Below are positions 1 through 64,000 of a stretch of DNA of 64,000 nt, piece by piece. Positions within the stretch are counted from its first letter, which is position 1, and each line of letters opens with the position of its first letter. The stretch comes from Cetorhinus maximus (Eukaryota): contig NC_135890.1 in NCBI RefSeq assembly GCF_964194155.1, positions 107,136,001 through 107,200,000 on the forward strand, read 5' to 3'. The notes under the pieces were generated by a model. The model ran no database searches, was not told the origin of the DNA, and worked only from the letters and a program-made list of their open reading frames with translations. The translations under genes and the position numbers were made by a program.

Positions 1-600
1 CCCACTGTCACTTGATCTACTTGGCCCACCTCGTTCCCAAGAACGAGGTCTAGCAGTGCCTCCTTTCTTGTTGGACTGGACACTTACTGCTGTAGGAAAT
101 TCTCCTGAACACAACCTAGGAACGCTTGTCTCTCACTGTCCCTTTCACTACCACTATCCCAGTCTATATACGGGTAACTAAAGTCCCCCGTTATAACTAC
201 TCTACAATGTTTACACCTCTCTGTAATTTCCTTGCAGATTTGTTCCTCTATATCCTTCCCACTAGCTGGTGGTCTGTATATTACTCCAAGCAATGTAATT
301 GCACCTTTCTTATTCCTTAGCTCTAGCCAAATCGATTCCGTCCTTGATCCCTCTGACACATCCTCTTTCTCCAGTACTTCATAGTCTCCTTAACCAAAAA
401 TCCTCCTCCTTTGTTCTCTTTTCTATCTTTTCTGAACACCTTCTAATCAGGAATATTTAACACCCAGATCTGCCCTTTCTTAAGTCAGGTCTCCATTATC
501 GCCACAACATCATAATCCCACAAGACAAGCGTTGCTGTAAATCCCTAATTTTATTAATTATGTGCCATGCATTCACATATGTGCAGTGTAACCCTGATTT
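1..600 (-). mobile_element. CR1-type LINE, endonuclease region, decayed
   Basis: APE-like motifs WLELRNKKGAITLLGVIYRPP and GDFSYPYIDW. Confidence 0.85.
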
Positions 601-1466
601 AGTCTCCATTGCTTGCTCCTTTAATCTGACACCATCTATTAATTTAGTATTCTCTTTGTCTTTTCTTAATTTTATTAACATGGAGAAAGGGTAATCCTTT
701 CATTTGTAAATTTAAACAGTATTTGCCATAACTGGCACTGCTGTCCCCATACCTGTTGCAGCCTTTGTGTGGACAGGGCACCAAATCCTCCGTCTTCCCT
801 GTCAGAATACAACAATACTCTGGAAAATCCAAGAATCCCAGAAACACTCCAGAGTACCTTCAAGACACTTTACAAATGCAGAAGTTCCTCATGTTAGCTT
901 ACCTGCAACTTGGGTGTTTGGCCCTTCAAAGAATGCGAGTGCTAGACCCATCTTGTACGTCTGCACCTGATGTTTGCAGGCTGCTGTATGAATCTGTTGT
1001 CTGGGCCTGAGTGAACCAAATTCAATATCCCTGTTGTCACATCAGTAGTTGGACTGGGTGACAACAGGACAGCGTCGATTCACAGCTCACATGTAGGGGA
1101 AACCCTGGGTGTGCTCTTTTACGAATGGAACTCCGTACAGGAAGCAGCCGCAGCCAAATGGTATATGGCATGACTAAAATGAATTCTATGCTCTTTGTGT
1201 TTGATGTCTCTTGATTAGGCTCCTTGACATTGTCAGCAGCTGCCTCAATGCACTGAGGCTAAACTCAATCTGGTCCCTAATGAGTCCTCAGTGTATCAAT
1301 CAGAGTTATTTCCTTAAAACTCTTGGTTCGGTTAAATCAAAGGAAAATGGTTTCAGATTTTGATCCCTGATGTAACATACATAGATTCACGGACAATTCA
1401 CATTTACAAATTTTCACAAGGCAGAAACAACACAACAGCATTTAGATTTGTATCCAAAGAAACAAC

Positions 1467-1472
1467 TTTATT
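1467..1472 (-). terminator. Poly(A) signal of ISG15-A1 (equivalents 22841-22846, 44230-44235)
   Basis: Minus-strand AATAAA followed by a GT-rich element (tgctgttgtgttgtttctg, ~1440-1422). The region aligns with the 3' end of gene B. Confidence 0.6.
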
Positions 1473-2214
1473 TTCAAGTAACGTTGCACATTTCAATAAA
1501 ATGAACAGCCCGGGCACATAAATTCTGTTATTACAAAAGACTAAGCACACTGACTAAAGCACTTATATATTGGACATCGACATCTACTCACATAAAGTAA
1601 GGCTAAAGGAATACTTGCAGAACATTTAGCATCATTGTTCATTATATACAGTTATTTTGGGTAAATTTCAGTGTATCACAAAAAGCGTCCTATTTCTCCA
1701 TTTCTCATACCAACCACCTTGTGCCACACCCGAGTGGGAATAGAACCGAAAAGAATAATCCTCATGCTGTGAGCGCACGTGCATTAGGTTAACACTGACA
1801 CTCACACAACCTATTTCATAGAGGATATCCACAGACAGCAGGCTTGAGGGAGGTTGGGCCTAATCTGAATTTAGGTCCCAAAGGAAATTGCTTAGTAATC
1901 TTTGGCCTCATGTATAAAATAAAAATATGTTTCCATTCCTTCTTTGAAGGATACCCTCTGCTGCTTTGTCTGACACATTCCGTGTGGGCTATGAGTGCAG
2001 GCAGTGGCCTGCTTCGTAGACAGACACTAATATGTGCATGAACACCCCACTGTTATGAACAAGACAATCGAAGAGTGACAGTCAAAGTATCATTTACTTA
2101 CTAACCGCGATGCTTAAACTCATAGAAATTGCATCAGTGGGAAAAAAACCAACAGATTTTTATCGTAGTTTTTGTGTGATATCTAACACTCATTCCATAT
2201 TGGTGCTGTCTTAG

Positions 2215-2682
2215 TTAACCACCTCGTAGTCGTAGCATGAGGAAGATGGTGCTCTCAGACTGAATATTGTAGTCGGCGAGTGTCAGACCATCCTCCAGCT
2301 GTTTCCCTTCGCACACCAGACGCTGCTGATTGGCTGGGACACCCTCCTGCCGTTGTACCCGTGCTCTAAAATCCCGAACAGACTCAGAGGGAAGAACGTC
2401 ATATGTAGATGTTTTCCCCTTGTCATTCTTCAGGAATATCTGCATGCGCTCCTCGTTCTTGACAATCAGCATGACCTCATGACTGGGAGAGACATTGTAG
2501 TCAGACAGCCTCCTGCTGTCCTGCAGCTCTTCAGTGTTTCCATTTTGCACCACCAGGCGCTGTCGGAAATGGGACACCTTGGTTCTTTCATATATCATCT
2601 TCTTGAGAGCTGACACTTGGATGGAAGGGTCGATATCCAGTTCAATAACCTCACCGGTCATAAACTTCACCCGGAGTCTCAT
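2215..2682 (-). CDS. isg15: ISG15-like di-ubiquitin modifier, type A, copy 1
   Basis: 155 aa with two Ubl domains and no internal LRLRGG. The second domain has the ISG15-type [11 protein letters not shown] and ends LRLRGG-stop. Splice acceptor 12 nt upstream of ATG; ISREs upstream. Confidence 0.9.
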
Positions 2683-2944
2683 CTTGTCAAATTTCTGTTA
2701 AGAAATGAACAAGATATCAGTGACGGAGATGCTGTGTATTGTGTATCAGTCACATAATACTATTTTGAACATGCAATACATTGTCCAGACAATCATAGAA
2801 TCTAGGGAACTAATGCATTGTGTATTCTGCACCTACTGTACTCCCAACTCAGTCAAACTCCTTTAAGTATTTTATTCTCAATCGGAGCAATGCTGCACAC
2901 AAAGCCATGGACTGCTGCAAATACCGAGCAGCCAGCATCTATGG

Positions 2945-3080
2945 ACAGATCAGAGTCTTTTGGACTTGAAATATGAACTCTGTTTCTCTCTCCACAGACG
3001 CTGCTAGGTCTGTTGAGTTTTACCAGCATTTTCTGTTTTAATTCTGATTTTCTTCTGTTTGTACATTAGATTTCAGCATC
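2945..3080 (+). mobile_element. Single-arm fragment of the same Penelope-type repeat in the gene A intron
   Basis: gagtcttttggacttgaaa...ctctccacagacgctgctaggtctgttgagtttt resembles 17658-17740. Confidence 0.55.
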
Positions 3081-3084
3081 GCTG

Positions 3085-3195
3085 CCAAATCTAGCGTTTA
3101 TTCCGCAAAATTAATTGCCCTTGTGAAGGTGGTGGTGAGCTGCCTTCTTAAACCGCTGCAGTGTGTATGTGGTATAGGTCCCACAAGATGCCTCA
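3085..3195 (-). mobile_element. Short 3' end of the 15464-17106 LINE family in the gene A intron
   Basis: gaaggtggtggtgagctgccttctt is the reverse complement of ~17004-17028. Confidence 0.7.
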
Positions 3196-4260
3196 CTTGC
3201 TCAAATACAACTTTGATGTTCAGGGCAGTCACTCTCACTTCTAGAATTTATCTGTTTTGTCACCTTTGGTTCAAGTTGTAAAGAGGTGTGGAACTCAGTG
3301 GTGGTCCAAGGAGAACCCAAAATGAGATGAGTTAACATTTCAGGTGTAAATCCTTTGTGGGAATTGGAAGATATAAAAATGATCCCATTCCTCACATGTT
3401 TCGCCGGCTCACCCACGTTCCCATATCTGCAACATTTCGATGTCATGTCTGTTTTCCAGTTTGAATGAGGCAGAAACTGAGTTAGAAATATTTGTGCAAC
3501 TTATATTCTGAATTTATGTTGGAGTATTGAATCTATCCGGCATCTGCTGCGCACACAGTTGCAATACTCGGTTTTGGCCACAAGAGTGACTCAAGTAACG
3601 TGTAACATGAGCCGTGAATGAACGGGCTTCACTTGTGGGGAGCGCTGAACATTTAAACAGCCAACAGCAGAGTTCTCTAAACCAGGAACGATGTAACTGT
3701 TCTTCGTTGTGCAGAATTCCATCACAGCTTCGTTCGTTTTAGACACTGCACTCATGATGAAATTAGATTTGTCAGGCTGCCCAAAACCTACATTTGCCCT
3801 GGGAATACAGGAATGATTTATCTCACTCACATCTCTCTCACTGTTTAACTTTGGTTATATTCTCTTGCACTGTCGCCACATTGAGAGGATATTATTTTAT
3901 CTTAAATTGACTGTGAGATTCAATATAACCCATTCGAGCTCCCAACATAAATTCAACCTCAGACGTATCTTACTATATTGTTTTAAAAAAGCAATGACCC
4001 TTGTAATCTTAGTTAATGAATGTTTAATGTATTATTTCGAATATTTGAACAGCCCCCGTTAGAATATCTGAGAACGGGTGTCACATAAACATTAGATCTG
4101 TGTCTCCAACAGGATTGAGTTTTTCAATGATTTTCTTTCCATTCTCACCGGGTTTTAATAATATTAATTTATCAGAAATTGCATCTGAGATTCAGAACAA
4201 TGCAATTTCCACACCAGAAACAGAATATTGAAATTGCCCCGAAAGGCAGAATGAACTCAC

Positions 4261-4455
4261 AGTCCTTGCTGGAAGCACAGGTCCGGGAAAGTTCAGCTGC
4301 TGAATAATTTCTGATGCACTTTTTCTGCGCAGTTGGTCCTTTCTGTTTCCCTTCGCACCGACTCTCAGATCTGGACGGAGTATGTGAATCAAGCTCTTTG
4401 CTTCTGCTGCTCTGTATCTTGCTCTGTGCGTCTCTCCGTTAAACAACTCTGTCTG
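4261..4455 (-). other. Predicted non-coding exon 1 of ISG15-A1 (TSS approximate)
   Basis: Lies between a TATA-like AATAAAA (4486-4480) and the GTGAGT donor, contains no ATG, and is homologous to 11824-12020 of gene B. Confidence 0.6.
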
Positions 4456-4479
4456 CGCGCGTCTCCGGCTCCCTCCTCC

Positions 4480-4696
4480 TTTTATTCTCAGACCCGGTTT
4501 CCGAACGTCGCAGCCCCGCTGTCCTCTAATTGTCGGAAATCCCCTGTTCTGTTATGAAATAAATGTGATCGGAGCTGAAGTTTCGTTTTCCGAAAACTTC
4601 TCCCCCCAGTGTCTGACAAATGATCTCTCAGCCAGCAGCAGAGCATTCTTGCTGATAACAGGAAATGGCCTCTGATCTGTTTCGTTTTCCATTTCC
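4480..4696 (-). promoter_or_regulatory. ISG15-A1 promoter: TATA-like box, NF-kB site, two ISREs
   Basis: AATAAAA 4486-4480; GGGGATTTCC (minus) 4544-4535; AGTTTCGTTTTCC 4579-4591 matching AGTTTCNNTTTC; GTTTCGTTTTCCATTTCC 4679-4696 with three GAAA half-sites. Confidence 0.8.
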
Positions 4697-4870
4697 TTCA
4701 GTAACACAATGTAGAGCATCTTCAGCCGAAAGTGAGCCTGGAGGATTCGATGCTCTGTTGCCATCAGCCGTTTGAACAGCTGTTACTCTTAGAAATTTCA
4801 TCTGGACCCAATGTTTTCTTTGAAAAACGATCTTTATTTTTAGGAGTGTGAGGTGATGCTTTTTGGGAGG

Positions 4871-5640
4871 ACTAACACGGCAAGGGAATCCACAATGAAT
4901 GGTAGGACCTTAGACAGTACAGAGGATCAGAGGGACCTTGGTGTACATGTCCATAGATCCCAGAAGGCAGCAGCACAGTAGATAAGGTGGTTAAGAAGGC
5001 ATATGGGATGCTTGCCCTTGTTAGCCGAGGCATGGAACATAAGATTAGGGAGGTTATGTTGGAGTTGTATAAAACGCTAGTTAGACTACAGCTGGAGTAG
5101 TGTGTGCAGTTCTGGTCACCACCCATATGGGAAGGATGTGATTGCACTGGAGAGGGTGCAGAGGAGATTCACCAGGATGTTGCCTGGGCTGGAGCGTTTC
5201 AGCTATTAAGATAGACTGGATAGGCTAGGGTTGTTTTCCTTAGAGCAGACAAGACTGAGGGGGGACCTGATAGAGGTATCCAAAATTATGAGGGGCATAG
5301 ATAGGGTAGATAGGGAGAAACCTTTCCCCTTAGCAGAGGTATCAATAACCAGGGGGCATAGATTTAAGGTAAGGGGCAGGATGTTTAGAGGGGATCTGAG
5401 GGAAACTTTTTTCACCCAGAGGGTGGTTGGAATCTGGAACACACTGCCAGAGGGGGTGGTAGAGGTGGGAACCCTCAGAACATTTAAAAATTATTTAGAT
5501 GGGCACTTGAAATGCCACAGCATACAGGGCTACAGGCCAAGTGCTGGAAAATGCGATGGGAAAAGTTAGGTGCTTGATGGCCAGAACAGACACGATGGGC
5601 TGATGTGCCTGTTTCCGTTCTGTATAACTCTATGACTATC
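4871..5640 (+). mobile_element. 5'-truncated CR1 LINE 3' fragment (equivalents ~26243-27012, ~47641-48410)
   Basis: ORF2 C-terminal motifs FSLEQTRLRGDLIEV, TRGH and FFTQRVV; ctctatgact tail. A second short CR1/SINE 3' end lies at ~5870-5952. Confidence 0.85.
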
Positions 5641-6639
5641 AAGCACTCATTCTAACACAGACCCTATGATGAAAGGCACTTCCTGTGACACGTCAATATA
5701 AGGAAACAGGGAAGGGATTACAGTGATATGGCTGGTATAGCAGGGTGGCATCTCCACATTGGCACCAGTGATGTAAATTATAAAATTCTTGATTTTTTAC
5801 AGATTGAGGAGCAGGTACAAAAACTGAATTTGGCACACAGTGTCCTGTGTCCCGAGCAGTGATACATAGATAAGTGCTTGATGGCTGGCACAGACACGAT
5901 GGGCTGAAGGGCCTGTTTCTGTGCTGTATAACCACATGACGCTACGACTCTAAGACGGTACAGTATTTCTTGGGCGGCTGCCTGAGTTGAGTTGGTTTAT
6001 GTGAGATTTGGGGAGAGTGAGAGAAGGTGAAGGTGAGGTTGATGAGACCTGATTTGAATGGCAGAGCCAGTTCAAAGGACTAAGCCTCTACTCCTTCTGA
6101 TGTTCTTGTTTGATTTGACAGTGCAGCAATATTGTAAAAAGCTTGTCAAATGAAAGATTGCTTCTATTCTGAACTGATAGTGAGGGTGATTGCAGATTGA
6201 ACTACAGATCTAGAGCCAACCCAAAGGGGCAGTGGAGTCAGTTCTCCTCTTAAAAATTAAGTTAGACATTTTGGCTGAGATAATCATCTTAGTCTGATGT
6301 AGCATGTAACTGAGCTGGAGAGGCTCTCCATCAAAAGTGTGCCCTCAAAATGGCTGCTGTAATACCCTTTCCATGATCTTATTCTGATTTTCTTCCACCT
6401 TCTGGAAACAAATTAACTCTTGCAATTAAATGAAGCAAGGGAGTGGGGTCCCCATATTTCCCTTTCTTTGTGCCCAGTTACCATCCCTGAAAATCAGCAC
6501 CAGTTTACCATTGGCAGTTCTTAACCGATCAGAGATAGGGAAGGTGAAGAGGAGAAAGGTGCTGGAGGCCAATCAGGATGAAGGTGCCGAGAAGTAAGGT
6601 GGGTCCAAACACCTCATGAGCATCAAACAGGCGCGAGCA

Positions 6640-7250
6640 CTGATCCTTGCAGCACCCGGCTAGTTACATCCTGCCAACCAGAAAATGGCCCGTTTATTGC
6701 TACTCTCTGTTTTCTGACCATTAACCGATTCTGAGTTCATGTAATATATTAGCCCCAATCCCATGAGCCCCAATCTTTTGAAATAAACTCATTGGCGGTA
6801 GCTTATTGAATGCCTTTGGATAATCCAATTAAAATAAATCCACTGGTTCCTCCTCATCTACCCTGCAACTCAGAACCTCAACAAACCTCAACAAACTTTA
6901 ACATAATGTATAGAACACAGTTTCCCTTTCATACACCCATGCTGACTTTGACCAATCAAATTATGATTTTATAAGTGCCCTATTATCATGTCCCTAATAA
7001 CAAATTGTCGCACATTCCTTTCTGTTGATGTCAGGTTAACTGGCCTATACTCCTTCCTGATTCTTTCTCCCTTCGTTTCTTGAATAGTGGGTTTATGTTT
7101 GATCCTCCCAATCCATGAGGAGTGTTTGAGTATCTATTGAATCCTGCAAGACCCAGTGTGCCCACTATCTCTGTAGCCAGATCTTTTACCCCCTATGAAG
7201 GCGGCGATGGGTCCAGGGAATCTGTTGCCTTTTCGTCCCATGAATTTCTC
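6640..7250 (-). mobile_element. Old decayed CR1 RT-region fragment (equivalents ~28010-28620, ~49410-50020)
   Basis: The reverse complement resembles the CR1 RT region at 13300-13780 (e.g. caggccagttaacctgac, agagagtagcaataaacggg). Confidence 0.55.
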
Positions 7251-7374
7251 TCGTACTTTTTTCAGGATACAATTAGATTAATCCTGGGGATTTTAATTTT
7301 CATAGCGACTGGACGAAATAAATCTGCTGTAGTAATGTGGGGGATAAGGTTATAGAATGCAGTCAAAAATATTT

Positions 7375-8015
7375 TCTAGATCAGTGTCAGCAACCAGCCA
7401 CAAGGAGAGGTCCCTAAATCTGGCAGTAGATAGGAAACACAATCTTGGGGACTCCTGGGTGTGGCTCCAGAGAACAATATCCATCCCTCTGATTATACTG
7501 TCCTCTGCCATTACCACATTCCTTCCCCACAGCTTGCCCTCAACATTAATGGCCTCATGTATCATGGTTCTGTGGTCAGTTTTCTCATCCACCAGATTTT
7601 TTTATCATTCAGACAGGCAGCAGGAAGCCCATGCCTGTTAGATAAGGACAATGGCTGAGGTCCCCTGCACTGCACGATTGTGCTACGCTGTCTATGTTCC
7701 TATTTTCTTATCCACCTTGTGTCTCCTTACTAACCTGACCCGCAGCCACACCCTCCTGTCCCTGACCACTATTTAGACACTATGGGGCACTACGTAACTT
7801 AAGGAGTGTGACTGCCTCTTGGATGAAGTGTCCAGCTAACAGTCTTCCTCCCTAATGCCCCACAATGCCTGCATCTCGGACTGAAGCTCGACAAGTCGAA
7901 AGTTGAACTTCCTTGAGGTTCAGACACTTACTGTGGATGTGGTTGTCAGCAATTGCAATGCTGTCCACAAACTCCCACATGCTGCTGTTGTTGCAAAGCA
8001 CCTGCAATGCCATCA
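7375..8015 (-). mobile_element. CR1 ORF1 remnant: SGNH esterase-like and N-terminal Zn-finger-like (equivalents ~28745-29390, ~50145-50790)
   Basis: RNVVMAEDSIIRGMD...ESPRLCFLSTARFRDLS resembles the CR1 ORF1 GDS...CLPGARVRDV motif; MWE...KC upstream. Confidence 0.65.
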
Positions 8016-8789
8016 CCAGCTAACCCAGTTTTATTTATTTCATTAATTAACATTTATGCATTTAAACAACTTAGCTTATTTTGTTAACCTTTACGATATA
8101 GTTTTAAGTGATTGGTATATTGATATTTATCTGTAAATTACCCATTTCCTCCCCATGCTGTGATGTCACTTTGTGAATGCAACAAAGCCCTGAGTTTACC
8201 AGCACTTCTGGCCATTTATGAAGCAGTCATTGGCAGCATTCCCAAAAAAAACACAACTGCTTTGATTTGAAAGCCTCTTGTTGAATCCTTTGGCTGCATT
8301 GAGTTTCTGGAATGTCTCAGTCACCAGGGTGTCCCTGACATTATGCCACACCTCCAGCTTTGCATTGCAATGTGGGTGTGGTCTCTCATGATTCAGCTTT
8401 AGCACTGCATGAGAAACCACCGTCTCCACTAGCTGCACGAGATGTATGCTCACGAAACATTGATCTGTTAAAGCCTGTACCCTGATATCTTTATGTTTGG
8501 TTCCTTCACCAAGGAAGAGATTTCTGTCCCCTCCAGGGAGAGAAAACTGTTTCCCTGTCATTTCCTCCCAGTTCTGTCTGCTCCCTGGTGCACCGTGAAC
8601 CACCAACTGATAAGCTTCCACCTCAGTAATTCCCTTGTCTCAAGTAAGTGCATCGGGGCAGGTGTTTGAATAAGCAAGTTGTCTCTTGGAAGTTTCTAGT
8701 ATTCCAAACTGGAATAATTAGAAAAGCATATTTCCTTAATTATTAAATGTGACCAGTGTGAACTTAATTTTTGTATAAATTGCTGCCTT

Positions 8790-8900
8790 AGTCTCAGAAT
8801 GACAAAATCACACAGTGCAGAAGAGGCCCTTTGGCCCATTGAGTCTACACCGACATGGGAGAAATCCCCGACCTACCCACCTAATCCCATTTACCATAAT
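8790..8900 (-). mobile_element. Short CR1/SINE 3' end
   Basis: cagtgcagaagaggccctttggcccattgagtct is the reverse complement of the CR1 3' terminal motif seen at 5590-5630 and 14735-14750. Confidence 0.55.
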
Positions 8901-9415
8901 TAATACTCTTAGTTGATCGCTCAGTAAAGAATCAATACAGACATGATTAGCCAATAGTTCTGTGTTGTAAATCTTTATCGTTCTCACAAAAACCTGAGTA
9001 TTTGATATTTTTACCCAAAGCTGTGATGCTGTGAGAACCATTGAGATTGTCCAGTCTGAGCATGTGCAGACTGAATGTTTTGGTACAATTTGTTGATCGG
9101 CTCGCCGGCTGCCTCCGTTCCTGATCCCATCAGGGCCTAAAAATCCTGCCCAGATTCTCTAACATATCATGTGAAAGGCCACAGAAGATCAACCGGTACA
9201 ATATAATTAATATAATTAAACAGTGGTAAATATGGGCTGGTGATCTGGGCTGGTGTGATTCTTCAATATTGTCCATAGGTGTCTCATTCATAGCTGATTG
9301 TCCCATCAACACTTGTTAGGGTAAATGATCATAACCTAGGTTTAAATATGCATCCCGGATGGAATGCAGGGAAAGCCACAGACAATACAGACAGATAGAA
9401 ACACACATTCCAATT

Positions 9416-9421
9416 TTTATT
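9416..9421 (-). terminator. Poly(A) signal of ISG15-B1 (equivalents 30807-30812, 52185-52190)
   Basis: Minus-strand AATAAA followed by GT-rich tgtgtgtttctatctgtctgt. An AGTAAA at 9439-9434 sits at the position homologous to the A signal. Confidence 0.55.
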
Positions 9422-10284
9422 AAAATGGACAACTTTACTTTCAAATCACATTGGGTATTTTGGCAAATACAATGTGCAGGCCTGACATCCTCTGCTCTTA
9501 CACAACACTAAGCACCCAGATTAAAGCATTCCAATGTTAAACACATACAATTTTCCAAGAACACATTAAGGTTAAAGCAATTACTTGTAGATGACCTTAA
9601 GTCATTTTAAAATGAAGCTGGAAGACACTCATTGTTGATCCTTTGGAATTTTTGGCATGGCCCCTCCTATTCAGTGAAAGAGCTTTGGAATTGCCACATC
9701 AGCTAACTAATGGTCTCTGAGAGTGAGAAGGCGTATTCGTACTGAATGAGAGACAAGTTTGGAGCTGTGGATCAGGGACTGGATCATTATTGGCCTAAAT
9801 CTTCAGTAGAATTTTGAAGAGTAACAGAACATACTTTTGACCAATGATCGGCCAGGATTGATGTGAATCAAAGTATCACGAGTCAATGATCAGAATGGAA
9901 CACGTTGCATTAGCAGTCCCCCCGAATCCTTCTATATTATTAATTAAGTTGCTGACCCTTGTAAAAATTGTGTCCAATGTCTTGTACCTGCATCTTTCCT
10001 CAGGTGGGAATGCAGGAAGGTGACCTGCACCCAGGCCTCAGTTGGTATCATTTCCTAGCCAATCATTATCTGTTGAATAAACTTCCTGTTGTTATGGGAA
10101 CTGGGGCAGACAGGAATAAGATTCAAAAGTATCATGGACAAGTCAGTGACTGTGCAACCTGGGACTCTTACTAACTGCAGCTGAGAAAACAGGAGTATAT
10201 GAAAAAATTGATCAATTGAGGCACTATAAATAATTTACTTCTGTAATAGCTAGAGTTCATGGTATAAACCGCTGCAAGTGCAGG

Positions 10285-10752
10285 TTAACCACCTCGTAGA
10301 CGGAGCATGAGGAAGATGGTGCTCTCAGGCTGAATATTGTAGTCGGCGAGTGTCCGACCATCCTCCAGCTGTTTCCCCTCGCAAACCAGACGCTGCTGAC
10401 TGGCTGGGACACCCTCCTGCCGTTGTACCCGTGCTCTAAAATCCTGAACAGACTCAGAAGGAAGAACGTCATATGTAGATGTTTTCCCCTTGTCATTCTT
10501 CAGGAATATCTGCATCCGCTCCTCGTTCTTGACAATCAGCATGACAGCATCGCTGGGAGAGACATTGTAGTCACACAGCCTCTTGTTGTCCTTCAGCTCC
10601 ACAGTGCTCCCATTTTGCACCACCAGGCGCTGTTGGAAATAGGGCACATTGGCTTTTTTGTATATCATCATCTTGAGAGCCGAGATTTGGATGGAAGGGT
10701 CAACATCAAGTTCAATATCTTCACCGGTCAAAAACCTCACCTGGAGTCTCAT
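10285..10752 (-). CDS. isg15: ISG15-like di-ubiquitin modifier, type B, copy 1
   Basis: 155 aa, same architecture as type A with a divergent N-terminal Ubl, ends LRLRGG-stop. Acceptor (taacag) 12 nt upstream of ATG. Confidence 0.9.
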
Positions 10753-10764
10753 CTTGTCAAATTG

Positions 10765-11823
10765 CTGTTAAGAGATGAACAGGATGTCAGTGATGGGGAC
10801 ACTTTATATCACGAGTCAATTGCTAAGAATGAATGAAAGAATTTAACACGCAAGACGCATTGTCCCAGGCATTGGCTGCAAGCGCAGAAGCTGAGGGGTA
10901 ACTGTTGTGTAAATTTCATCTGCAATAATAGCAACATCTGGCTTCCTACATGATACCTGAATCGCCTAGACACCAATCTTCACCAACTCCTCCCTTCCTG
11001 CCAGACAAAAAGCACCAGATTCACATATCTGTTCCCCTGATTGCATTTGGCTTTGTCTTTGCTGCTCTATGCTGACTTGTTAAAATATTCAGAAACCCCC
11101 TGGGATCTGCGTACTGAGCTGCAATGCTAGCATCTGTCTGAAGTAGCCCTCAGTGAGCTGTGTAATGTGGCACAGTCTGTGTTTGGGTTCATGGGGAGAT
11201 AAGAACATGGGCTTGGAAATTCTGTGAGTTTCTCTTAATCTTGCACCATAGCTTCAGCAATTCATCAATGGAGTCTAAGAGAATGGGTGTAAATGAAGGA
11301 AAATGACTGTAAGTTTCACCTTCAAATTAAAGGAACCATTTGTATAACTCTCTAAACCAGAAGACAGGGCATCCCCAGTCCAGTAGTAAAAAAAAAGTAC
11401 CCTATTGTTGAGTAGAATTTTCTCTTTTGATGCAAGCGGTCTATGAATGAAATCTGTACAGTTATGACACACCAAGCAGCAGAGAGTTATTCTGTCCAGA
11501 AATGCTTCCTCTCAGATTCAGACTTACATAATGCATTCTATTGAAAAACAAAAACTACTTTGCTGATATTAGACAATGAATGTTTAATGCATTAGTTTAA
11601 ATTTCCATCTTTAAAATAGCAGACAAAGGGGTGGCACATAAACATGTTAAGTTGTTATCGCCTTGTATTGTCTTCAATAACTCACAGGCTATGCTTTTTA
11701 AATTAACCTGACCCAGTTCAGAGAATATTAAGAACTTATTTTAAATGGTGAGTTTCATTCAAAATGACTTATTTTAAAACCCAGAATTAGAATATTGAAA
11801 TTTCTAAATAAAAGACAGGATAC
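10765..11823 (-). other. Predicted 5'UTR intron of ISG15-B1
   Basis: Acceptor ttcatctcttaacAG at 10766-10765. Candidate donor cag|GTATCC at 11823, next to the position homologous to the A donor; the exact donor is uncertain. Confidence 0.55.
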
Positions 11824-12048
11824 CTGACAATCTTTGCCGGAAGCACAAGTCCAGGTGAATCAGAAGAAATTTGAGCTGCACAATGGGGAGAGATTCACTT
11901 CCCTGCACAGTTTGTTTTCTCTGTGTTTCTCCACACCGGCTCTCCAATCTAGTATAAGGGAATGAAATTCTGTGTGTTTCTTGCTCCGTCTCTTCTGTGT
12001 TTCCCACCGTTAAACAAGTGAGTGAGTGTCTGGCTCCCTCCTCAGTCC

Positions 12049-12303
12049 TTTTATTATTATTGCTGGTTTCTGAACGTCACAGCCTTGTTGCCCTCTAATT
12101 GCTTTGAACAAACAAGTGAGACCAGAGCTGGTTTCATTTCCCAAAGCCTCCCCTCAGAGTCTGGGAAATAACCTGACAGGAGCAGCAGGAATGCACCTTG
12201 CTACAGGTAACAGGTACTGAATTCCGAGTTATCTCAGTTTCAGATTCCTATCTGGTGCCACAGTCATAAACAACAAGAACAGAATCAGCTGAGCGGTGAG
12301 TCA
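12049..12303 (-). promoter_or_regulatory. ISG15-B1 promoter: TATA-like box, ISRE-like sites, AP-1 motif
   Basis: AATAAAA 12055-12049; GGTTTCATTTCCC 12130-12142, positionally homologous to the proximal A ISRE; AGTTTCAGATTCC 12236-12248 (degenerate); TGAGTCA 12297-12303. Confidence 0.65.
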
Positions 12304-12419
12304 GAGGCCTCACTGCCTGTTTGAAGCTGTGGGCAGGGCTTGAACAATACAATGTATAAAGATATAGTGCATCAGACCAGTCAGTTTAATTATCTAATGA
12401 AAAGAAATTGGCCTCAAAT

Positions 12420-14785
12420 TGCAGGGGTCCTGCTCCACGAGTACAAGTCAAATTTGTGGAATGTCTACAAGATGGCTTTTTGGAGCAGCTTGTGGTGGAG
12501 CCCACGAGGGGACAGGCAATTCTAGATTTAGTGATGTGTAATGAGGCAGATTTGATAAGGGTGCTTAAGGTGAAGGAGCCCTTAGGAGGAAGTGACAATA
12601 ATATGATAGAATTTACCTTGCAATATGAGAGGAAAAAGCTGGAATCAGATGTAACGGTATTACAGTTGAATAAAGGCAACTACAGAGGCATGAGGGAGGA
12701 GCTGGCCAGAATTATCTGGGAGATGAGCCTAGCAGGAATGACAGTGGAACAGCAATGGCAGGAGTTTCTGGGAGACACATCAAAAATTCATCCCTTGGAA
12801 GAAGAAGTATACTAAAGGGAGCACGAAGCAACCATGGCTGACAAGGGAAGTCAGGGACAGCATAAAAGCGAAAGAGAAAGCATACAATGCAGCAAAGAGC
12901 AGTGGGAAACCAGGGGATTGGGAAGCCTACAAAGACCTACAGAGGACAACTAAAAAAGAAATAAGGAGGGAGAAGATTAAATATGAGTGTAAACTGGCCA
13001 GTAATATAAAAGAAGATTGCAAGAGTTTTTTTTAGATAAATAAAGGTTAAGAGAGAGGCAAAAGTGGACATTGGGCCACTGGAAAATGATGCTGGAGAAG
13101 TAGTAGTGGGGAACAAAGAAATGGCGGAGGAACTGAATAGGTACTTTGCGTCAGTCTTCGCGGTGGAAGACACGAGTAACATCCCAAACGTTCAAGAGGG
13201 TCGGGGGACAGAGGTGAGTATGGTGGCCATTACCAAGGAGAAGGTGCTAGGAAAACTGAAAGGTCTGAAGGTGGATAAATCACCTGGGCCAGATGGATTA
13301 CACCCCAGAGTTCTGAAGGAGATAGCTGAAGAGATAGTGGAGGCGTTAGTGGTGATCTTTCAGGAATCACTGGAGTCAGGGAGGGTCCCAGAGGACTGGA
13401 AAATCGCTAATGTAACCACCCTGTTTAAGAAGGGAGTGAGGCAAAAGACGGGAAATTACAGGCCGATTAGCCTGACCTCGGTCATTGGTAAGATTTTAGA
13501 GTCCATTATTAAGGATGAGATTTCAGAATACTTGGAAGTGCATGGTAAAATAGGGCAAAGTCAGCATGGTTTCATGAAGGGGATGTCATGCCTGACAAAT
13601 CTGTTCCAGAAGGCCTTTGAAAAGGTGCCGCACAGGAGGCTGCTCAGTAAGATAAGAGGCCATGGTGTTAGAGGCAAGGTACTAGCATGGATAGAAGATT
13701 GGCTGTCTAGCAGGAGGCAGAGAGTGGTGATAAGGGGATTCTTCTCAGGATGGCGGCCGGTGACCAGTGGAGTTCCGCAGGGGTCAGTGTTGGGCCCACA
13801 ACTTTTCACTTTATACTTTAATGATCTTGATGAAGGAACTGAGGGCATCCTGGCTAAGTTTGCAGATGATACAAAGATAGGTGGAGGGACAGGTGGTATT
13901 GAGGAGGCGGGGAGGCTGCAGAAGGATTTGGACAGGTTAGGAGAATGGGCAAGGAAGTGGCAGATGGAATACAACGTGGGCAAGTGTGAGGGCATGCACT
14001 TTGGTAGGAAGAATAGAAGTATAGACTATTTTCTAATTGGGGAGAGAATTCAGAATTCTGGAGTGCAAAGGGATTTGGGAGTCCTAGTCCAGGATTCTCT
14101 TAAGATTAACTTGCAGGTTGAGTAAGTAGTTAGGAAGACAAATGCAATGTTGGCATTTATTTCGAGAGGACTAGAATATAAAAGCAGGGATGTGCTGCTG
14201 AGGCTTCATAAGGCTCTGCTCAGACCACATTTCGAATATTGTGAGCAATTTTGGGCCCCGAATCTCAGGAAGGATGTTCTGGCCCTGGAGAGGGTCCAGA
14301 GGAAGTTCAGGAGCATGATCCCAGGAATGAAAGGCTTAACATATGAGGAACGTTTGAGGGCTCTGGGTCTATACTCAATGGAGTTTGGAAGGATGAGGGG
14401 GGATCTGATTGAAACTTACAAAATACTTGAAGGCCTGGATACAGTGGACATGGGGAAGATGTTTCCATTAGTCGGAGAGACTAGGACCCGAGGGCACAGC
14501 CTCAGAGTAAAGGGAGGACCTTTTGGAAAAGAGATGAGGAGAAACTTCTTTAGCCAGAGAGTGGTGACTCTATGGAATTCATTGCTACAGAAGGCTGTGG
14601 AGGCCAGGTCAGTGCGTGTACTTAAAACTGAGAGAGATAGGTTCTTGATTGGTAAGGGGATCAAAGGTTATGGATAGTAGGCGGGAGAATGGGGTTGAGA
14701 ATCTTATCAGCCATGATTGAATGGTGCAGCAGACTCGATGGGCCGAATGGCCTAATTTCTGCTCCTATGTCTTATAGTCTCATGC
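12420..14785 (+). mobile_element. CR1 LINE ORF2, 5'-truncated, disabled
   Basis: KSPGPDG, NYRPISLTS, GVPQGSVLGP and FADDTK RT motifs; frameshifts, stops and an in-frame deletion (SCLTNL|FQKAF); tail cctatgtcttatagtct. Confidence 0.92.
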
Positions 14786-15360
14786 TGTTAGGTAGAGGAA
14801 AACCCCTTTCCCTTTCCAATCACAAGGCCAAGGGGTTAATGTCACTTCGATGTCATGGTGGATGCTCAGAAACTGTAAGAGTGCTTTAGTGGACAGATCC
14901 ATCCTAATCTTTGCTTTGTTTATAACATCTGAAATCCCTCTGTGACTATTCTCACATGATCCTTTTTGCTTCTACTGTGGACTCGAGCTTCTATGCCTCC
15001 CGTGTTCCTTTGCTGCCCCAGGTAAGAAGTACAAGGTTTGTGACATGTAAACCATCTCCACCAATCAATACATTTTGATTGTCTTTTTCTAAAAGAAAAC
15101 TTAATACTTTGTCAAATCCCACGTGTGCACACCCCGGTTGAATTACAATTCATCCTCAGACCCTTCCTCTAGCATCGACATGGTGCATCCTGTGTGACTT
15201 CAGCCAAGTTAGAGACAGGCTGTCCAGATCAGTGTTGGAAATTTTTGTCCAGCTTTGCCTTAACACATCCTCCAGCTGAACACCACTCCACTACTCGTGT
15301 TTTGATGGAGGTTCCAACCTGTATTTTACCCTCTCCTCCTCCAACAATGGAAACAGCAGC

Positions 15361-15463
15361 AGAGCCATATCACAGCCGTAATACAGCCATGCCACAGCCA
15401 TATCACGGCAATATCGGAGCCATGTCACAGCCGTACCACTGTCATATCACAGCCATATCACAG
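15361..15463 (+). repeat. Degenerate 11-bp minisatellite (agccatatcac)n, continuing at 17107-17145
   Basis: About nine imperfect units, split by the LINE insertion. Confidence 0.8.
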
Positions 15464-17106
15464 TGATACCTCCACCGGATGTTCCCAGCATCACTGATAC
15501 CAGTCTTCAGCCAATTGAATTCACTCCACGTGATATCGAGAAATGGCTGAAGGCACTGGACACTGCACAGAGTACGGGCTCTGATAATATCCTGACAATA
15601 GTAATGAAGACTTATGCTCTAGGACTTGCTGTGCCCCTATCCAAGCTGTTCCAATGCAGCTACAACAGTGGCATCCACCCGGCAATGTGGAAAATTGCCC
15701 AGGTATGTCCTATAAACAAAATACAGGTCAAAACCAACTGGGCATATGACCGCCCCACCAGTCTACTCTTGATCATCAGCAAAGTGATGGAATGGGTCAT
15801 CAACAGTGCTATCATGTGGCACTTGATTAGCAATAACCTGCTCACTGACACCCAGTTTGGGTTTGGCCAGAGTCAGTCAGCTCCTGACATCATTACAGCC
15901 TTGGGTCAAACGTGGACAAAAGGATTGAAGAGAAGAGATGAGGTGAGACTCACTGCCCTTGACATCAGGGAAGCATTTGATTGAGTGTGGCATCAAGGAC
16001 CCTTAGCAAAACTGGAGTCAATGGGAATCAGGGGGAAAGCCCTCTGTTGGTTAGAATCATACCTAGCACAAAGGAAGATGGTTGTGGTTATTGGAGGTCA
16101 ATCATCTCAATTCCAGTACATCACTGCAGGAGTTTCTCAGGGTAGTTCCTAGGCCCAACCATCTTCAGCTGCTTTATCAATGACCTTCCTTCCATCATAA
16201 GGTCAGGCGTGGGGATGTTCGCTGACGATTTCACAATGTTCAACACCACTCGTGATTCCTCAGATACAGAAGCAGTCCATGTCCAAACGCAGCAAGACCT
16301 GGACTATATTCAGGGTTGGACTGACAAGTGCAAGTAACATTCACACCACACAAATGCCAGGAAATGACCAACACTAACAGGAGAAAAAGTAACCATCGCC
16401 CCTTGACATTCAATGGCATTATCATCGCTGAATCCCCAACTATCAATATCCTGGGGGTTACCATTGACCAGAAACTGAACTGGATTAGTCATATCAATAC
16501 TGTGGCTATAAGAGCAGGTCAGGGGCTAGGAATTTTGTGGAGAGTAACTCGCTTCCTGACTCCGCAAAGCCTGTCCACCATCTACAAGGCACAAACCGGG
16601 AGTGTGATGGAATGCTAATCACATGCCTGGATGAGTGCAGCTCCAACAACACTCAAGAAGCTTTACGCCATCCAGGACAAAGCAGCCAGCTTGATTGGCA
16701 CTCCATCCACAAATATTCACTCCCTCCACCACTGACGCACAGTGGCAGCAGTGTGTACCACATAGAAGATGCACTGCAGGAACTCACCAAGCCTCCTTAC
16801 ACAACACCTTCCAAACTCATGACCAATACCATCTAGCAGCAGAAACATATCAAGAGCACCACCTGGATGTTCCGCTCCAAGCCACTCACTATCCAGACTT
16901 GGTCATATATCGCTGTTCCTTCACTATTGGTGGCTCAAAATCCTGGAACTCCTTCCCTAACAGCACTGTGGGTGTAACTACACCACATGGATTTCAGCAG
17001 TTCAAGAAGGCAGCTCACCACCACCTTCTCTAGGACAATTAGGGATGGGCAATAAATGCTGGACTATCCAGCAACACCCATATCCCATAAGTGATAAAAA
17101 GAAAAC
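15464..17106 (+). mobile_element. Second CR1/L2-group LINE family, 5'-truncated, with apparent 16-bp TSD
   Basis: RT motifs (MWKIAQVCP, ALDIREAFD, MFADD) and an A-rich 3' end; flanked by cacagccatatcacag at 15448-15463 and 17107-17122. Confidence 0.85.
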
Positions 17107-17508
17107 CACAGCCATATCACAGCCACACCACAGCCGTATCACAGGCAGACCACATTGCCAGCACCGACAGCCATGAAGGCAAATTGGAGTTATAGTTCTT
17201 TAAAGTACACTGTTGGGCTCCTCACTGTAACATAATCTTTAGCTCCTCTTGTTTACAACTACGATCACCATCAGGTCCACATGGGATATGTTTGGTCCAG
17301 AAGATGGGAGTCTCCTTCGCTTGGTCCGTTGTCCGTCTAGGGATGGTGGGGTCTGATACACACTTTGCCTAAGGGACTACCCTTTTTGCTGACTCTGCTG
17401 GGACATCAACCCCCTAAGGAATATATAGTTTCCTGGATGGAATTTACCTTGCCATTTGGACCGACATAACTGGATATAATTATCAGGTGGGCTCATCAGC
17501 ATTATTCT

Positions 17509-17745
17509 TACTAAGATAAAAGCAAAATACTGCGCATGCTGGAACCTGAAAGAAAACCAAAAACTGCTGGAGAAACTCAGCAGGTCAGACAGCATCTGTG
17601 GAGAGAAAAAGCCAACGTTTCGAGTCCAAATGGCTCTTCATCTTCAGTTCTGAAGAAGAGTCATCTGGATTCGAAACGTTGGCCCTTTCTCTCCACTGAT
17701 GCTGTCAGACCTGTTGAGGTTTTCCTGCAGTTTTGGTTTTTGTAT
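17509..17745. mobile_element. Palindromic Penelope-type terminal-repeat insertion with 9-bp direct repeats (equivalents 38896-39132, 60276-60512)
   Basis: ~90-nt inverted arms centred near 17645; cattattct at 17500-17508 and 17746-17754; CTGAAGA...GAAACGTT core. The family assignment is from recognition, not a search. Confidence 0.6.
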
Positions 17746-18529
17746 CATTATTCTAACGTTGTCTCCTGGGTTGTTTACTCACACATTTTTCTATTCACCA
17801 CTCTCCCCAATTTGTCTCAAAGTGACAAATGAGGAATGTCTAAGGGCAGAGTAGTTTCAGACTCTGACATAAGTATTTTCCATTGAAACTCTCTGATTAA
17901 ACATACTGCATTTCCTTCCTTCATTCATCATACTTATTGCCTTCGTTCCAACTGTTTGGATAGCCACCTTTAATCGCTCCATGGTTTTTCCACACGTGTA
18001 CCCTCCCTGACTCCCCAGGAATCACTTGGGGTTTGTTAAATGCGATATCGTGGTCACTAAAGTTGGACCAATCAAAGAAATCGCTTTTCTAACCTGGATT
18101 GCCAAAATACACTGGTTGAACTCTTCCAGAATATGGATGGCTATTAACAGGTGGCTGATCTTTAATGTTTGGGCCCATATCTTCGACTGACCGTCAATCC
18201 AGATTTTTCTGTAAAATAAAACAAAATACACCAACTTCTGCGGGTGAAACTTTTCTTTTGGACACAGGTGAGTAGTTAAGGGTTAACAAAATTGCCTTTC
18301 TCTTCTGTGGCCTCTATTAACCCTATCAATTCTGCATAGGAGTGAATCAGCTGAACCCTCTCCCTTTGAGCACTGCCTTTGTAACGCATACCTCTGCTGG
18401 CATTTAGCCTTCCTGGGCAGGGCTGGCTCCCAGATTCAACTCCTCCTCCAGCATCCCCTCGGAGGTGGTACTTCTGGATCTCATTATTGGGTCTGTGGGC
18501 CTGATGCTGGCTGCTTTTCCTTTCTGCAA

Positions 18530-18960
18530 ATGTTCCCCCTTAAATAGTTTCACCTGATTAATATGAAACCATGTATCCCACTTTGTAATTTGGACAGCAT
18601 ACACCATTGGGCTGGCTTTATCCACAATGCTGTATGGCCCCTTGTATACAGATTCAAACAGACCAACTCTTGCATCATTTCATGCCTTAACTTGCTGACC
18701 TATATCCCACTCTTGTGGTTTGGCTTTTTGTAGGAGCAATTTATTAACACAATGCCCCTCCCTATGTTGCTTGCAGCCTAATTGTGGAGGCCTTGCAAGG
18801 CCACATAAGATCAACTGGTTCAATATAATTAATATAATTAAATTGTGGAAATTATGGGCCGGTGATCTGGGCTGGTGTGATTCTTCAATATTGTCCATAG
18901 GTGTCTCATTCATAGCTGATTGTCCCATCACCACTTGTTAGGGTAAATGATCATAACCTG
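18530..18960 (-). mobile_element. LTR-retroelement integrase C-terminal fragment with GPY/F motif (equivalents ~39920-40350, ~61300-61730; partial copy ~9175-9340)
   Basis: Minus-strand translation WDIGQQVKA*NDARVGLFESVYKGPYSIVDKASPMVYAVQITKWDTWFHINQVK, preceded by P*QVVMGQ..ETPMD. Confidence 0.7.
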
Positions 18961-19481
18961 ACTTTAAATATGCATCCCGGATGTAATGCAAGGAAAGCCA
19001 CAGACAATTCAGACGGATAGAAACACACATTCCAATTTAAAATAAAGTTTTACTTTCAAATCACATCGAATATTTTGGCAGAAACAACATACAGGCCTGA
19101 TATCCTTTGCTCTTGTAAAACACTAAGCACCCAGAATAAAGCATTCCAATGTTAAACACTTACAATTCTCCAAGAACACTTTAAGGCCAAAAGGAATTAC
19201 CTGTAAAAGTTATTTTAAAATGAAGAAGGCAGGCAATCATTGTTGATCTTTATATGGGGAATATTTGGCATGTCCCCTCCTATACAGTGAAACATTTTTG
19301 GAATTGCCCCATCAGCCATCTTATGGTCCCTGTGAGTCAGGAGGTGAATTAGTACCGAATGAGAGATGAGCTTGGAGCTGTGTACTCATTAGGATCTCAA
19401 CCAATATTAGTTTCACTCTTCAGAAGAATCTTTAAGGTTAACAGAACATGCTTTTGACCAATGATCAACCAGGGTTGATGT
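18960..19481 (-). pseudogene. Orphan distal 3'UTR of a lost B-type ISG15 paralog (equivalents ~40350-40870, ~61730-62250)
   Basis: 18800-19481 aligns with 9175-9865 (gene B distal 3'UTR plus downstream flank), but no Ubl coding exon follows. Confidence 0.7.
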
Positions 19482-20203
19482 AAAATGGTTCTGTACATCC
19501 TGGCACCGGCAACAAGAGAATCCCAGTGACCCAGTGCACTGGGACTTTTGAAGATGATGATAATTTCCTGCTTCTGCCCCTTCTCATCACCCCCATCCTA
19601 CTATCTGGCACGAAATGCAAACTGCAGATGGTGTAACCATGGACCTCTTGCTTCCCACCCTTGCCCCTTCTTCACCTAACCTTCCACTTCTGATTTTGTG
19701 ATTTCTGATACCCTAGAACTGCCCACTTACACAGGCACAGCAGCCCAAGGAGCAAGAGAGAGAGCAGCAGCCACAGCACTGATGAAGAGGTTCTATCCAC
19801 TTAACTTGGTGCTCAGATACTGCCACTGTGCGCACCTTTTAGAGGCCACTACAGATTTAGATCAGCTTGTGGTGACTCACCAGGTATGAGTGGCCTGCAA
19901 ACAGGCCAGGGGCAAAGGATGGTTTGTTTGTCAGCTTACTGGAGGGTGAGGTCACAGACAAGTGTTACTGCAGTGGACTTGGTGAGGATCTCGATGGGAC
20001 AGCATACAGGAGAATACTAAGGGGCATGCACACTGAGGTACTTGGTACATTGGCTGGTCTGGAGCAGGAGCACAGCCTTCCTATCACTGTCAGGGAACAT
20101 GGAGGGGTCTGACACCAAGTTGGCATAGTTTATGGTGCAAAGCTTGCCCTATCCGCAGCCACTACTCCATCTCTATCTCACGTTGCAGACCCAGGGGCAC
20201 TGG

Positions 20204-21975
20204 CACAGAATCACAGAATTATTACGGTGTAGAAGGAGGCCATTTGGCCCATCGTGTCTGCACCGGCTCTCTGAGCATTTTAACTTAGTGCCAATCTCCT
20301 GCCTTTTCCCTGTAACCCTGCACGTTGTTTCTATTTAAATAATCATCCAATGCCCTCTTGAATGACTTAATCGAACCTGCCTCACCACTCTTCCAGGCAG
20401 TGCATTTACTGCGTGAAGAAGTTTATTCTCACCTCACATGTGCTTCTTTTGCAAATCACTTTAAAACTGTGCCCTCTGGTTCTCGATCCGTTAAGAAGAG
20501 GGAACAGTTTCTCCCCATCTACTCTGTCCAGTCCCCTCATGATTTTGAAAATATCTATCAAATCTCGTCTCAGCCTTCTCCTCTCTAAGGAAAACAGTCC
20601 GAACTTCTCCATTCTTTCCTCATAACTGAAGTGTCTCATCCCTGGAACCATTCCCGGTGCCTTATCAATTTTAAGTACCGACAGCTTATCCAATATCTCC
20701 TCCTGATCAATTTTAAACCCTTCTTGTGACTGGGTTTCCTTCTCTGTCACTATGGCCTGGGCAACATCTGCCTCGTAGGTAAAGACAGATACAAAGTACT
20801 CATTTAACAGCTCAGCCATGCCTCTTCCCTCGATCTGTAAATGCCCTTTTTGATCCCTCAGTGGCCCTACTCCTCCTTTTACCACCCTTTTACTCTTGGT
20901 GTGTTTATAGAATACTTAGGGATTTCCTTTTAGTTAGCTGCCAGTCTTTTTTCATAATCCCTCTTTGCTTCTCATATTTGCTTTTTCACATCCCTTCTGA
21001 ACCTTCTGTATTCAGCTTGGTTCTCAGTTGTATTTGCTACCCGATACCTGTCGTAAGCACACTTTTTCTTCTTTAACTTAATTTCTATTTCCTTTGTCAT
21101 CCAGAGAGCTCTGGAATTGTTTGTCCTACCTTTCCATTTTGAGGGAACATGCCTTGACTGTGCACAAACCATCTCCTCTTTGAAGGTAGCCCATTGTTCA
21201 GCTCCTGTTTTTCCCACCAACCTTTGGTTCCAGTCCATCTGGTCCAGCTCTGTTCTTGCCCCATTGAAGTCCGTTCTCTGTCAGTTGATTATTCTTACTC
21301 TGGTTTGACCAATGTCATTTTCCACCGTCATCCTAAACCTTATGATACAATGATCACTGTTCCTTAAATGTTCCCCCACTGTCACTTGATCTACTTGGCC
21401 CACCTCATTCCCAAGAACGAGGTCTAGCAGTGCCTCCTTTCTTGTTGGACTGGACACTTACTGCTGTAGGAAATTCTCCTGAACACAACCTAGGAACGCT
21501 TGTCTCTCACTGTCCCTTTCACTACCACTATCCCAGTCTATATACGGGTAACTAAAGTCCCCCGTTATAACTACTCTACAATGTTTACACCTCTCTGTAA
21601 TTTCCTTGCAGATTTGTTCCTCTATATCCTTCCCACTAGCTGGTGGTCTGTATATTACTCCGAGCAATGTAATTGCACCTTTCTTATTCCTTAGCTCTAG
21701 CCAAATCAATTCCGTCCTTGATCCCTCTGACACATCCTCTTTCTCCAGTACTTCATAGTCTCCTTAACCAAAAATCCTCCTCCTTTGTTCTCTTTCCTAT
21801 CTTTTCTGAACACCTTCTAATCAGGAATATTTAACACCCAGATCTGCCCTTTCTTAAGTCAGGTCTCCATTATCGCCACAACATCATAATCCCACAAGAC
21901 AAGCGTTGCTGTAAATCCCTAATTTTATTAATTATGTGCCATGCATTCACATATGTGCAGTGTAACCCTGATTTA
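20204..21975 (-). mobile_element. CR1-type LINE: endonuclease to 3' tail, RT domain deleted
   Basis: APE motifs; KIDKAPG joined directly to MVPGMRHFSYEER; 3' end with (cacagaat)2 tail at 20204. Confidence 0.85.
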
Positions 21976-23586
21976 GTCTCCATTGCTTGCTCCTTTAATC
22001 TGACACCATCTATTAATTTAGTATTCTCTTTGTCTTTTCTTAATTTTATTAACATGGAGAAAGGGTAATCCTTTCATTTGTAAATTTAAACAGTATTTGC
22101 CATAACTGGCACTGCTGTCCCCATACTTGTTGCAGCCTTTGTGTGGACAGGGCACCAAATCCTCCGTCTTCCCTGTCAGAATACAACAATACTCTGGAAA
22201 ATCCAAGAATCCCAGAAACACTCCAGAGTACCTTCAAGACACTTTACAAATGCAGAAGTTCCTCATGTTAGCTTACCTGCAACTTGGGTGTTTGGCCCTT
22301 CAAAGAATGCGAGTGCTAGACCCATCTTGTACGTCTGCACCTGATGTTTGCAGGCTGCTGTATGAATCTGTTGTCTGGGCCTGAGTGAACCAAATTCAAT
22401 ATCCCTGGTGTCACATCAGTAGTTGGACTGGGTGACAACAGGACAGCGTCGATTCACAGCTCACATGTAGGGGAAACCCTGGGTGTGCTCTTTTACGAAT
22501 GGAACTCCGTACAGGAAGCAGCCGCAGCCAAATGGTATATGGCATGACTAAAATGAATTCTATGCTCTTTGTGTTTGAAGTCCCTTGATTAGGCTCCTTG
22601 ACATTGTCAGCAGCTGCCTCAATGCACTGAGGCTAATCTCAATCTGGTCCCTAATGAGTCCTCAGTGTATCAATCAGAGTTATTTCCTTAAAACTCTTGG
22701 TTCGGTTAAATCAAAGGAAAATGGTTTCAGATTTTGATCCCTGATGTAACATACATAGATTCACGGACAATTCACATTTACAAATTTTCACAAGGCAGAA
22801 ACAACACAACAGCATTTAGATTTGTATCCAAAGAAACAACTTTATTTTCAAGTAACGTTGCACATTTCAATAAAATGAACAGCCCGGGCACATAAATTCT
22901 GTTATTACAAAAGACTAAGCACACTGACTAAAGCACTTATATATTGGACATCGACATCTACTCACATAAAGTAAGGCTAAAGGAATACTTGCAGAACATT
23001 TAGCATCATTGTGCATTATATACAGTTATTTTGGGTAAATTTCAGTGCATCACAAAAAGCGTCCCATTTCTCCATTTCTCATACCAACCACCTTGTGCCA
23101 CACCCGAGTGGGAATAGAACCGAAAAGAATAATCCTCATGCTGTGAGCGCACGTGCATCAGGTTAACACTGACACTCACACAACCTATTTCATAGAGGAT
23201 ATCCACAGACAGCAGGCTTGAGGGAGGTTGGGCCTAATCTGAATTTAGGTCCCAAAGGAAATTGCTTAGTAATCTTTGGCCTCATGTATAAAATAAAAAT
23301 ATGTTTCCATTCCTTCTTTGAAGGATACCCTCTGCTGCTTTGTCTGACACATTCCGTGTGGGCTATGAGTGCAGGCAGTGGCCTGCTTCGTAGACAGACA
23401 CTAATATGTGCATGAACACCCCACTGTTATGAACAAGACAATCGAAGAGTGACAGTCAAAGTATCATTTACTTACTAACCGCGATGCTTAAACTCATAGA
23501 AATTGCATCAGTGGGAAAAAAACCAAGATTTTTATCGTAGTTTTTGTGTGATATCTAACACTCATTCCATGTTGGTGCTGTCTTAG

Positions 23587-24054
23587 TTAACCACCTCGTA
23601 GTCGTAGCATGAGGAAGATGGTGCTCTCAGACTGAATATTGTAGTCGGCGAGTGTCAGACCATCCTCCAGCTGTTTCCCCTCGCACACCAGACGCTGCTG
23701 ATTGGCTGGGACACCCTCCTGCCGTTGTACCCATGCTCTAAAATCCCGAACAGACTCAGAGGGAAGAACGTCATATGTAGATGTTTTCCCCTTGTCATTC
23801 TTCAGGAATATCTGCATGCGCTCCTCGTTCTTGACAATCAGCATGACCTCATGACTGGGAGAGACATTGTAGTCAGACAGCCTCCTGCTGTCCTGCAGCT
23901 CTTCAGTGTTTCCATTTTGCACCACCAGGCGCTGTCGGAAATGGGACACCTTGGTTCTTTCATATATCATCTTCTTGAGAGCTGACACTTGGATGGAAGG
24001 GTCGATATCAAGTTCTATAACCTCACCGGTCATAAACTTCACCCGCAGTCTCAT
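23587..24054 (-). CDS. isg15: ISG15-like, type A, copy 2 (R108W relative to copy 1)
   Basis: Intact 155-aa ORF ending LRLRGG. Confidence 0.9.
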
Positions 24055-25851
24055 CTTGTCAAATTTCTGTTAAGAAATGAACAAGATATCAGTGACGGAG
24101 ATGCTGTGTATTGTGTATCAGTCACATAATACTATTTTGAACATGCAATACATTGTCCAGACAATCATAGCATCTAGGGAACTAATGCATTGTATAATCT
24201 GCACCTACTGTACTCCCAACTCAGTCAAACTCCTTTAAGTATTTTATTCTCAATCGGAGCAATGCTGCACACAAAGCCATGGACTGCTGCAAATACCGAG
24301 CAGCCAGCATCTATGGACAGATCAGAGTCTTTTGGACTTGAAATATGAACTCTGTTTCTCTCTCCACAGACGCTGCTAGGTCTGTTGAGTTTTACCAGCA
24401 TTTTCTGTTTTAATTCTGATTTTCTTCTGTTTGTACATTGGACTTCAGCATCGCTGCCAAATCTAGCGTTTATTCCCCAAAATTAATTGCCCTTGTGAAG
24501 GTGGTGGTGAGCTGCCTTCTTAAACCGCTGCAGTGTGTATGTGGTATAGGTCCCACAAGATGCCTCACTTGCTTAAATACAACTTTGATGTTCAGGGCAG
24601 TCACTCTCACTTCTAGAATTTATCTGTTTTGTCACCTTTGGTTCAAGTTGTAAAGAGGTGTGGAACTCAGTGGTGGTCCAAGGAGAACCCAAAATGAGAT
24701 GAGTTAACATTTCAGGTGTAAATCCTTTGTGGGAATTGGAAGATATAAAAATGATCCCATTCCTCACATGTTTCGCCGGCTCACCCACGTTCCCATATCA
24801 GCAACATTTCGATGTCATGTCTGTTTTCCAGTTTGAATGAGGCAGAAACTGAGTTAGAAATATTTGTGCAACTTATATTCTGAATTTATGTTGGAGTATT
24901 GAATCTATCCGGCATCTGCTGCGCACACAGTTGCAATACTCGGTTTTGGCCACAAGAGTGACTCAAGTAACGTGAAACATGAGCCGTGAATGAACGGGCT
25001 TCACTTGTGGGGAGCGCTGAACATTTAAACAGCTAACAGCAGAGTTCTCTAAACCAGGAACGATGTAACTGTTCTTCGTTGTGCAGAATTCCATCACAGC
25101 TTCGTTCGTTTTAGACACTGCACTCATGATGAAATTAGATTTGTCAGGCTGCCCAAAACCTACATTTGCCCTGGGAATACAGGAATGATTTATCTCACTC
25201 ACATCTCTCTCACTGTTTAACTTTGGTTATATTCTCTTGCACTGTCGCCACATTGAGAGGATATTATTTTATCTTAAATTGACTGTGAGATTCAATATAA
25301 CCCATTCGAGCTCCCAACATAAATTCAACCTCAGACGTATCTTACTATATTGTTTTAAAAAAGCAATGACCCTTGTAATCTTAGTTAATGAATGTTTAAT
25401 GTATTATTTCGAATACTTGAACACCCCTCGTTAGAATATCTGAGAACGGGTGTCACATAAACATTAGATCTGTGTCTCCAACAGGATTGAGTTTTTCAAT
25501 GATTTTCTTTCCATTCTCACCGGGTTTTAATAATATTAATTTATCAGAAATTGCATCTGAGATTCAGAACAATGCAATTTCCACACCAGAAACAGAATAT
25601 TGAAATTGCCCCGAAAGGCAGAATGAACTCACAGTCCTTGCTGGAAGCACAGGTCCGGGAAAGTTCAGCTGCTGAATATTTTCTGATGCACTTTTTCTGC
25701 GCAGTTGGTCCTTTCTGTTTCCCTTCGCACCGACTCTCAGATCTGGACGGAGTATGTGAATCAAGCTCTTTGCTTCTGCTGCTCTGTATCTTGCTCTGTG
25801 CGTCTCTCCGTTAAACAACTCTGTCTGCGCGCGTCTCCGGCTCCCTCCTCC

Positions 25852-26068
25852 TTTTATTCTCAGACCCGGTTTCCGAACGTCGCAGCCCCGCTGTCCTCTG
25901 ATTGTCGCAAATCCCCTGTTCTGTTATGAAATAAATGTGATCGGAGCTGAAGTTTCGTTTTCCGAAAACTTCCCCCCCCAGTGTCTGACAAATGATCTCT
26001 CAGCCAGCAGCAGAGCATTCTTGCTGATAACAGGTAATGGCCTCTGATCTGTTTCGTTTTCCATTTCC
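25852..26068 (-). promoter_or_regulatory. ISG15-A2 promoter: two ISREs, mutated NF-kB site
   Basis: ISREs at 25951-25963 and 26051-26068. The kB position 25907-25916 reads GGGGATTTGC on the minus strand. Confidence 0.78.
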
Positions 26069-29000
26069 TTCAGTAACACAATGTAGAGCATCTTCAGCCG
26101 AAAGTGAGCCTGGAGGATTCGATGCTCTGTTGCCATCGGCCGTTTGAACAGCTGTTACTCTTAGAAATTTCATCTGGACCCAATGTTTTCTTTGAAAAAC
26201 AATCTTTATTTTTAGGAGTGTGAGGTAATTCTTTTTGGGAGGACTAACACGGCAAAGGAATCCACAATGAATGGTAGGACCTTAGAAAGTACAGAGGATC
26301 AGAGGGACCTTGGTGTACATGTCCATAGATCCCAGAAGGCAGCAGCTCAGTAGATAAGGTGGTTAAGAAGGCATATGGGATGCTTGCCCTTGTTAGCCGA
26401 GGCATGGAACATAAGATTAGGGAGGTTATGTTGGAGTTGTATAAAACGCTAGTTAGACTACAGTTGGAGTAGTGTGTGCAGTTCTGGTCACCACCCATAT
26501 GGGAAGGATGTGATTGCACTGGAGAGGGTGCAGAGGAGATTCACCAGGATGTTGCCTGGGCTGGAGCGTTTCAGCTATGAAGAGAGACTCGATAGGCTAG
26601 GGTTGTTTTCCTTAGAGCAGACAAGACTGAGGGGGGACCTGATAGAGGTATCCAAAATTATGAGGGGCATAGATAGGGTAGATAGGGAGAAACCTTTCCC
26701 CTTAGCAGAGGTATCAATAACCAGGGGGTATAGATTTAAGGTAAGGGGCAGGATGTTTAGAGGGGATCTGAGGGAAACCTTTTTCACCCAGAGGGTGGTT
26801 GGAATCTGGAACACACTGCCTGAGGGGGTGGTAGAGGTGGGAACCCTCAGAACATTTAAAAAGTATTTAGATGGGCACTTGAAATGCCACAGCATACAGG
26901 GCTACAGGCCAAGTGCTGGAAAATGCGATGGGAAAAGTTAGGTGCTTGATGGCCAGAACAGACACGATGGGCTGATGTGCCTGTTTCCGTTCTGTATAAC
27001 TCTATGACTATCAAGCACTCATTCTAACTCAGACCCTATGATGAAAGGCACTTCCTGTGACACGTCAATATAAGGAAACAGGGAAGGGATTACAGTGATA
27101 TGGCTGGTATAGCAGGATGGCATCTCCACATTGGCACCAGTGATGTAAATTATAAAATTCTTGATTTTTTACAGATTGAGGAGTGGGTACAAAAACTGAA
27201 TTTGGCCACACAGTGTCCTGTGTCCCGAGCAGTGATACGTAGATAAGTGCTTGATGGCTGGCACAGACACGATGGGCCGAAGGGCCTGTTTCTGTGCTGT
27301 ATAACCACATGACGCTACGACTCTAAGACGGTACAGTATTTCTTGGGCGGCTGCCTGAGTTGAGTTGGTTTATGTGAGATTTGGGGAGAGTGAGAGAAGG
27401 TGAAGGTGAGGTTGATGAGACCTGATTTGAATGGCAGAGCCAGTTCAAAGGACTAAGCCTCTACTCCTTCTGATGTTCTTGTTTGATTTGACAGTGCAGC
27501 AATATTGTAAAAAGCTTGTCAAATGAAAGATTGCTTCTATTCTGAACTGATAGTGAGGGTGATTGCAGATTGAACTACAGATCTAGAGCCAACCCAAAGG
27601 GGCAGTGGAGTCAGTTCTCCTCTTAAAAATTAAGTTAGACATTTTGGCTGAGATAATCATCTTAGTCTGATGTAGCATGTAACTGAGCTGGAGAGGCTCT
27701 CCATCAAAAGTGTGCCCTCAAAATGGCTGCTGTAATACCATTTCCATGATCTTACTCTGATTTTCTTCCACCTTCTGGAAACAAATTAACTCTTGCAATT
27801 AAATGAAGCAAGGGAGTGGGGTCCCCATATTTCCCTTTCTTTGTGCCAGGTTACCATCCCTGAAAATCAGCACCAGTTTACCAGTGGCAGTTCTTAACCG
27901 ATCAGAGATGGGGAAGGTGAAGAGGAGAAAGGTGCTGGAGGCCAATCAGGATGAAGATGCCCAGAAGTAAGGTGGGTCCAAACACCTCATGAGCATCAAA
28001 CAGGCGCGAGCACTGATCCTTGCAGCACCCGGCTAGTTACATCCTGCCAACCAGAAAATGGCCCGTTTATTGCTACTCTCTGTTTTCTGACCATTAACCG
28101 ATTCTGAGTTCATGTAATATATTAGCCCCAATCCCATGAGCCCCAATCTTTTGAAATAAACTCATTGGCGGTAGCTTATTGAATGCCTTTGGATAATCCA
28201 ATTAAAATAAATCCACTGGTTCCTCCTCATCTACCCTGCAACTCAGAACCTCAACAAACCTCAACAAACTTTAACAAATGTTTAGAACACAGTTTCCCTT
28301 TCATACACCCATGTTGACTTTGACCAATCAAATTATGATTTTATAAGTGCCCTATTATCATGTCCCTAGTAACAAATTGTCGCACATTCCTTTCTGTTGA
28401 TGTCAGGCTAACTGGCCTATACTCCTTCCTGATTCTTTCTCCCTTCGTTTCTTGAATAGTGGGTTTATGTTTGATCCTCCCAATCCATGAGGAGTGTTTG
28501 AGTATCTATTGAATCCTGCAAGACCCAGTGTGCCCACTATCTCTGTAGCCAGATCTTTTACCCCCTATGAAGGTGGCGATGGGCCCAGGGAATCTGTTGC
28601 CTTTTAGTCCCATGAATTTCTCTCGTACTTTTTTCAGGATACAATTAGATTAATCCTGGGGATTTTAATTTTCATAGCGACTGGACGAAATAAATCTGCT
28701 GTAGTAATGTGGGGGATAAGGTTATAGAATGCAGTCAAAAATATTTTCTAGATCAGTGTCAGCAACCAGCCACAAGGAGAGGTCCCTAATTCTGGCAGTA
28801 GATAGGAAACACAATCTTGGGCACTCCTGGGTGTGGCTCCAGAGAACAGTATCCATCCCTCTGATTATACTGTCCTCTGCCATTACCACATTCCTTCCCC
28901 ACAGCTTGCCCTCAACATAAATGGCCTCATGTATCATGGTTCTGTGGTCAGTTTTCTCATCCACCAGATTTTTTTATCATTCAGACAGGCAGCAGGAAGC

Positions 29001-31675
29001 CCATGCCTGTTAGATAAGGACAATGGCTGAGGTCCCCTGCACTGCACGATTGTGCTACGCTGTCTATGTTCCTACTTTCTTATCCGCCTTGTGTCTCCTT
29101 ACTAACCTGACCTGCAGCCACACCCTCCTGTCCTTGACCACTATTTAGACACTATGGGGCACTACGTAACCTAAGGAGTGTGACTGCCTCTTGGATGAAG
29201 TGTCCAGCTAACAGTCTTCTTCCCTAATGCCGCACAATGCCTGCATCTCGGATTGAAGCTCGACAAGTCGGAAGTTGAACTTCCTTGAGGTTCAGACACT
29301 TACTGTGGATGTGGTTGTCAGCAATTGCAATGCTGTCCACAAACTCCCACATGCTGCTGTTGTTGCAAAGCACCTGCAATGCCATCACTATCTAACCCAG
29401 TTTTATTTATTTCATTAATTAACATTTGTGCATTTAAACAACCTAGCTTATTTTGTTAACCTTTACGATATAGCTTTAAGTGAGTGGTATATTGATATTT
29501 ATCTGTAAATTACCCATTTCCTCCCCGTGCTGTGATATCACTTTGTGAATGCAACAAAGCCCTGAGTTTACCAGCACTTCTGACCATTTATGAAGCAGTC
29601 ATTGGCAGCATTCCCAAAAAAAACACAACTGTTTTGATTTGAGAGCCTCTTGTTGAATCCTTTGGCTGCATTGAGTTTCTGGAATGTCTCAGTCACCAGG
29701 GTGTCCCTGACATTATGCCACACCTCCAGCTTTGCATTGCAATGTGGGTGTGGTCTCTCATGATTCAGCTTTAGCACTGCATGAGAAACCACCGTCTCCA
29801 CTAGCTGCACGAGATATATGCTCACGAAACAATGATCTGTTAAAGCCTGTACCCTGATATCTTTATGTTTGGTTCCTTCACCAAGGAAGAGGTTTCTGTC
29901 CCCTCCAGGGAGAGAAAACTGTTTCCCTGTCATTTCCTCCCAGTTCTGTCTGCTCCCTGGTGCACTGTGAACCACCAACTGATAAGCTTCCACCTCAGTA
30001 ATTCCCTTGTCTCAAGTAAGTGCATCGGGACAGGTGTTTGAATAAGCAAGTTGTCTCTTGGAAGTTTCTAGTATTCCAAACTGGAATTAATTAGCATATT
30101 TAGCATATATAGAAAAGTATATTTTCTTAATTATTAAATGTGACCAGTGTGAACTTAATTTTTGTATAAATTGCTGCCTTAGTCTCAGAATCACAAAATC
30201 ACACAGTGCAGAAGAGGCCCTTTGGCCCATTGAGTCTACACCGACATGGGAGAAATCCCCAACCTACCCACCTAATCCCATTTACCATAATTAATACTCT
30301 TAGTTGATCGCTCAGTAAAGAATCAATACAGACATGATTAGCCAATAGTTCTGTGTTGTAAATCTTTATCGTTCTCACAAAAACCTGAGTATTTGATATT
30401 TTTACCCAAAGCTGTGATGCTGTGAGAACCATTGAGATTGTCCAGTCTGAGCATGTGCAGACTGAATGTTTTGGTACAATTTGTTGATCGGCTCGCCGGC
30501 CGCCTCCGTTCCTGATCCCATCAGGGCCTAAAAATCCTGCCCAGATTCTCTAACATATCATGTGAAAGGCCACAGAAGATCAACCGGTACAATATAATTA
30601 ATATAATTAAACAGTGGTAAATATGGGCTGGTGATCTGGGGTGGTGTGATTCTTCAATATTGTCCATAGGTGTCTCATTCATAGCTGATTGTCCCATCAA
30701 CACTTGTTAGGGTAAATGATCATAACCTAGGTTTAAATATGCATCCCGGATGGAATGCAGGGAAAGCCACAGACAATACAGACAGATAGAAACACACATT
30801 CCAATTTTTATTAAAATGGACAACTTTACTTTCAAATCACATTGGGTATTTTGGCAAATACAATGTGCAGGCCTGACATCCTCTGCTCTTACACAACACT
30901 AAGCACCCAGATTAAAGCATTCCAATGTTAAACACATACAATTCTCCAAGAACACATTAAGGTTAAAGCAATTACTTGTAGATGACCTTAAGTCATTTTA
31001 AAATGAAGCTGGAAGACACTCATTGTTGATCCTTTGGAATTTTTGGCATGGCCCCTCCTATTCAGTGAAAGAGCTTTGGAATTGCCACATCAGCTAACTA
31101 ATGGTCTCTGTGAGTGAGAAGGTGGATTCGTACTGAATGAGAGACAAGTTTGGAGCTGTGGATCAGGGACTGGATCATTATTGGCCTAAATCTTCAGTAG
31201 AATTTTGAAGAGTAACAGAACATACTTTTGACCAATGATCGGCCAGGATTGATGTGAATCAAAGTATCACGAGTCAATGATCAGAATGGAACACGTTGCA
31301 TTAGCAGTCCCCCCGAATCCTTCTATATTGTTAATTAAGTTGCTGACCCTTGTAAAAATTGTGTCCAATGTTTTGTACATGCATCTTTCCTCAGGTGAGA
31401 ATGCAGGAAGGTGACCTGCACCCAGGCCTCAGTTGGTATCAGTTCCTAGCCAAACATTATCTGTTGAATAAACTTCCTGTTGTTATGGGAACTGGGGCAG
31501 ACAGGAATAAGATTCAAAAGTATCATGGACAAGTCAGTGACTGTTCAACCTGGGACTCTTACTAACTGCAGCTGAGAAAACAGGAGTATATGAAAAAATT
31601 GATCAATTGAGGCACTATAAATAATTTACTTCTGTAATAGCTAGAGTTCATGGTATAAACCGCTGCAATTGCAGG

Positions 31676-32143
31676 TTAACCACCTCGTAGACGGAGCATG
31701 AGGAAGATGGTGCTCTCAGGCTGAATATTGTAGTCGGCGAGTGTCCGACCATCCTCCAGCTGTTTCCCCTCGCAAACCAGACGCTGCTGACTGGCTGGGA
31801 CACCCTCCTGCCGTTGTACCCGTGCTCTAAAATCCTGAACAGACTCAGAAGGAAGAACGTCATATGTAGATGTTTTCCCCTTGTCATTCTTCAGGAATAT
31901 CTGCATCCGCTCCTCGTTCTTGACAATCAGCATGACAGCATCGCTGGGAGAGACATTGTAGTCACACAGCCTCTTGTTATCCTTCAGCTCCACAGTGCTC
32001 CCATTTTGCACCACCAGGCGCTGTTGGAAATAGGGCACATTGGCTTTTTTGTATATCATCATCTTGAGAGCCGAGATTTGGATGGAAGGGTCAACATCAA
32101 GTTCAATATCTTCACCGGTCAAAAACCTCACCTGGAGCCTCAT
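31676..32143 (-). CDS. isg15: ISG15-like, type B, copy 2
   Basis: Intact ORF. The true start is the ATG at 32143; the track's 158-aa version begins at an upstream TTG. Protein identical to B1. Confidence 0.9.
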
Positions 32144-33520
32144 CTTGTCCAATTGCTGTTAAGAGATGAACAGGATGTCAGTGATGGGGACACTTTATAT
32201 CACGAGTCAATTGCTAAGAATGAATGAGAGAATTTAACACGCAAGACGCATTGTCCCAGGCATTGGCTGCAAGCGCAGAAGCTGAGGGGTAACTGTTGTG
32301 TAAATTTCATCTGCAATAATAGCAACATCTGGCTTCCTACATGATACCTGAATCGCCTAGACACCAATCTTCACCAACTCCTCCCTTCCTGCCAGACAAA
32401 AAGCACCAGATTCACATATCTGTTCCCCTGATTGCATTTGGCTTTGTCTTTGCTGCTCTATGCTGACTTGTTAAAATATTCAGAAACCCCCTGGGATCTG
32501 CGTACTGAGCTGCAATGCTAGCATCTGTCTGAAGTAGCCCTCAGTGAGCTGTGTAATGTGGCACAGTCTGTGTTTGGGTTCATGGGGAGATAAGAACATG
32601 GGCTTGGAAATTCTGTGGGTTTCTCTTGATCTTGCACCATAGCTTCAGCAATTCATCAATGGAGTCTAAGAGAATGGTTGTAAATGAAGGAAAATGACTG
32701 TAAGTTTCACCTTCAAATTAAAGGAACCATTTGTATAACTCTCTAAACCACAAGACAGGGCATCCCCAGTCCAGTAGTGAAAAAAAAGTACCCTATTGTT
32801 GAGTAGAATTTTCTCTTTTGATGCAAATGGTCTATGAATGAAATCTGTACAGTTATGACACACCAAGCAGCAGAGAGTTATTCTGTACAGAAATGCTTCC
32901 TCTCAGATTCAGACTTACATAATGCATTCTATTGAAAAACAAAAACTACTTTGCTGATATTAGATAATGAATGTTTAATACATTAGTTTAAATTTCCATC
33001 TTTATAATAGCAGACAAAGGGGTGGCACATAAACATGTTAAGTTGTTATCGCCTTGTATTGTCTTCAATAACTCACAGGCTATGCTTTTTAAATTAACCT
33101 GACCCAGTTCAGAGAATATTAAGAACTTATTTTAAATGGTGAGTTTCATTCAAAATGACTTATTTTAAAACCCAGAATTAGAATATTGAAATTTCTAAAT
33201 AAAAGACAGGATACCTGACAATCTTTGCCGGAGGCACAAGTCCAAGTGAATCAGAAGAAATTTGAGCTGCAGAATGGGGAGAGATTCACTTCCCTGCACA
33301 GTTTGTTTTCTCTGTGTTTCTCCACACCGGCTCTCCAATCTAGTATAAGGGAATGAAATTCTGTGTGTTTCTTGCTCCGTCTCTTCTGTGTTTCCCACCG
33401 TTAAACAAATGAGTGAGTGTCTGGCTCCCTCCTCAGTCCTTTTATTATTATTGCTGGTTTCTGAACGTCACAGCCTTGTTGCCCTCTAATTGCTTTGAAC
33501 AAACAAGTGAGACCAGAGCT

Positions 33521-33533
33521 GGTTTCATTTCCC
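33521..33533 (-). promoter_or_regulatory. ISRE-like site, ISG15-B2 promoter
   Basis: GGTTTCATTTCCC, same context as 12130. Confidence 0.65.
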
Positions 33534-33809
33534 AAAGCCTCCCCTCAGAGTCTGGGAAATAACCTGACAGGAGCAGAAGGAATGAACCTTGCTACAGGTA
33601 ACAGGTACTGAATTCCGAGTTATCTCAGTTTCAGATTCCTATCTGGTGCCACAGTCATAAACAACAAGAACAGAATCAGCTGAGCGGTGAGTCAGAGGCC
33701 TCACTGCCTGTTTGAAGCTGTGGGCAGGGCTTGAACAATACAATGTATAAAGATACCGTGCATCAGACCAGTCAGTTTAATTATCTAATGAAAAGAAATT
33801 GGCCTCAAA

Positions 33810-36172
33810 TTGCAGGGGTCCTGCTCCACGAGTACAAGTCAAATTTGTGGAATGTCTACGAGATGGCTTTTTGGAGCAGCTTGTGGTGGAGCCCACGAGG
33901 GGACAGGCAATTCTAGATTTAGTGATGTGTAATGAGGCAGATTTGATAAGGGTGCTTAAGGTGAAGGAGCCCTTAGGAGGAAGTGACAATAATATGATAG
34001 AATTTACCCTGCAATTTGAGAGGAAAAAGCTGGAATCAGATGTAACTGTATTACAGTTGAATAAAGGCAACTACAGAGGCATGAGGGAGGAGCTGGCCAG
34101 AATTATCTGGGAGATGAGCCTAGCAGGAATGACAGTGGAACAGCAATGGCAGGAGTTTCTGGGAGACACATCAAAAATTCATCCCTTGGAAGAAGAAGTA
34201 TACTAAAGGGAGCACGAAGCAACCATGGCTGTCAAGGGAAGTCAGGGACAGCATAAAAGCTAAAGAGAAAGCATACAATGCGGCAAAGAGCAGTGGGAAA
34301 CCAGGGGATTGGGAAGCCTACAAAGACCTACAGAGGACAACTAAAAAATAAATGAGGGAGAAGATTAAATATGAGTGTAAACTGGCCAGTAATATAAAAG
34401 AAGATTGCAAGAGTTTTTTTAGATATATAAAGGTTAAGAGAGAGGCAAAAGTGGACATTGGGCCACTGGAAAATGATGCTGGAGAAGTAGTAGTGGGGAA
34501 CAAAGAAATGGCGGAGGAACTGAATAGGTACTTTGCGTCAGTCTTCGCGGTGGAAGACACGAGTAACATCCCAAACGTTCAAGAGGGTCGGGGGACAGAG
34601 GTGAGTATGGTGGCCATTACCAAGGAGAAGGTGCTCGGAAAACTGAAAGGTCTGAAGGTGGATAAATCACCTGGGCCAGATGGATTACACCCCAGAGTTC
34701 TGAAGGAGATAGCTGAAGAGATAGTGGAGGCGTTAGTGGTGATCTTTCAGGAATCACTGGAGTCAGGGAGGGTCCCAGAGGACTGGAAAATCACTAATGT
34801 AACCACCCTGTTTAAGAAGGGAGTGAGGCAAAAGACGGGAAATTACAGGCCGATTAGCCTGACCTCGGTCATTGGTATGATTTTAGAGTCCATTATTAAG
34901 GATGAGATTTCAGAATACTTGGAAGTGCATGGTAAAATAGGGCAAAGTCAGCATGGTTTCATGAAGGGGATGTCATGCCTGACAAATCTGTTCCAGAAGG
35001 CCTTTGACAAGGTGCCGCACAGGAGGCTGCTCAGTAAGATAAGAGGCCATGGTGTTAGAGGCAAGGTACTAGCATGGATAGAAGATTGGCTGTCTAGCAG
35101 GAGGCAGAGAGTGGTGATAAGGGGATTCTTCTCAGGATGGCGGCCGGTGACTAGTGGAGTTCCGCAGGGGTCAGTGTTGGGCCCACAACTTTTCACTTTA
35201 TACTTTAATGATCTTGATGAAGGAACTGAGGGCATCCTGGCTAAGTTTGCAGATGATACAAAGATAGGTGGAGGGACAGGTAGTATTGAGGAGGCGGGGA
35301 GGCTGCAGAAGGATTTGGACAGGTTAGGAGAATGGGCAAAGAAGTGGCAGATGGAATACAACGTGGGCAAGTGTGAGGTCATGCACTTTGGTAGGAAGAA
35401 TAGAAGTATAGACTATTTTCTAATTGGGGAGAGAATTCAGAATTCTGGAGTGCAAAGGGATTTGGGAGTCCTAGTCCAGGATTCTCTTAAGATTAACTTG
35501 CAGGTTGAGTAGGTAGTTAGGAAGGCAAATGCAATGTTGTCATTTATTTCGAGAGGACTAGAATATAAAAGCAGGGATGTGCTGCTGAGGCTTCATAAGG
35601 CTCTGCTCAGACCACATTTCGAATATTGTGAGCAATTTTGGGCCCCGAATCTCAGGAAGGATGTTCTGGCCCTGGAGAGGGTCCAGAGGAAGTTCAGGAG
35701 CACGATCCAAGGAATGAAAGGCTTAACATATGAGGAACGTTTGAGGGCTCGGGGTCTATACTCAATGGAGTTTAGATGGATGAGGGGGGATCTGATTGAA
35801 ACTTACAAAATACCCGAAGGCCTGGATACAGTGGACATGGGGAAGATGTTTCCATTAGTCGGAGAGACTAGGACCCGAGGGCACAGCCTCAGAGTAAAGG
35901 GAGGACCTTTTGGAAGAGAGATGAGGAGAAACTTCTTTAGCCATAGAGTGGTGACTCTATGGAATTCATTGCTACAGAAGGCTGTGGAGGCCAGGTCAGT
36001 GAGTGTACTTAAAACTGAGAGAGATAGGTTCTTGATTGGTAAGGGGATCAAAGGTTATTGATAGTAGGTGGGAGAATGGGGTTGAGAATCTTATCAGCCA
36101 TGATTGAATGGTGCAGCAGACTCGATGGGCCGAATGGTCTAATTTCTGCTCCTATGTCTTATAGTCTCATGG
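33810..36172 (+). mobile_element. CR1 LINE ORF2, unit 2 copy
   Basis: 386-aa RT ORF at 34352-35512 with the same internal deletion. Confidence 0.92.
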
Positions 36173-36850
36173 TCATAGGTAGAGGAAAACCCCTTTCCCT
36201 TTCCAATCACAAGGCCAAGGGGTTAATGTCACTTCGATGTCATGGTGGATGCTCAGAAACTGTAAGAGTGCTTTAGTGGACAGATCCATCCTAATCTTTG
36301 CTATGTTTATAACATCTGAAATCCCTCTGTGACTATTCTCACATGATCCTTTTTGCTGCTACTGTGGACCTGTGCTTCTATGCCTCGTGTGTTCCTTTGC
36401 TGCCCCAGGTAAGAAGTACAAGGTTTGTGACATGTAAACCATCTCCACCAATCAATACATTTTGATTGTCTTTTTCTAAAAGAAAACTTAATACTTTGTC
36501 AAATCCCACATGTGCACACCCCGGTTGAATTACAATTCATCCTCAGACCCTTCCTCTAGCATCGACATGGTGCATCCTGTGTGACTTCAGCCAAGTTGGA
36601 GACAGGCTGTCCAGATCAGTGTTGGAAATTTTTGTCCAGCTTTGCCTTAACACATCCTCCAGCTGAACACCACTCCACTACTCGTGTTTTGATGGAGGTT
36701 CCAACATGTATCTTACCCTCTCCTCCTCCAACAATGGAAACAGCAGCAGAGCCATATCACAGCCGTAATACAGCCATGCCACAGCCATATCACGGCAATA
36801 TCGGAGCCATGTCACAGCCGTACCACTGTCATATCACAGCCATATCACAG

Positions 36851-38493
36851 TGATACCTCCTCCGGATGTTCCCAGCATCACTGATACCAGTCTTCAGCCA
36901 ATTGAATTCACTCCACGTGATATCGAGAAATGGCTGAAGGCACTGGACACTGCAAAGAGTACGGGCTCTGATAATATCCTGACAATAGTAATGAAGACTT
37001 ATGCTCTAGGACTTGCTGTGCCCCTAGCCAAGCTGTTCCAGTGCAGCTACAACAGTGGCATCCATCCGGCAATGTGGAAAATTGCCCAGGTATGTCCTGT
37101 AAACAAAATACAGGTCAAAACCAACTGGGCATATGACCGCCCCATCAGTCTACTCTTGATCATCAGCAAAGTGATGGAATGGGTCATCAACAGTGCTATC
37201 ATGTGGCACTTGATTAGCAATAACCTGCTCACTGACACCCAGTTTGGGTTTGGCCAGAGTCAGTCAGCTCCTGACATCATTACAGCCTTGGGTCAAACGT
37301 GGACAAAAGGATTGAAGAGAAGAGATGAGGTGAGACTCACTGCCCTTGACATCAGGGAAGCATTTGATTGAGTGTGGCATCAAGGACCCTTAGCAAAACT
37401 GGAGTCAATGGGAATCAGGGGGAAAGCCCTCTGTTGGTTAGAATCATACCTAGCACAAAGGAAGATGGTTGTGGTTATTGGAGGTCAATCATCTCAATTC
37501 CAGTACATCACTGCAGGAGTTTCTCAGGGTAGTTCCTAGGCCCAACCATCTTCAGCTGCTTTATCAATGACCTTCCTTCCATCATAAGGTCAGGCGTGGG
37601 GATGTTCGCTGACGATTTCACAATGTTCAACACCACTCGTGATTCCTCAGATACAGAAGCAGTCCATGTCCAAATGCAGCATGACCTGAACTATATTCAG
37701 GGTTGGACTGACAAGTGCAAGTAACATTCACACCACACAAATGCCAGGAAATGACCAACTCTAACAAGAGAAAAAGTAACCATCGCCCCTTGACATTCAA
37801 TGGCATTATCATCGCTGAATCTCCAACTATCAATATCCTGGGGGTTACCATTGACCAGAAACTGAACTGGATTAGTCATATCAATACTGTGGCTATAAGA
37901 GCAGGTCAGGGGCTAGGAGTTTTGTGGAGAGTAACTCGCTTCCTGACTCCGCAAAGCCTGTCCACCATCTACAAGGCACAAACCGGGAGTGTGATGGAAT
38001 GCTAATCACATGTCTGGATGACTGCAGCTCCAACAACACTCAAGAAGCTTTACGCCATCCAGGACAAAGCAGCCAGCTTGATTGGCACCCCATCCACAAA
38101 TATTCACTCCCTCCACCACTGACGCACAGTGGCAGCAGTGTGTACCACATAGAAGATGCACTGCAGGAACTCACCAAGCCTCCTTACACAACACCTTCCA
38201 AACTCACGACCAATACCATCTAGCAGCAGAATCATGGGAACAGCAGCACCTGGATGTTCCGCTCCAAGCCACTCACTATCCAGACTTGGTCATATATCGC
38301 TGTTCCTTCACTATTGGTGGCTCAAAATCCTGGAACTCCTTCCCTAACAGCACTGTGGGTGTAACTACACCACATGGATTTCAGCAGTTCAAGAAGGCAG
38401 CTCACCACCACCTTCTCTAGGACAATTAGGGATGGGCAATAAATGCTGGACTATCCAGCAACACCCATATCCCATAAGTGATAAAAAGAAAAC
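36851..38493 (+). mobile_element. CR1/L2-group LINE, unit 2 copy
   Basis: Direct repeats at 36835-36850 and 38494-38509. Confidence 0.85.
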
Positions 38494-41400
38494 CACAGCC
38501 ATATCACAGCCATACCACAGCGGTATCACAGGCAGACCACATTGCCAGCACCGACAGCCATGAAGGCAAATTGGAGTTATAGTTCTTTAAAGTACACTGT
38601 TGGGCTCCTCACTGTAACATAATCTTTAGCTCCTCTTGTTTACAACTACGATCACCATCAGGTCCACATGGGATATGTTTGGTCCAGAAGATGGGAGTCT
38701 CCTTCGCTTGGTCCGTTGTCCGTCTAGGGATGGTGGGGTCTGATACACACTTTGCCTAAGGGACTACCCTTTTTGCTGACTCTGCTGGGACATCAACCCC
38801 CTAAGGAATATATAGTTTCCTGGATGGAATTTACCTTGCCATTTGGACCGACATAACTGGATATAATTATCAGGTGGGCTCATCAGCATTATTCTTACTA
38901 AGATAAAAGCAAAATACTGCGCATGCTGGAACCTGAAACAAAACCAAAAACTGCTGGAGAAACTCAGCAGGTCAGACAGCATCTGTGGAGAGAAAAAGCC
39001 AATGTTTCGAGTCCAAATGACTCTTCATCTTCAGTTCTGAAGAAGAGTCATCTGGATTCGAAACATTGGCCCTTTCTCTCCACTGATGCTGTCAGACCTG
39101 CTGAGTTTTTCCAGCAGTTTTGGTTTTTGTATCATTATTCTAACGTTGTCTCCTGGGTTGTTTACTCACACATTTTTCTATTCACCACTCTCCCCAATTT
39201 GTCTCAAAGTGACAAATGAGGAATGTCTAAGGGCAGAGTAGTTTCAGACTCTGACATAAGTATTTTCCATTGAAACTCTCTGATTAAACATATTGCATTT
39301 CCTTCCTCCAATTCATCATACTTATTGCCTTCATTCCAACTGTTTGGATAGCCACCTTTAATCGCTCCATGGTTTTTCCACACGTGTACCCTCCCTGACT
39401 CCCCAGGAATCACTTGGGGTTTGTTAAATGCGATATCGTGGTCACTGAAGTTGGACCCATCAAAGAAATCGCTCTTCTTACCTGGATTGCCAAAATACAC
39501 TGGTTGACCTCTTCCTGAATATGGATGGCTATTAACAGGTGGCTGATCTTTAATGTTTGGGCCCATATCTTCGACTGACCGTCAATCCAGATTTTTCTGA
39601 AAAATAAAACAAAATACACCAACCTCTGCGGGCGAAACTTTTCTTTTGGACACAGGTGAGTAGTTAAGGGTTAACAAAATTGCCTTTCTCTTCTGTGGCC
39701 TCTATTAACCCTATCAATTCTGCATAGGAGTGAATCAGCTGAACCCTCTCCCTTTGAGCACTGCCTTTGTAACGCATACCTCTGCTGGCATTTTGCCTTC
39801 CTGGGCAGGGCTGGCTCCCAGATTCAACTCCTCCTCCAGCATCCCCTCAGAGGTGGTACTTCTGGATCTCATTAATGGGTCTGTGGGCCTGATGCTGGCT
39901 GCTTTTCCTTTCTGCAAATGTTCCCCCTTAAATAGTTTCACCTGATTAATATGAAACCATGTATCCCACTTTGTAAGTTGGACAGCATACACCATTGGGC
40001 TGGCTTTATCCACAATGCTGTATGGCCCCTTGTATAGAGATTCAAACAGACCAACTCTCGCATCATTTCATGCCTTAACCTGCTGACCTATATCCCACTC
40101 TTGTGGTTTGGCTTTTTGTAGGAGCAATTTATTAACACAATGCGCCCTCCCTATGTTCCTTGCAGCCTCATCGTGGAGGCCTTGCAAGGCCACAAAAGAT
40201 CAATTGGTTCAATATAATTAATATAATTAAACTGTGGAAATTATGGGCCGGTGATCTGGGCTGGTGTGATTCTTCAATATTGTCCATAGGTGTCTCATTC
40301 ATAGCTGATTGTCCCATCACCACTTGTTAGGGTAAATGACCATAACCTGACTTTAAATATGGATCCCGGATGTAATGCAAGGAAAGCCACGGACAATTCA
40401 GACAGATAGAAACACACATTCCAATTTAAAATAAAGCTTTACTTTCAAATCACATCGAATATTTTGGCAGAAACAACGTGCAGGCCTGCTATCCTTTGCT
40501 CTTGTAAAACACTAAGCACCCAGAATAAAGCATTCCAATGTTAAACACTTACAATTCTCCAAGAACACTTTAAGGCTAAAAGGAATTACCTGTAAAAGTT
40601 ATTTTAAAATGAAGAAGGCAGGCAATCATTGTTGATCTTTATATGGGGAATATTTGGCATGGCCCCTCCTATACAGTGAAACATTTTTGGAATTGCCCCA
40701 TCAGCCATCTTATGGTCCCTGTGAGTCAGGAGGTGAATTAGTACCGAATGAGAGATGAGCTTGGAGCTGTGTACTCATTAGGATCTCAACCAATATTAGT
40801 TTCACTCTTCAGAAGAATCTTTCAGGTTAACAGTACATGCTTTTGACCAATGATCAACCAGGGTTGATGTAAAATGGTTCTGTACATCCTGGCACCGGCA
40901 ACAAGAGAATCCCAGTGACCCAGTGCACTGGGACTTTTGAAGATGATGATAATTTCCTGCTTCTGCCCCTTCTCATCACCCCCATCCTACTATCTGTCAC
41001 GAAATGCAAACTGCAGATGGTGTAACCATGGACCTCTTGCTTCCCACCCTTGCCCCTTCTTCACCTAACCTTCCACTTCTGATTTTGTGATTTCTGATAC
41101 CCTAGAACTGCCCACTTACACAGGCACAGCAGCCCAAGGAGCAAGAGAGAGAGCTGCAGCCACAGCACTGATGAAGAGGTCCTATCCACTTAACCTGGTG
41201 CTCAGATACTGCCGCTGTGCGCAACTTTTAGAGGCCACTACAGATTTAGATCAGCATGTGGTGAGTCACCAGGCATGAGTGGCCTGCAAACAGGCCAGGG
41301 GCAAAGGATGGTTTGTTTGTCAGCTTACTGGAGGGTGAGGTCACAGACAAGTGTTACTGCAGTGGACTTCGGTGAGGATCTCGATGGACAGCATACAGGA

Positions 41401-41592
41401 GAATACTAAGGGGCATGCGCACTGAGGTACTCGGTACATTGGCTGGCCTGGAGCAGGAACACAGCCTTCCTATCACTGTCAGGGAACATGGAGGGGTCTG
41501 ACAGCAAGTTGGCAGATTTTATGGTTCAATGCTTGCCCTCTCCGCAGCCACTACTCCATCTCTATCTCACGTTGCAGACCCAGGGTCACTGG

Positions 41593-43365
41593 CACAGAAT
41601 CACAGAATTATTACGGTGTAGAAGGAGGCCATTTGGCCCATCGTGTCTGCACCGGCTCTCTGAGCATTTTAACTTAGTGCCAATCTCCTGCCTTTTCCCT
41701 GTAACCCTGCACATTGTTTCTATTTAAATAATCATCCAATGCCCTCTTGAATGCCTTAATTGAACCTGCCTCCACCACTCTTCCAGGCAGTGCATTCACT
41801 GTATGAAGAAGTTTATTCTCACCTCACATTTGCTTCTTTTGCAAAACACTTTAAATCTGTGCCCTCTGGTTCTCGATCCGTTAAGAACAGGGAACCGTCT
41901 CTCCCCATCTACTCTGTCCAGACCCCTCATGATTTTGAAAATTTCTATCAAATCTCCTCTCAGCCTTCTCCTCTCCAAGGAAAACAGTCCCAACTTCTCC
42001 ATTCTTTCCTCATAACTGAAGTGTCTCATCCCTGGAACCATTCCCGGTGCCTTAACAATTTTAAGTACCGACAGCTTATCCAATACCTCCTCCTTATCAA
42101 TTTTAAACCCTTCTAGTGACTGAGTTTCCTCCTCTGTCACCATGGCCTGGGCAGCATCTGCCTCGTAGGTAAAGACAGATGCAAAGTATTCATTTAACAC
42201 CTCAGCCATGCCTCTTGCCTCTATATGTAAATGCCCTTTTTGATCCCTAATTGGCCCTACTCCTCCTTTTACCACCCTTTTACTATTGGTGTGCTTATAG
42301 AATACTTTGGCATTTCCTTTTAGTTAGCTGCCAGTCTTTGTTCATTATCCCTCACTGCTTCTCATATTTGCTTTTACACATCCCTTCTGAACCTTCTGTA
42401 TTCAGCTTGGTTCTCAGTTGTATTTGCTGCCCGATACCTGTTGTAAGCACACTTTTTCTTCTTTAACCTAATTTCTATTTCCTTTGTCATCCAGGGAGCT
42501 CTGGATTTGTTTGTCCTACCCTTCCCTTTTGAGGGAACATGCCTTGACTGTGCCCAAACCTTCTCCTTTTTGAAGGTAGCCCATTGTTCAGCTCCTGTTT
42601 TTCCCACCAACCTTTGGTTCCAGTCCCTCTGGTCCAGCTCTGTTCTTGCCCCATTGAAGTCCGTTCTCTCTCAGTTGATTATTCTTATTCAGGTTTGACC
42701 AATGTCATTTTCCACCGTCATCCTAAACCTTATGATACAATGATCACTGTTCCTTAAATGTTCCCCCACTGTCACTTGATCTACTTGGCCCACCTCATTT
42801 CCAAGAACGAGGTCTAGCAGTGCCTCGTGTCTTGTTGGACTAGACACTTCGTGCTGCAGGAAATTGTCCTGAACACAATCTAGGAACGTTTGTCCCTCAC
42901 TGCCCCTTACACTACCACTATCCCTGTCTATATACGGGTAATTAAAGTCCCCCATTTAATCTACTCTACGATGTTTTCAACTCTCTGTAATTTCCTTGCA
43001 GATTTGTTCCTCTATATCCTTCCCACTAGCTGGTGGTCTGTATATTACTCCGAGCAATGTAATTGCACCTTTCTTATTCCTTAGCTCTAGACAAAATGAG
43101 TCTGTCCTTGATTCCTCTGATACAACCTCTTTCTGCAGTACTGCAATACTCTCATTCACCAAAAATCCTCCTCCTTTGTTCTCTTTCCTATCTTTTCTGA
43201 ACACCTTCTAATCAGGAATATTTAACACCCAGATCTGCCATTCCTTAAGCCAGGTCTCCATTATCGCCACAACATCATAATCCAATAAGACAATCTGTGC
43301 CTGTACCTCCCCAATTTTATTAACTATACGCCGTGCATTCACAAACGTGCAGTGTAACCCTGATT
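41593..43365 (-). mobile_element. CR1-type LINE, RT-deleted (divergent variant)
   Basis: Same element as 20204-21975 with many substitutions. Confidence 0.85.
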
Positions 43366-44977
43366 TTGTCTTCATTACTTGCTCCGTCACTCTGACTTCA
43401 TCTATTAACTTAGTATTCTCTTTGTCTTTTCTTAATTCTATCAACATGGAGAAAGGGTAATCTTTTCATTTGTAAATTTAAACAGTATTTGCTATAACTG
43501 ACACTGCTGTCCCCATACCTGTTGCAGCCTTTGTGTGGACAGGGCACCAAATCCTCCGTCTTCCCTGTCAGAATACAACAATACTCTGGAAAATCCAAGA
43601 ATCCCAGAAACACTCCAGAGTACCTCCAGACACTTTACAAATGCAGAAGTTCCTCATGTTAGCTTTCCTGCAACTTGGGTGCTTGGCCCTTCAAAGAATG
43701 CGAGTGCTAGACCCATTTTGTATCTCTGCAACTGATGTTTGCAGGCTGCTGTATGAATATGTTGTCTGGGCCTGAGTGAACCAAATTCGATATAGCTGCT
43801 GTCACATCTGTAGTTGGACTGGGTGACAACAGGACAGCGTCGATTCACAGCTCACATGTAGGGGAAACCCTGGGTGTGCTCTTTTACGAATGGAACTCCG
43901 TACAGGAAGCAGCCGCAGCCAAATGGTATATGGCATGACTAAAATGAATTCTATGCTCTTTGTGTTTGAAGGCTCTTGATTAGGCTCCTTGACATTGTCA
44001 GCAGCTGCCTCAATGCACTGAGGCTAATATCAGTCGGTCCCTAATGAGTCCTCAGTGCATCAATCAGAGTTATTTCCTTAAAACTCTTGGTTCGGTTAAA
44101 TCAAATGAAAATGGTTTCAGATGTTGATCGTGACGTAACATACATAGATTCACGGACAATTCACATTTACAAATTTTCACAAGGCAGAAACAACACAACA
44201 GCATTTAGATTTGTATCCAAAGAAACAACTTTATTTTCAAGTAACGTTGCACATTTCAATAAAATGAACAGCCCGGGCACATAAATTCTGTTATTACAAA
44301 AGACTAAGCACACTGACTAAAGCATTTATATATTGGACATCGACATCTACTCACATAAAGTAAGGCTAAAGGAATACTTGCAGAACATTTAGCATTATTG
44401 TTCATTATATACAGTTATTTTGGGCAAATTTCAGTGCATCACAAAAAGCGTCCCATTTCTCCATTTCTCATAACAACCACCTTGTGCCACACCCGAGTGG
44501 CAATAGAACCGAAAAGTATAATCCTCATGCTATGAGCGCACGTGCATCAGGTTAACACTGACACTCACACAACCTATTTCATAGAGGATATCCACAGACA
44601 GCAGGCTTGAGGGAGGTTGGGCCTAATCTGAATTTAGGTCCCAAAGTAAAATGTTTAGTAATCTTTGGCCTCATGTATAATATAAAAATATTTTTCCATT
44701 CCTTCTTTCAAGGATACCCTCTGCTGCTTTGTCTGAAACATTCCATGTGGGCTATGAGTGCAGGCAGTGGCCTGCTTCGTAGACAGACACTAATATGTGC
44801 ATGAACACCCCACTGTTATTAACAAGACAATCGAAGAGTGACAGTCAAAGTATCATTTACTTACTAACCGCGATGCTTAAACTCATAGAAATTGCATCAG
44901 TGGGAAAAAAACCAACAGATTTTTATCGTAGTTTTTGTGTGATATCTAACACTCATTCCATATTGGTGCTGTCTTAG

Positions 44978-45445
44978 TTAACCACCTCGTAGACGTAGCA
45001 TGAGGAAGATGGTGCTCTCAGGCTGAATATTGTAGTCGGCGAGTGTCCGACCATCCTCCAGCTGTTTCCCCTCGCACACCAGACGCTGCTGATTGGCTGG
45101 GACACCCTCCTGCCGTTGTACCCGTGCTCTAAAATCCCGAACAGATTCAGAGGGAAGAACGTCATATGTAGATGTTTTCCCCTTGTCATTCTTCAGGAAT
45201 ATCTGCATGCGCTCCTCGTTCTTGACAATCAGCATGACCTCATTACTGGGAGAGACATTGTAGTCAGACAGCCTCCTGCTGTCCTGCAGCTCTTCAGTGT
45301 TTCCATTTTGCACCACCAGGCGCTGTCGGAAATGGGGCACCTTGGTTCTTTCATATATCATCTTCTTGAGAGCTGACACTTGGATGGAATGGTCGATATC
45401 AAGTTCAATAACCTCACCGGTCATAAACTTCACCCGGAGTCTCAT
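44978..45445 (-). CDS. isg15: ISG15-like, type A, copy 3 (P19H, S37P, H68N, L133R, S142P relative to copy 1)
   Basis: Intact 155-aa ORF ending LRLRGG. Confidence 0.9.
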
Positions 45446-47240
45446 CTTGTCAAATTTCTGTTAAGAAATGAACAAGATATCAGTGACGGAGATGCTGTGT
45501 ATTGTGTATCAGTCACATAATACTATTTTGAACATGCAGTACATTGTCCAGACAATCATAGAATCTAGGGAACTAATGCACTGTGTAATCTGCACCTACT
45601 GTACTCCTAACTCAGTCAAACCCCTGTCAGTATTTTATTCCCAATCGGTGCAATGCTGCACACAAAGCCATGGACTGCTGCAACTACCGAGCAGCCAGCA
45701 TCTATTGACAGATTAGAGCCTTTTGCACTTGATATATGAACTCTGTTTCTCTCTTCACAGATGCTGCTAGGTCTGTTGAGTTTTATCAGCATTTTCTGTT
45801 TTAATTCTTATTTTCTTCTGTTTGTACATTGGATTTCAGCATCGCTGCCAAGGCTAGCGTTTATTCCCCAAAATTAATTGCCCTTGTGAAGGTGGTGGTG
45901 AGCTGCCTTCTTAAACCGCTGCAGTGTGTATGTGGTATAGGTCCCACAAGATGCCTCACTTGCTTAAATACAACTTTGATGTTCAGGGCAGTCACTCTCA
46001 CTTCTAGAATTTATCTGATTTGTCACCTTTGGATCAAGTTGTAACGAGGTGTGGAACTCAGGGGTGGTCCTAGGAGAACCCAAAATGTGATGAGTTAACA
46101 TTTCAGGTGTAAATCCTTTGTGGGAATTGGAAGATATAAAAATGATCCCACTCCTCACATGTTTCGCCGGCTCACCCACATTCCCATATCTGCAACATTT
46201 CGATGTCATGTCTGTTTTCCAGTTTGAATGAGGCAGAAACTAAGTTAGAAATATTTGTGCAACTTATATTCTGAATTTATGTTGGAGTATTGAAGTTATC
46301 GGGTATCTGCTGCGCACACAGTTGCAATACTCGGTTTTTGCCACAAGAGTGACCCAAGTAACGTGTAACATGAGCCGTGAATGAACGGGCTTCACTTGTG
46401 GGGAGCGCTGAACATTTAAACAGCCAACAGCAGAGTTCTCTAAACCAGGAACGATGAAACTGTTCTTCGTTGTGCAGAATTCCATCACAGCTTCGTTCGT
46501 TTTAGACACTGCACTCATGATGAAATTAGATTTGTCAGGCTGCCCAAAACCTACATCTGCCCTGGGAATATAGGAATGATTTATCTCACTCACATCTCTC
46601 TCACTGTTTAACTTTGGTTATATTCTCTTGCACTGTCGCCACATTGAGAGGATATTATTTTATCTTAAATTGACTGAGATTCAATATAACCCATTCGAGC
46701 TCCCAACATAAATTCACCCTCAAACGTATCTTACTATATTGTTTTAAAAAAGCAATGACCCTTGTAATCTTAGTTAATGAATGTTTAATGTATTATTTCG
46801 AATATTTGAACACCCCCGGTTAGAATATCTGAGAACGGGTGTCACATAAACATTAGATCTGTGTCTCCAACAGGATTGAGTTTTTCAATGACTTTCTTTC
46901 CATTCTCACCGGGTTTTAATAATAATAATTTATCAGAAATTGCATCTGAGATTCAGAACAAAGCAATTTCCACACCAGAAACAGAATATTGAAATTGCCC
47001 CGAAAGGCAGAATGAACTCACAGTCCTTGCTGGAAGCACAGGTCCGGGAAAGTTCAGCTGCTGAATAATTTCTGATGCACTTTTTCTGCGCAGTTGGTCC
47101 TTTCTGTTTCCCTTCGCACCGACTCTCAGATCTGGACGGAGTATGTGAATCAAGCTCTTTGCTTCTGCTGCTCTGTATCTTGCTCTGAGCGTCTCTCCGT
47201 TAAACAACTCTGTCTGCGCGCGTCTCCGGCTCCCTCCTCC

Positions 47241-47466
47241 TTTTATTCTCAGACCCGGTTTCCGAACGTCACAGCCCCGCTGTCCTCTGATTGTCGGAAA
47301 TCCCCTGTTCTGTTATGAAATAAATGTGACCGGAGCTGAAGTTTCGTTTTCCGAAAACATCCTCCCCCTCCCCCCCCAGTGTCTGACAAATGATCTCTCA
47401 GCCAGCAGCAGAGCATTCTTGCTGATAACAGGAAATGGCCTCTGATCTGTTTCGTTTTCCATTTCC
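47241..47466 (-). promoter_or_regulatory. ISG15-A3 promoter: NF-kB site, two ISREs
   Basis: kB 47296-47305 intact; ISREs at 47340-47352 and 47449-47466. Confidence 0.78.
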
Positions 47467-50400
47467 TTCAGTAACACAATGTAGAGCATCTTCAGCCGAA
47501 AGTGAGCCTGGAGGATTCGATGCTCTGTTGCCATCAGCCGTTTGAACAGCTGTTACTCTTAGAAATTTCATCTGGACCCAATGTTTTCTTTGAAAAACGA
47601 TCTTTATTTTTAGGAGTGTGAGGTGATGCTTTTTGGGAGGACTAACACGGCAAGGGAATCCACAATGAATGGTAGGACCTTAGACAGTACAGAGGATCAG
47701 AGGGACCTTGGTGTACATGTCAATAGATCCCAGAAGGCAGCAGCTCAGTAGATAAGGTGGTTAAGAAGGCATATGGGATGCTTGCCCTTGTTAGCCGAGG
47801 CATGGAACATAAGATTAGGGAGGTTATGTTGGAGTTGTATAAAACGCTAGTTAGACTACAGCTGGAGTAGTGTGTGCAGTTCTGGTCACCACCCATATGG
47901 GAAGGATGTGATTGCACTGGAGAGGGTGCAGAGGAGATTCACCAGGATGTTGCCTAGGCTGGAGCATTTCAGCTATTAAGAGAGACTGGATAGGCAAGGG
48001 TTGTTTTCCTTAGAGCAGACAAGACTGAGGGGGGACCTGATAGAGGTATCCAAAATTATGAGGGGCATAGATAGGGTAGATAGGGAGAAACCTTTCCCCT
48101 TAGCAGAGGTATCAATAACCAGGGGGTATAGATTTAAGGTAAGGCGCAGGATGTTTAGAGGGGATCTGAGGGAAACCTTTTTCACCCAGAGGGTGGTTGT
48201 AATCTGGAACACACTGCCTGAGGGGGTGGTAGAGGTGGGAACCCTCACAACATTTAAAAAGTATTTAGATGGGCACTTGAAATTCCACAGCATACAGGGC
48301 TACAGGCCAAGTGCTGGAAAATGCGATGGGAAAAGTTAGGTGCTTGATGGCCAGAACAGACACGATGGGCTGATGTGCCTGTTTCCGTTCTGTATAACTC
48401 TATGACTATCAAGCACTCATTCTAACTCAGACCCTATGATGAAAGGCACTTCCTGTGACACGTCAATATAAGGAAACAGGGAAGGGATTACAATGATATG
48501 GCTGGTATAGCAGGATGGCATCTCCACATTGGCACCAGTGATGTAAATTATAAAATTCTTGATTTTGTACAGATTGAGGAGTGGGTACAAAAACTGAATT
48601 TGGCCACAGAGTGGCCTGTGTCCCGAGCAGTGATACGTAGATAAGTGCTTGATGGCTGGCACAGACACGATGGGCCGAAGGGCCTGTTTCTGTGCTGTAT
48701 AACCACATGACGCTACGACTCTAAGACGGTACAGTATTTCTTGGGCGGCTGCCTGAGTTGAGTTGGTTTATGTGAGATTTGGGGAGAGTGAGAGAAGGTG
48801 AAGGTGAGGTTGATGAGACCTGATTTGAATGGCAGAGCCAGTTCAAAGGACTAAGCCTCTACTCCTTCTGATGTTCTTGTTTGATTTGACAGTGCAGCAA
48901 TATTGTAAAAAGCTTGTCAAATGAAAGATTGCTTCTATTCTGAACTGATAGTGAGGGTGATTGCAGATTGAACTACAGATCTAGAGCCAACCCAAAGGGG
49001 CAGTGGAGTCAGTTCTCCTCTTAAAAATTAAGTTAGACATTTTGGCTGAGATAATCACCTTAGTCTGATGTAGCATGTAACTGAGCTGGAGAGGCTCTCC
49101 ATCAAAAGTGTGCCCTCAAAATGGCTGCTGTAATACCCTTTCCATGATCTTACTCTGATTTTCTTCCACCTTCTGGAAACAAATTAACTCTTGCAATTAA
49201 ATGAAGCAAGGGAGTGGGGTCCCCATATTTCCCTTTCTTTGTGCCCAGTTACCATCCCTGAAAATCAGCACCAGTTTACCAGTGGCAGTTCTTCACCGAT
49301 CAGAGATGGGGAAGGTGAAGAGGAGAAAGGTGCTGGAGGCCAATCAGGATGAAGGTGCCGAGAAGTAAGGTGGGTCCAAACACCTCATGAGCATCAAACA
49401 GGCGCGAGCACTGATCCTTGCAGCACCCGGCTAGTTACGTCCTGCCAACCAGAAAATGGCCTGTTTATTGCTACTCTCTGTTTTCTGACCATTAACCGAT
49501 TCTCAGTTCATGTAATATATTAGCCCCAATCCCATGAGCCCCAATCTTTTGAAATAAGCTCATTGACGGTATTTTATTGAATGCCTTTGGATAATCCAAT
49601 TAAAATAAATCCACTGGTTCCTCCTCATCTACCCTGCAACTCAGAACATCAACAAACCTCAACAAACTTTAACAAATGTATAGAACACAGTTTCCCTTTC
49701 ATACACCCATGTTGACTTTGACCAATCAAATTATGATTTTATAAGTGCCCTATTATCATGTCCCTAATAACAAATTGTCGCACATTCCTTTCTGTTGATG
49801 TCAGGCTAACTGGCCTATACTCCTTCCTGATTCTTTCTCCCTTCGTTTCTTGAATAGTGGGGTTATGTTTGATCCTCCCAATCCATGAGGACTGTTTGAG
49901 TATCTATGGAATCCTGCAAGACCCAGTGTGCCCACTATCTCTGTAGCCAGATCTTTTACCCCCTATGAAGGCGGTGATGGGTCCAGGGAATCTGTTGCCT
50001 TTTCGTCCCATGAATTTCTCTCGTACTTTTTTCAGGATACTATTAGATTAATCCTGGGGATTTTAATTTTCATAGCGACTGGATGAAATAAATCTGCTGT
50101 AGTAATGTGGGGGATAAGGTTATAGAATGCAGTCAAAAATATTTTCTAGATCAGTGTCAGCAACCAGCCACAAGGAGAGGTCCCTAATTCTGGCAGTAGA
50201 TAGGGAACACAATCTTGGGGACTCCTGGGTGTGGCTCCAGAGAACAGTATCCATCCCTCTGATTATACTGTCCTCTGCCATTACCACATTCCTTCCCCAC
50301 AGCTTGCCCTCAACATAAATGGCCTCATGTATCATGGTTCTGTGGTCAGTTTTCTCATCCACCAGATTTTTTTATCATTCAGACAGGCAGCAGGAAGCCC

Positions 50401-53052
50401 ATGCCTGTTAGATAAGGACAATGGCTGAGGTCCCCTGCACTGCACGATTGTGCTACGCTGTCTATGTTCCTATTTTCTTATCCGCCTTGTGTCTCCTTAC
50501 TAACCTGACCCGCAGCCACACCCTCCTGTCCCTGACCACTATTTAGACACTATGGGGCACTACGTAACCTAAGGAGTGTGACTGCCTCTTGGATGAAGTG
50601 TCCAGCTAACAGTCTTCCTCCCTAATGCCCCACAATGCCTGCATCTCGGATTGAAGCTCGACAAGTCGGAAGTTGAACTTCCTTGATGTTCAGACACTCA
50701 CTGTGGATGTGGTTGTCAGCAATTGCAATGCTGTCCACAAACTCCCACATGCTGCTTTTGTTGCAAAGTACCTGCAATGCCATCACTATCTACCCAGTTT
50801 TATTTATTTCATTAATTAACATTTATGCATTTAAACAACTTAGCTTATTTTGTTAACCTTTACGATATAGCTTTAAGTGATTGGTATATTGATATTTATC
50901 TGTAAATTACCCATTTCCTCCCCATTCGGTGATGTCACTTTGTGAATGCAACAAAGCCCTGAGTTTACCAGCACTTCTGGCCATTTATGAAGCAGTCATT
51001 GGCAGCATTCCCAAAAAAAACACAACTGCTTTGATTTGAAAGCCTCTTGTTGAATCCTTTGGCTGCATTGAGTTTCTGGAATGTCTCAGTCACCAGGGTG
51101 TCCCTGACATTATGCCACACCTCCAGCTTTGCATTGCAATGTGGGTGTGGTCTCTCATGATTCAGCCTTAGCACTGCATGAGAAACCACCGTCTCCACTA
51201 GCTGCATGAGATATATGCTCACGAAACAATGATCTGTTAAAGCCTGTGCCCTGATATCTTTGTGTTTGGTTCCTTCACCAAGGAAGAGGTTTCTGTCCCC
51301 TCCAGGGAGAGAAAACTGTTTCCCTGTCATTTCCTCCCAGTTCTGTCTGCTCCCTGGTGCACCGTGAACCACTGACTGATAAGCTTCCACCTCAGTAATT
51401 CCCTTGTCTCAAGTAAGTGCATCGGGACAGGTGTTTGAATAAGCAAGTTGTCTCTTGGAAGTTTCTAGTATTCCAAACTGGAATAATTAGAAAAGCATAT
51501 TTTCTTAATTATTAAATGTGACCAGTGTGAACTTAATTTTTGTACAAATTGCTGCCTTAGTCTCAGAATGACAAAATCACACAGCACAGAAGAGGCCCTT
51601 TGGCCCATTGAGTCTACACCGACATGGGAGAAATGCCCGACCTACCCACCTAATCCCATTTACCATAATTAATACTCTTAGTTGATCGCTCAGTAAAGAA
51701 TCAATACAGACATGATTAGCCAATAGTTCTGTGTTGTAAATCTTTATCGTTCTCACAAAAACCTGAGTATTTGATATTTTTACCCAAAGCTGTGATGCTG
51801 TGAGAACCATTGAGATTGTCCAGTCTGAGCATGTGCAGACTGAATGTTTTGGTACAATTTGTTCATCGGCTCGCCGGCTGCCTCCGTTCCTGATCCCATC
51901 AGGGCCTAAAAATCCTGCCCAGATTCTCTAACATATCATGTTAAATGCCACAGAAGATCAACCGGTACAATATAATTAATATAATTAAACAGTGGAAAAT
52001 ATGGGCTGGTGATCTGGGCTGGTGTGATTCTTCAATATTGTCCATAGGTGTCTCATTCATAGCTGATTGTGCCATCAACACTTGTTAGGGTAAATGATCA
52101 TAACCTAGGTTTAAATATGCATCCCGGTTGGAATGCAGGGAACGCCACAGACAATACAGACAGATAGAAACACACATTCCAATTTTTATTAAAATGGACA
52201 ACTTTACTTTCAAATCACATTGGGTATTTTGGCAAATACAATGTGCAGGCCTGACATCCTCTGCTCTTACACAACACTAAGCACCCAGATTAAAGCATTC
52301 CAATGTTAAACACATACAATTCTCCAAGAACACATTAAGGTTAAAGCAATTACTTGTAGATGACCTTAAGTCATTTTAAAATGAAGCTGGAAGACACTCA
52401 TTGTTGATCCTTTGGAATTTTTGGCATGGCCCCTCCTATTCAGTGAAAGAGCTTTGGAATTGCCACATCAGCTAACTAATGGTCCCTGAGAGTGAGAAGG
52501 TGGATTCGTACTGAATGAGAGGCAAGTTTGGAGCTGTGGATCAGGGACTGGATCATTATTGGCCTAAATCTTCAGTAGAATTTTGAAGAGTAACAGGACA
52601 TACTTTTGACCAATGATCGGCCAGGATTGATGTGAATCAAAGTATCACGAGTCAATGATCAGAATGGAACACGTTGCATTAGCAGTCCCCCCGAATCCTT
52701 CTATATTGTTAATTAAGTTGCTGACCCTTGTAAAATTGTGTCCAATGTTTTGTACCTGCATCTTTCCTCAGGTGAGAATGCAGGAAGGTGACCTGCACCC
52801 AGGCCTCAGTTGGTATCATTTCCTAGCCAAACATTATCTGTTGAATAAACTTCCTGTTGTTATGGGAACTGGGGCAGACAGGAATAAGATTCAAAAGTAT
52901 CATGGACAAGTCAGTTACTGTGCAACCTGGGACTCTTACCAACTGCAGCTGAGAAAACAGGAGTATATGAAAAAATTGATCAATTGAGGCACTATAAATA
53001 ATTTACTTCTGTAATAGCTAGAGTTCATGGTATAAACCGCTGCAAGTGCAGG

Positions 53053-53520
53053 TTAACCACCTCGTAGACGGAGCATGAGGAAGATGGTGCTCCCAGGCTG
53101 AATATTGTAATCGGCGAGTGTCCGACCATCCTCCAGCTGTTTCCCCTCGCAAACCAGACGCTGCTGAGTGGCTGGGACACCCTCCTGCCGTTGTACTCGT
53201 GCTCTAAAATCCTGAACAGACTCAGAAGGAAGAACGTCATATGTAGATGTTTTCCCCTTGTCATTCTTCAGGAATATCTGCATCCGCTCCTCGTTCTTGA
53301 CAATCAGCATGACAGCATCGCTGGGAGAGACATTGTAGTCACACAGCCTCTTGTTGTCCTTCAGCTCCACAGTGCTCCCATTTTGCACCACCAGGCGCTG
53401 TTGGAAATAGGGCACATTGGCTTTTTTGTATATCATCATCTTGAGAGCCGAGATTTGGATGGAAGGGTCAACATCAAGTTCAATATCTTCACCGGTCAAA
53501 AACCTCACCTGGAGCCTCAT
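53053..53520 (-). CDS. isg15: ISG15-like, type B, copy 3 (S118T, E143G relative to B1)
   Basis: Intact 155-aa ORF ending LRLRGG. Confidence 0.9.
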
Positions 53521-54896
53521 CTTGTCAAATTGCTGTTAAGAGATGAACAGGATGTCAGTGATGGGGACATTTTATATCACGAGTCAATTGCTAAGAATGA
53601 ATGAAAGAATTTAACACGCAAGACGCATTGTCCCAGGCATTGGCTGCAAGCGCAGAAACTGAGGGGTAACTGTTGTGTAAATTTCATCTGCAATAATAGC
53701 AACATCTGGCTTCCTACATGATACCTGAATCGCCTAGACACCAATCTTCACCAACTCCTCCCTTCCTGCCAGACAAAAAGCACCAGATTCACATATCTGT
53801 TCCCCTGATTGCATTTGGCTTTGTCTTTGCTGCTCTATGCTGACTTGTTAAGATATTCAGAAACCCCCTGGGATCTGCGTACTGAGCTGCAATGCTAGCA
53901 TCTGTCTGAAGTAGCCCTCAGTGAGCTGTGTAATGTGGCACAGTCTGTGTTTGGGTTCATGGGGAGATAAGAACATGGGCTTGGAAATTCTGTGGGTTTC
54001 TCTTGATCTTGCACCATAGCTTCAGCAATTCATCAATGGAGTCTAAGAGAATGGTTGTAAATGAAGGAAAATGACTGTAAGTTTCACCTTCAAATTAAAG
54101 GAACCATTTGTATAACTCTCTAAACGAGAAGACAGGGCATCCCCAGTCCAGTAGTAAAAAAAAGTACCCTATTGTTGAGTAGAATTTTCTCTTTTGATGC
54201 CAGTGGTCTATGAATGAAATCTGTACAGTTATGACACACCAAGCAGCAGAGAGTTATTCTGTACAGAAATGCTTCCTCTCAGATTCAGACTTACATAATG
54301 CATTGTATTGAAAAACAAAAACTACTTTGCTGATATTAGATAATGAATGTTTAATGCATTAGTTTAAATTTCCATCTTTATAATAGCAGGCAAAGGGGTG
54401 GCACATAAACATGTTAAGTTGTTATCGCCTTGTATTGTCTTCAATAACTCACAGGCTATGCTTTTTAAATTAACCTGACCCAGTTCAGAGAATATTAAGA
54501 ACTTATTTTAAATGGTGAGTTTCATTCAAAATGACTTATTTTAAAACCCAGAATTAGAATATTGAAATTTCTAAATAAAAGACAGGATACCTGACAATCT
54601 TTGCCGGAAGCACAAGTCCAGGTGAATCAGAAGAAATTTGAGCTGCAGAATGGGGAGAGATTCACTTCCCTGCACAGTTTGTTTTCTCTGTGTTTCTCCA
54701 CACCGGCTCTCCAATCTAGTATAAGGGAATGAAATTCTGTGTGTTTCTTGCTCCGTCTCTTCTGTGTTTCCCACCGTTAAACAAGTGAGTGAGTGTCTGG
54801 CTCTCTCCTCAGTCCTTTTATTATTATTGCTGGTTTCTGAACGTCACAGCCTTGTTGCCCTCTAATTACTTCAAACAAACAAGTGAGACCAGAGCT

Positions 54897-54909
54897 GGTT
54901 TCATTTCCC
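54897..54909 (-). promoter_or_regulatory. ISRE-like site, ISG15-B3 promoter
   Basis: GGTTTCATTTCCC, same context as 12130. Confidence 0.65.
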
Positions 54910-55186
54910 AAAGCCTCCCCTCAGAGTCTGGGAAATAACCTGACAGGAGCAGCAGGAATGCACCTTGCTACAGGTAACAGGTACTGAATTCCGAGTTATC
55001 TCAGTTTCAGATTCCTATCTGGTGCCACAGTCATAAACAACAAGAACAGAATCAGCTGAGCGGTGAGTCAGAGGCCTCACTGCCTGTTTGAAGCTGTGGG
55101 CAGGGCTTGAACAATACAATGTATAAAGATACAGTGCATCAGACCAGTCAGTTTAATTATCTAATGAAAAGAAATTGGCCTCAAAT

Positions 55187-57552
55187 TGCAGGGGTCCTGC
55201 TCCACGAGTACAAGTCAAATTTGTGGAATGTCTACAAGATGGCTTTTTGGAGCAGCTTGTGGTGGAGCCCACGAGAGGACAGGCAATTCTAGATTTAGTG
55301 ATGTGAAATGAGGCAGATTTGATAAGGGTGCTTAAGGTGAAGGAGCCCTTAGGAGGAAGTGACAATAATATGATAGAATTTACCCTGCAATTTGAGAGGA
55401 AAAAGCTGGAATCAGATGTAACGGTATTACAGTTGAATAAAGGCAACTACAGAGGCATGAGGGAGGAGCTGGCCAGAATTATCTGGGAGATGAGCCTAGC
55501 AGGAATGACAGTGAAACAGCAATGGCAGGAGTTTCTGGGAGACACATCAAAAATTCATCCCTTGGAAGAAGAAGTATACTAAAAGGAGCACGAAGCAACC
55601 ATGGCTGACAAGGGAAGTCAGGGACAGCATAAAAGCGAAAGAGAAAGCATACAATGCGGCAAAGAGCAGTGGGAAACCAGGGGATTGGGAAGCCTACAAA
55701 GGCCAACAGAGGACAACTAAAAAATAAATAAGGAGGGAGAAGATTAAATATGAGTGTAAACTGGCCAGTAATATAAAAGAAGATTGCAAGAGTTTTTTTT
55801 AGATATATAAAGGGTAAGAGAGAGGCAAAAGTGGACATTGGGCCACTGGAAAATGATGCTGGAGAAGTAGTAGTGGGGAACAAAGAAATGGCGGAGGAAC
55901 TGAATAGGTACTTTGCGTCAGTCTTCGCGGTGGAAGACACGAGTAACATCCCAAACGTTCAAGAGGGTCGGGGGACAGAGGTGAGTATGGTGGCCATTAC
56001 CAAGGAGAAGCTGCTAGGAAAACTGAAAGGTCTGAAGGTGGATAAATCACCTGGGCCAGATGGATTACACCCCAGAGTTCTGAAGGAGATAGCTGAAGAG
56101 ATAGTGGAGGCGTTAGTGGTGATCTTTCAGGAATCACTTGAGTCAGGGAGGGTCCCAGAGGACTGGAAAATCGCTAATGTAACCACCCTGTTTAAGAAGG
56201 GAGTGAGGCAAAAGACGGGAAATTACAGGCCGATTAGCCTGACCTCGGTCATTGGTAAGATTTTAGAGTCCATTATTAAGGATGAGATTTCAGAATACTT
56301 GGAAGTGCATGGTAAAATAGGGCAAAGTCAGCATGGTTTCATGAAGGGGATGTCATGCCTGACAAATCTGTTCCAGAAGGCCTTTGACAAGGTGCCGCAC
56401 AGGAGGCTGCTCAGTAAGATAAGAGGCCATGGTGTTAGAGGCAAGGTACTAGCATGGATAGAAGATTGGCTGTCTAGCAGGAGGCAGAGAGTGGTGATAA
56501 GGGGATTCTTCTCAGGATGGCGGCCGGTGACCAGTGGAGTTCCGCAGGGGTCAGTGTTGGGCCCACAACTTTTCACTTTATACTTTAATGATCTTGGTGA
56601 AGGAACTGAGGGCATCCTGGCTAAGTTTGCAGATGATACAAAGATAGGTGGAGGGACAGGTAGTATTGAGGAGGTGGGGAGGCTGCAGAAGGATTTTGAC
56701 AGGTTAGGAGAATGGGCAAGGAAGTGGCAGATGGAATAAAACGTGGGCAAGTGTGAGGTCATGCACTTTGGTAGGAAGAATAGAAGTATAGACTATTTTC
56801 TAATTGGGGAGAGAATTCAGAATTCTGGAGTGCAAAGGGATTTGGGAGTCCTAGTCCAGGATTCTCTTAAGATTAACTTGCAGGTTGAGTAGGTAGTTAG
56901 GAAGGCAAATGCAATGTTGTCATTTATTTCGAGTGGACTAGAATATAAAAGCAGGGATGTGCTGCTGGGGCTTCATAAGGCTCTGCTCAGACCACATTTC
57001 GAATATTGTGAGCAATTTTGGGCCCCGAATCTCAGGAAGGATGTTCTGGCCCTGGAGAGGGTCCAGAGGAAGTTCAGGAGCACGATCCCAGGAATGAAAG
57101 GCTTAACATATGAGGAACGTTTGAGGGCTCTGGGTCTATACTCAATGGAGTTTGGAAGGATGAGGGGGGATCTGATTGAAACTTACAAAATACTGGAAGG
57201 CCTGGATACAGTGGACATGGGGAAGATGTTTCCATTAGTCGGAGAGACTAGGACCCGAGGGCACAGCCTCAGAGTAAAGGGAGGACCTTTTGGAAGAGAG
57301 ATGAGGAGAAACTTCTTTAGCCAGAGAGTGGTGACTCTATGGAATTCATTGCTACAGAAGGCTGTGGAGGCCAGGTCAGTGAGTGTACTTAAAACTGAGA
57401 GAGATAGGTTCTTGATTGGTAAGGGGATCAAAGGTTATGGATAGTAGGCAGGAGAATGGGGTTGAGAATCTTATCAGCCATGATTGAATGGTGCAGCAGA
57501 CTCGATGGGCCGAATGGCCTAATTTCTGCTCCTATGTCTTATAGTCTCATGG
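55187..57552 (+). mobile_element. CR1 LINE ORF2, unit 3 copy
   Basis: Same element with an extra stop at 56737-56739. Confidence 0.92.
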
Positions 57553-58230
57553 TCTTAGGTAGCGGAAAACCCCTTTCCCTTTCCAATCACAAGGCCAAGG
57601 GGTTAATGTCACTTCGATGTCATGGTGGATGCTCAGAAACTGTAAGAGTGCTTTAGTGGACAGATCCATCCTAATCTTTGCTTTGTTTATAACATCTGAA
57701 ATCCCTCTGTGACTATTCTCACATGATCCTTTTTGCTGCTACTGTGGACCTGTGTTTCTATGCCTCCCGTGTTCCTTTGCTGCCCCAGGTAAGAAGTACA
57801 AGGTTTGTGACATGTAAACCATCTCCACCAATTAATACATTTTGATTGTCTTTTTCTAAAAGAAAACTTAATACTTTGTCAAATCCCACGTGTGCACACC
57901 CCGGTTGAATTACAATTCATCCTCAGACCCTTCCTCTAGCATCGACATGGTGCATCCTGTGTGACTTCAGCCAAGTTAGAGACAGGCTGTCCAGCTCAGT
58001 GTTGGAAATTTTTGTCCAGCTTTGCCTTAACACATCCTCCAGCTGAACACCACTCCAATACTCGTGTTTTGATGGAGGTTCCAACATGTATCTTACCCTC
58101 TCCTCCTCCAACAATGGAAACAGCAGCAGAGCCATATCACAGCCGTAATACAGCCATGCCACAGCCATATCACGGCAATATCGGAGCCATGTCACAGCCG
58201 TACCACTGTCATATCACAGCCATATCACAG

Positions 58231-59873
58231 TGATACCTCCTCCGGATGTTCCCAGCATCACTGATACCAGTCTTCAGCCAATTGAATTCACTCCACGTGA
58301 TATCGAGAAATGGCTGAAGGCACTGGACACTGCAAAGAGTACGGGCTCTGATAATATCCTGACAATAGTAATGAAGACTTATGCTCTAGGACTTGCTGTG
58401 CCCCTATCCATGCTGTTCCAGCACAGCTACAACAGTGGCATGCACCCGGCAATGTGGAAAATTGCCCAGGTATGTCCTGTAAACAAAATACAGGTCAAAA
58501 CCAACTGGGCATATGACCGCCCCATCAGTCTACTCTTGATCATCAGCAAAGTGATGGAATGGGTCATCAACAGTGCTATCATGTGGCACTTGATTAGCAA
58601 TAACCTGCTCACTGACACCCAGTTTGTGTTTGGCCAGAGTCAGTCAGCTCCTGACATCATTACAGCCTTGGGTCAAACATGGACAAAAGGATTGAAGAGA
58701 AGAGATGAGGTGAGACTCACTGCCCTTGACATCAGTGAAGCATTTGATTGAGTGTGGCATCAAGGACCCTTAGCAAAACTGGAGTCAATGGGAATCAGGG
58801 GGAAAGCCCTCTGCTGGTTAGAATCATACCTAGCACAAAGGAAGATGGTTGTGGTTATTGGAGGTCAATCATCTCAATTCCAGTACATCACTGCAGGAGT
58901 TTCTCAGGGTAGTTCCTAGGCCCAACCATCTTCAGCTGCTTTATCAATGACCTTCCTTCCATCATAAGGTCAGGCGTGGGGATGTTCGCTGACGATTTCA
59001 CAATGTTCAACACCACTCGTGATTCCTCAGATACAGAAGCAGTCCATGTCCAAATGCAGCAAGACCTGGACTATATTCAGGGTTGGACTGACAAGTGCAA
59101 GTAACATTCACACCACACAAATGCCAGGAAATGACCATCTCTAACAAGAGAAAAAGTAACCATCGCCCCTTGACATTCAATGGCATTATCATCGCTGAAT
59201 CTCCAACTATCAATATCCTGGGGGTTACCATTGACCAGAAACTGAACTGGATTAGTCATATCAATACTGTGGCTATAAGAGCAGGTCAGGGGCTAGGAAT
59301 TTTGTGGAGAGTAACTCGCTTCCTGACTCCGCAAAGCCTGTCCACCATCTACAAGGCACAAACCGGGAGTGTGATGGACTACTAATCACATGCCTGGATG
59401 AGTGCAGCTCCAACAACACTCAAGAAGCTTTACGCCATCCAGGACAAAGCAGCCAGCTTGATTGGCACCCCATCCACAAATATTCACTCCCTCCACCACT
59501 GACGCACAGTGGCAGCAGTGTGTACCACATAGAAGATGCACTGCAGGAACTCACCAAGCCTCCTTACACAACACCTTCCAAACTCACGACCAATACCATC
59601 TAGCAGCAGACACATGAGAACAGCACCACCTGAAAGTTCCCCTCCAAGCCACTCACTATCCAGACTTGGTCATATATCGCTGTTCCTTCACTATTGGTGG
59701 CTCAAAATCCTGGAACTCCTTCCCTAACAGCACTGTGGGTGTAACTACACCACATGGATTTCAGCAGTTCAAGAAGGCAGCTCACCACCACCTTCTCTAG
59801 GACAATTAGGGATGGGCAATAAATGCTGGACTATCCAGCAACACCCATATCCCATAAGTGATAAAAAGAAAAC
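58231..59873 (+). mobile_element. CR1/L2-group LINE, unit 3 copy
   Basis: Direct repeats at 58215-58230 and 59874-59889. Confidence 0.85.
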
Positions 59874-62800
59874 CACAGCCATATCACAGCCACACCACAG
59901 CCGTATCACAGGCAGACCACATTGCCAGCACCGACAGCCATGAAGGCAAATTGGAGTTATAGTTCTTTAAAGTACACTGTTGGGCTCCTCACTGTAACAT
60001 AATCTTTAGCTCCTCTTGTTTACAACTACGATCACCATCAGGTCCACATGGGATATGTTTGGTCCAGAAGATGGGAGTCTCCTTCGCTTGGTCCGTTGTC
60101 CGTCTAGGGATGGTGGGGTCTGATACACACTTTGCCTAAGGGACTACCCTTTTTGCTGACTCTGCTGGGACATCAACCCCCTAAGGAATATATAGTTTCC
60201 TGGATGGAATTTACCTTGCCATTTGGACCGACATAACTGGATATAATTATCAGGTGGGCTCATCAGCATTATTCTTACTAAGATAAAAGCAAAATACTGC
60301 GCATGCTGGAACCTGAAAGAAAACCAAAAACTGCTGGAGAAACTCAGCAGGTCAGACAGCATCTGTGGAGAGAAAAACCCAACGTTTCGAGTCCAAATGA
60401 CTCTTCATCCTCAGTTCTGAAGAAGAGTCATATGGATTCGAAACATTGGCCCTTTCTCTCCACTGATGCTGTCAGACCTGTTGAGGTTTTCCAGCAGTTT
60501 TGGTTTTTGTATCATTATTCTAACGTTGTCTCCTGGGTTGTTTACTCACACATTTTTCTATTCACCACTCTCCCCAATTTGTCTCAAAGTGACAAATGAG
60601 GAATGTCTAAGGGCAGAGTAGTTTCAGACTCTGACATAAATTTTTTCCATTGAAACTCTCTGATTAAACATATTGCATTTCCTTCCTTCATTCATCATAC
60701 TTATTGCCTTCGTTCCAACTGTTTGGATAGCCACCTTTAATCGCTCCATGGTTTTTCCACACGTGTACCCTCCCTGACTCCCCAGGAATCACTTGGGGTT
60801 TGTTAAATGCGATATCGTGGTCACTAAAGTTGGACCAATCAAAGAAATCGCTTTTCTAACCTGGATTGCCAAAATACACTGGTTGAACTCTTCCAGAATA
60901 TGGATGGCTATTAACAGGTGGCTGATCTTTAATGTTTGGGCCCATATCTTCGACTGACCGTCAATCCAGATTTTTCTGAAAAATAAAACAAAATACACCA
61001 ACCTCTGCGGGCGAAACTTTTCTTTTGGACACAGGTGAGTAGTTAAGGGTTAACAAAATTGCCTTTCTCTTCTGTGGCCTCTATTAACCCTATCAATTCT
61101 GCATAGGAGTGAATCAGCTGAACCCTCTCCCTTTGAGCGCTGCCTTTGTAACGCATACCTCTGCTGGCATTTAGCCTTCCTGGGCAGGGCTTGCTCCCAG
61201 ATTCAACTCCTCCTCCAGCATCCCCTCGGAGGTGGTACTTCTGGATCTCATTATTGGGTCTGTGGGCCTGATGCTGGCTGCTTTTCCTTTCTGCAAATGT
61301 TCCCCCTTAAATAGTTTCACCTGATTAATATGAAACCATGTATCCCACTTTGTAAGTTGGACAGCATACACCATTGGGCTGGCTTTATCCACAATGCTGT
61401 ATGGCCCCTTGTATACAGATTCAAACAGACCAACTCTTGCATCATTTCATGCCTTAACCTGCTGACCTATATCCCACTCTTGTGGTTTGGCTTTTTCTAG
61501 GAGCAATTTATTAACACAATGCGCCCTCCCTATGTTCCTTGCAGCCTCATCGTGGAGGCCTTGCAAGGCCACAGAAGATCAACTGGTTCAATATAATTAA
61601 TATAATTAAACTGTGGAAATTATGGGCCGGTGATCTGGGCTGGTGTGATTCTTCAATATTGTCCATAGGTGTCTCATTCATAGCTGATTGTCCCATCACC
61701 ACTTGTTAGGGTAAATGATCATAACCTGACTTTAAATATGGATCCCGGATGTAATGCAAGGAAAGCCACGGACAATGCAGACAGATAGAAACACACATTC
61801 CAATTTAAAATAAAGCTTTACTTTCAAATCACATCGAATATTTTGGCAGAAACAACGTGCAGGCCTGCTATCCTTTGCTCTTGTAAAACACTAAGCACCC
61901 AGAATAAAGCATTCCAATGTTAAACACTTACAATTCTCCAAGAACACTTTAAGGCTAAAAGGAATTACCTGTAAAAGTTATTTTAAAATGAAGAAGGCAG
62001 GCAATCATTGTTGATCTTTATATGGGGAATATTTGGCATGGCCCCTCCTATACAGTGAAACATTTTTGGAATTGCCCCATCAGCCATCTTATGGTCCCTG
62101 TGAGTCAGGAGGTGAATTAGTACCGAATGAGAGATGAGCTTGGAGCTGTGTACTCATTAGGATCTCAACCAATATTAGTTTCACTCTTCAGAAGAATCTT
62201 TAAGGTTAACAGTACATGCTTTTGACCAATGATCAACCAGGGTTGATGTAAAATGGTTCTGTACATCCTGGCACCGGCAACAAGAGAATCCCAGTGACCC
62301 AGTGCACTGGGACTTTTGAAGATGATGATAATTTCCTGCTTCTGCCCCTTCTCATCACCCCCATCCTACTATCTGTCACGAAATGCAAACTGCAGATGGT
62401 GTAACCATGGACCTCTTGCTTCCCACCCTTGCCCCTTCTTCACCTAACCTTCCACTTCTGATTTTGTGATTTCTGATACCCTAGAACTGCCCACTTACAC
62501 AGCACAGCAGCCCAAGGAGCAAGAGAGAGAGCTGCAGCCACAGCACTGATGAAGAGGTCCTATCCACTTAACCTGGTGCTCAGATACTGCCGCTGTGCGC
62601 AACTTTTAGAGGCCACTACAGATTTAGATCAGCATGTGGTGAGTCACCAGGCATGAGTGGCCTGCAAACAGGCCAGGGGCAAAGGATGGTTTGTTTGTCA
62701 GCTTACTGGAGGGTGAGGTCACAGACAAGTGTTACTGCAGTCGACTTCGGTGAGGATCTCGATGGACAGCATACAGGAGAATACTAAGGGGCATGCACAC

Positions 62801-62970
62801 TGAGGTACTGGGTACATTGGCTGGCCTGGAGCAGGAACACAGCCTTCCTATCACTGTCAGGGAACATGGAGGGGTCTGACACCAAGTTGGCAGATTTTAT
62901 GGTGCAAAGCTTGCCCTCTCCGCAGCCACTACTCCATCTCTATCTCACGTTGCAGACCCAGGGTCACTGG

Positions 62971-64000
62971 CACAGAACCACAGAATTATTACGGTGTAGA
63001 AGGAGGCCATTTGGCCCATCGTGTCTGCACCGGCTCTCTGAGCATTTTAACTTAGTGCCAATCTCCTGCCTTTTCCCTGTAACCCTGCACATTGTTTCTA
63101 TTTAAATAATCATCCAATGCCCTCTTGAATGCCTTAATTGAACCTGCCTCCACCACTCTTCCAGGCAGTGCATTCACTGTATGAAGAAGTTTATTCTCAC
63201 CTCACATTTGCTTCTTTTGCAAAACACCTTAAATCTGTGCCCTCTGGTTCTCGATCCGTTAAGAACAGGGAACCGTCTCTCCCCATCTACTCTGTCCAGA
63301 CCCCTCATGATTTTGAAAATTTCTATCAAATCTCCTCTCAGCCTTCTCCTCTCCAAGGAAAACAGTCCCAACTTCTCCATTCTTTCCTCATAACTGAAGT
63401 GTCTCATCCCTGGAACCATTCCCGGTGCCTTAACAATTTTAAGTACCGACAGCTTATCCAATACCTCCTCCTTATCAATTTTAAACCCTTCTAGTGACTG
63501 AGTTTCCTCCTCTGTCACCATGGCCTGGGCAGCATCTGCCTCGTAGGTAAAGACAGATGCAACGTATTCATTTAACACCTCAGCCATGCCTCTTGCCTCT
63601 ATATGTAAATGCCCTTTTTGATCCCTAATTGGCCCTACTCCTCCTTTTACCACCCTTTTACTATTGGTGTGCTTATAGAATACTTTGGCATTTCCTTTTA
63701 GTTAGCTGCCAGTCTTTGTTCATTATCCCTCACTGCTTCTCATATTTGCTTTTACACATCCCTTCTGAACCTTCTGTATTCAGCTTGGTTCTCAGTTGTA
63801 TTTGCTGCCCGATACCTGTTGTAAGCACACTTTTTCTTCTTTAACCTAATTTCTATTTCCTTTGTCATCCAGGGAGCTCTGGATTTGTTTGTCCTACCCT
63901 TCCCTTTTGAGGGAACATGCCTTGACTGTGCCCAAACCTTCTCCTTTTTGAAGGTAGCCCATTGTTCAGCTCCTGTTTTTCCCACCAACCTTTGGTTCCA
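62971..64000 (-). mobile_element. CR1-type LINE, RT-deleted, cut by window end
   Basis: Nearly identical to 41593-42620. Confidence 0.85.

What the first reader, a model, noticed from the sequence alone, without database searches (positions are those of the whole stretch)
1..64000. Recently amplified tandem array of paired ISG15 genes: at least 6 intact copies in two classes
Seen: three ~21.4-kb units, each with one type A and one type B ISG15-like gene. All six ORFs and their ISRE promoters are intact, while every retroelement around them is disabled. Established: human and mouse have a single ISG15, and some teleosts have a few. Inference: a two-stage expansion (old A/B duplication, then recent amplification of the pair) producing a multi-copy antiviral Ubl repertoire, probably in a cartilaginous fish. 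The window begins and ends in the same element, so the array is likely longer; the next A gene is predicted near 66.4 kb. I cannot tell from here whether this array has been described.
Basis: partly seen in the sequence, partly recalled or inferred. Interest (0 to 1): 0.85.

Follow-up and report, generated by a model that had tools for sequence, protein, structure and literature searches.

The report
Tandem ISG15-like gene array in shark
This shark DNA holds at least six intact copies of an antiviral ubiquitin-like gene (ISG15-like) in two types whose front halves differ while their attachment ends have been kept nearly identical, which gives a natural test of what the front half does.

Summary
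Confirmed: three head-to-tail units of about 21.4 kb, each with one type A and one type B gene. All six encode intact 155-aa di-ubiquitin-like proteins ending in LRLRGG. The units differ by 1.6-2.2% with a CpG-biased spectrum, so an assembly artefact is unlikely. The closest proteins are from basking shark (98%) and white shark, annotated only as 'polyubiquitin-like' or 'uncharacterized'. Profile, fold and gene structure favour ISG15; a tree with true ISG15s, synteny and inducibility could not be tested.

(1) Only A has canonical ISREs; B has an EICE-type element, and A2 has lost its kB-like site.
(2) Intact ORFs alone are weak evidence (P about 0.13 under neutrality); a nonsynonymous deficit is better (p 0.01-0.02).
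(3) The history is a mosaic, not two clean steps.
(4) Six copies has a precedent in salmon, and other sharks also look multi-copy.

New here: A and B differ at 22 of 72 N-terminal residues but only 2-6 of 83 C-terminal ones, with C-domain silent sites far closer than the flanks. This points to gene conversion holding the conjugation domain uniform. A new variant of a known kind.

The parts
1..21374 (.). Repeat unit 1 (A1, B1, orphan flank, dead LINE pieces); the boundary is arbitrary, set by the window start
21375..42764 (.). Repeat unit 2 (A2, B2)
42765..64000 (.). Repeat unit 3 (A3, B3), 142 bp short at the window end
2215..2682 (-). Type A CDS, copy A1, 155 aa, ends LRLRGG-stop
2695..4260 (-). 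Predicted 5'-UTR intron of A1 (1,566 nt, GT..AG; acceptor 12 nt before the ATG). Same in A2 (24067-25632) and A3 (45458-47021)
   Evidence: sequence, motif positions; predicted, no RNA data
4470..4700 (-). A1 promoter: overlapping tandem GAAAnnGAAA at 4695/4689, proximal one at 4590, kB-like site at 4544, TATA-like at 4486. A2: 26067/26061/25962, kB-like site mutated. A3: 47465/47459/47351, 9-bp insertion upstream of the proximal element
   Evidence: ISRE consensus from PMC4821649 passages
10285..10752 (-). Type B CDS, copy B1, 155 aa, ends LRLRGG-stop
10765..11823 (-). Predicted 5'-UTR intron of B1 (about 1,060 nt; two candidate GT donors at 11823 and 11828). B2 32156-33214, B3 53533-54590
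   Evidence: predicted
12040..12250 (-). B1 promoter, homologous to A's (62% over 779 columns). The proximal element fits GGAAnnGAAA (EICE type, 12141), the distal element is a one-mismatch ISRE, the kB-like site is deleted; TATA-like at 12055. Same element in B2 (33531) and B3 (54907)
   Evidence: EICE consensus from PMC4821649 passages
23587..24054 (-). Type A CDS, copy A2 (R108W relative to A1)
31676..32143 (-). Type B CDS, copy B2 (protein identical to B1; 2 silent differences)
44978..45445 (-). Type A CDS, copy A3; 4 of its 7 differences from A1/A2 match the B state
53053..53520 (-). Type B CDS, copy B3 (2 aa differences from B1)
9172..9867 (-). 3' flank of B1 (also 30563-31258, 51944-52636); its counterpart downstream of A is 22665-23010 at 62%
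18794..19484 (-). Orphan B-type 3' flank (83% to B's flank) with no coding remnant beside it, probably left by a lost third gene (also 40183-40873, 61562-62252)
20250..22300 (-). Internally deleted CR1-type LINE spanning the unit junction (ends approximate); two versions 6-7% apart (this one and about 41640-43700). The window starts and ends inside further copies
   Evidence: 'CR1-type' is a recalled label, Pfam shows only endonuclease and RT domains
12390..14750 (+). Best-preserved LINE fragment (RT domain, broken ORF2; ends approximate), just upstream of the B promoter
4844..5640 (+). 3' LINE fragment just upstream of the A promoter; further RT fragments at 6629-7049 (-) and about 15382-16330 (+)

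Best explanation
A real tandem array of ISG15 genes in a lamniform shark, made of an old A+B pair that has been multiplied and is kept in turnover by unequal crossing-over and gene conversion.

How a gene works (inferred from anatomy and from known ISG15 biology): IRF-family factors bind the promoter after infection or interferon; a non-coding exon 1 is spliced to a single coding exon; the 155-aa product needs no processing because LRLRGG is followed directly by the stop; it is activated and conjugated to host and viral lysines through its C-terminal domain, or acts free.

How the array works: copy number adds dosage, and the two classes split the job. Conversion plus purifying selection keeps the C-terminal domain, which must fit shared E1/E2/protease partners, nearly the same in A and B. 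The N-terminal domains diverged early and have since been conserved within each class. The promoters differ as well (A: ISRE plus kB-like; B: EICE type), so A is probably the broadly inducible class and B may be weaker or leukocyte-biased.

Shown: array, ORFs, motifs, divergence patterns. Inferred: orthology to ISG15, expression, conjugation, conversion as the cause, and any functional split.
For: Real paralogues: three distinct units at 1.6-2.2%, transitions about equal to transversions, few indels. Transitions at majority-CpG sites 42 of 620 versus 138 of 8,684 at other C/G sites, 4.3-fold. Divergence is about 6 times the 0.27% heterozygosity reported for the nearest named species (PMC13044535 passage).

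ISG15-like: a 21-sequence shark profile matches mammalian ISG15 as one collinear stretch (positions 3-155, up to 109 bits), chicken OASL at 105 bits; FAT10 is not in the 60 rows shown of 321. Per domain, the N-domain scores ISG15 35.5-37.6 bits versus ubiquitin 34.2. The 16 best of 994 aligned chains are all ISG15 (Z 16.7-19.5, rmsd 2.2-4.3), against linear di-Ub 16.5 (rmsd 7.6), OASL 16.2 and FAT10 15.1 at 27% identity. TM 0.65-0.84 to ISG15 versus 0.44-0.54 to linear di-Ub. Atlas: ISG15 cluster 0.95, ubiquitin D 0.93. No internal GG; the L8/H68/V70 patch is replaced. Non-coding exon 1 with a 5'-UTR intron and ISREs, as in teleost ISG15 (PMC9680060 passages). GAAAnnGAAA: 9 in unit 1 versus 1.45 +/- 1.2 in 200 shuffles, 4 of the 9 within 350 bp at the A promoter and exon 1.

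Selection: within-class changes 8 nonsynonymous / 10 synonymous against a neutral fraction of 0.70-0.72, p 0.013-0.021.

Conversion: A/B flanks differ at 30% on both sides (206 of 692; 94 of 317), C-domain silent sites at 4 of about 62 (p 2e-5 and 5e-5), N-domain 8 of about 48. A/B amino-acid differences N 22 of 72, C 2-6 of 83, against about 18 expected from the between-species N:C ratio, p 1e-4 or less for 2-5 differences. Window B is 1 residue from Cetorhinus LOC144687821 in the N-domain but 7 in the C-domain, where it is 2 from window A3.

Mosaic: site patterns cluster along the unit (p 0.0002); junction LINE 6-7% versus core 1.5%.
Against: No teleost or tetrapod ISG15 sequence was returned or 43 (one search gives no names), so no clade test was possible. 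By raw sequence score and Foldseek E-value the best hits are ubiquitin chains; the C-domain is 45-46 of 76 identical to ubiquitin. The margins over OASL and ubiquitin D are small, bat ISG15 ranks below linear di-Ub and OASL, and the model's domain orientation is uncertain (pTM 0.59) and may reflect ISG15 structures seen in training. No flanking genes lie in the window, so synteny is untested; no expression data.

The N-versus-C difference at silent sites alone is not significant (p 0.12). In the C-domain tree window B still groups weakly with white-shark B (83/93) and the rest is unresolved. A fixed A/B silent difference sits 2 nt from the shared Cys124 codon change, which a single clean tract does not explain. 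N-domain dN/dS between classes is about 0.5-0.8, so there is no sign of positive selection. White-shark B-type proteins are truncated (151 aa without RGG; 124 aa). In salmon only 2 of 6 copies responded to virus (PMC12234341 passages). The ISRE count is partly inflated by purine-rich LINE sequence (5 of 9 hits lie outside the promoter region).
Confidence: 0.7

Rival explanations
1. The array is real and ISG15, but there is no division of labour: only some A copies are inducible, B and the extra copies are passengers of segmental duplication, and copy number drifts.
For: B lacks a canonical ISRE and the kB-like site, and A2's kB-like site is mutated. Intactness of six ORFs has P about 0.13 under neutrality. 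White-shark B types are truncated. An orphan flank suggests a gene was already lost here. Salmon: 2 of 6 copies respond (PMC12234341 passages).
Against: Nonsynonymous deficit within classes (p 0.013-0.021); B alone has 2 N / 4 S, too few to test. The B N-domain is identical in all three copies and 1-4 residues from basking and white shark B, while 21-25 from A types. B's promoter element, TATA-like box and splice sites are retained in all three copies.
Confidence: 0.2
2. These are not ISG15 orthologues but a chondrichthyan di-ubiquitin-like modifier derived independently from a polyubiquitin (or related to OASL-Ubl or FAT10) that came under IRF control convergently.
For: The C-domain is about 60% identical to ubiquitin and keeps the K48 equivalent. 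All homologues found by the region searches are chondrichthyan or unnamed (12 of 13 candidates passed, 17 of 17). Sources name them polyubiquitin-like or uncharacterized. OASL and ubiquitin D score close behind ISG15.
Against: Collinear full-length match and best fold match to ISG15. Same two-exon layout with a 5'-UTR intron and ISREs as teleost ISG15. Zebrafish and human ISG15 are also each closer to di-ubiquitin than to one another yet syntenic (PMC5381560 passage). LRLRGG end; the word-based search is known to miss distant relatives.
Confidence: 0.1
3. The near-identity of the A and B C-terminal domains is due to purifying selection alone, without gene conversion.
For: The C-domain carries the conjugation surface. 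N-versus-C silent divergence is not significantly different (p 0.12). The C-domain tree is mostly unresolved. Cetorhinus and Carcharodon A/B pairs are also closer in C (8 and 10 differences).
Against: C-domain silent sites are about 5-fold less diverged than both flanks (p 5e-5 or less). Between shark species the C-domain diverges freely (18% versus 26% for N). Window B carries the A-type residues K85 and C124 where the three other B-type proteins have R85 and Y/H124. The high-identity block ends at the stop codon.
Confidence: 0.12
4. Assembly artefact: haplotypes or erroneous reads assembled in tandem.
For: High identity between units; no reads available here.
Against: Three distinct versions at 1.6-2.2%, with stretches at 6-7%; CpG-biased transitions; nonsynonymous deficit; divergence about 6 times the heterozygosity of the nearest named species; multiple paralogues in other sharks.
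Confidence: 0.04

Closest known systems
Teleost ISG15 (Asian seabass ISG15A/B; Atlantic salmon 2+4 copies; cod 3; croaker and crucian carp 2)
   Same: Two Ubl domains, LRLRGG end, non-coding exon 1 with a 5'-UTR intron, ISREs, linked duplicates (seabass pair 2.9 kb apart; salmon 2 on chr20 and 4 on chr24). From passages of PMC9680060, PMC12234341 and PMC13030082.
   Different: Here a 21-kb two-gene unit is itself repeated; introns are 1.1-1.6 kb (seabass 100-115 bp); the domain pattern is the reverse of seabass, where the first Ubl is identical and the second only 62%; the C-domain is 60% identical to ubiquitin (seabass 44%); six intact mature-ended copies in one array, whereas salmon's six are split between two homeologous regions.
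Mammalian ISG15 (human, mouse; PDB 7s6p, 9nn9, 5chw)
   Same: Collinear 155-position match, 34-37% identity, best structural match.
   Different: Single-copy in human and mouse (recalled; 1-to-1 zebrafish-human in 10.1101/693333 passage); ATG in exon 1 and hinge Cys78 in human (PMC9680060 passages); the window's proteins have no hinge Cys and no C-terminal extension.
Chondrichthyan 'polyubiquitin-like' database proteins (Cetorhinus LOC144687816 and LOC144687821; Carcharodon, Scyliorhinus, Mustelus, Heterodontus, Rhincodon, Hemiscyllium, Heptranchias, Pristiophorus, Mobula)
   Same: The same family, 72-98% identical to A1 for the two-domain forms; A and B classes both present in basking and white shark.
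   Different: None equals any of the six window proteins; none is named ISG15; the A/B split is not seen outside lamniforms in this sample of cluster representatives; paralogues in Heterodontus and in one unnamed three-unit record group by lineage.
FAT10/UBD and the OASL tandem Ubl domain
   Same: Interferon-related di-Ubl architecture (recalled); both match the fold.
   Different: Lower scores: FAT10 Z 15.1 at 27% identity; OASL Z 16.2, TM 0.59. OASL's Ubls are fused to a synthetase, and there is no such exon here. FAT10 does not end in LRLRGG (recalled).
Polyubiquitin genes (UBB/UBC)
   Same: Highest raw sequence scores; tandem Ubl units; concerted evolution is known for these genes (recalled).
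   Different: The two domains here are unlike each other (23-26 and 45-46 of 76 identical to ubiquitin), there is no internal GG to cleave, the hydrophobic patch is replaced, and the promoter is of IRF type.

Membership tests
ISG15 | Two tandem Ubl domains joined by a short hinge without an internal diglycine | tested here: met
ISG15 | C-terminal LRLRGG | tested here: met
   6 of 6 copies, followed directly by the stop
ISG15 | Closer over full length to ISG15 than to FAT10, OASL-Ubl or linear di-ubiquitin | tested here: met
   met by collinear profile match and fold, margins modest; summed sequence score favours ubiquitin chains
ISG15 | Fish-type gene structure: non-coding exon 1, 5'-UTR intron, CDS in one exon | tested here: met
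   predicted donors and acceptors in all six; reference PMC9680060 passages; no transcript evidence
ISG15 | ISRE (GAAAnnGAAA) in the promoter, class A | tested here: met
   three matches in each of the 3 A promoters
ISG15 | ISRE (GAAAnnGAAA) in the promoter, class B | tested here: inconclusive
   no exact match in any of the 3 B promoters; an EICE-type element and a one-mismatch distal element lie at the homologous positions
ISG15 | Monophyly with teleost and tetrapod ISG15 | not testable with these tools
   no named ISG15 sequence was returned; one search has no names; the structure searches give no usable sequences
ISG15 | Conserved synteny of the ISG15 locus | not testable with these tools
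   the window holds no flanking gene; no vertebrate genome collection is offered
ISG15 | Induction by interferon or virus; conjugation via UBA7 and removal by USP18 | not testable with these tools
   needs RNA data and biochemistry
Polyubiquitin | Near-identical 76-aa units each ending in GG | tested here: not met
   30-34% and about 60% identity to ubiquitin; no internal GG
OASL | Ubl pair fused to an oligoadenylate synthetase | tested here: not met
   own promoter and start; no OAS domain among the 90 frames scanned with Pfam (mostly unit 1)
FAT10/UBD | Best similarity to FAT10 rather than ISG15 | tested here: not met
   FAT10 27% identity, Z 15.1, versus ISG15 34-37%, Z up to 19.5; Atlas 0.93 versus 0.95

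The most novel reading that the evidence does not exclude
Lamniform sharks run a modular ISG15 repertoire: one conjugation domain, standardised by gene conversion, carries two separately conserved N-terminal domains under two regulatory logics (a general ISRE/NF-kB class A and an Ets-IRF, leukocyte-type class B), amplified as a pair in a copy-number-variable array of eight or more genes. The two classes would then differ in E3 or substrate choice, receptor binding or resistance to viral antagonists. The 60%-ubiquitin-like C-domain would also be an unusually conservative record of ISG15's origin from di-ubiquitin.
Probability: 0.25. Interest if true: 0.7.

Novelty: new variant of a known kind. 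Interest (0 to 1): 0.45.

Why it matters
[quoted passage not shown] This window, with the multi-member shark clusters, suggests that sharks are a systematic exception hidden under the label 'polyubiquitin-like'. The A/B pair is a natural domain-swap experiment (almost the same C-domain, 30% different N-domain), so it can be used directly to ask what the N-terminal Ubl of ISG15 contributes. The one-base shift from an ISRE to an EICE-type element offers an equally simple test of regulatory subfunctionalisation. It also places ISG15 sequence in the earliest-branching lineage with interferons. Limits: tandem immune-gene arrays and gene conversion are ordinary mechanisms, salmon already has six copies, and nothing functional is shown.

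Tried and rejected
1. Clade test with true ISG15, FAT10 and OASL: three homologue searches (full length, best 120 of 1,546 shown; residues 1-80, 12 of 13 candidates; residues 72-118, 17 of 17) returned only chondrichthyan proteins, unnamed records and polyubiquitins. The exhaustive search (best 150 of 30,479) was swamped by multi-unit ubiquitin proteins and has no names.
2. A short-query PDB search meant to isolate an ISG15 signature (residues 78-112) listed only ubiquitin forms in the 60 rows shown of 288; uninformative.
3. Copy numbers in other sharks: cluster members could not be listed, so member counts (7 Carcharodon-led, 6 and 6 Scyliorhinus-led, 3, 3, 2) may mix species and are only a lead.
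4. Pseudogene remnant beside the orphan flank: none by tblastn down to E=50.
5. Non-coding RNA: 0 Rfam hits in 1-23000; only two short 11-bp tandem arrays.
6. Other genes in the unit: Pfam on 80 further frames gave only LINE domains and two sub-threshold hits (S_4TM, IBR_1), treated as chance.
7. Positive selection between A and B: dN/dS below 1; rejected for now.
8. CpG enrichment counted on 'any copy' (5.9-fold) is inflated by ascertainment; replaced by the majority-state count (4.3-fold).
9. Exactly three units made by recombination between two flanking LINE copies: it fits the 6-7% zone coinciding with the junction LINE, but not the low divergence of U1/U2 over 1-4000 (29 of 3,997, p 9e-5) and of U2/U3 over 19000-21230 (11 of 2,230, p 5e-6) against the 1.5% core. 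Not excluded, judged less likely than a longer array.
10. Absolute dating: the epaulette-shark rate (7e-10 per generation; PMC10587355 passages) would give about 1e7 generations for 0.75% per lineage. It is not transferable to a long-lived lamniform, so only the relative age is reported.
11. Literature: ten searches, seven of them with ISG15 as a term; no listing showed a paper on shark ISG15 copies. Most subscription journals are outside the library, figures are not held (including the ISG15 tree of PMC5381560), and the salmon paper's supplements were not read.

Full report
OBSERVATION. The window is three head-to-tail units of about 21.4 kb. Aligned, they differ at 1.58%, 1.98% and 2.24% of sites, with 11-18 indels per pair. 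Each unit carries two minus-strand 155-aa ORFs, A (2215-2682, 23587-24054, 44978-45445) and B (10285-10752, 31676-32143, 53053-53520). They have two ubiquitin-family domains (A1 and B1 scanned) and all end in LRLRGG at the stop. No seventh copy or fragment lies in the window. The five RT-bearing LINE pieces found in unit 1 are broken, and no frame in the window exceeds 386 aa.

REAL OR ARTEFACT. Three distinct versions exist. Transitions roughly equal transversions, and transitions at CpG sites are 4.3-fold enriched (42 of 620 versus 138 of 8,684). The divergence is about six times the 0.27% heterozygosity of the nearest named species (PMC13044535, passages). This is what paralogues look like, not alleles or read errors. 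Reads were not available.

ORGANISM. The best hits are Cetorhinus maximus LOC144687816 (98% to A1) and Carcharodon carcharias (94%); the B N-domain is 99% identical to Cetorhinus LOC144687821. The window is therefore from a lamniform shark, with the basking shark the closest sampled. Neither Cetorhinus protein equals any window protein (3 or more and 8 or more differences). All 14 named chondrichthyan rows among the 120 shown are called 'polyubiquitin-like' or 'uncharacterized'; none is called ISG15.

IS IT ISG15? Raw scores favour ubiquitin chains, because the C-domain is 45-46 of 76 identical to ubiquitin. That is expected: zebrafish and human ISG15 are each closer to di-ubiquitin than to one another (PMC5381560, passage). 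Tests that respect the two-domain layout favour ISG15. A profile of 21 shark sequences matches mammalian ISG15 in one stretch over positions 3-155 at up to 109 bits; OASL gives 105, and FAT10 is not among the 60 rows shown. An AlphaFold model (pLDDT 88, pTM 0.59) has TM 0.65-0.84 to ISG15 and 0.44-0.54 to linear di-ubiquitin. The 16 best of 994 aligned chains are ISG15, with FAT10 at Z 15.1 and 27% identity. The Atlas ranks an ISG15 cluster second (0.95), behind a chordate 'polyubiquitin-like' cluster and ahead of ubiquitin D (0.93). There is no internal GG, and ubiquitin's L8/H68/V70 patch is replaced while R42, K48, R72 and R74 are kept. The gene layout (promoter, non-coding exon, 1.1-1.6-kb intron, acceptor 12 nt before the ATG) is that of teleost ISG15 (PMC9680060, passages). 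The margins over OASL and FAT10 are modest, and clade, synteny and induction could not be tested. I put orthology at about 0.9.

PROMOTERS. With the consensus definitions of PMC4821649 (passages), each A promoter has three GAAAnnGAAA matches, and A1 and A3 a kB-like site (recalled consensus; mutated in A2). B promoters have no exact ISRE. At the position homologous to A's proximal ISRE, B has a one-base-shorter element that fits the Ets-IRF composite GGAAnnGAAA; its distal element is one mismatch from an ISRE and the kB-like site is deleted. Unit 1 has 9 ISRE matches against 1.45 expected, but 5 lie outside the promoter region. That A is the broadly inducible class and B weaker or leukocyte-biased is an inference from motifs only.

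SELECTION. Six intact ORFs are not surprising at this divergence: about 2 disabling hits are expected, P(0)=0.13, and the LINEs were evidently broken before the amplification. Better evidence is the 8 nonsynonymous to 10 synonymous changes within classes against a neutral fraction of 0.70-0.72 (p 0.013-0.021).

TWO DOMAINS, TWO HISTORIES. A and B differ at 22 of 72 N-terminal residues but 2-6 of 83 C-terminal ones. Between eight shark species the domains diverge at 26% and 18%, so about 18 C-domain differences would be expected (p 1e-4 or less for 2-5). The promoter block and the 3' flank both put the A/B split at 30% mismatch, whereas C-domain silent sites differ at 4 of about 62 (p 2e-5, 5e-5) and N-domain silent sites at 8 of about 48 (p 0.07-0.08). 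The high-identity block ends at the stop codon. In the N-domain tree A and B are supported clades, each with basking and white shark members; in the C-domain tree the split is largely lost. Window B has A-type K85 and C124 where the three other B-type proteins have R and Y/H, and 4 of A3's 7 differences from A1/A2 match B. Gene conversion of the C-domain is the best reading. Against it: N versus C silent divergence alone is not significant (p 0.12), window B still groups weakly with white-shark B in the C tree (83/93), and one fixed silent difference lies next to the C124 codon. Between classes the N-domain has dN/dS about 0.5-0.8, and within a class it is nearly invariant across species (1-5 residues). 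This suggests early divergence followed by constraint, not an ongoing arms race.

ARRAY HISTORY. Differences are not spread evenly (adjacent-pattern test p 0.0002). The 15-kb core is a three-way star at 1.5-1.6%. The junction LINE exists in two versions 6-7% apart. U1 and U2 are closer than the core over 1-4000, and U2 and U3 over 19000-21230 (p 9e-5, 5e-6). The junctions thus read P, P, Q, Q, typical of an array turning over by unequal exchange and most easily explained with further units on both sides. A three-unit array bounded by two LINE copies is less likely but not excluded. An orphan B-type 3' flank (83%) in each unit points to a lost third gene. 'Recent' is relative: several times older than allelic diversity, and in a slowly mutating lineage (PMC10587355, passages) probably millions of years.

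OTHER SHARKS. Two paralogues in Heterodontus group together, and an unnamed 461-aa record consists of three head-to-tail units closest to a Pristiophorus protein. Clusters led by Carcharodon and Scyliorhinus proteins have 6-7 members, though members could not be listed. White-shark B-type proteins are truncated. Multi-copy status thus looks common in sharks, not special to this window.

WHAT IS KNOWN. Linked ISG15 duplicates are described in teleosts: two in seabass 2.9 kb apart, three in cod (PMC9680060, passages), and 2+4 in salmon, of which two respond to virus (PMC12234341, passages). A review states that ISG15 has not been extensively duplicated (PMC13030082, passages). ISG15 is described as having emerged in gnathostomes (PMC5381560, passage). 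Passages of 10.1101/693333 and PMC6002735 do not treat shark ISG15. Searches showed no paper on shark ISG15 copies or on ISG15 gene conversion; for most hits I saw only the listing. Subscription journals, figures and the salmon supplements were not seen; one supplement of PMC5381560 was searched.

VERDICT. A real, probably undescribed lamniform ISG15 array. The decoupled domains and diverged promoters make it more than a copy count and give a clean test of N-domain function. New variant of a known kind; interest 0.45.

Noticed in passing
window 18794-19484 (also 40183-40873, 61562-62252): Orphan copy of B's 3' flank (83%) with no coding remnant; white shark has two B-type proteins, so a second B gene may have been lost here.
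   Followed up: partly
window 20250-22300 versus about 41640-43700: The junction LINE occurs in two versions 6-7% apart, and the high-divergence zone matches the element's extent; it may mark recombination between two LINE copies or ectopic conversion.
   Followed up: partly
window 45562-45762 (A3 intron): A 200-bp patch with 15-16 differences from A1/A2 (8%), suggesting a donor more diverged than any copy in the window.
   Followed up: no
window 4844-5640 and 12390-14750: Both gene types have a LINE fragment inserted about 150 bp upstream of the distal promoter element, on the opposite strand; the two are only about 60% alike, so independent insertions.
   Followed up: no
P0003 (Mobula hypostoma): A three-domain form (one N-type and two C-type Ubl domains, 237 aa, altered C-terminal motif); Mobula birostris has a normal two-domain form.
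   Followed up: no
P0121: Unnamed 461-aa record made of three head-to-tail ISG15-like units closest to a Pristiophorus protein: either a gene model joining three tandem genes or a true poly-ISG15 precursor.
   Followed up: partly
P0053 and P0270 (Carcharodon), P0271 (Mustelus): Truncated family members (151 aa without RGG, 124 aa, 122 aa): decaying copies or annotation errors.
   Followed up: no
window CDS, residue 127: All six proteins keep the lysine equivalent to ubiquitin K48; Cetorhinus LOC144687816 has Q there. A1 and A2 replace the R54 equivalent by L.
   Followed up: no
window 3' of the six stops: A weak AGTAAA signal lies 115-117 nt (A) or 46 nt (B) after the stop; the first AATAAA is at about 740 (A) or 864 (B) nt, with ATTTA motifs between. 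The 3' ends are undetermined.
   Followed up: partly
window 42799-42807: A GAS-like palindrome is present only in the Q version of the junction LINE; another lies at 9553-9561 in B1's 3' flank only. Probably chance.
   Followed up: no
window 15363-15463 and 17105-17154: Short arrays of a related 11-bp unit on either side of the RT fragment at 15382-16330.
   Followed up: no

What the first reader, a model, noticed from the sequence alone, without database searches (positions are those of the whole stretch)
2215..10752. Constant C-domain, variable N-domain: paralogs A and B look homogenised only over the conjugating domain
Seen (manual count): A1 and B1 differ at 22 of residues 1-79 but only 4 of residues 80-155 (A3 vs B1: 2). 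At DNA level the last ~260 nt of the CDS differ at about 10 positions, so silent sites are also nearly identical. Identity collapses immediately after the stop codon, and introns and UTRs align only patchily. Purifying selection alone would not hold silent sites. Established: the C-domain engages E1 (UBA7), E2 and USP18, whereas the N-domain contributes to E3 transfer and is contacted by viral antagonists such as influenza B NS1 and coronavirus PLpro. Inference: domain-restricted gene conversion keeps one enzyme-compatible module while the N-domains diversify.
Basis: partly seen in the sequence, partly recalled or inferred. Interest (0 to 1): 0.8.

Follow-up and report, generated by a model that had tools for sequence, protein, structure and literature searches.

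The report
Shark ISG15-like copies swap tail pieces
This shark carries a long tandem row of ISG15-like antiviral tag genes in two old types that differ in their first domain, while pieces of the second, attaching domain have been copied from one type into the other, likely because selection keeps only the first domains distinct.

Summary
Its silent-site argument is weak for this pair: 10/51 vs 5/55 synonymous differences, p=0.16. The conclusion still holds on better data. The window is three units of a 19-copy array (8 A, 11 B). All 27 fixed A/B coding differences lie in nt 17-207, and none of 41 variable C-domain sites is fixed. Six interior B copies, including B1-B3, carry an A-type tract at nt 246-307 (7 of 7 diagnostic sites) that their flank-sister copy and a related shark's B contig lack. 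Across sharks, C-domains group by order and N-domains do not. Corrections: conversion comes in partial tracts, and several B copies keep an old B-type C-domain start. N-domains are two conserved types, not diversifying (pN/pS about 0.65-0.7). A B-type patch (K32/A34/N35) recurs in one catshark type, so it may predate the two orders. Domain-restricted conversion is known in TLR1/TLR6 and IFIT1/IFIT1B; I found no report for ISG15. The adaptive story is untested. The array is interleaved with OASL-like genes and is not at the HES4-AGRN position.

The parts
2215..2682 (-). A1 coding sequence, 155 aa, two ubiquitin-like domains ending LRLRGG-stop, all in exon 2
   Evidence: Pfam ubiquitin, 2 stretches
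2446..2682 (-). A1 N-domain (codons 1-79); holds all 27 fixed A/B coding differences (nt 17-207)
2563..2589 (-). A1 codons 32-40, the type-specific patch around conserved F39
2215..2445 (-). A1 C-domain (codons 80-155 and stop); no fixed A/B difference among 19 copies
2695..4260 (-). A1 intron in the 5'UTR, GT..AG
   Evidence: joint 2694-4261 in contigs of runs X15 and X18, both only guessed to be RNA
4261..4532 (-). A1 non-coding exon 1 and proximal promoter, homologous to B1 11781-12101 at about 67% identity
   Evidence: 5' end of the exon not mapped
4581..4695 (-). three GAAANNGAAA (ISRE-type) motifs upstream of A1 (4581-4590, 4680-4689, 4686-4695)
   Evidence: consensus match only, function untested
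10285..10752 (-). B1 coding sequence, 155 aa, ending LRLRGG-stop
10633..10659 (-). B1 codons 32-40; K32/A34/N35 shared with white shark B and catshark type 2
10446..10507 (-). A-derived conversion tract in B1 (CDS nt 246-307, 7 diagnostic sites); starts after nt 237 (10516) and may reach nt 371 (10382)
11781..12140 (-). B1 exon 1 and promoter; predicted donor near 11823; one GAAA-N-GAAA motif at 12132-12140 and no two-base-spacer motif
   Evidence: splice site not tested
23587..24054 (-). A2 coding sequence
31676..32143 (-). B2 coding sequence, carries the A-type tract
44978..45445 (-). A3 coding sequence; carries B-like letters at nt 398, 424 and 453 (possible B-to-A tract, not significant, p=0.08)
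53053..53520 (-). B3 coding sequence, carries the A-type tract
1..64000 (.). three units of a 21.37 kb tandem repeat (A gene, B gene, retroelement debris), about 98% identical
   Evidence: self-alignment; for the whole array

Best explanation
A and B are two old types of ISG15-like gene in a 19-copy tandem array, and stretches of the C-domain have been copied between them by gene conversion, while the N-domains stay distinct, likely because selection removes conversions that overwrite type-specific N-domain residues. Shown: two fixed N-domain types; no fixed C-domain difference; an A-derived tract at nt 246-307 in the ancestor of six interior B copies, later spread by duplication of the 21 kb unit; low synonymous divergence at codons 111-155 in all B copies. 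Inferred: purifying selection first kept the C-domains similar enough to recombine; converted C-domains are tolerated because both types would use one conjugation machinery (in mammals E1 grips the C-lobe, not the N-lobe); the N-lobe surface around residues 32-40 and 49 would give each type its own partners. Untested: interferon induction, conjugation, the partners, and any viral antagonist.
For: 27 of 52 variable N sites fixed, 0 of 41 C sites. Flank trees put L018 as sister of the six interior B copies (SH-aLRT 96 and 99; 2.4-3.0% apart), yet C-domain DNA rejects that clade (AU 0.021; nt 238-330 AU 0.005). At 46 sites that separate A from the outer-B state, the interior six read 31 B, then 7 A in a row, then mixed (p=3e-5). 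Polarity: a B-type contig of organism C carries the outer-B letter at 7 of 7 of these sites, the A-type contigs of organisms B and C at 0 of 7. pS at codons 80-110 is 0.28 for A vs L018/L017/L015 and 0.10 for A vs the interior six; non-coding 0.26-0.29. Protein trees: the N-domain rejects a lamniform A+B clade (AU 0.025); the C-domain has it (support 77) and rejects a B+catshark-type-2 clade (AU 1e-8). In catsharks the two types share species-specific residues (position 76: K in 7 of 7 S. canicula, N in 4 of 4 S. torazame) yet keep a type-specific patch at 32, 34, 35, 37, 40 and 49 in both species. This is the best sign of selection against overwriting. E1 contacts the C-lobe and NS1B only the N-lobe in human ISG15 (10.1101/2023.04.06.535837, passages).
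Against: Pairwise synonymous contrast is significant in only 1 of 4 pairs. An all-A clade is not rejected on C-domain DNA (AU 0.46, unrooted). Other candidate tracts are weak: L019 p=0.007, L006/L008 p=0.08, L016 p=0.19 and 0.83, L015 p=0.66 (uncorrected). Orthology of catshark type 2 with B rests on 3-4 residues; the clade is neither rejected nor found on the N-domain (AU 0.39; best tree groups the catshark types, support 80), and no catshark DNA was available. No contig shown bridges a B N-domain to the converted tract, so the tract rests on the assembly. C-domain variants among A copies are 13 non-synonymous:3 synonymous. In Asian seabass two tandem ISG15 genes show the opposite pattern, identical N and 62% identical C (PMC9680060, passages).
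Confidence: 0.6

Rival explanations
1. Conversion is real but confined to the C-domain for a mechanical reason. Purifying selection keeps C similar enough to pair; the N-domain drifted past the identity needed for strand exchange and is now locked out. No selection favours two N types.
For: N-domain pS (0.20-0.215) approaches non-coding divergence (0.26-0.29) and pN/pS is about 0.65-0.7, with no excess of replacements. The homology block ends at the stop codon.
Against: In catsharks homogenisation ran through most of the N-domain and left a six-residue patch in both species. Within each type the N-domain is conserved (A copies 7:7; pN 0.008-0.013 vs pS 0.04), which is not drift.
Confidence: 0.23
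2. One reading: conversion is favoured because it keeps one enzyme-compatible C module, while N-domains diversify under pressure from viral antagonists.
For: Same pattern and same reasoning as published for TLR1/TLR6 (PMC2077338, abstract). 23 replacement differences in N vs 4 in C. NS1B binds the N-lobe in human ISG15.
Against: N types are stable across species. pN/pS is below 1. Outer B copies keep a diverged C-domain start and an intact reading frame (L018, L016). PLpro contacts both lobes. Seabass shows the reverse polarity.
Confidence: 0.11
3. No conversion: purifying selection alone keeps the C-domain similar, and the shared variants are recurrent mutations.
For: Pairwise dS contrast is not significant for A1/B1; the C-domain is the ubiquitin-like, constrained one (58% identical to ubiquitin repeats in this genome).
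Against: Seven linked changes, four at synonymous positions (246, 252, 258, 303), each to the A letter, within 62 nt on a branch where about 0.9 changes are expected. AU rejection of the flank clade. Four-gamete failures in 83 of 231 C-site pairs vs 39 of 630 N-site pairs.
Confidence: 0.04
4. The mosaic copies are assembly chimeras of collapsed repeats.
For: L015 and L017 lie in a 96 kb block that is 99.8% identical where compared. No independent contig bridges the tract.
Against: Six copies with distinct flanks (0.4-1.7% apart) share the tract and carry their own derived letters inside or near it (nt 294, 369). White shark and catshark proteins show the same N/C conflict.
Confidence: 0.02

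Closest known systems
TLR1/TLR6 domain-restricted gene conversion (PMC2077338; abstract seen)
   Same: Tandem innate-immune paralogs; C-terminal part more alike between paralogs than orthologs; N-terminal part sorts by paralog; explained by shared partners.
   Different: There a 300-residue region in a two-gene pair; here short tracts in a 468-nt exon within a 19-copy array, and the conversion is incomplete among copies.
IFIT1/IFIT1B recurrent gene conversion (PMC4887208; abstract and passages seen)
   Same: Interferon-stimulated paralogs, breakpoint at a domain boundary, the unconverted part defines the paralog.
   Different: Polarity reversed (5' converted); dS contrast much larger; functional difference was shown, here it is not.
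Teleost ISG15, including the Asian seabass ISG15A/B pair (PMC9680060; passages)
   Same: Two exons, intron in the 5'UTR, CDS in exon 2, ISRE motifs, LRLRGG, tandem paralogs with one domain identical.
   Different: Seabass has identical N and divergent C, with no mention of conversion (0 hits). Most teleosts have one copy, salmon six (PMC13030082, passage); here 19.
Mammalian ISG15 (HES4-ISG15-AGRN locus; gene order recalled)
   Same: Di-ubiquitin-like fold with LRLRGG; aromatic residue before the QRL motif (F39; human F41 per PMC8764230 passage); per-domain scores favour ISG15 over ubiquitin for the N-domain and hinge.
   Different: Not at the HES4-AGRN position in this genome; C-domain 58% identical to ubiquitin against 37% in human; multi-copy.
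OASL tandem ubiquitin-like tail (PMC8764230, passages)
   Same: Two Ubl domains with LRLRGG in birds; OASL-like genes lie inside this array on the other strand.
   Different: A and B are free-standing two-exon genes, only 31-32% identical to the neighbouring tails.

Membership tests
ISG15 | Two tandem ubiquitin-like domains | tested here: met
   Pfam PF00240, 2 stretches in both proteins; structure job did not finish
ISG15 | C-terminal LRLRGG | tested here: met
   19 of 19 copies have it; 17 end there, 2 read on 38 residues
ISG15 | Closer to ISG15 than to ubiquitin, FAT10 or OASL tail | tested here: inconclusive
   N-domain: ISG15 38.2 bits vs ubiquitin 34.2; hinge region 20.4 vs 15.3 per stretch; Atlas ranks ISG15 clusters 0.95 and 0.93, ubiquitin D 0.93; whole-protein and C-domain hits are led by ubiquitin; databases name the shark proteins polyubiquitin-like
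ISG15 | Fish gene structure: intron in 5'UTR, CDS in exon 2 | tested here: met
   joint 2694-4261 in 2 of 4 runs laid; criterion from PMC9680060. Shown for A only
ISG15 | ISRE motifs in the promoter | tested here: met
   three per A promoter in 3 of 3 A copies; none with two-base spacer at B, one single-spacer motif. Motif only
ISG15 | Position between HES4 and AGRN, as in tetrapods (recalled) | tested here: not met
   agrin NtA exons and a HES-type domain lie on C15; no Ubl hit in 400 kb between them (about 9 kb and 200 N not covered); array is on C12. Teleost gene order could not be checked, so orthology to mammalian ISG15 stays open and I file these as ISG15-like
ISG15 | Interferon induction; conjugation by UBA7/UBE2L6; removal by USP18 | not testable with these tools
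   E1_UFD search of the genome found nothing and its control rang nowhere: uninformative
FAT10/UBD | Location in the MHC class I region (recalled) | tested here: not met
   MHC class I matches on C22 and two small contigs, none on C12
Polyubiquitin | Repeats near-identical to ubiquitin | tested here: not met
   C-domain 55-59% identical to this genome's ubiquitin repeats
Domain-restricted gene conversion (TLR1/6, IFIT1/1B type) | Tree conflict between gene parts and a tract with donor identity, including silent sites | tested here: met
Domain-restricted gene conversion (TLR1/6, IFIT1/1B type) | Clear dS drop in the converted part, repeated in independent lineages at DNA level | tested here: inconclusive
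   pS 0.20 vs 0.11 over 88 related pairs, significant in 1 of 4 single pairs; other lineages seen as protein only

The most novel reading that the evidence does not exclude
Sharks of two orders have kept two ISG15 types since before they split. Conversion has erased the differences almost everywhere except a small N-lobe surface (residues 32-40 and 49, beside the inter-domain F39), which therefore marks a specificity site of ISG15, interchangeable on a common conjugating domain. The array's place inside an OASL-like cluster, away from HES4-AGRN, would further mean that fish-type ISG15 and the OASL tail share one ancestral locus.
Probability: 0.33. Interest if true: 0.7.

Novelty: new member of a known kind. 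Interest (0 to 1): 0.48.

Why it matters
The role of ISG15's N-domain is much less clear than that of its C-domain. This array supplies natural chimeras: two N types on shared or mosaic C-domains, with a candidate patch of six residues. That makes the question of what the N-lobe selects directly testable by swaps. It also shows a 19-copy expansion of a gene that is single in most fish, hidden under the label polyubiquitin-like, and warns that whole-gene trees of these copies will mislead. The mechanism itself, domain-restricted conversion between immune paralogs, is known.

Tried and rejected
Positive selection on N: pN/pS 0.65-0.7 between types, below 1 within types; no codon-model test was run. 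Further conversion tracts in L016, L015, L006, L008: not significant. Profile search of protein representatives returned multi-ubiquitin proteins and no usable bony-vertebrate ISG15, so no tree with mammalian or teleost ISG15 was built. Structure prediction was queued and had not finished; no fold search was done. E1 search uninformative. Contig depths were not used to rank expression of A and B. Rows left out: Mobula P0003 from trees; P0121 from C trees (truncated); AU tests used 30 of 47 protein rows; three-domain proteins were cut to the first 155 residues. Flanking ORF scan covered 100 of 273 non-repeat ORFs. Literature: searches ISG15+shark (25), ISG15+gene conversion (26), ISG15/cartilaginous/evolution/paralog (29), ISG15+synteny+fish+ISRE+intron (35), ISG15+AGRN+synteny (43, 0 papers), ISG15 copies tandem teleost (63), OASL+ISG15+shark (67), ISG15/elasmobranch/chondrichth (91) listed no paper on shark ISG15 arrays or ISG15 conversion; only the listings were seen, and subscription journals are mostly missing. 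Three wanted papers were not held, so the contact residues of NS1B and PLpro were not mapped onto the patch. No supplements were read. Earlier scan notes: none found.
Full report
What the window is. The window holds three units of a 21.37 kb tandem repeat, about 98% identical. Each unit has two minus-strand genes, A and B, encoding 155-residue proteins with two ubiquitin-like domains and a terminal LRLRGG. The nearest named proteins are from basking shark (98%), white shark (94%) and catsharks (81-88%), labelled polyubiquitin-like or uncharacterised. A search of the own genome gave 46 matches, 19 of them full-length copies at C12:107.074-107.382 Mb: 8 A and 8 B alternating, then 3 more B. 16 of 19 have both ATG and stop; L019 has lost the ATG; L015 and L017 read on 38 residues past LRLRGG.

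Checking the observation. The counts are right: 22 of 79 and 4 of 76 residues, 2 for A3/B1, 10 differences in the last 260 nt. The A/B homology block runs from about 50 nt inside the intron to one base past the stop (474/526). Exon 1/promoter and the 3'UTR end align at 64% (250/389, 119/186), or 0.26 and 0.29 mismatches per aligned base. The silent-site argument is weak. A1/B1 has 10 of 51.3 synonymous differences in N and 5 of 54.8 in C (p=0.16); 1 of 4 pairs tested was significant.

The whole array decides it. Of 93 variable coding sites, 27 of 52 in N are fixed between A and B, all in nt 17-207; 0 of 41 in C are fixed. B-B synonymous distance in C (0.10) equals A-B distance (0.11), while in N it is 0.04 against 0.20. 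Trees of 1.5 kb flanks make L018 the sister of the six interior B copies, which include B1-B3. C-domain DNA rejects that clade (AU 0.021; 0.005 for nt 238-330). At 46 sites that separate A from the state shared by L018 and another outer B, the interior six read B 31 times, then A seven times in a row (nt 246, 252, 254, 258, 290, 303, 307), then mixed (p=3e-5). Four of the seven are synonymous positions; about 0.9 changes are expected in 62 nt on that branch. Polarity comes from outside: a B-type contig of organism C has the outer-B letter at 7 of 7 sites, the A-type contigs of organisms B and C at 0 of 7, and white shark B proteins have R85 (3 of 3) where A proteins have K85 (4 of 4). So an A-derived tract entered the ancestor of the interior B copies, starting between nt 237 and 246, at the domain boundary. 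Outer copies L018/L017/L015 are as far from A at codons 80-110 (pS 0.28) as non-coding DNA is; at codons 111-155 all B copies are close to A (0.05-0.10), which points to further tracts. Of those, only L019 reaches p=0.007; L006, L008, L015 and L016 do not (uncorrected). An all-A clade is not rejected on C-domain DNA (AU 0.46).

Across species (proteins only). In N, lamniform A (12 rows) and B (14 rows) are each one clade (100/98, 100/99), and an A+B clade is rejected (AU 0.025, 30 of 47 rows). In C, lamniform A+B and the two catshark types each group by order (support 77 and 92), and a paralog-wise clade is rejected (AU 1e-8 and 6e-4). Catsharks also have two types. They share species-specific residues (position 76: K in 7 of 7 S. 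canicula, N in 4 of 4 S. torazame), yet differ in both species at 32, 34, 35, 37, 40 and 49. K32, A34 and N35 are in 14, 13 and 14 of 14 lamniform B and 5 of 5 catshark type 2, and in 0, 0 and 1 of 9 outgroup rows. This suggests the A/B split predates the two orders; A/B non-coding divergence is also about four times the 6-7% seen between A introns of this species and organism B. It is not shown: the B+type-2 clade is neither found nor rejected on N (AU 0.39), and catshark type 2 also has its own residues at 145-149.

N-domains are conserved within type (mean 4.0 and 3.8 residues against 22.9 between types) and pN/pS between types is about 0.65-0.7. Among A copies the C-domain has 13 replacement and 3 silent variant codons, the N-domain 7 and 7 (p=0.12). 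Asian seabass ISG15A/B show the reverse pattern, identical N and 62% identical C (PMC9680060, passages). The background is partly confirmed: human E1 cradles the C-lobe, NS1B binds the N-lobe only, PLpro binds both (10.1101/2023.04.06.535837, passages). The roles given for USP18 and for the N-domain in E3 transfer are recalled and were not checked.

Mechanism. Shown: two fixed N types and conversion tracts in C. Inferred: purifying selection kept C similar enough to recombine and makes converted C-domains harmless; conversions into N are purged because residues 32-40 and 49 matter. The catshark pattern favours this over a purely mechanical lock-out, but rests on protein data. I put conversion at about 0.9 and the full explanation at 0.6.

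Family membership. Two Ubl domains, LRLRGG, a 5'UTR intron (joint 2694-4261 in 2 of 4 runs, both guessed RNA), ISRE-type motifs at A and F39 before the QRL motif (human F41; PMC8764230, passage) fit fish ISG15. N-domain and hinge score better against ISG15 than ubiquitin, by small margins, and the Atlas lists ISG15 clusters second and fourth. Tetrapod synteny (recalled) fails: agrin and a HES-type gene lie on C15 with no Ubl hit in 400 kb between them. MHC class I is on C22, against a FAT10 position. The right half of the array is interleaved with OASL-like genes (28 of 29 OAS1_C matches at C12:107.25-107.41 Mb). I therefore call the genes ISG15-like; PMC5381560 (passages) states that zebrafish and human ISG15 are syntenic, which I could not check.

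Comparison and novelty. Domain-restricted conversion between tandem immune paralogs is published for TLR1/TLR6 (PMC2077338, abstract) and IFIT1/IFIT1B (PMC4887208, abstract and passages). A review says most fish have one ISG15 and salmon six (PMC13030082, passages). Also read in passages without bearing on the result: 10.1101/693333, PMC12234341, PMC6307210. The searches listed nothing on shark ISG15 arrays or ISG15 conversion; listings only, no supplements. Verdict: a real, apparently unreported case of a known mechanism, with a testable candidate surface; interest 0.48.

Noticed in passing
G000:C12:107.247-107.415 Mb (L031-L036, L070, L072): The plus-strand di-ubiquitin-like ORFs ending LRLRGGKET follow OAS1_C exons: a cluster of about eight OASL-like genes interleaved with the ISG15-like B copies; some have only a partial Ubl tail.
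   Followed up: partly
L015 and L017 (C12:107,381,580 and 107,285,801): B copies whose stop codon is lost, giving a 38-residue extension after LRLRGG, with P84 and R91; this type is present in contigs of run X3. They lie in a 95.8 kb block duplicate, 99.8% identical where compared: recent duplication or assembly artefact.
   Followed up: partly
L019 (C12:107,231,668): B copy with ATA in place of ATG and several private replacements; likely a pseudogene.
   Followed up: partly
window 4581-4695 vs 12132-12140: A promoters have three two-base-spacer ISRE-type motifs; the homologous B site reads GGAA-AT-GAAA (an ETS-IRF-like spacing, label recalled). A and B may be regulated differently.
   Followed up: partly
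window 4260 vs about 11823: A and B appear to use different 5'UTR splice donors a few bases apart in the aligned exon 1.
   Followed up: no
P0133, P0143, P0003 (Mustelus, Pristiophorus, Mobula): Annotated N-C-C three-domain forms with a duplicated C-domain, and 310-461 residue fusions of whole copies (P0122, P0144); real unequal crossover products or annotation merges.
   Followed up: no
G000:C15:9,388,001-9,788,000: No ubiquitin-like coding sequence found between a HES-type gene and agrin.
   Followed up: yes
L076:5422-5739 (C12 about 107.46 Mb): ANAPC16 match just beyond the OASL-like cluster; polyubiquitin repeats lie at the end of the same contig (126.03 Mb).
   Followed up: no
window 9172-9864, 18794-19481 and copies; 13040-14677: A 700-bp repeat present twice per unit at 84% identity, and long reverse-transcriptase-like ORFs duplicated with the unit.
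   Followed up: no
catshark type 2 proteins P0011, P0134, P0135, P0137: Type-specific residues N145, S147, A149 next to the conjugating tail, an exception to C-domain uniformity.
   Followed up: partly
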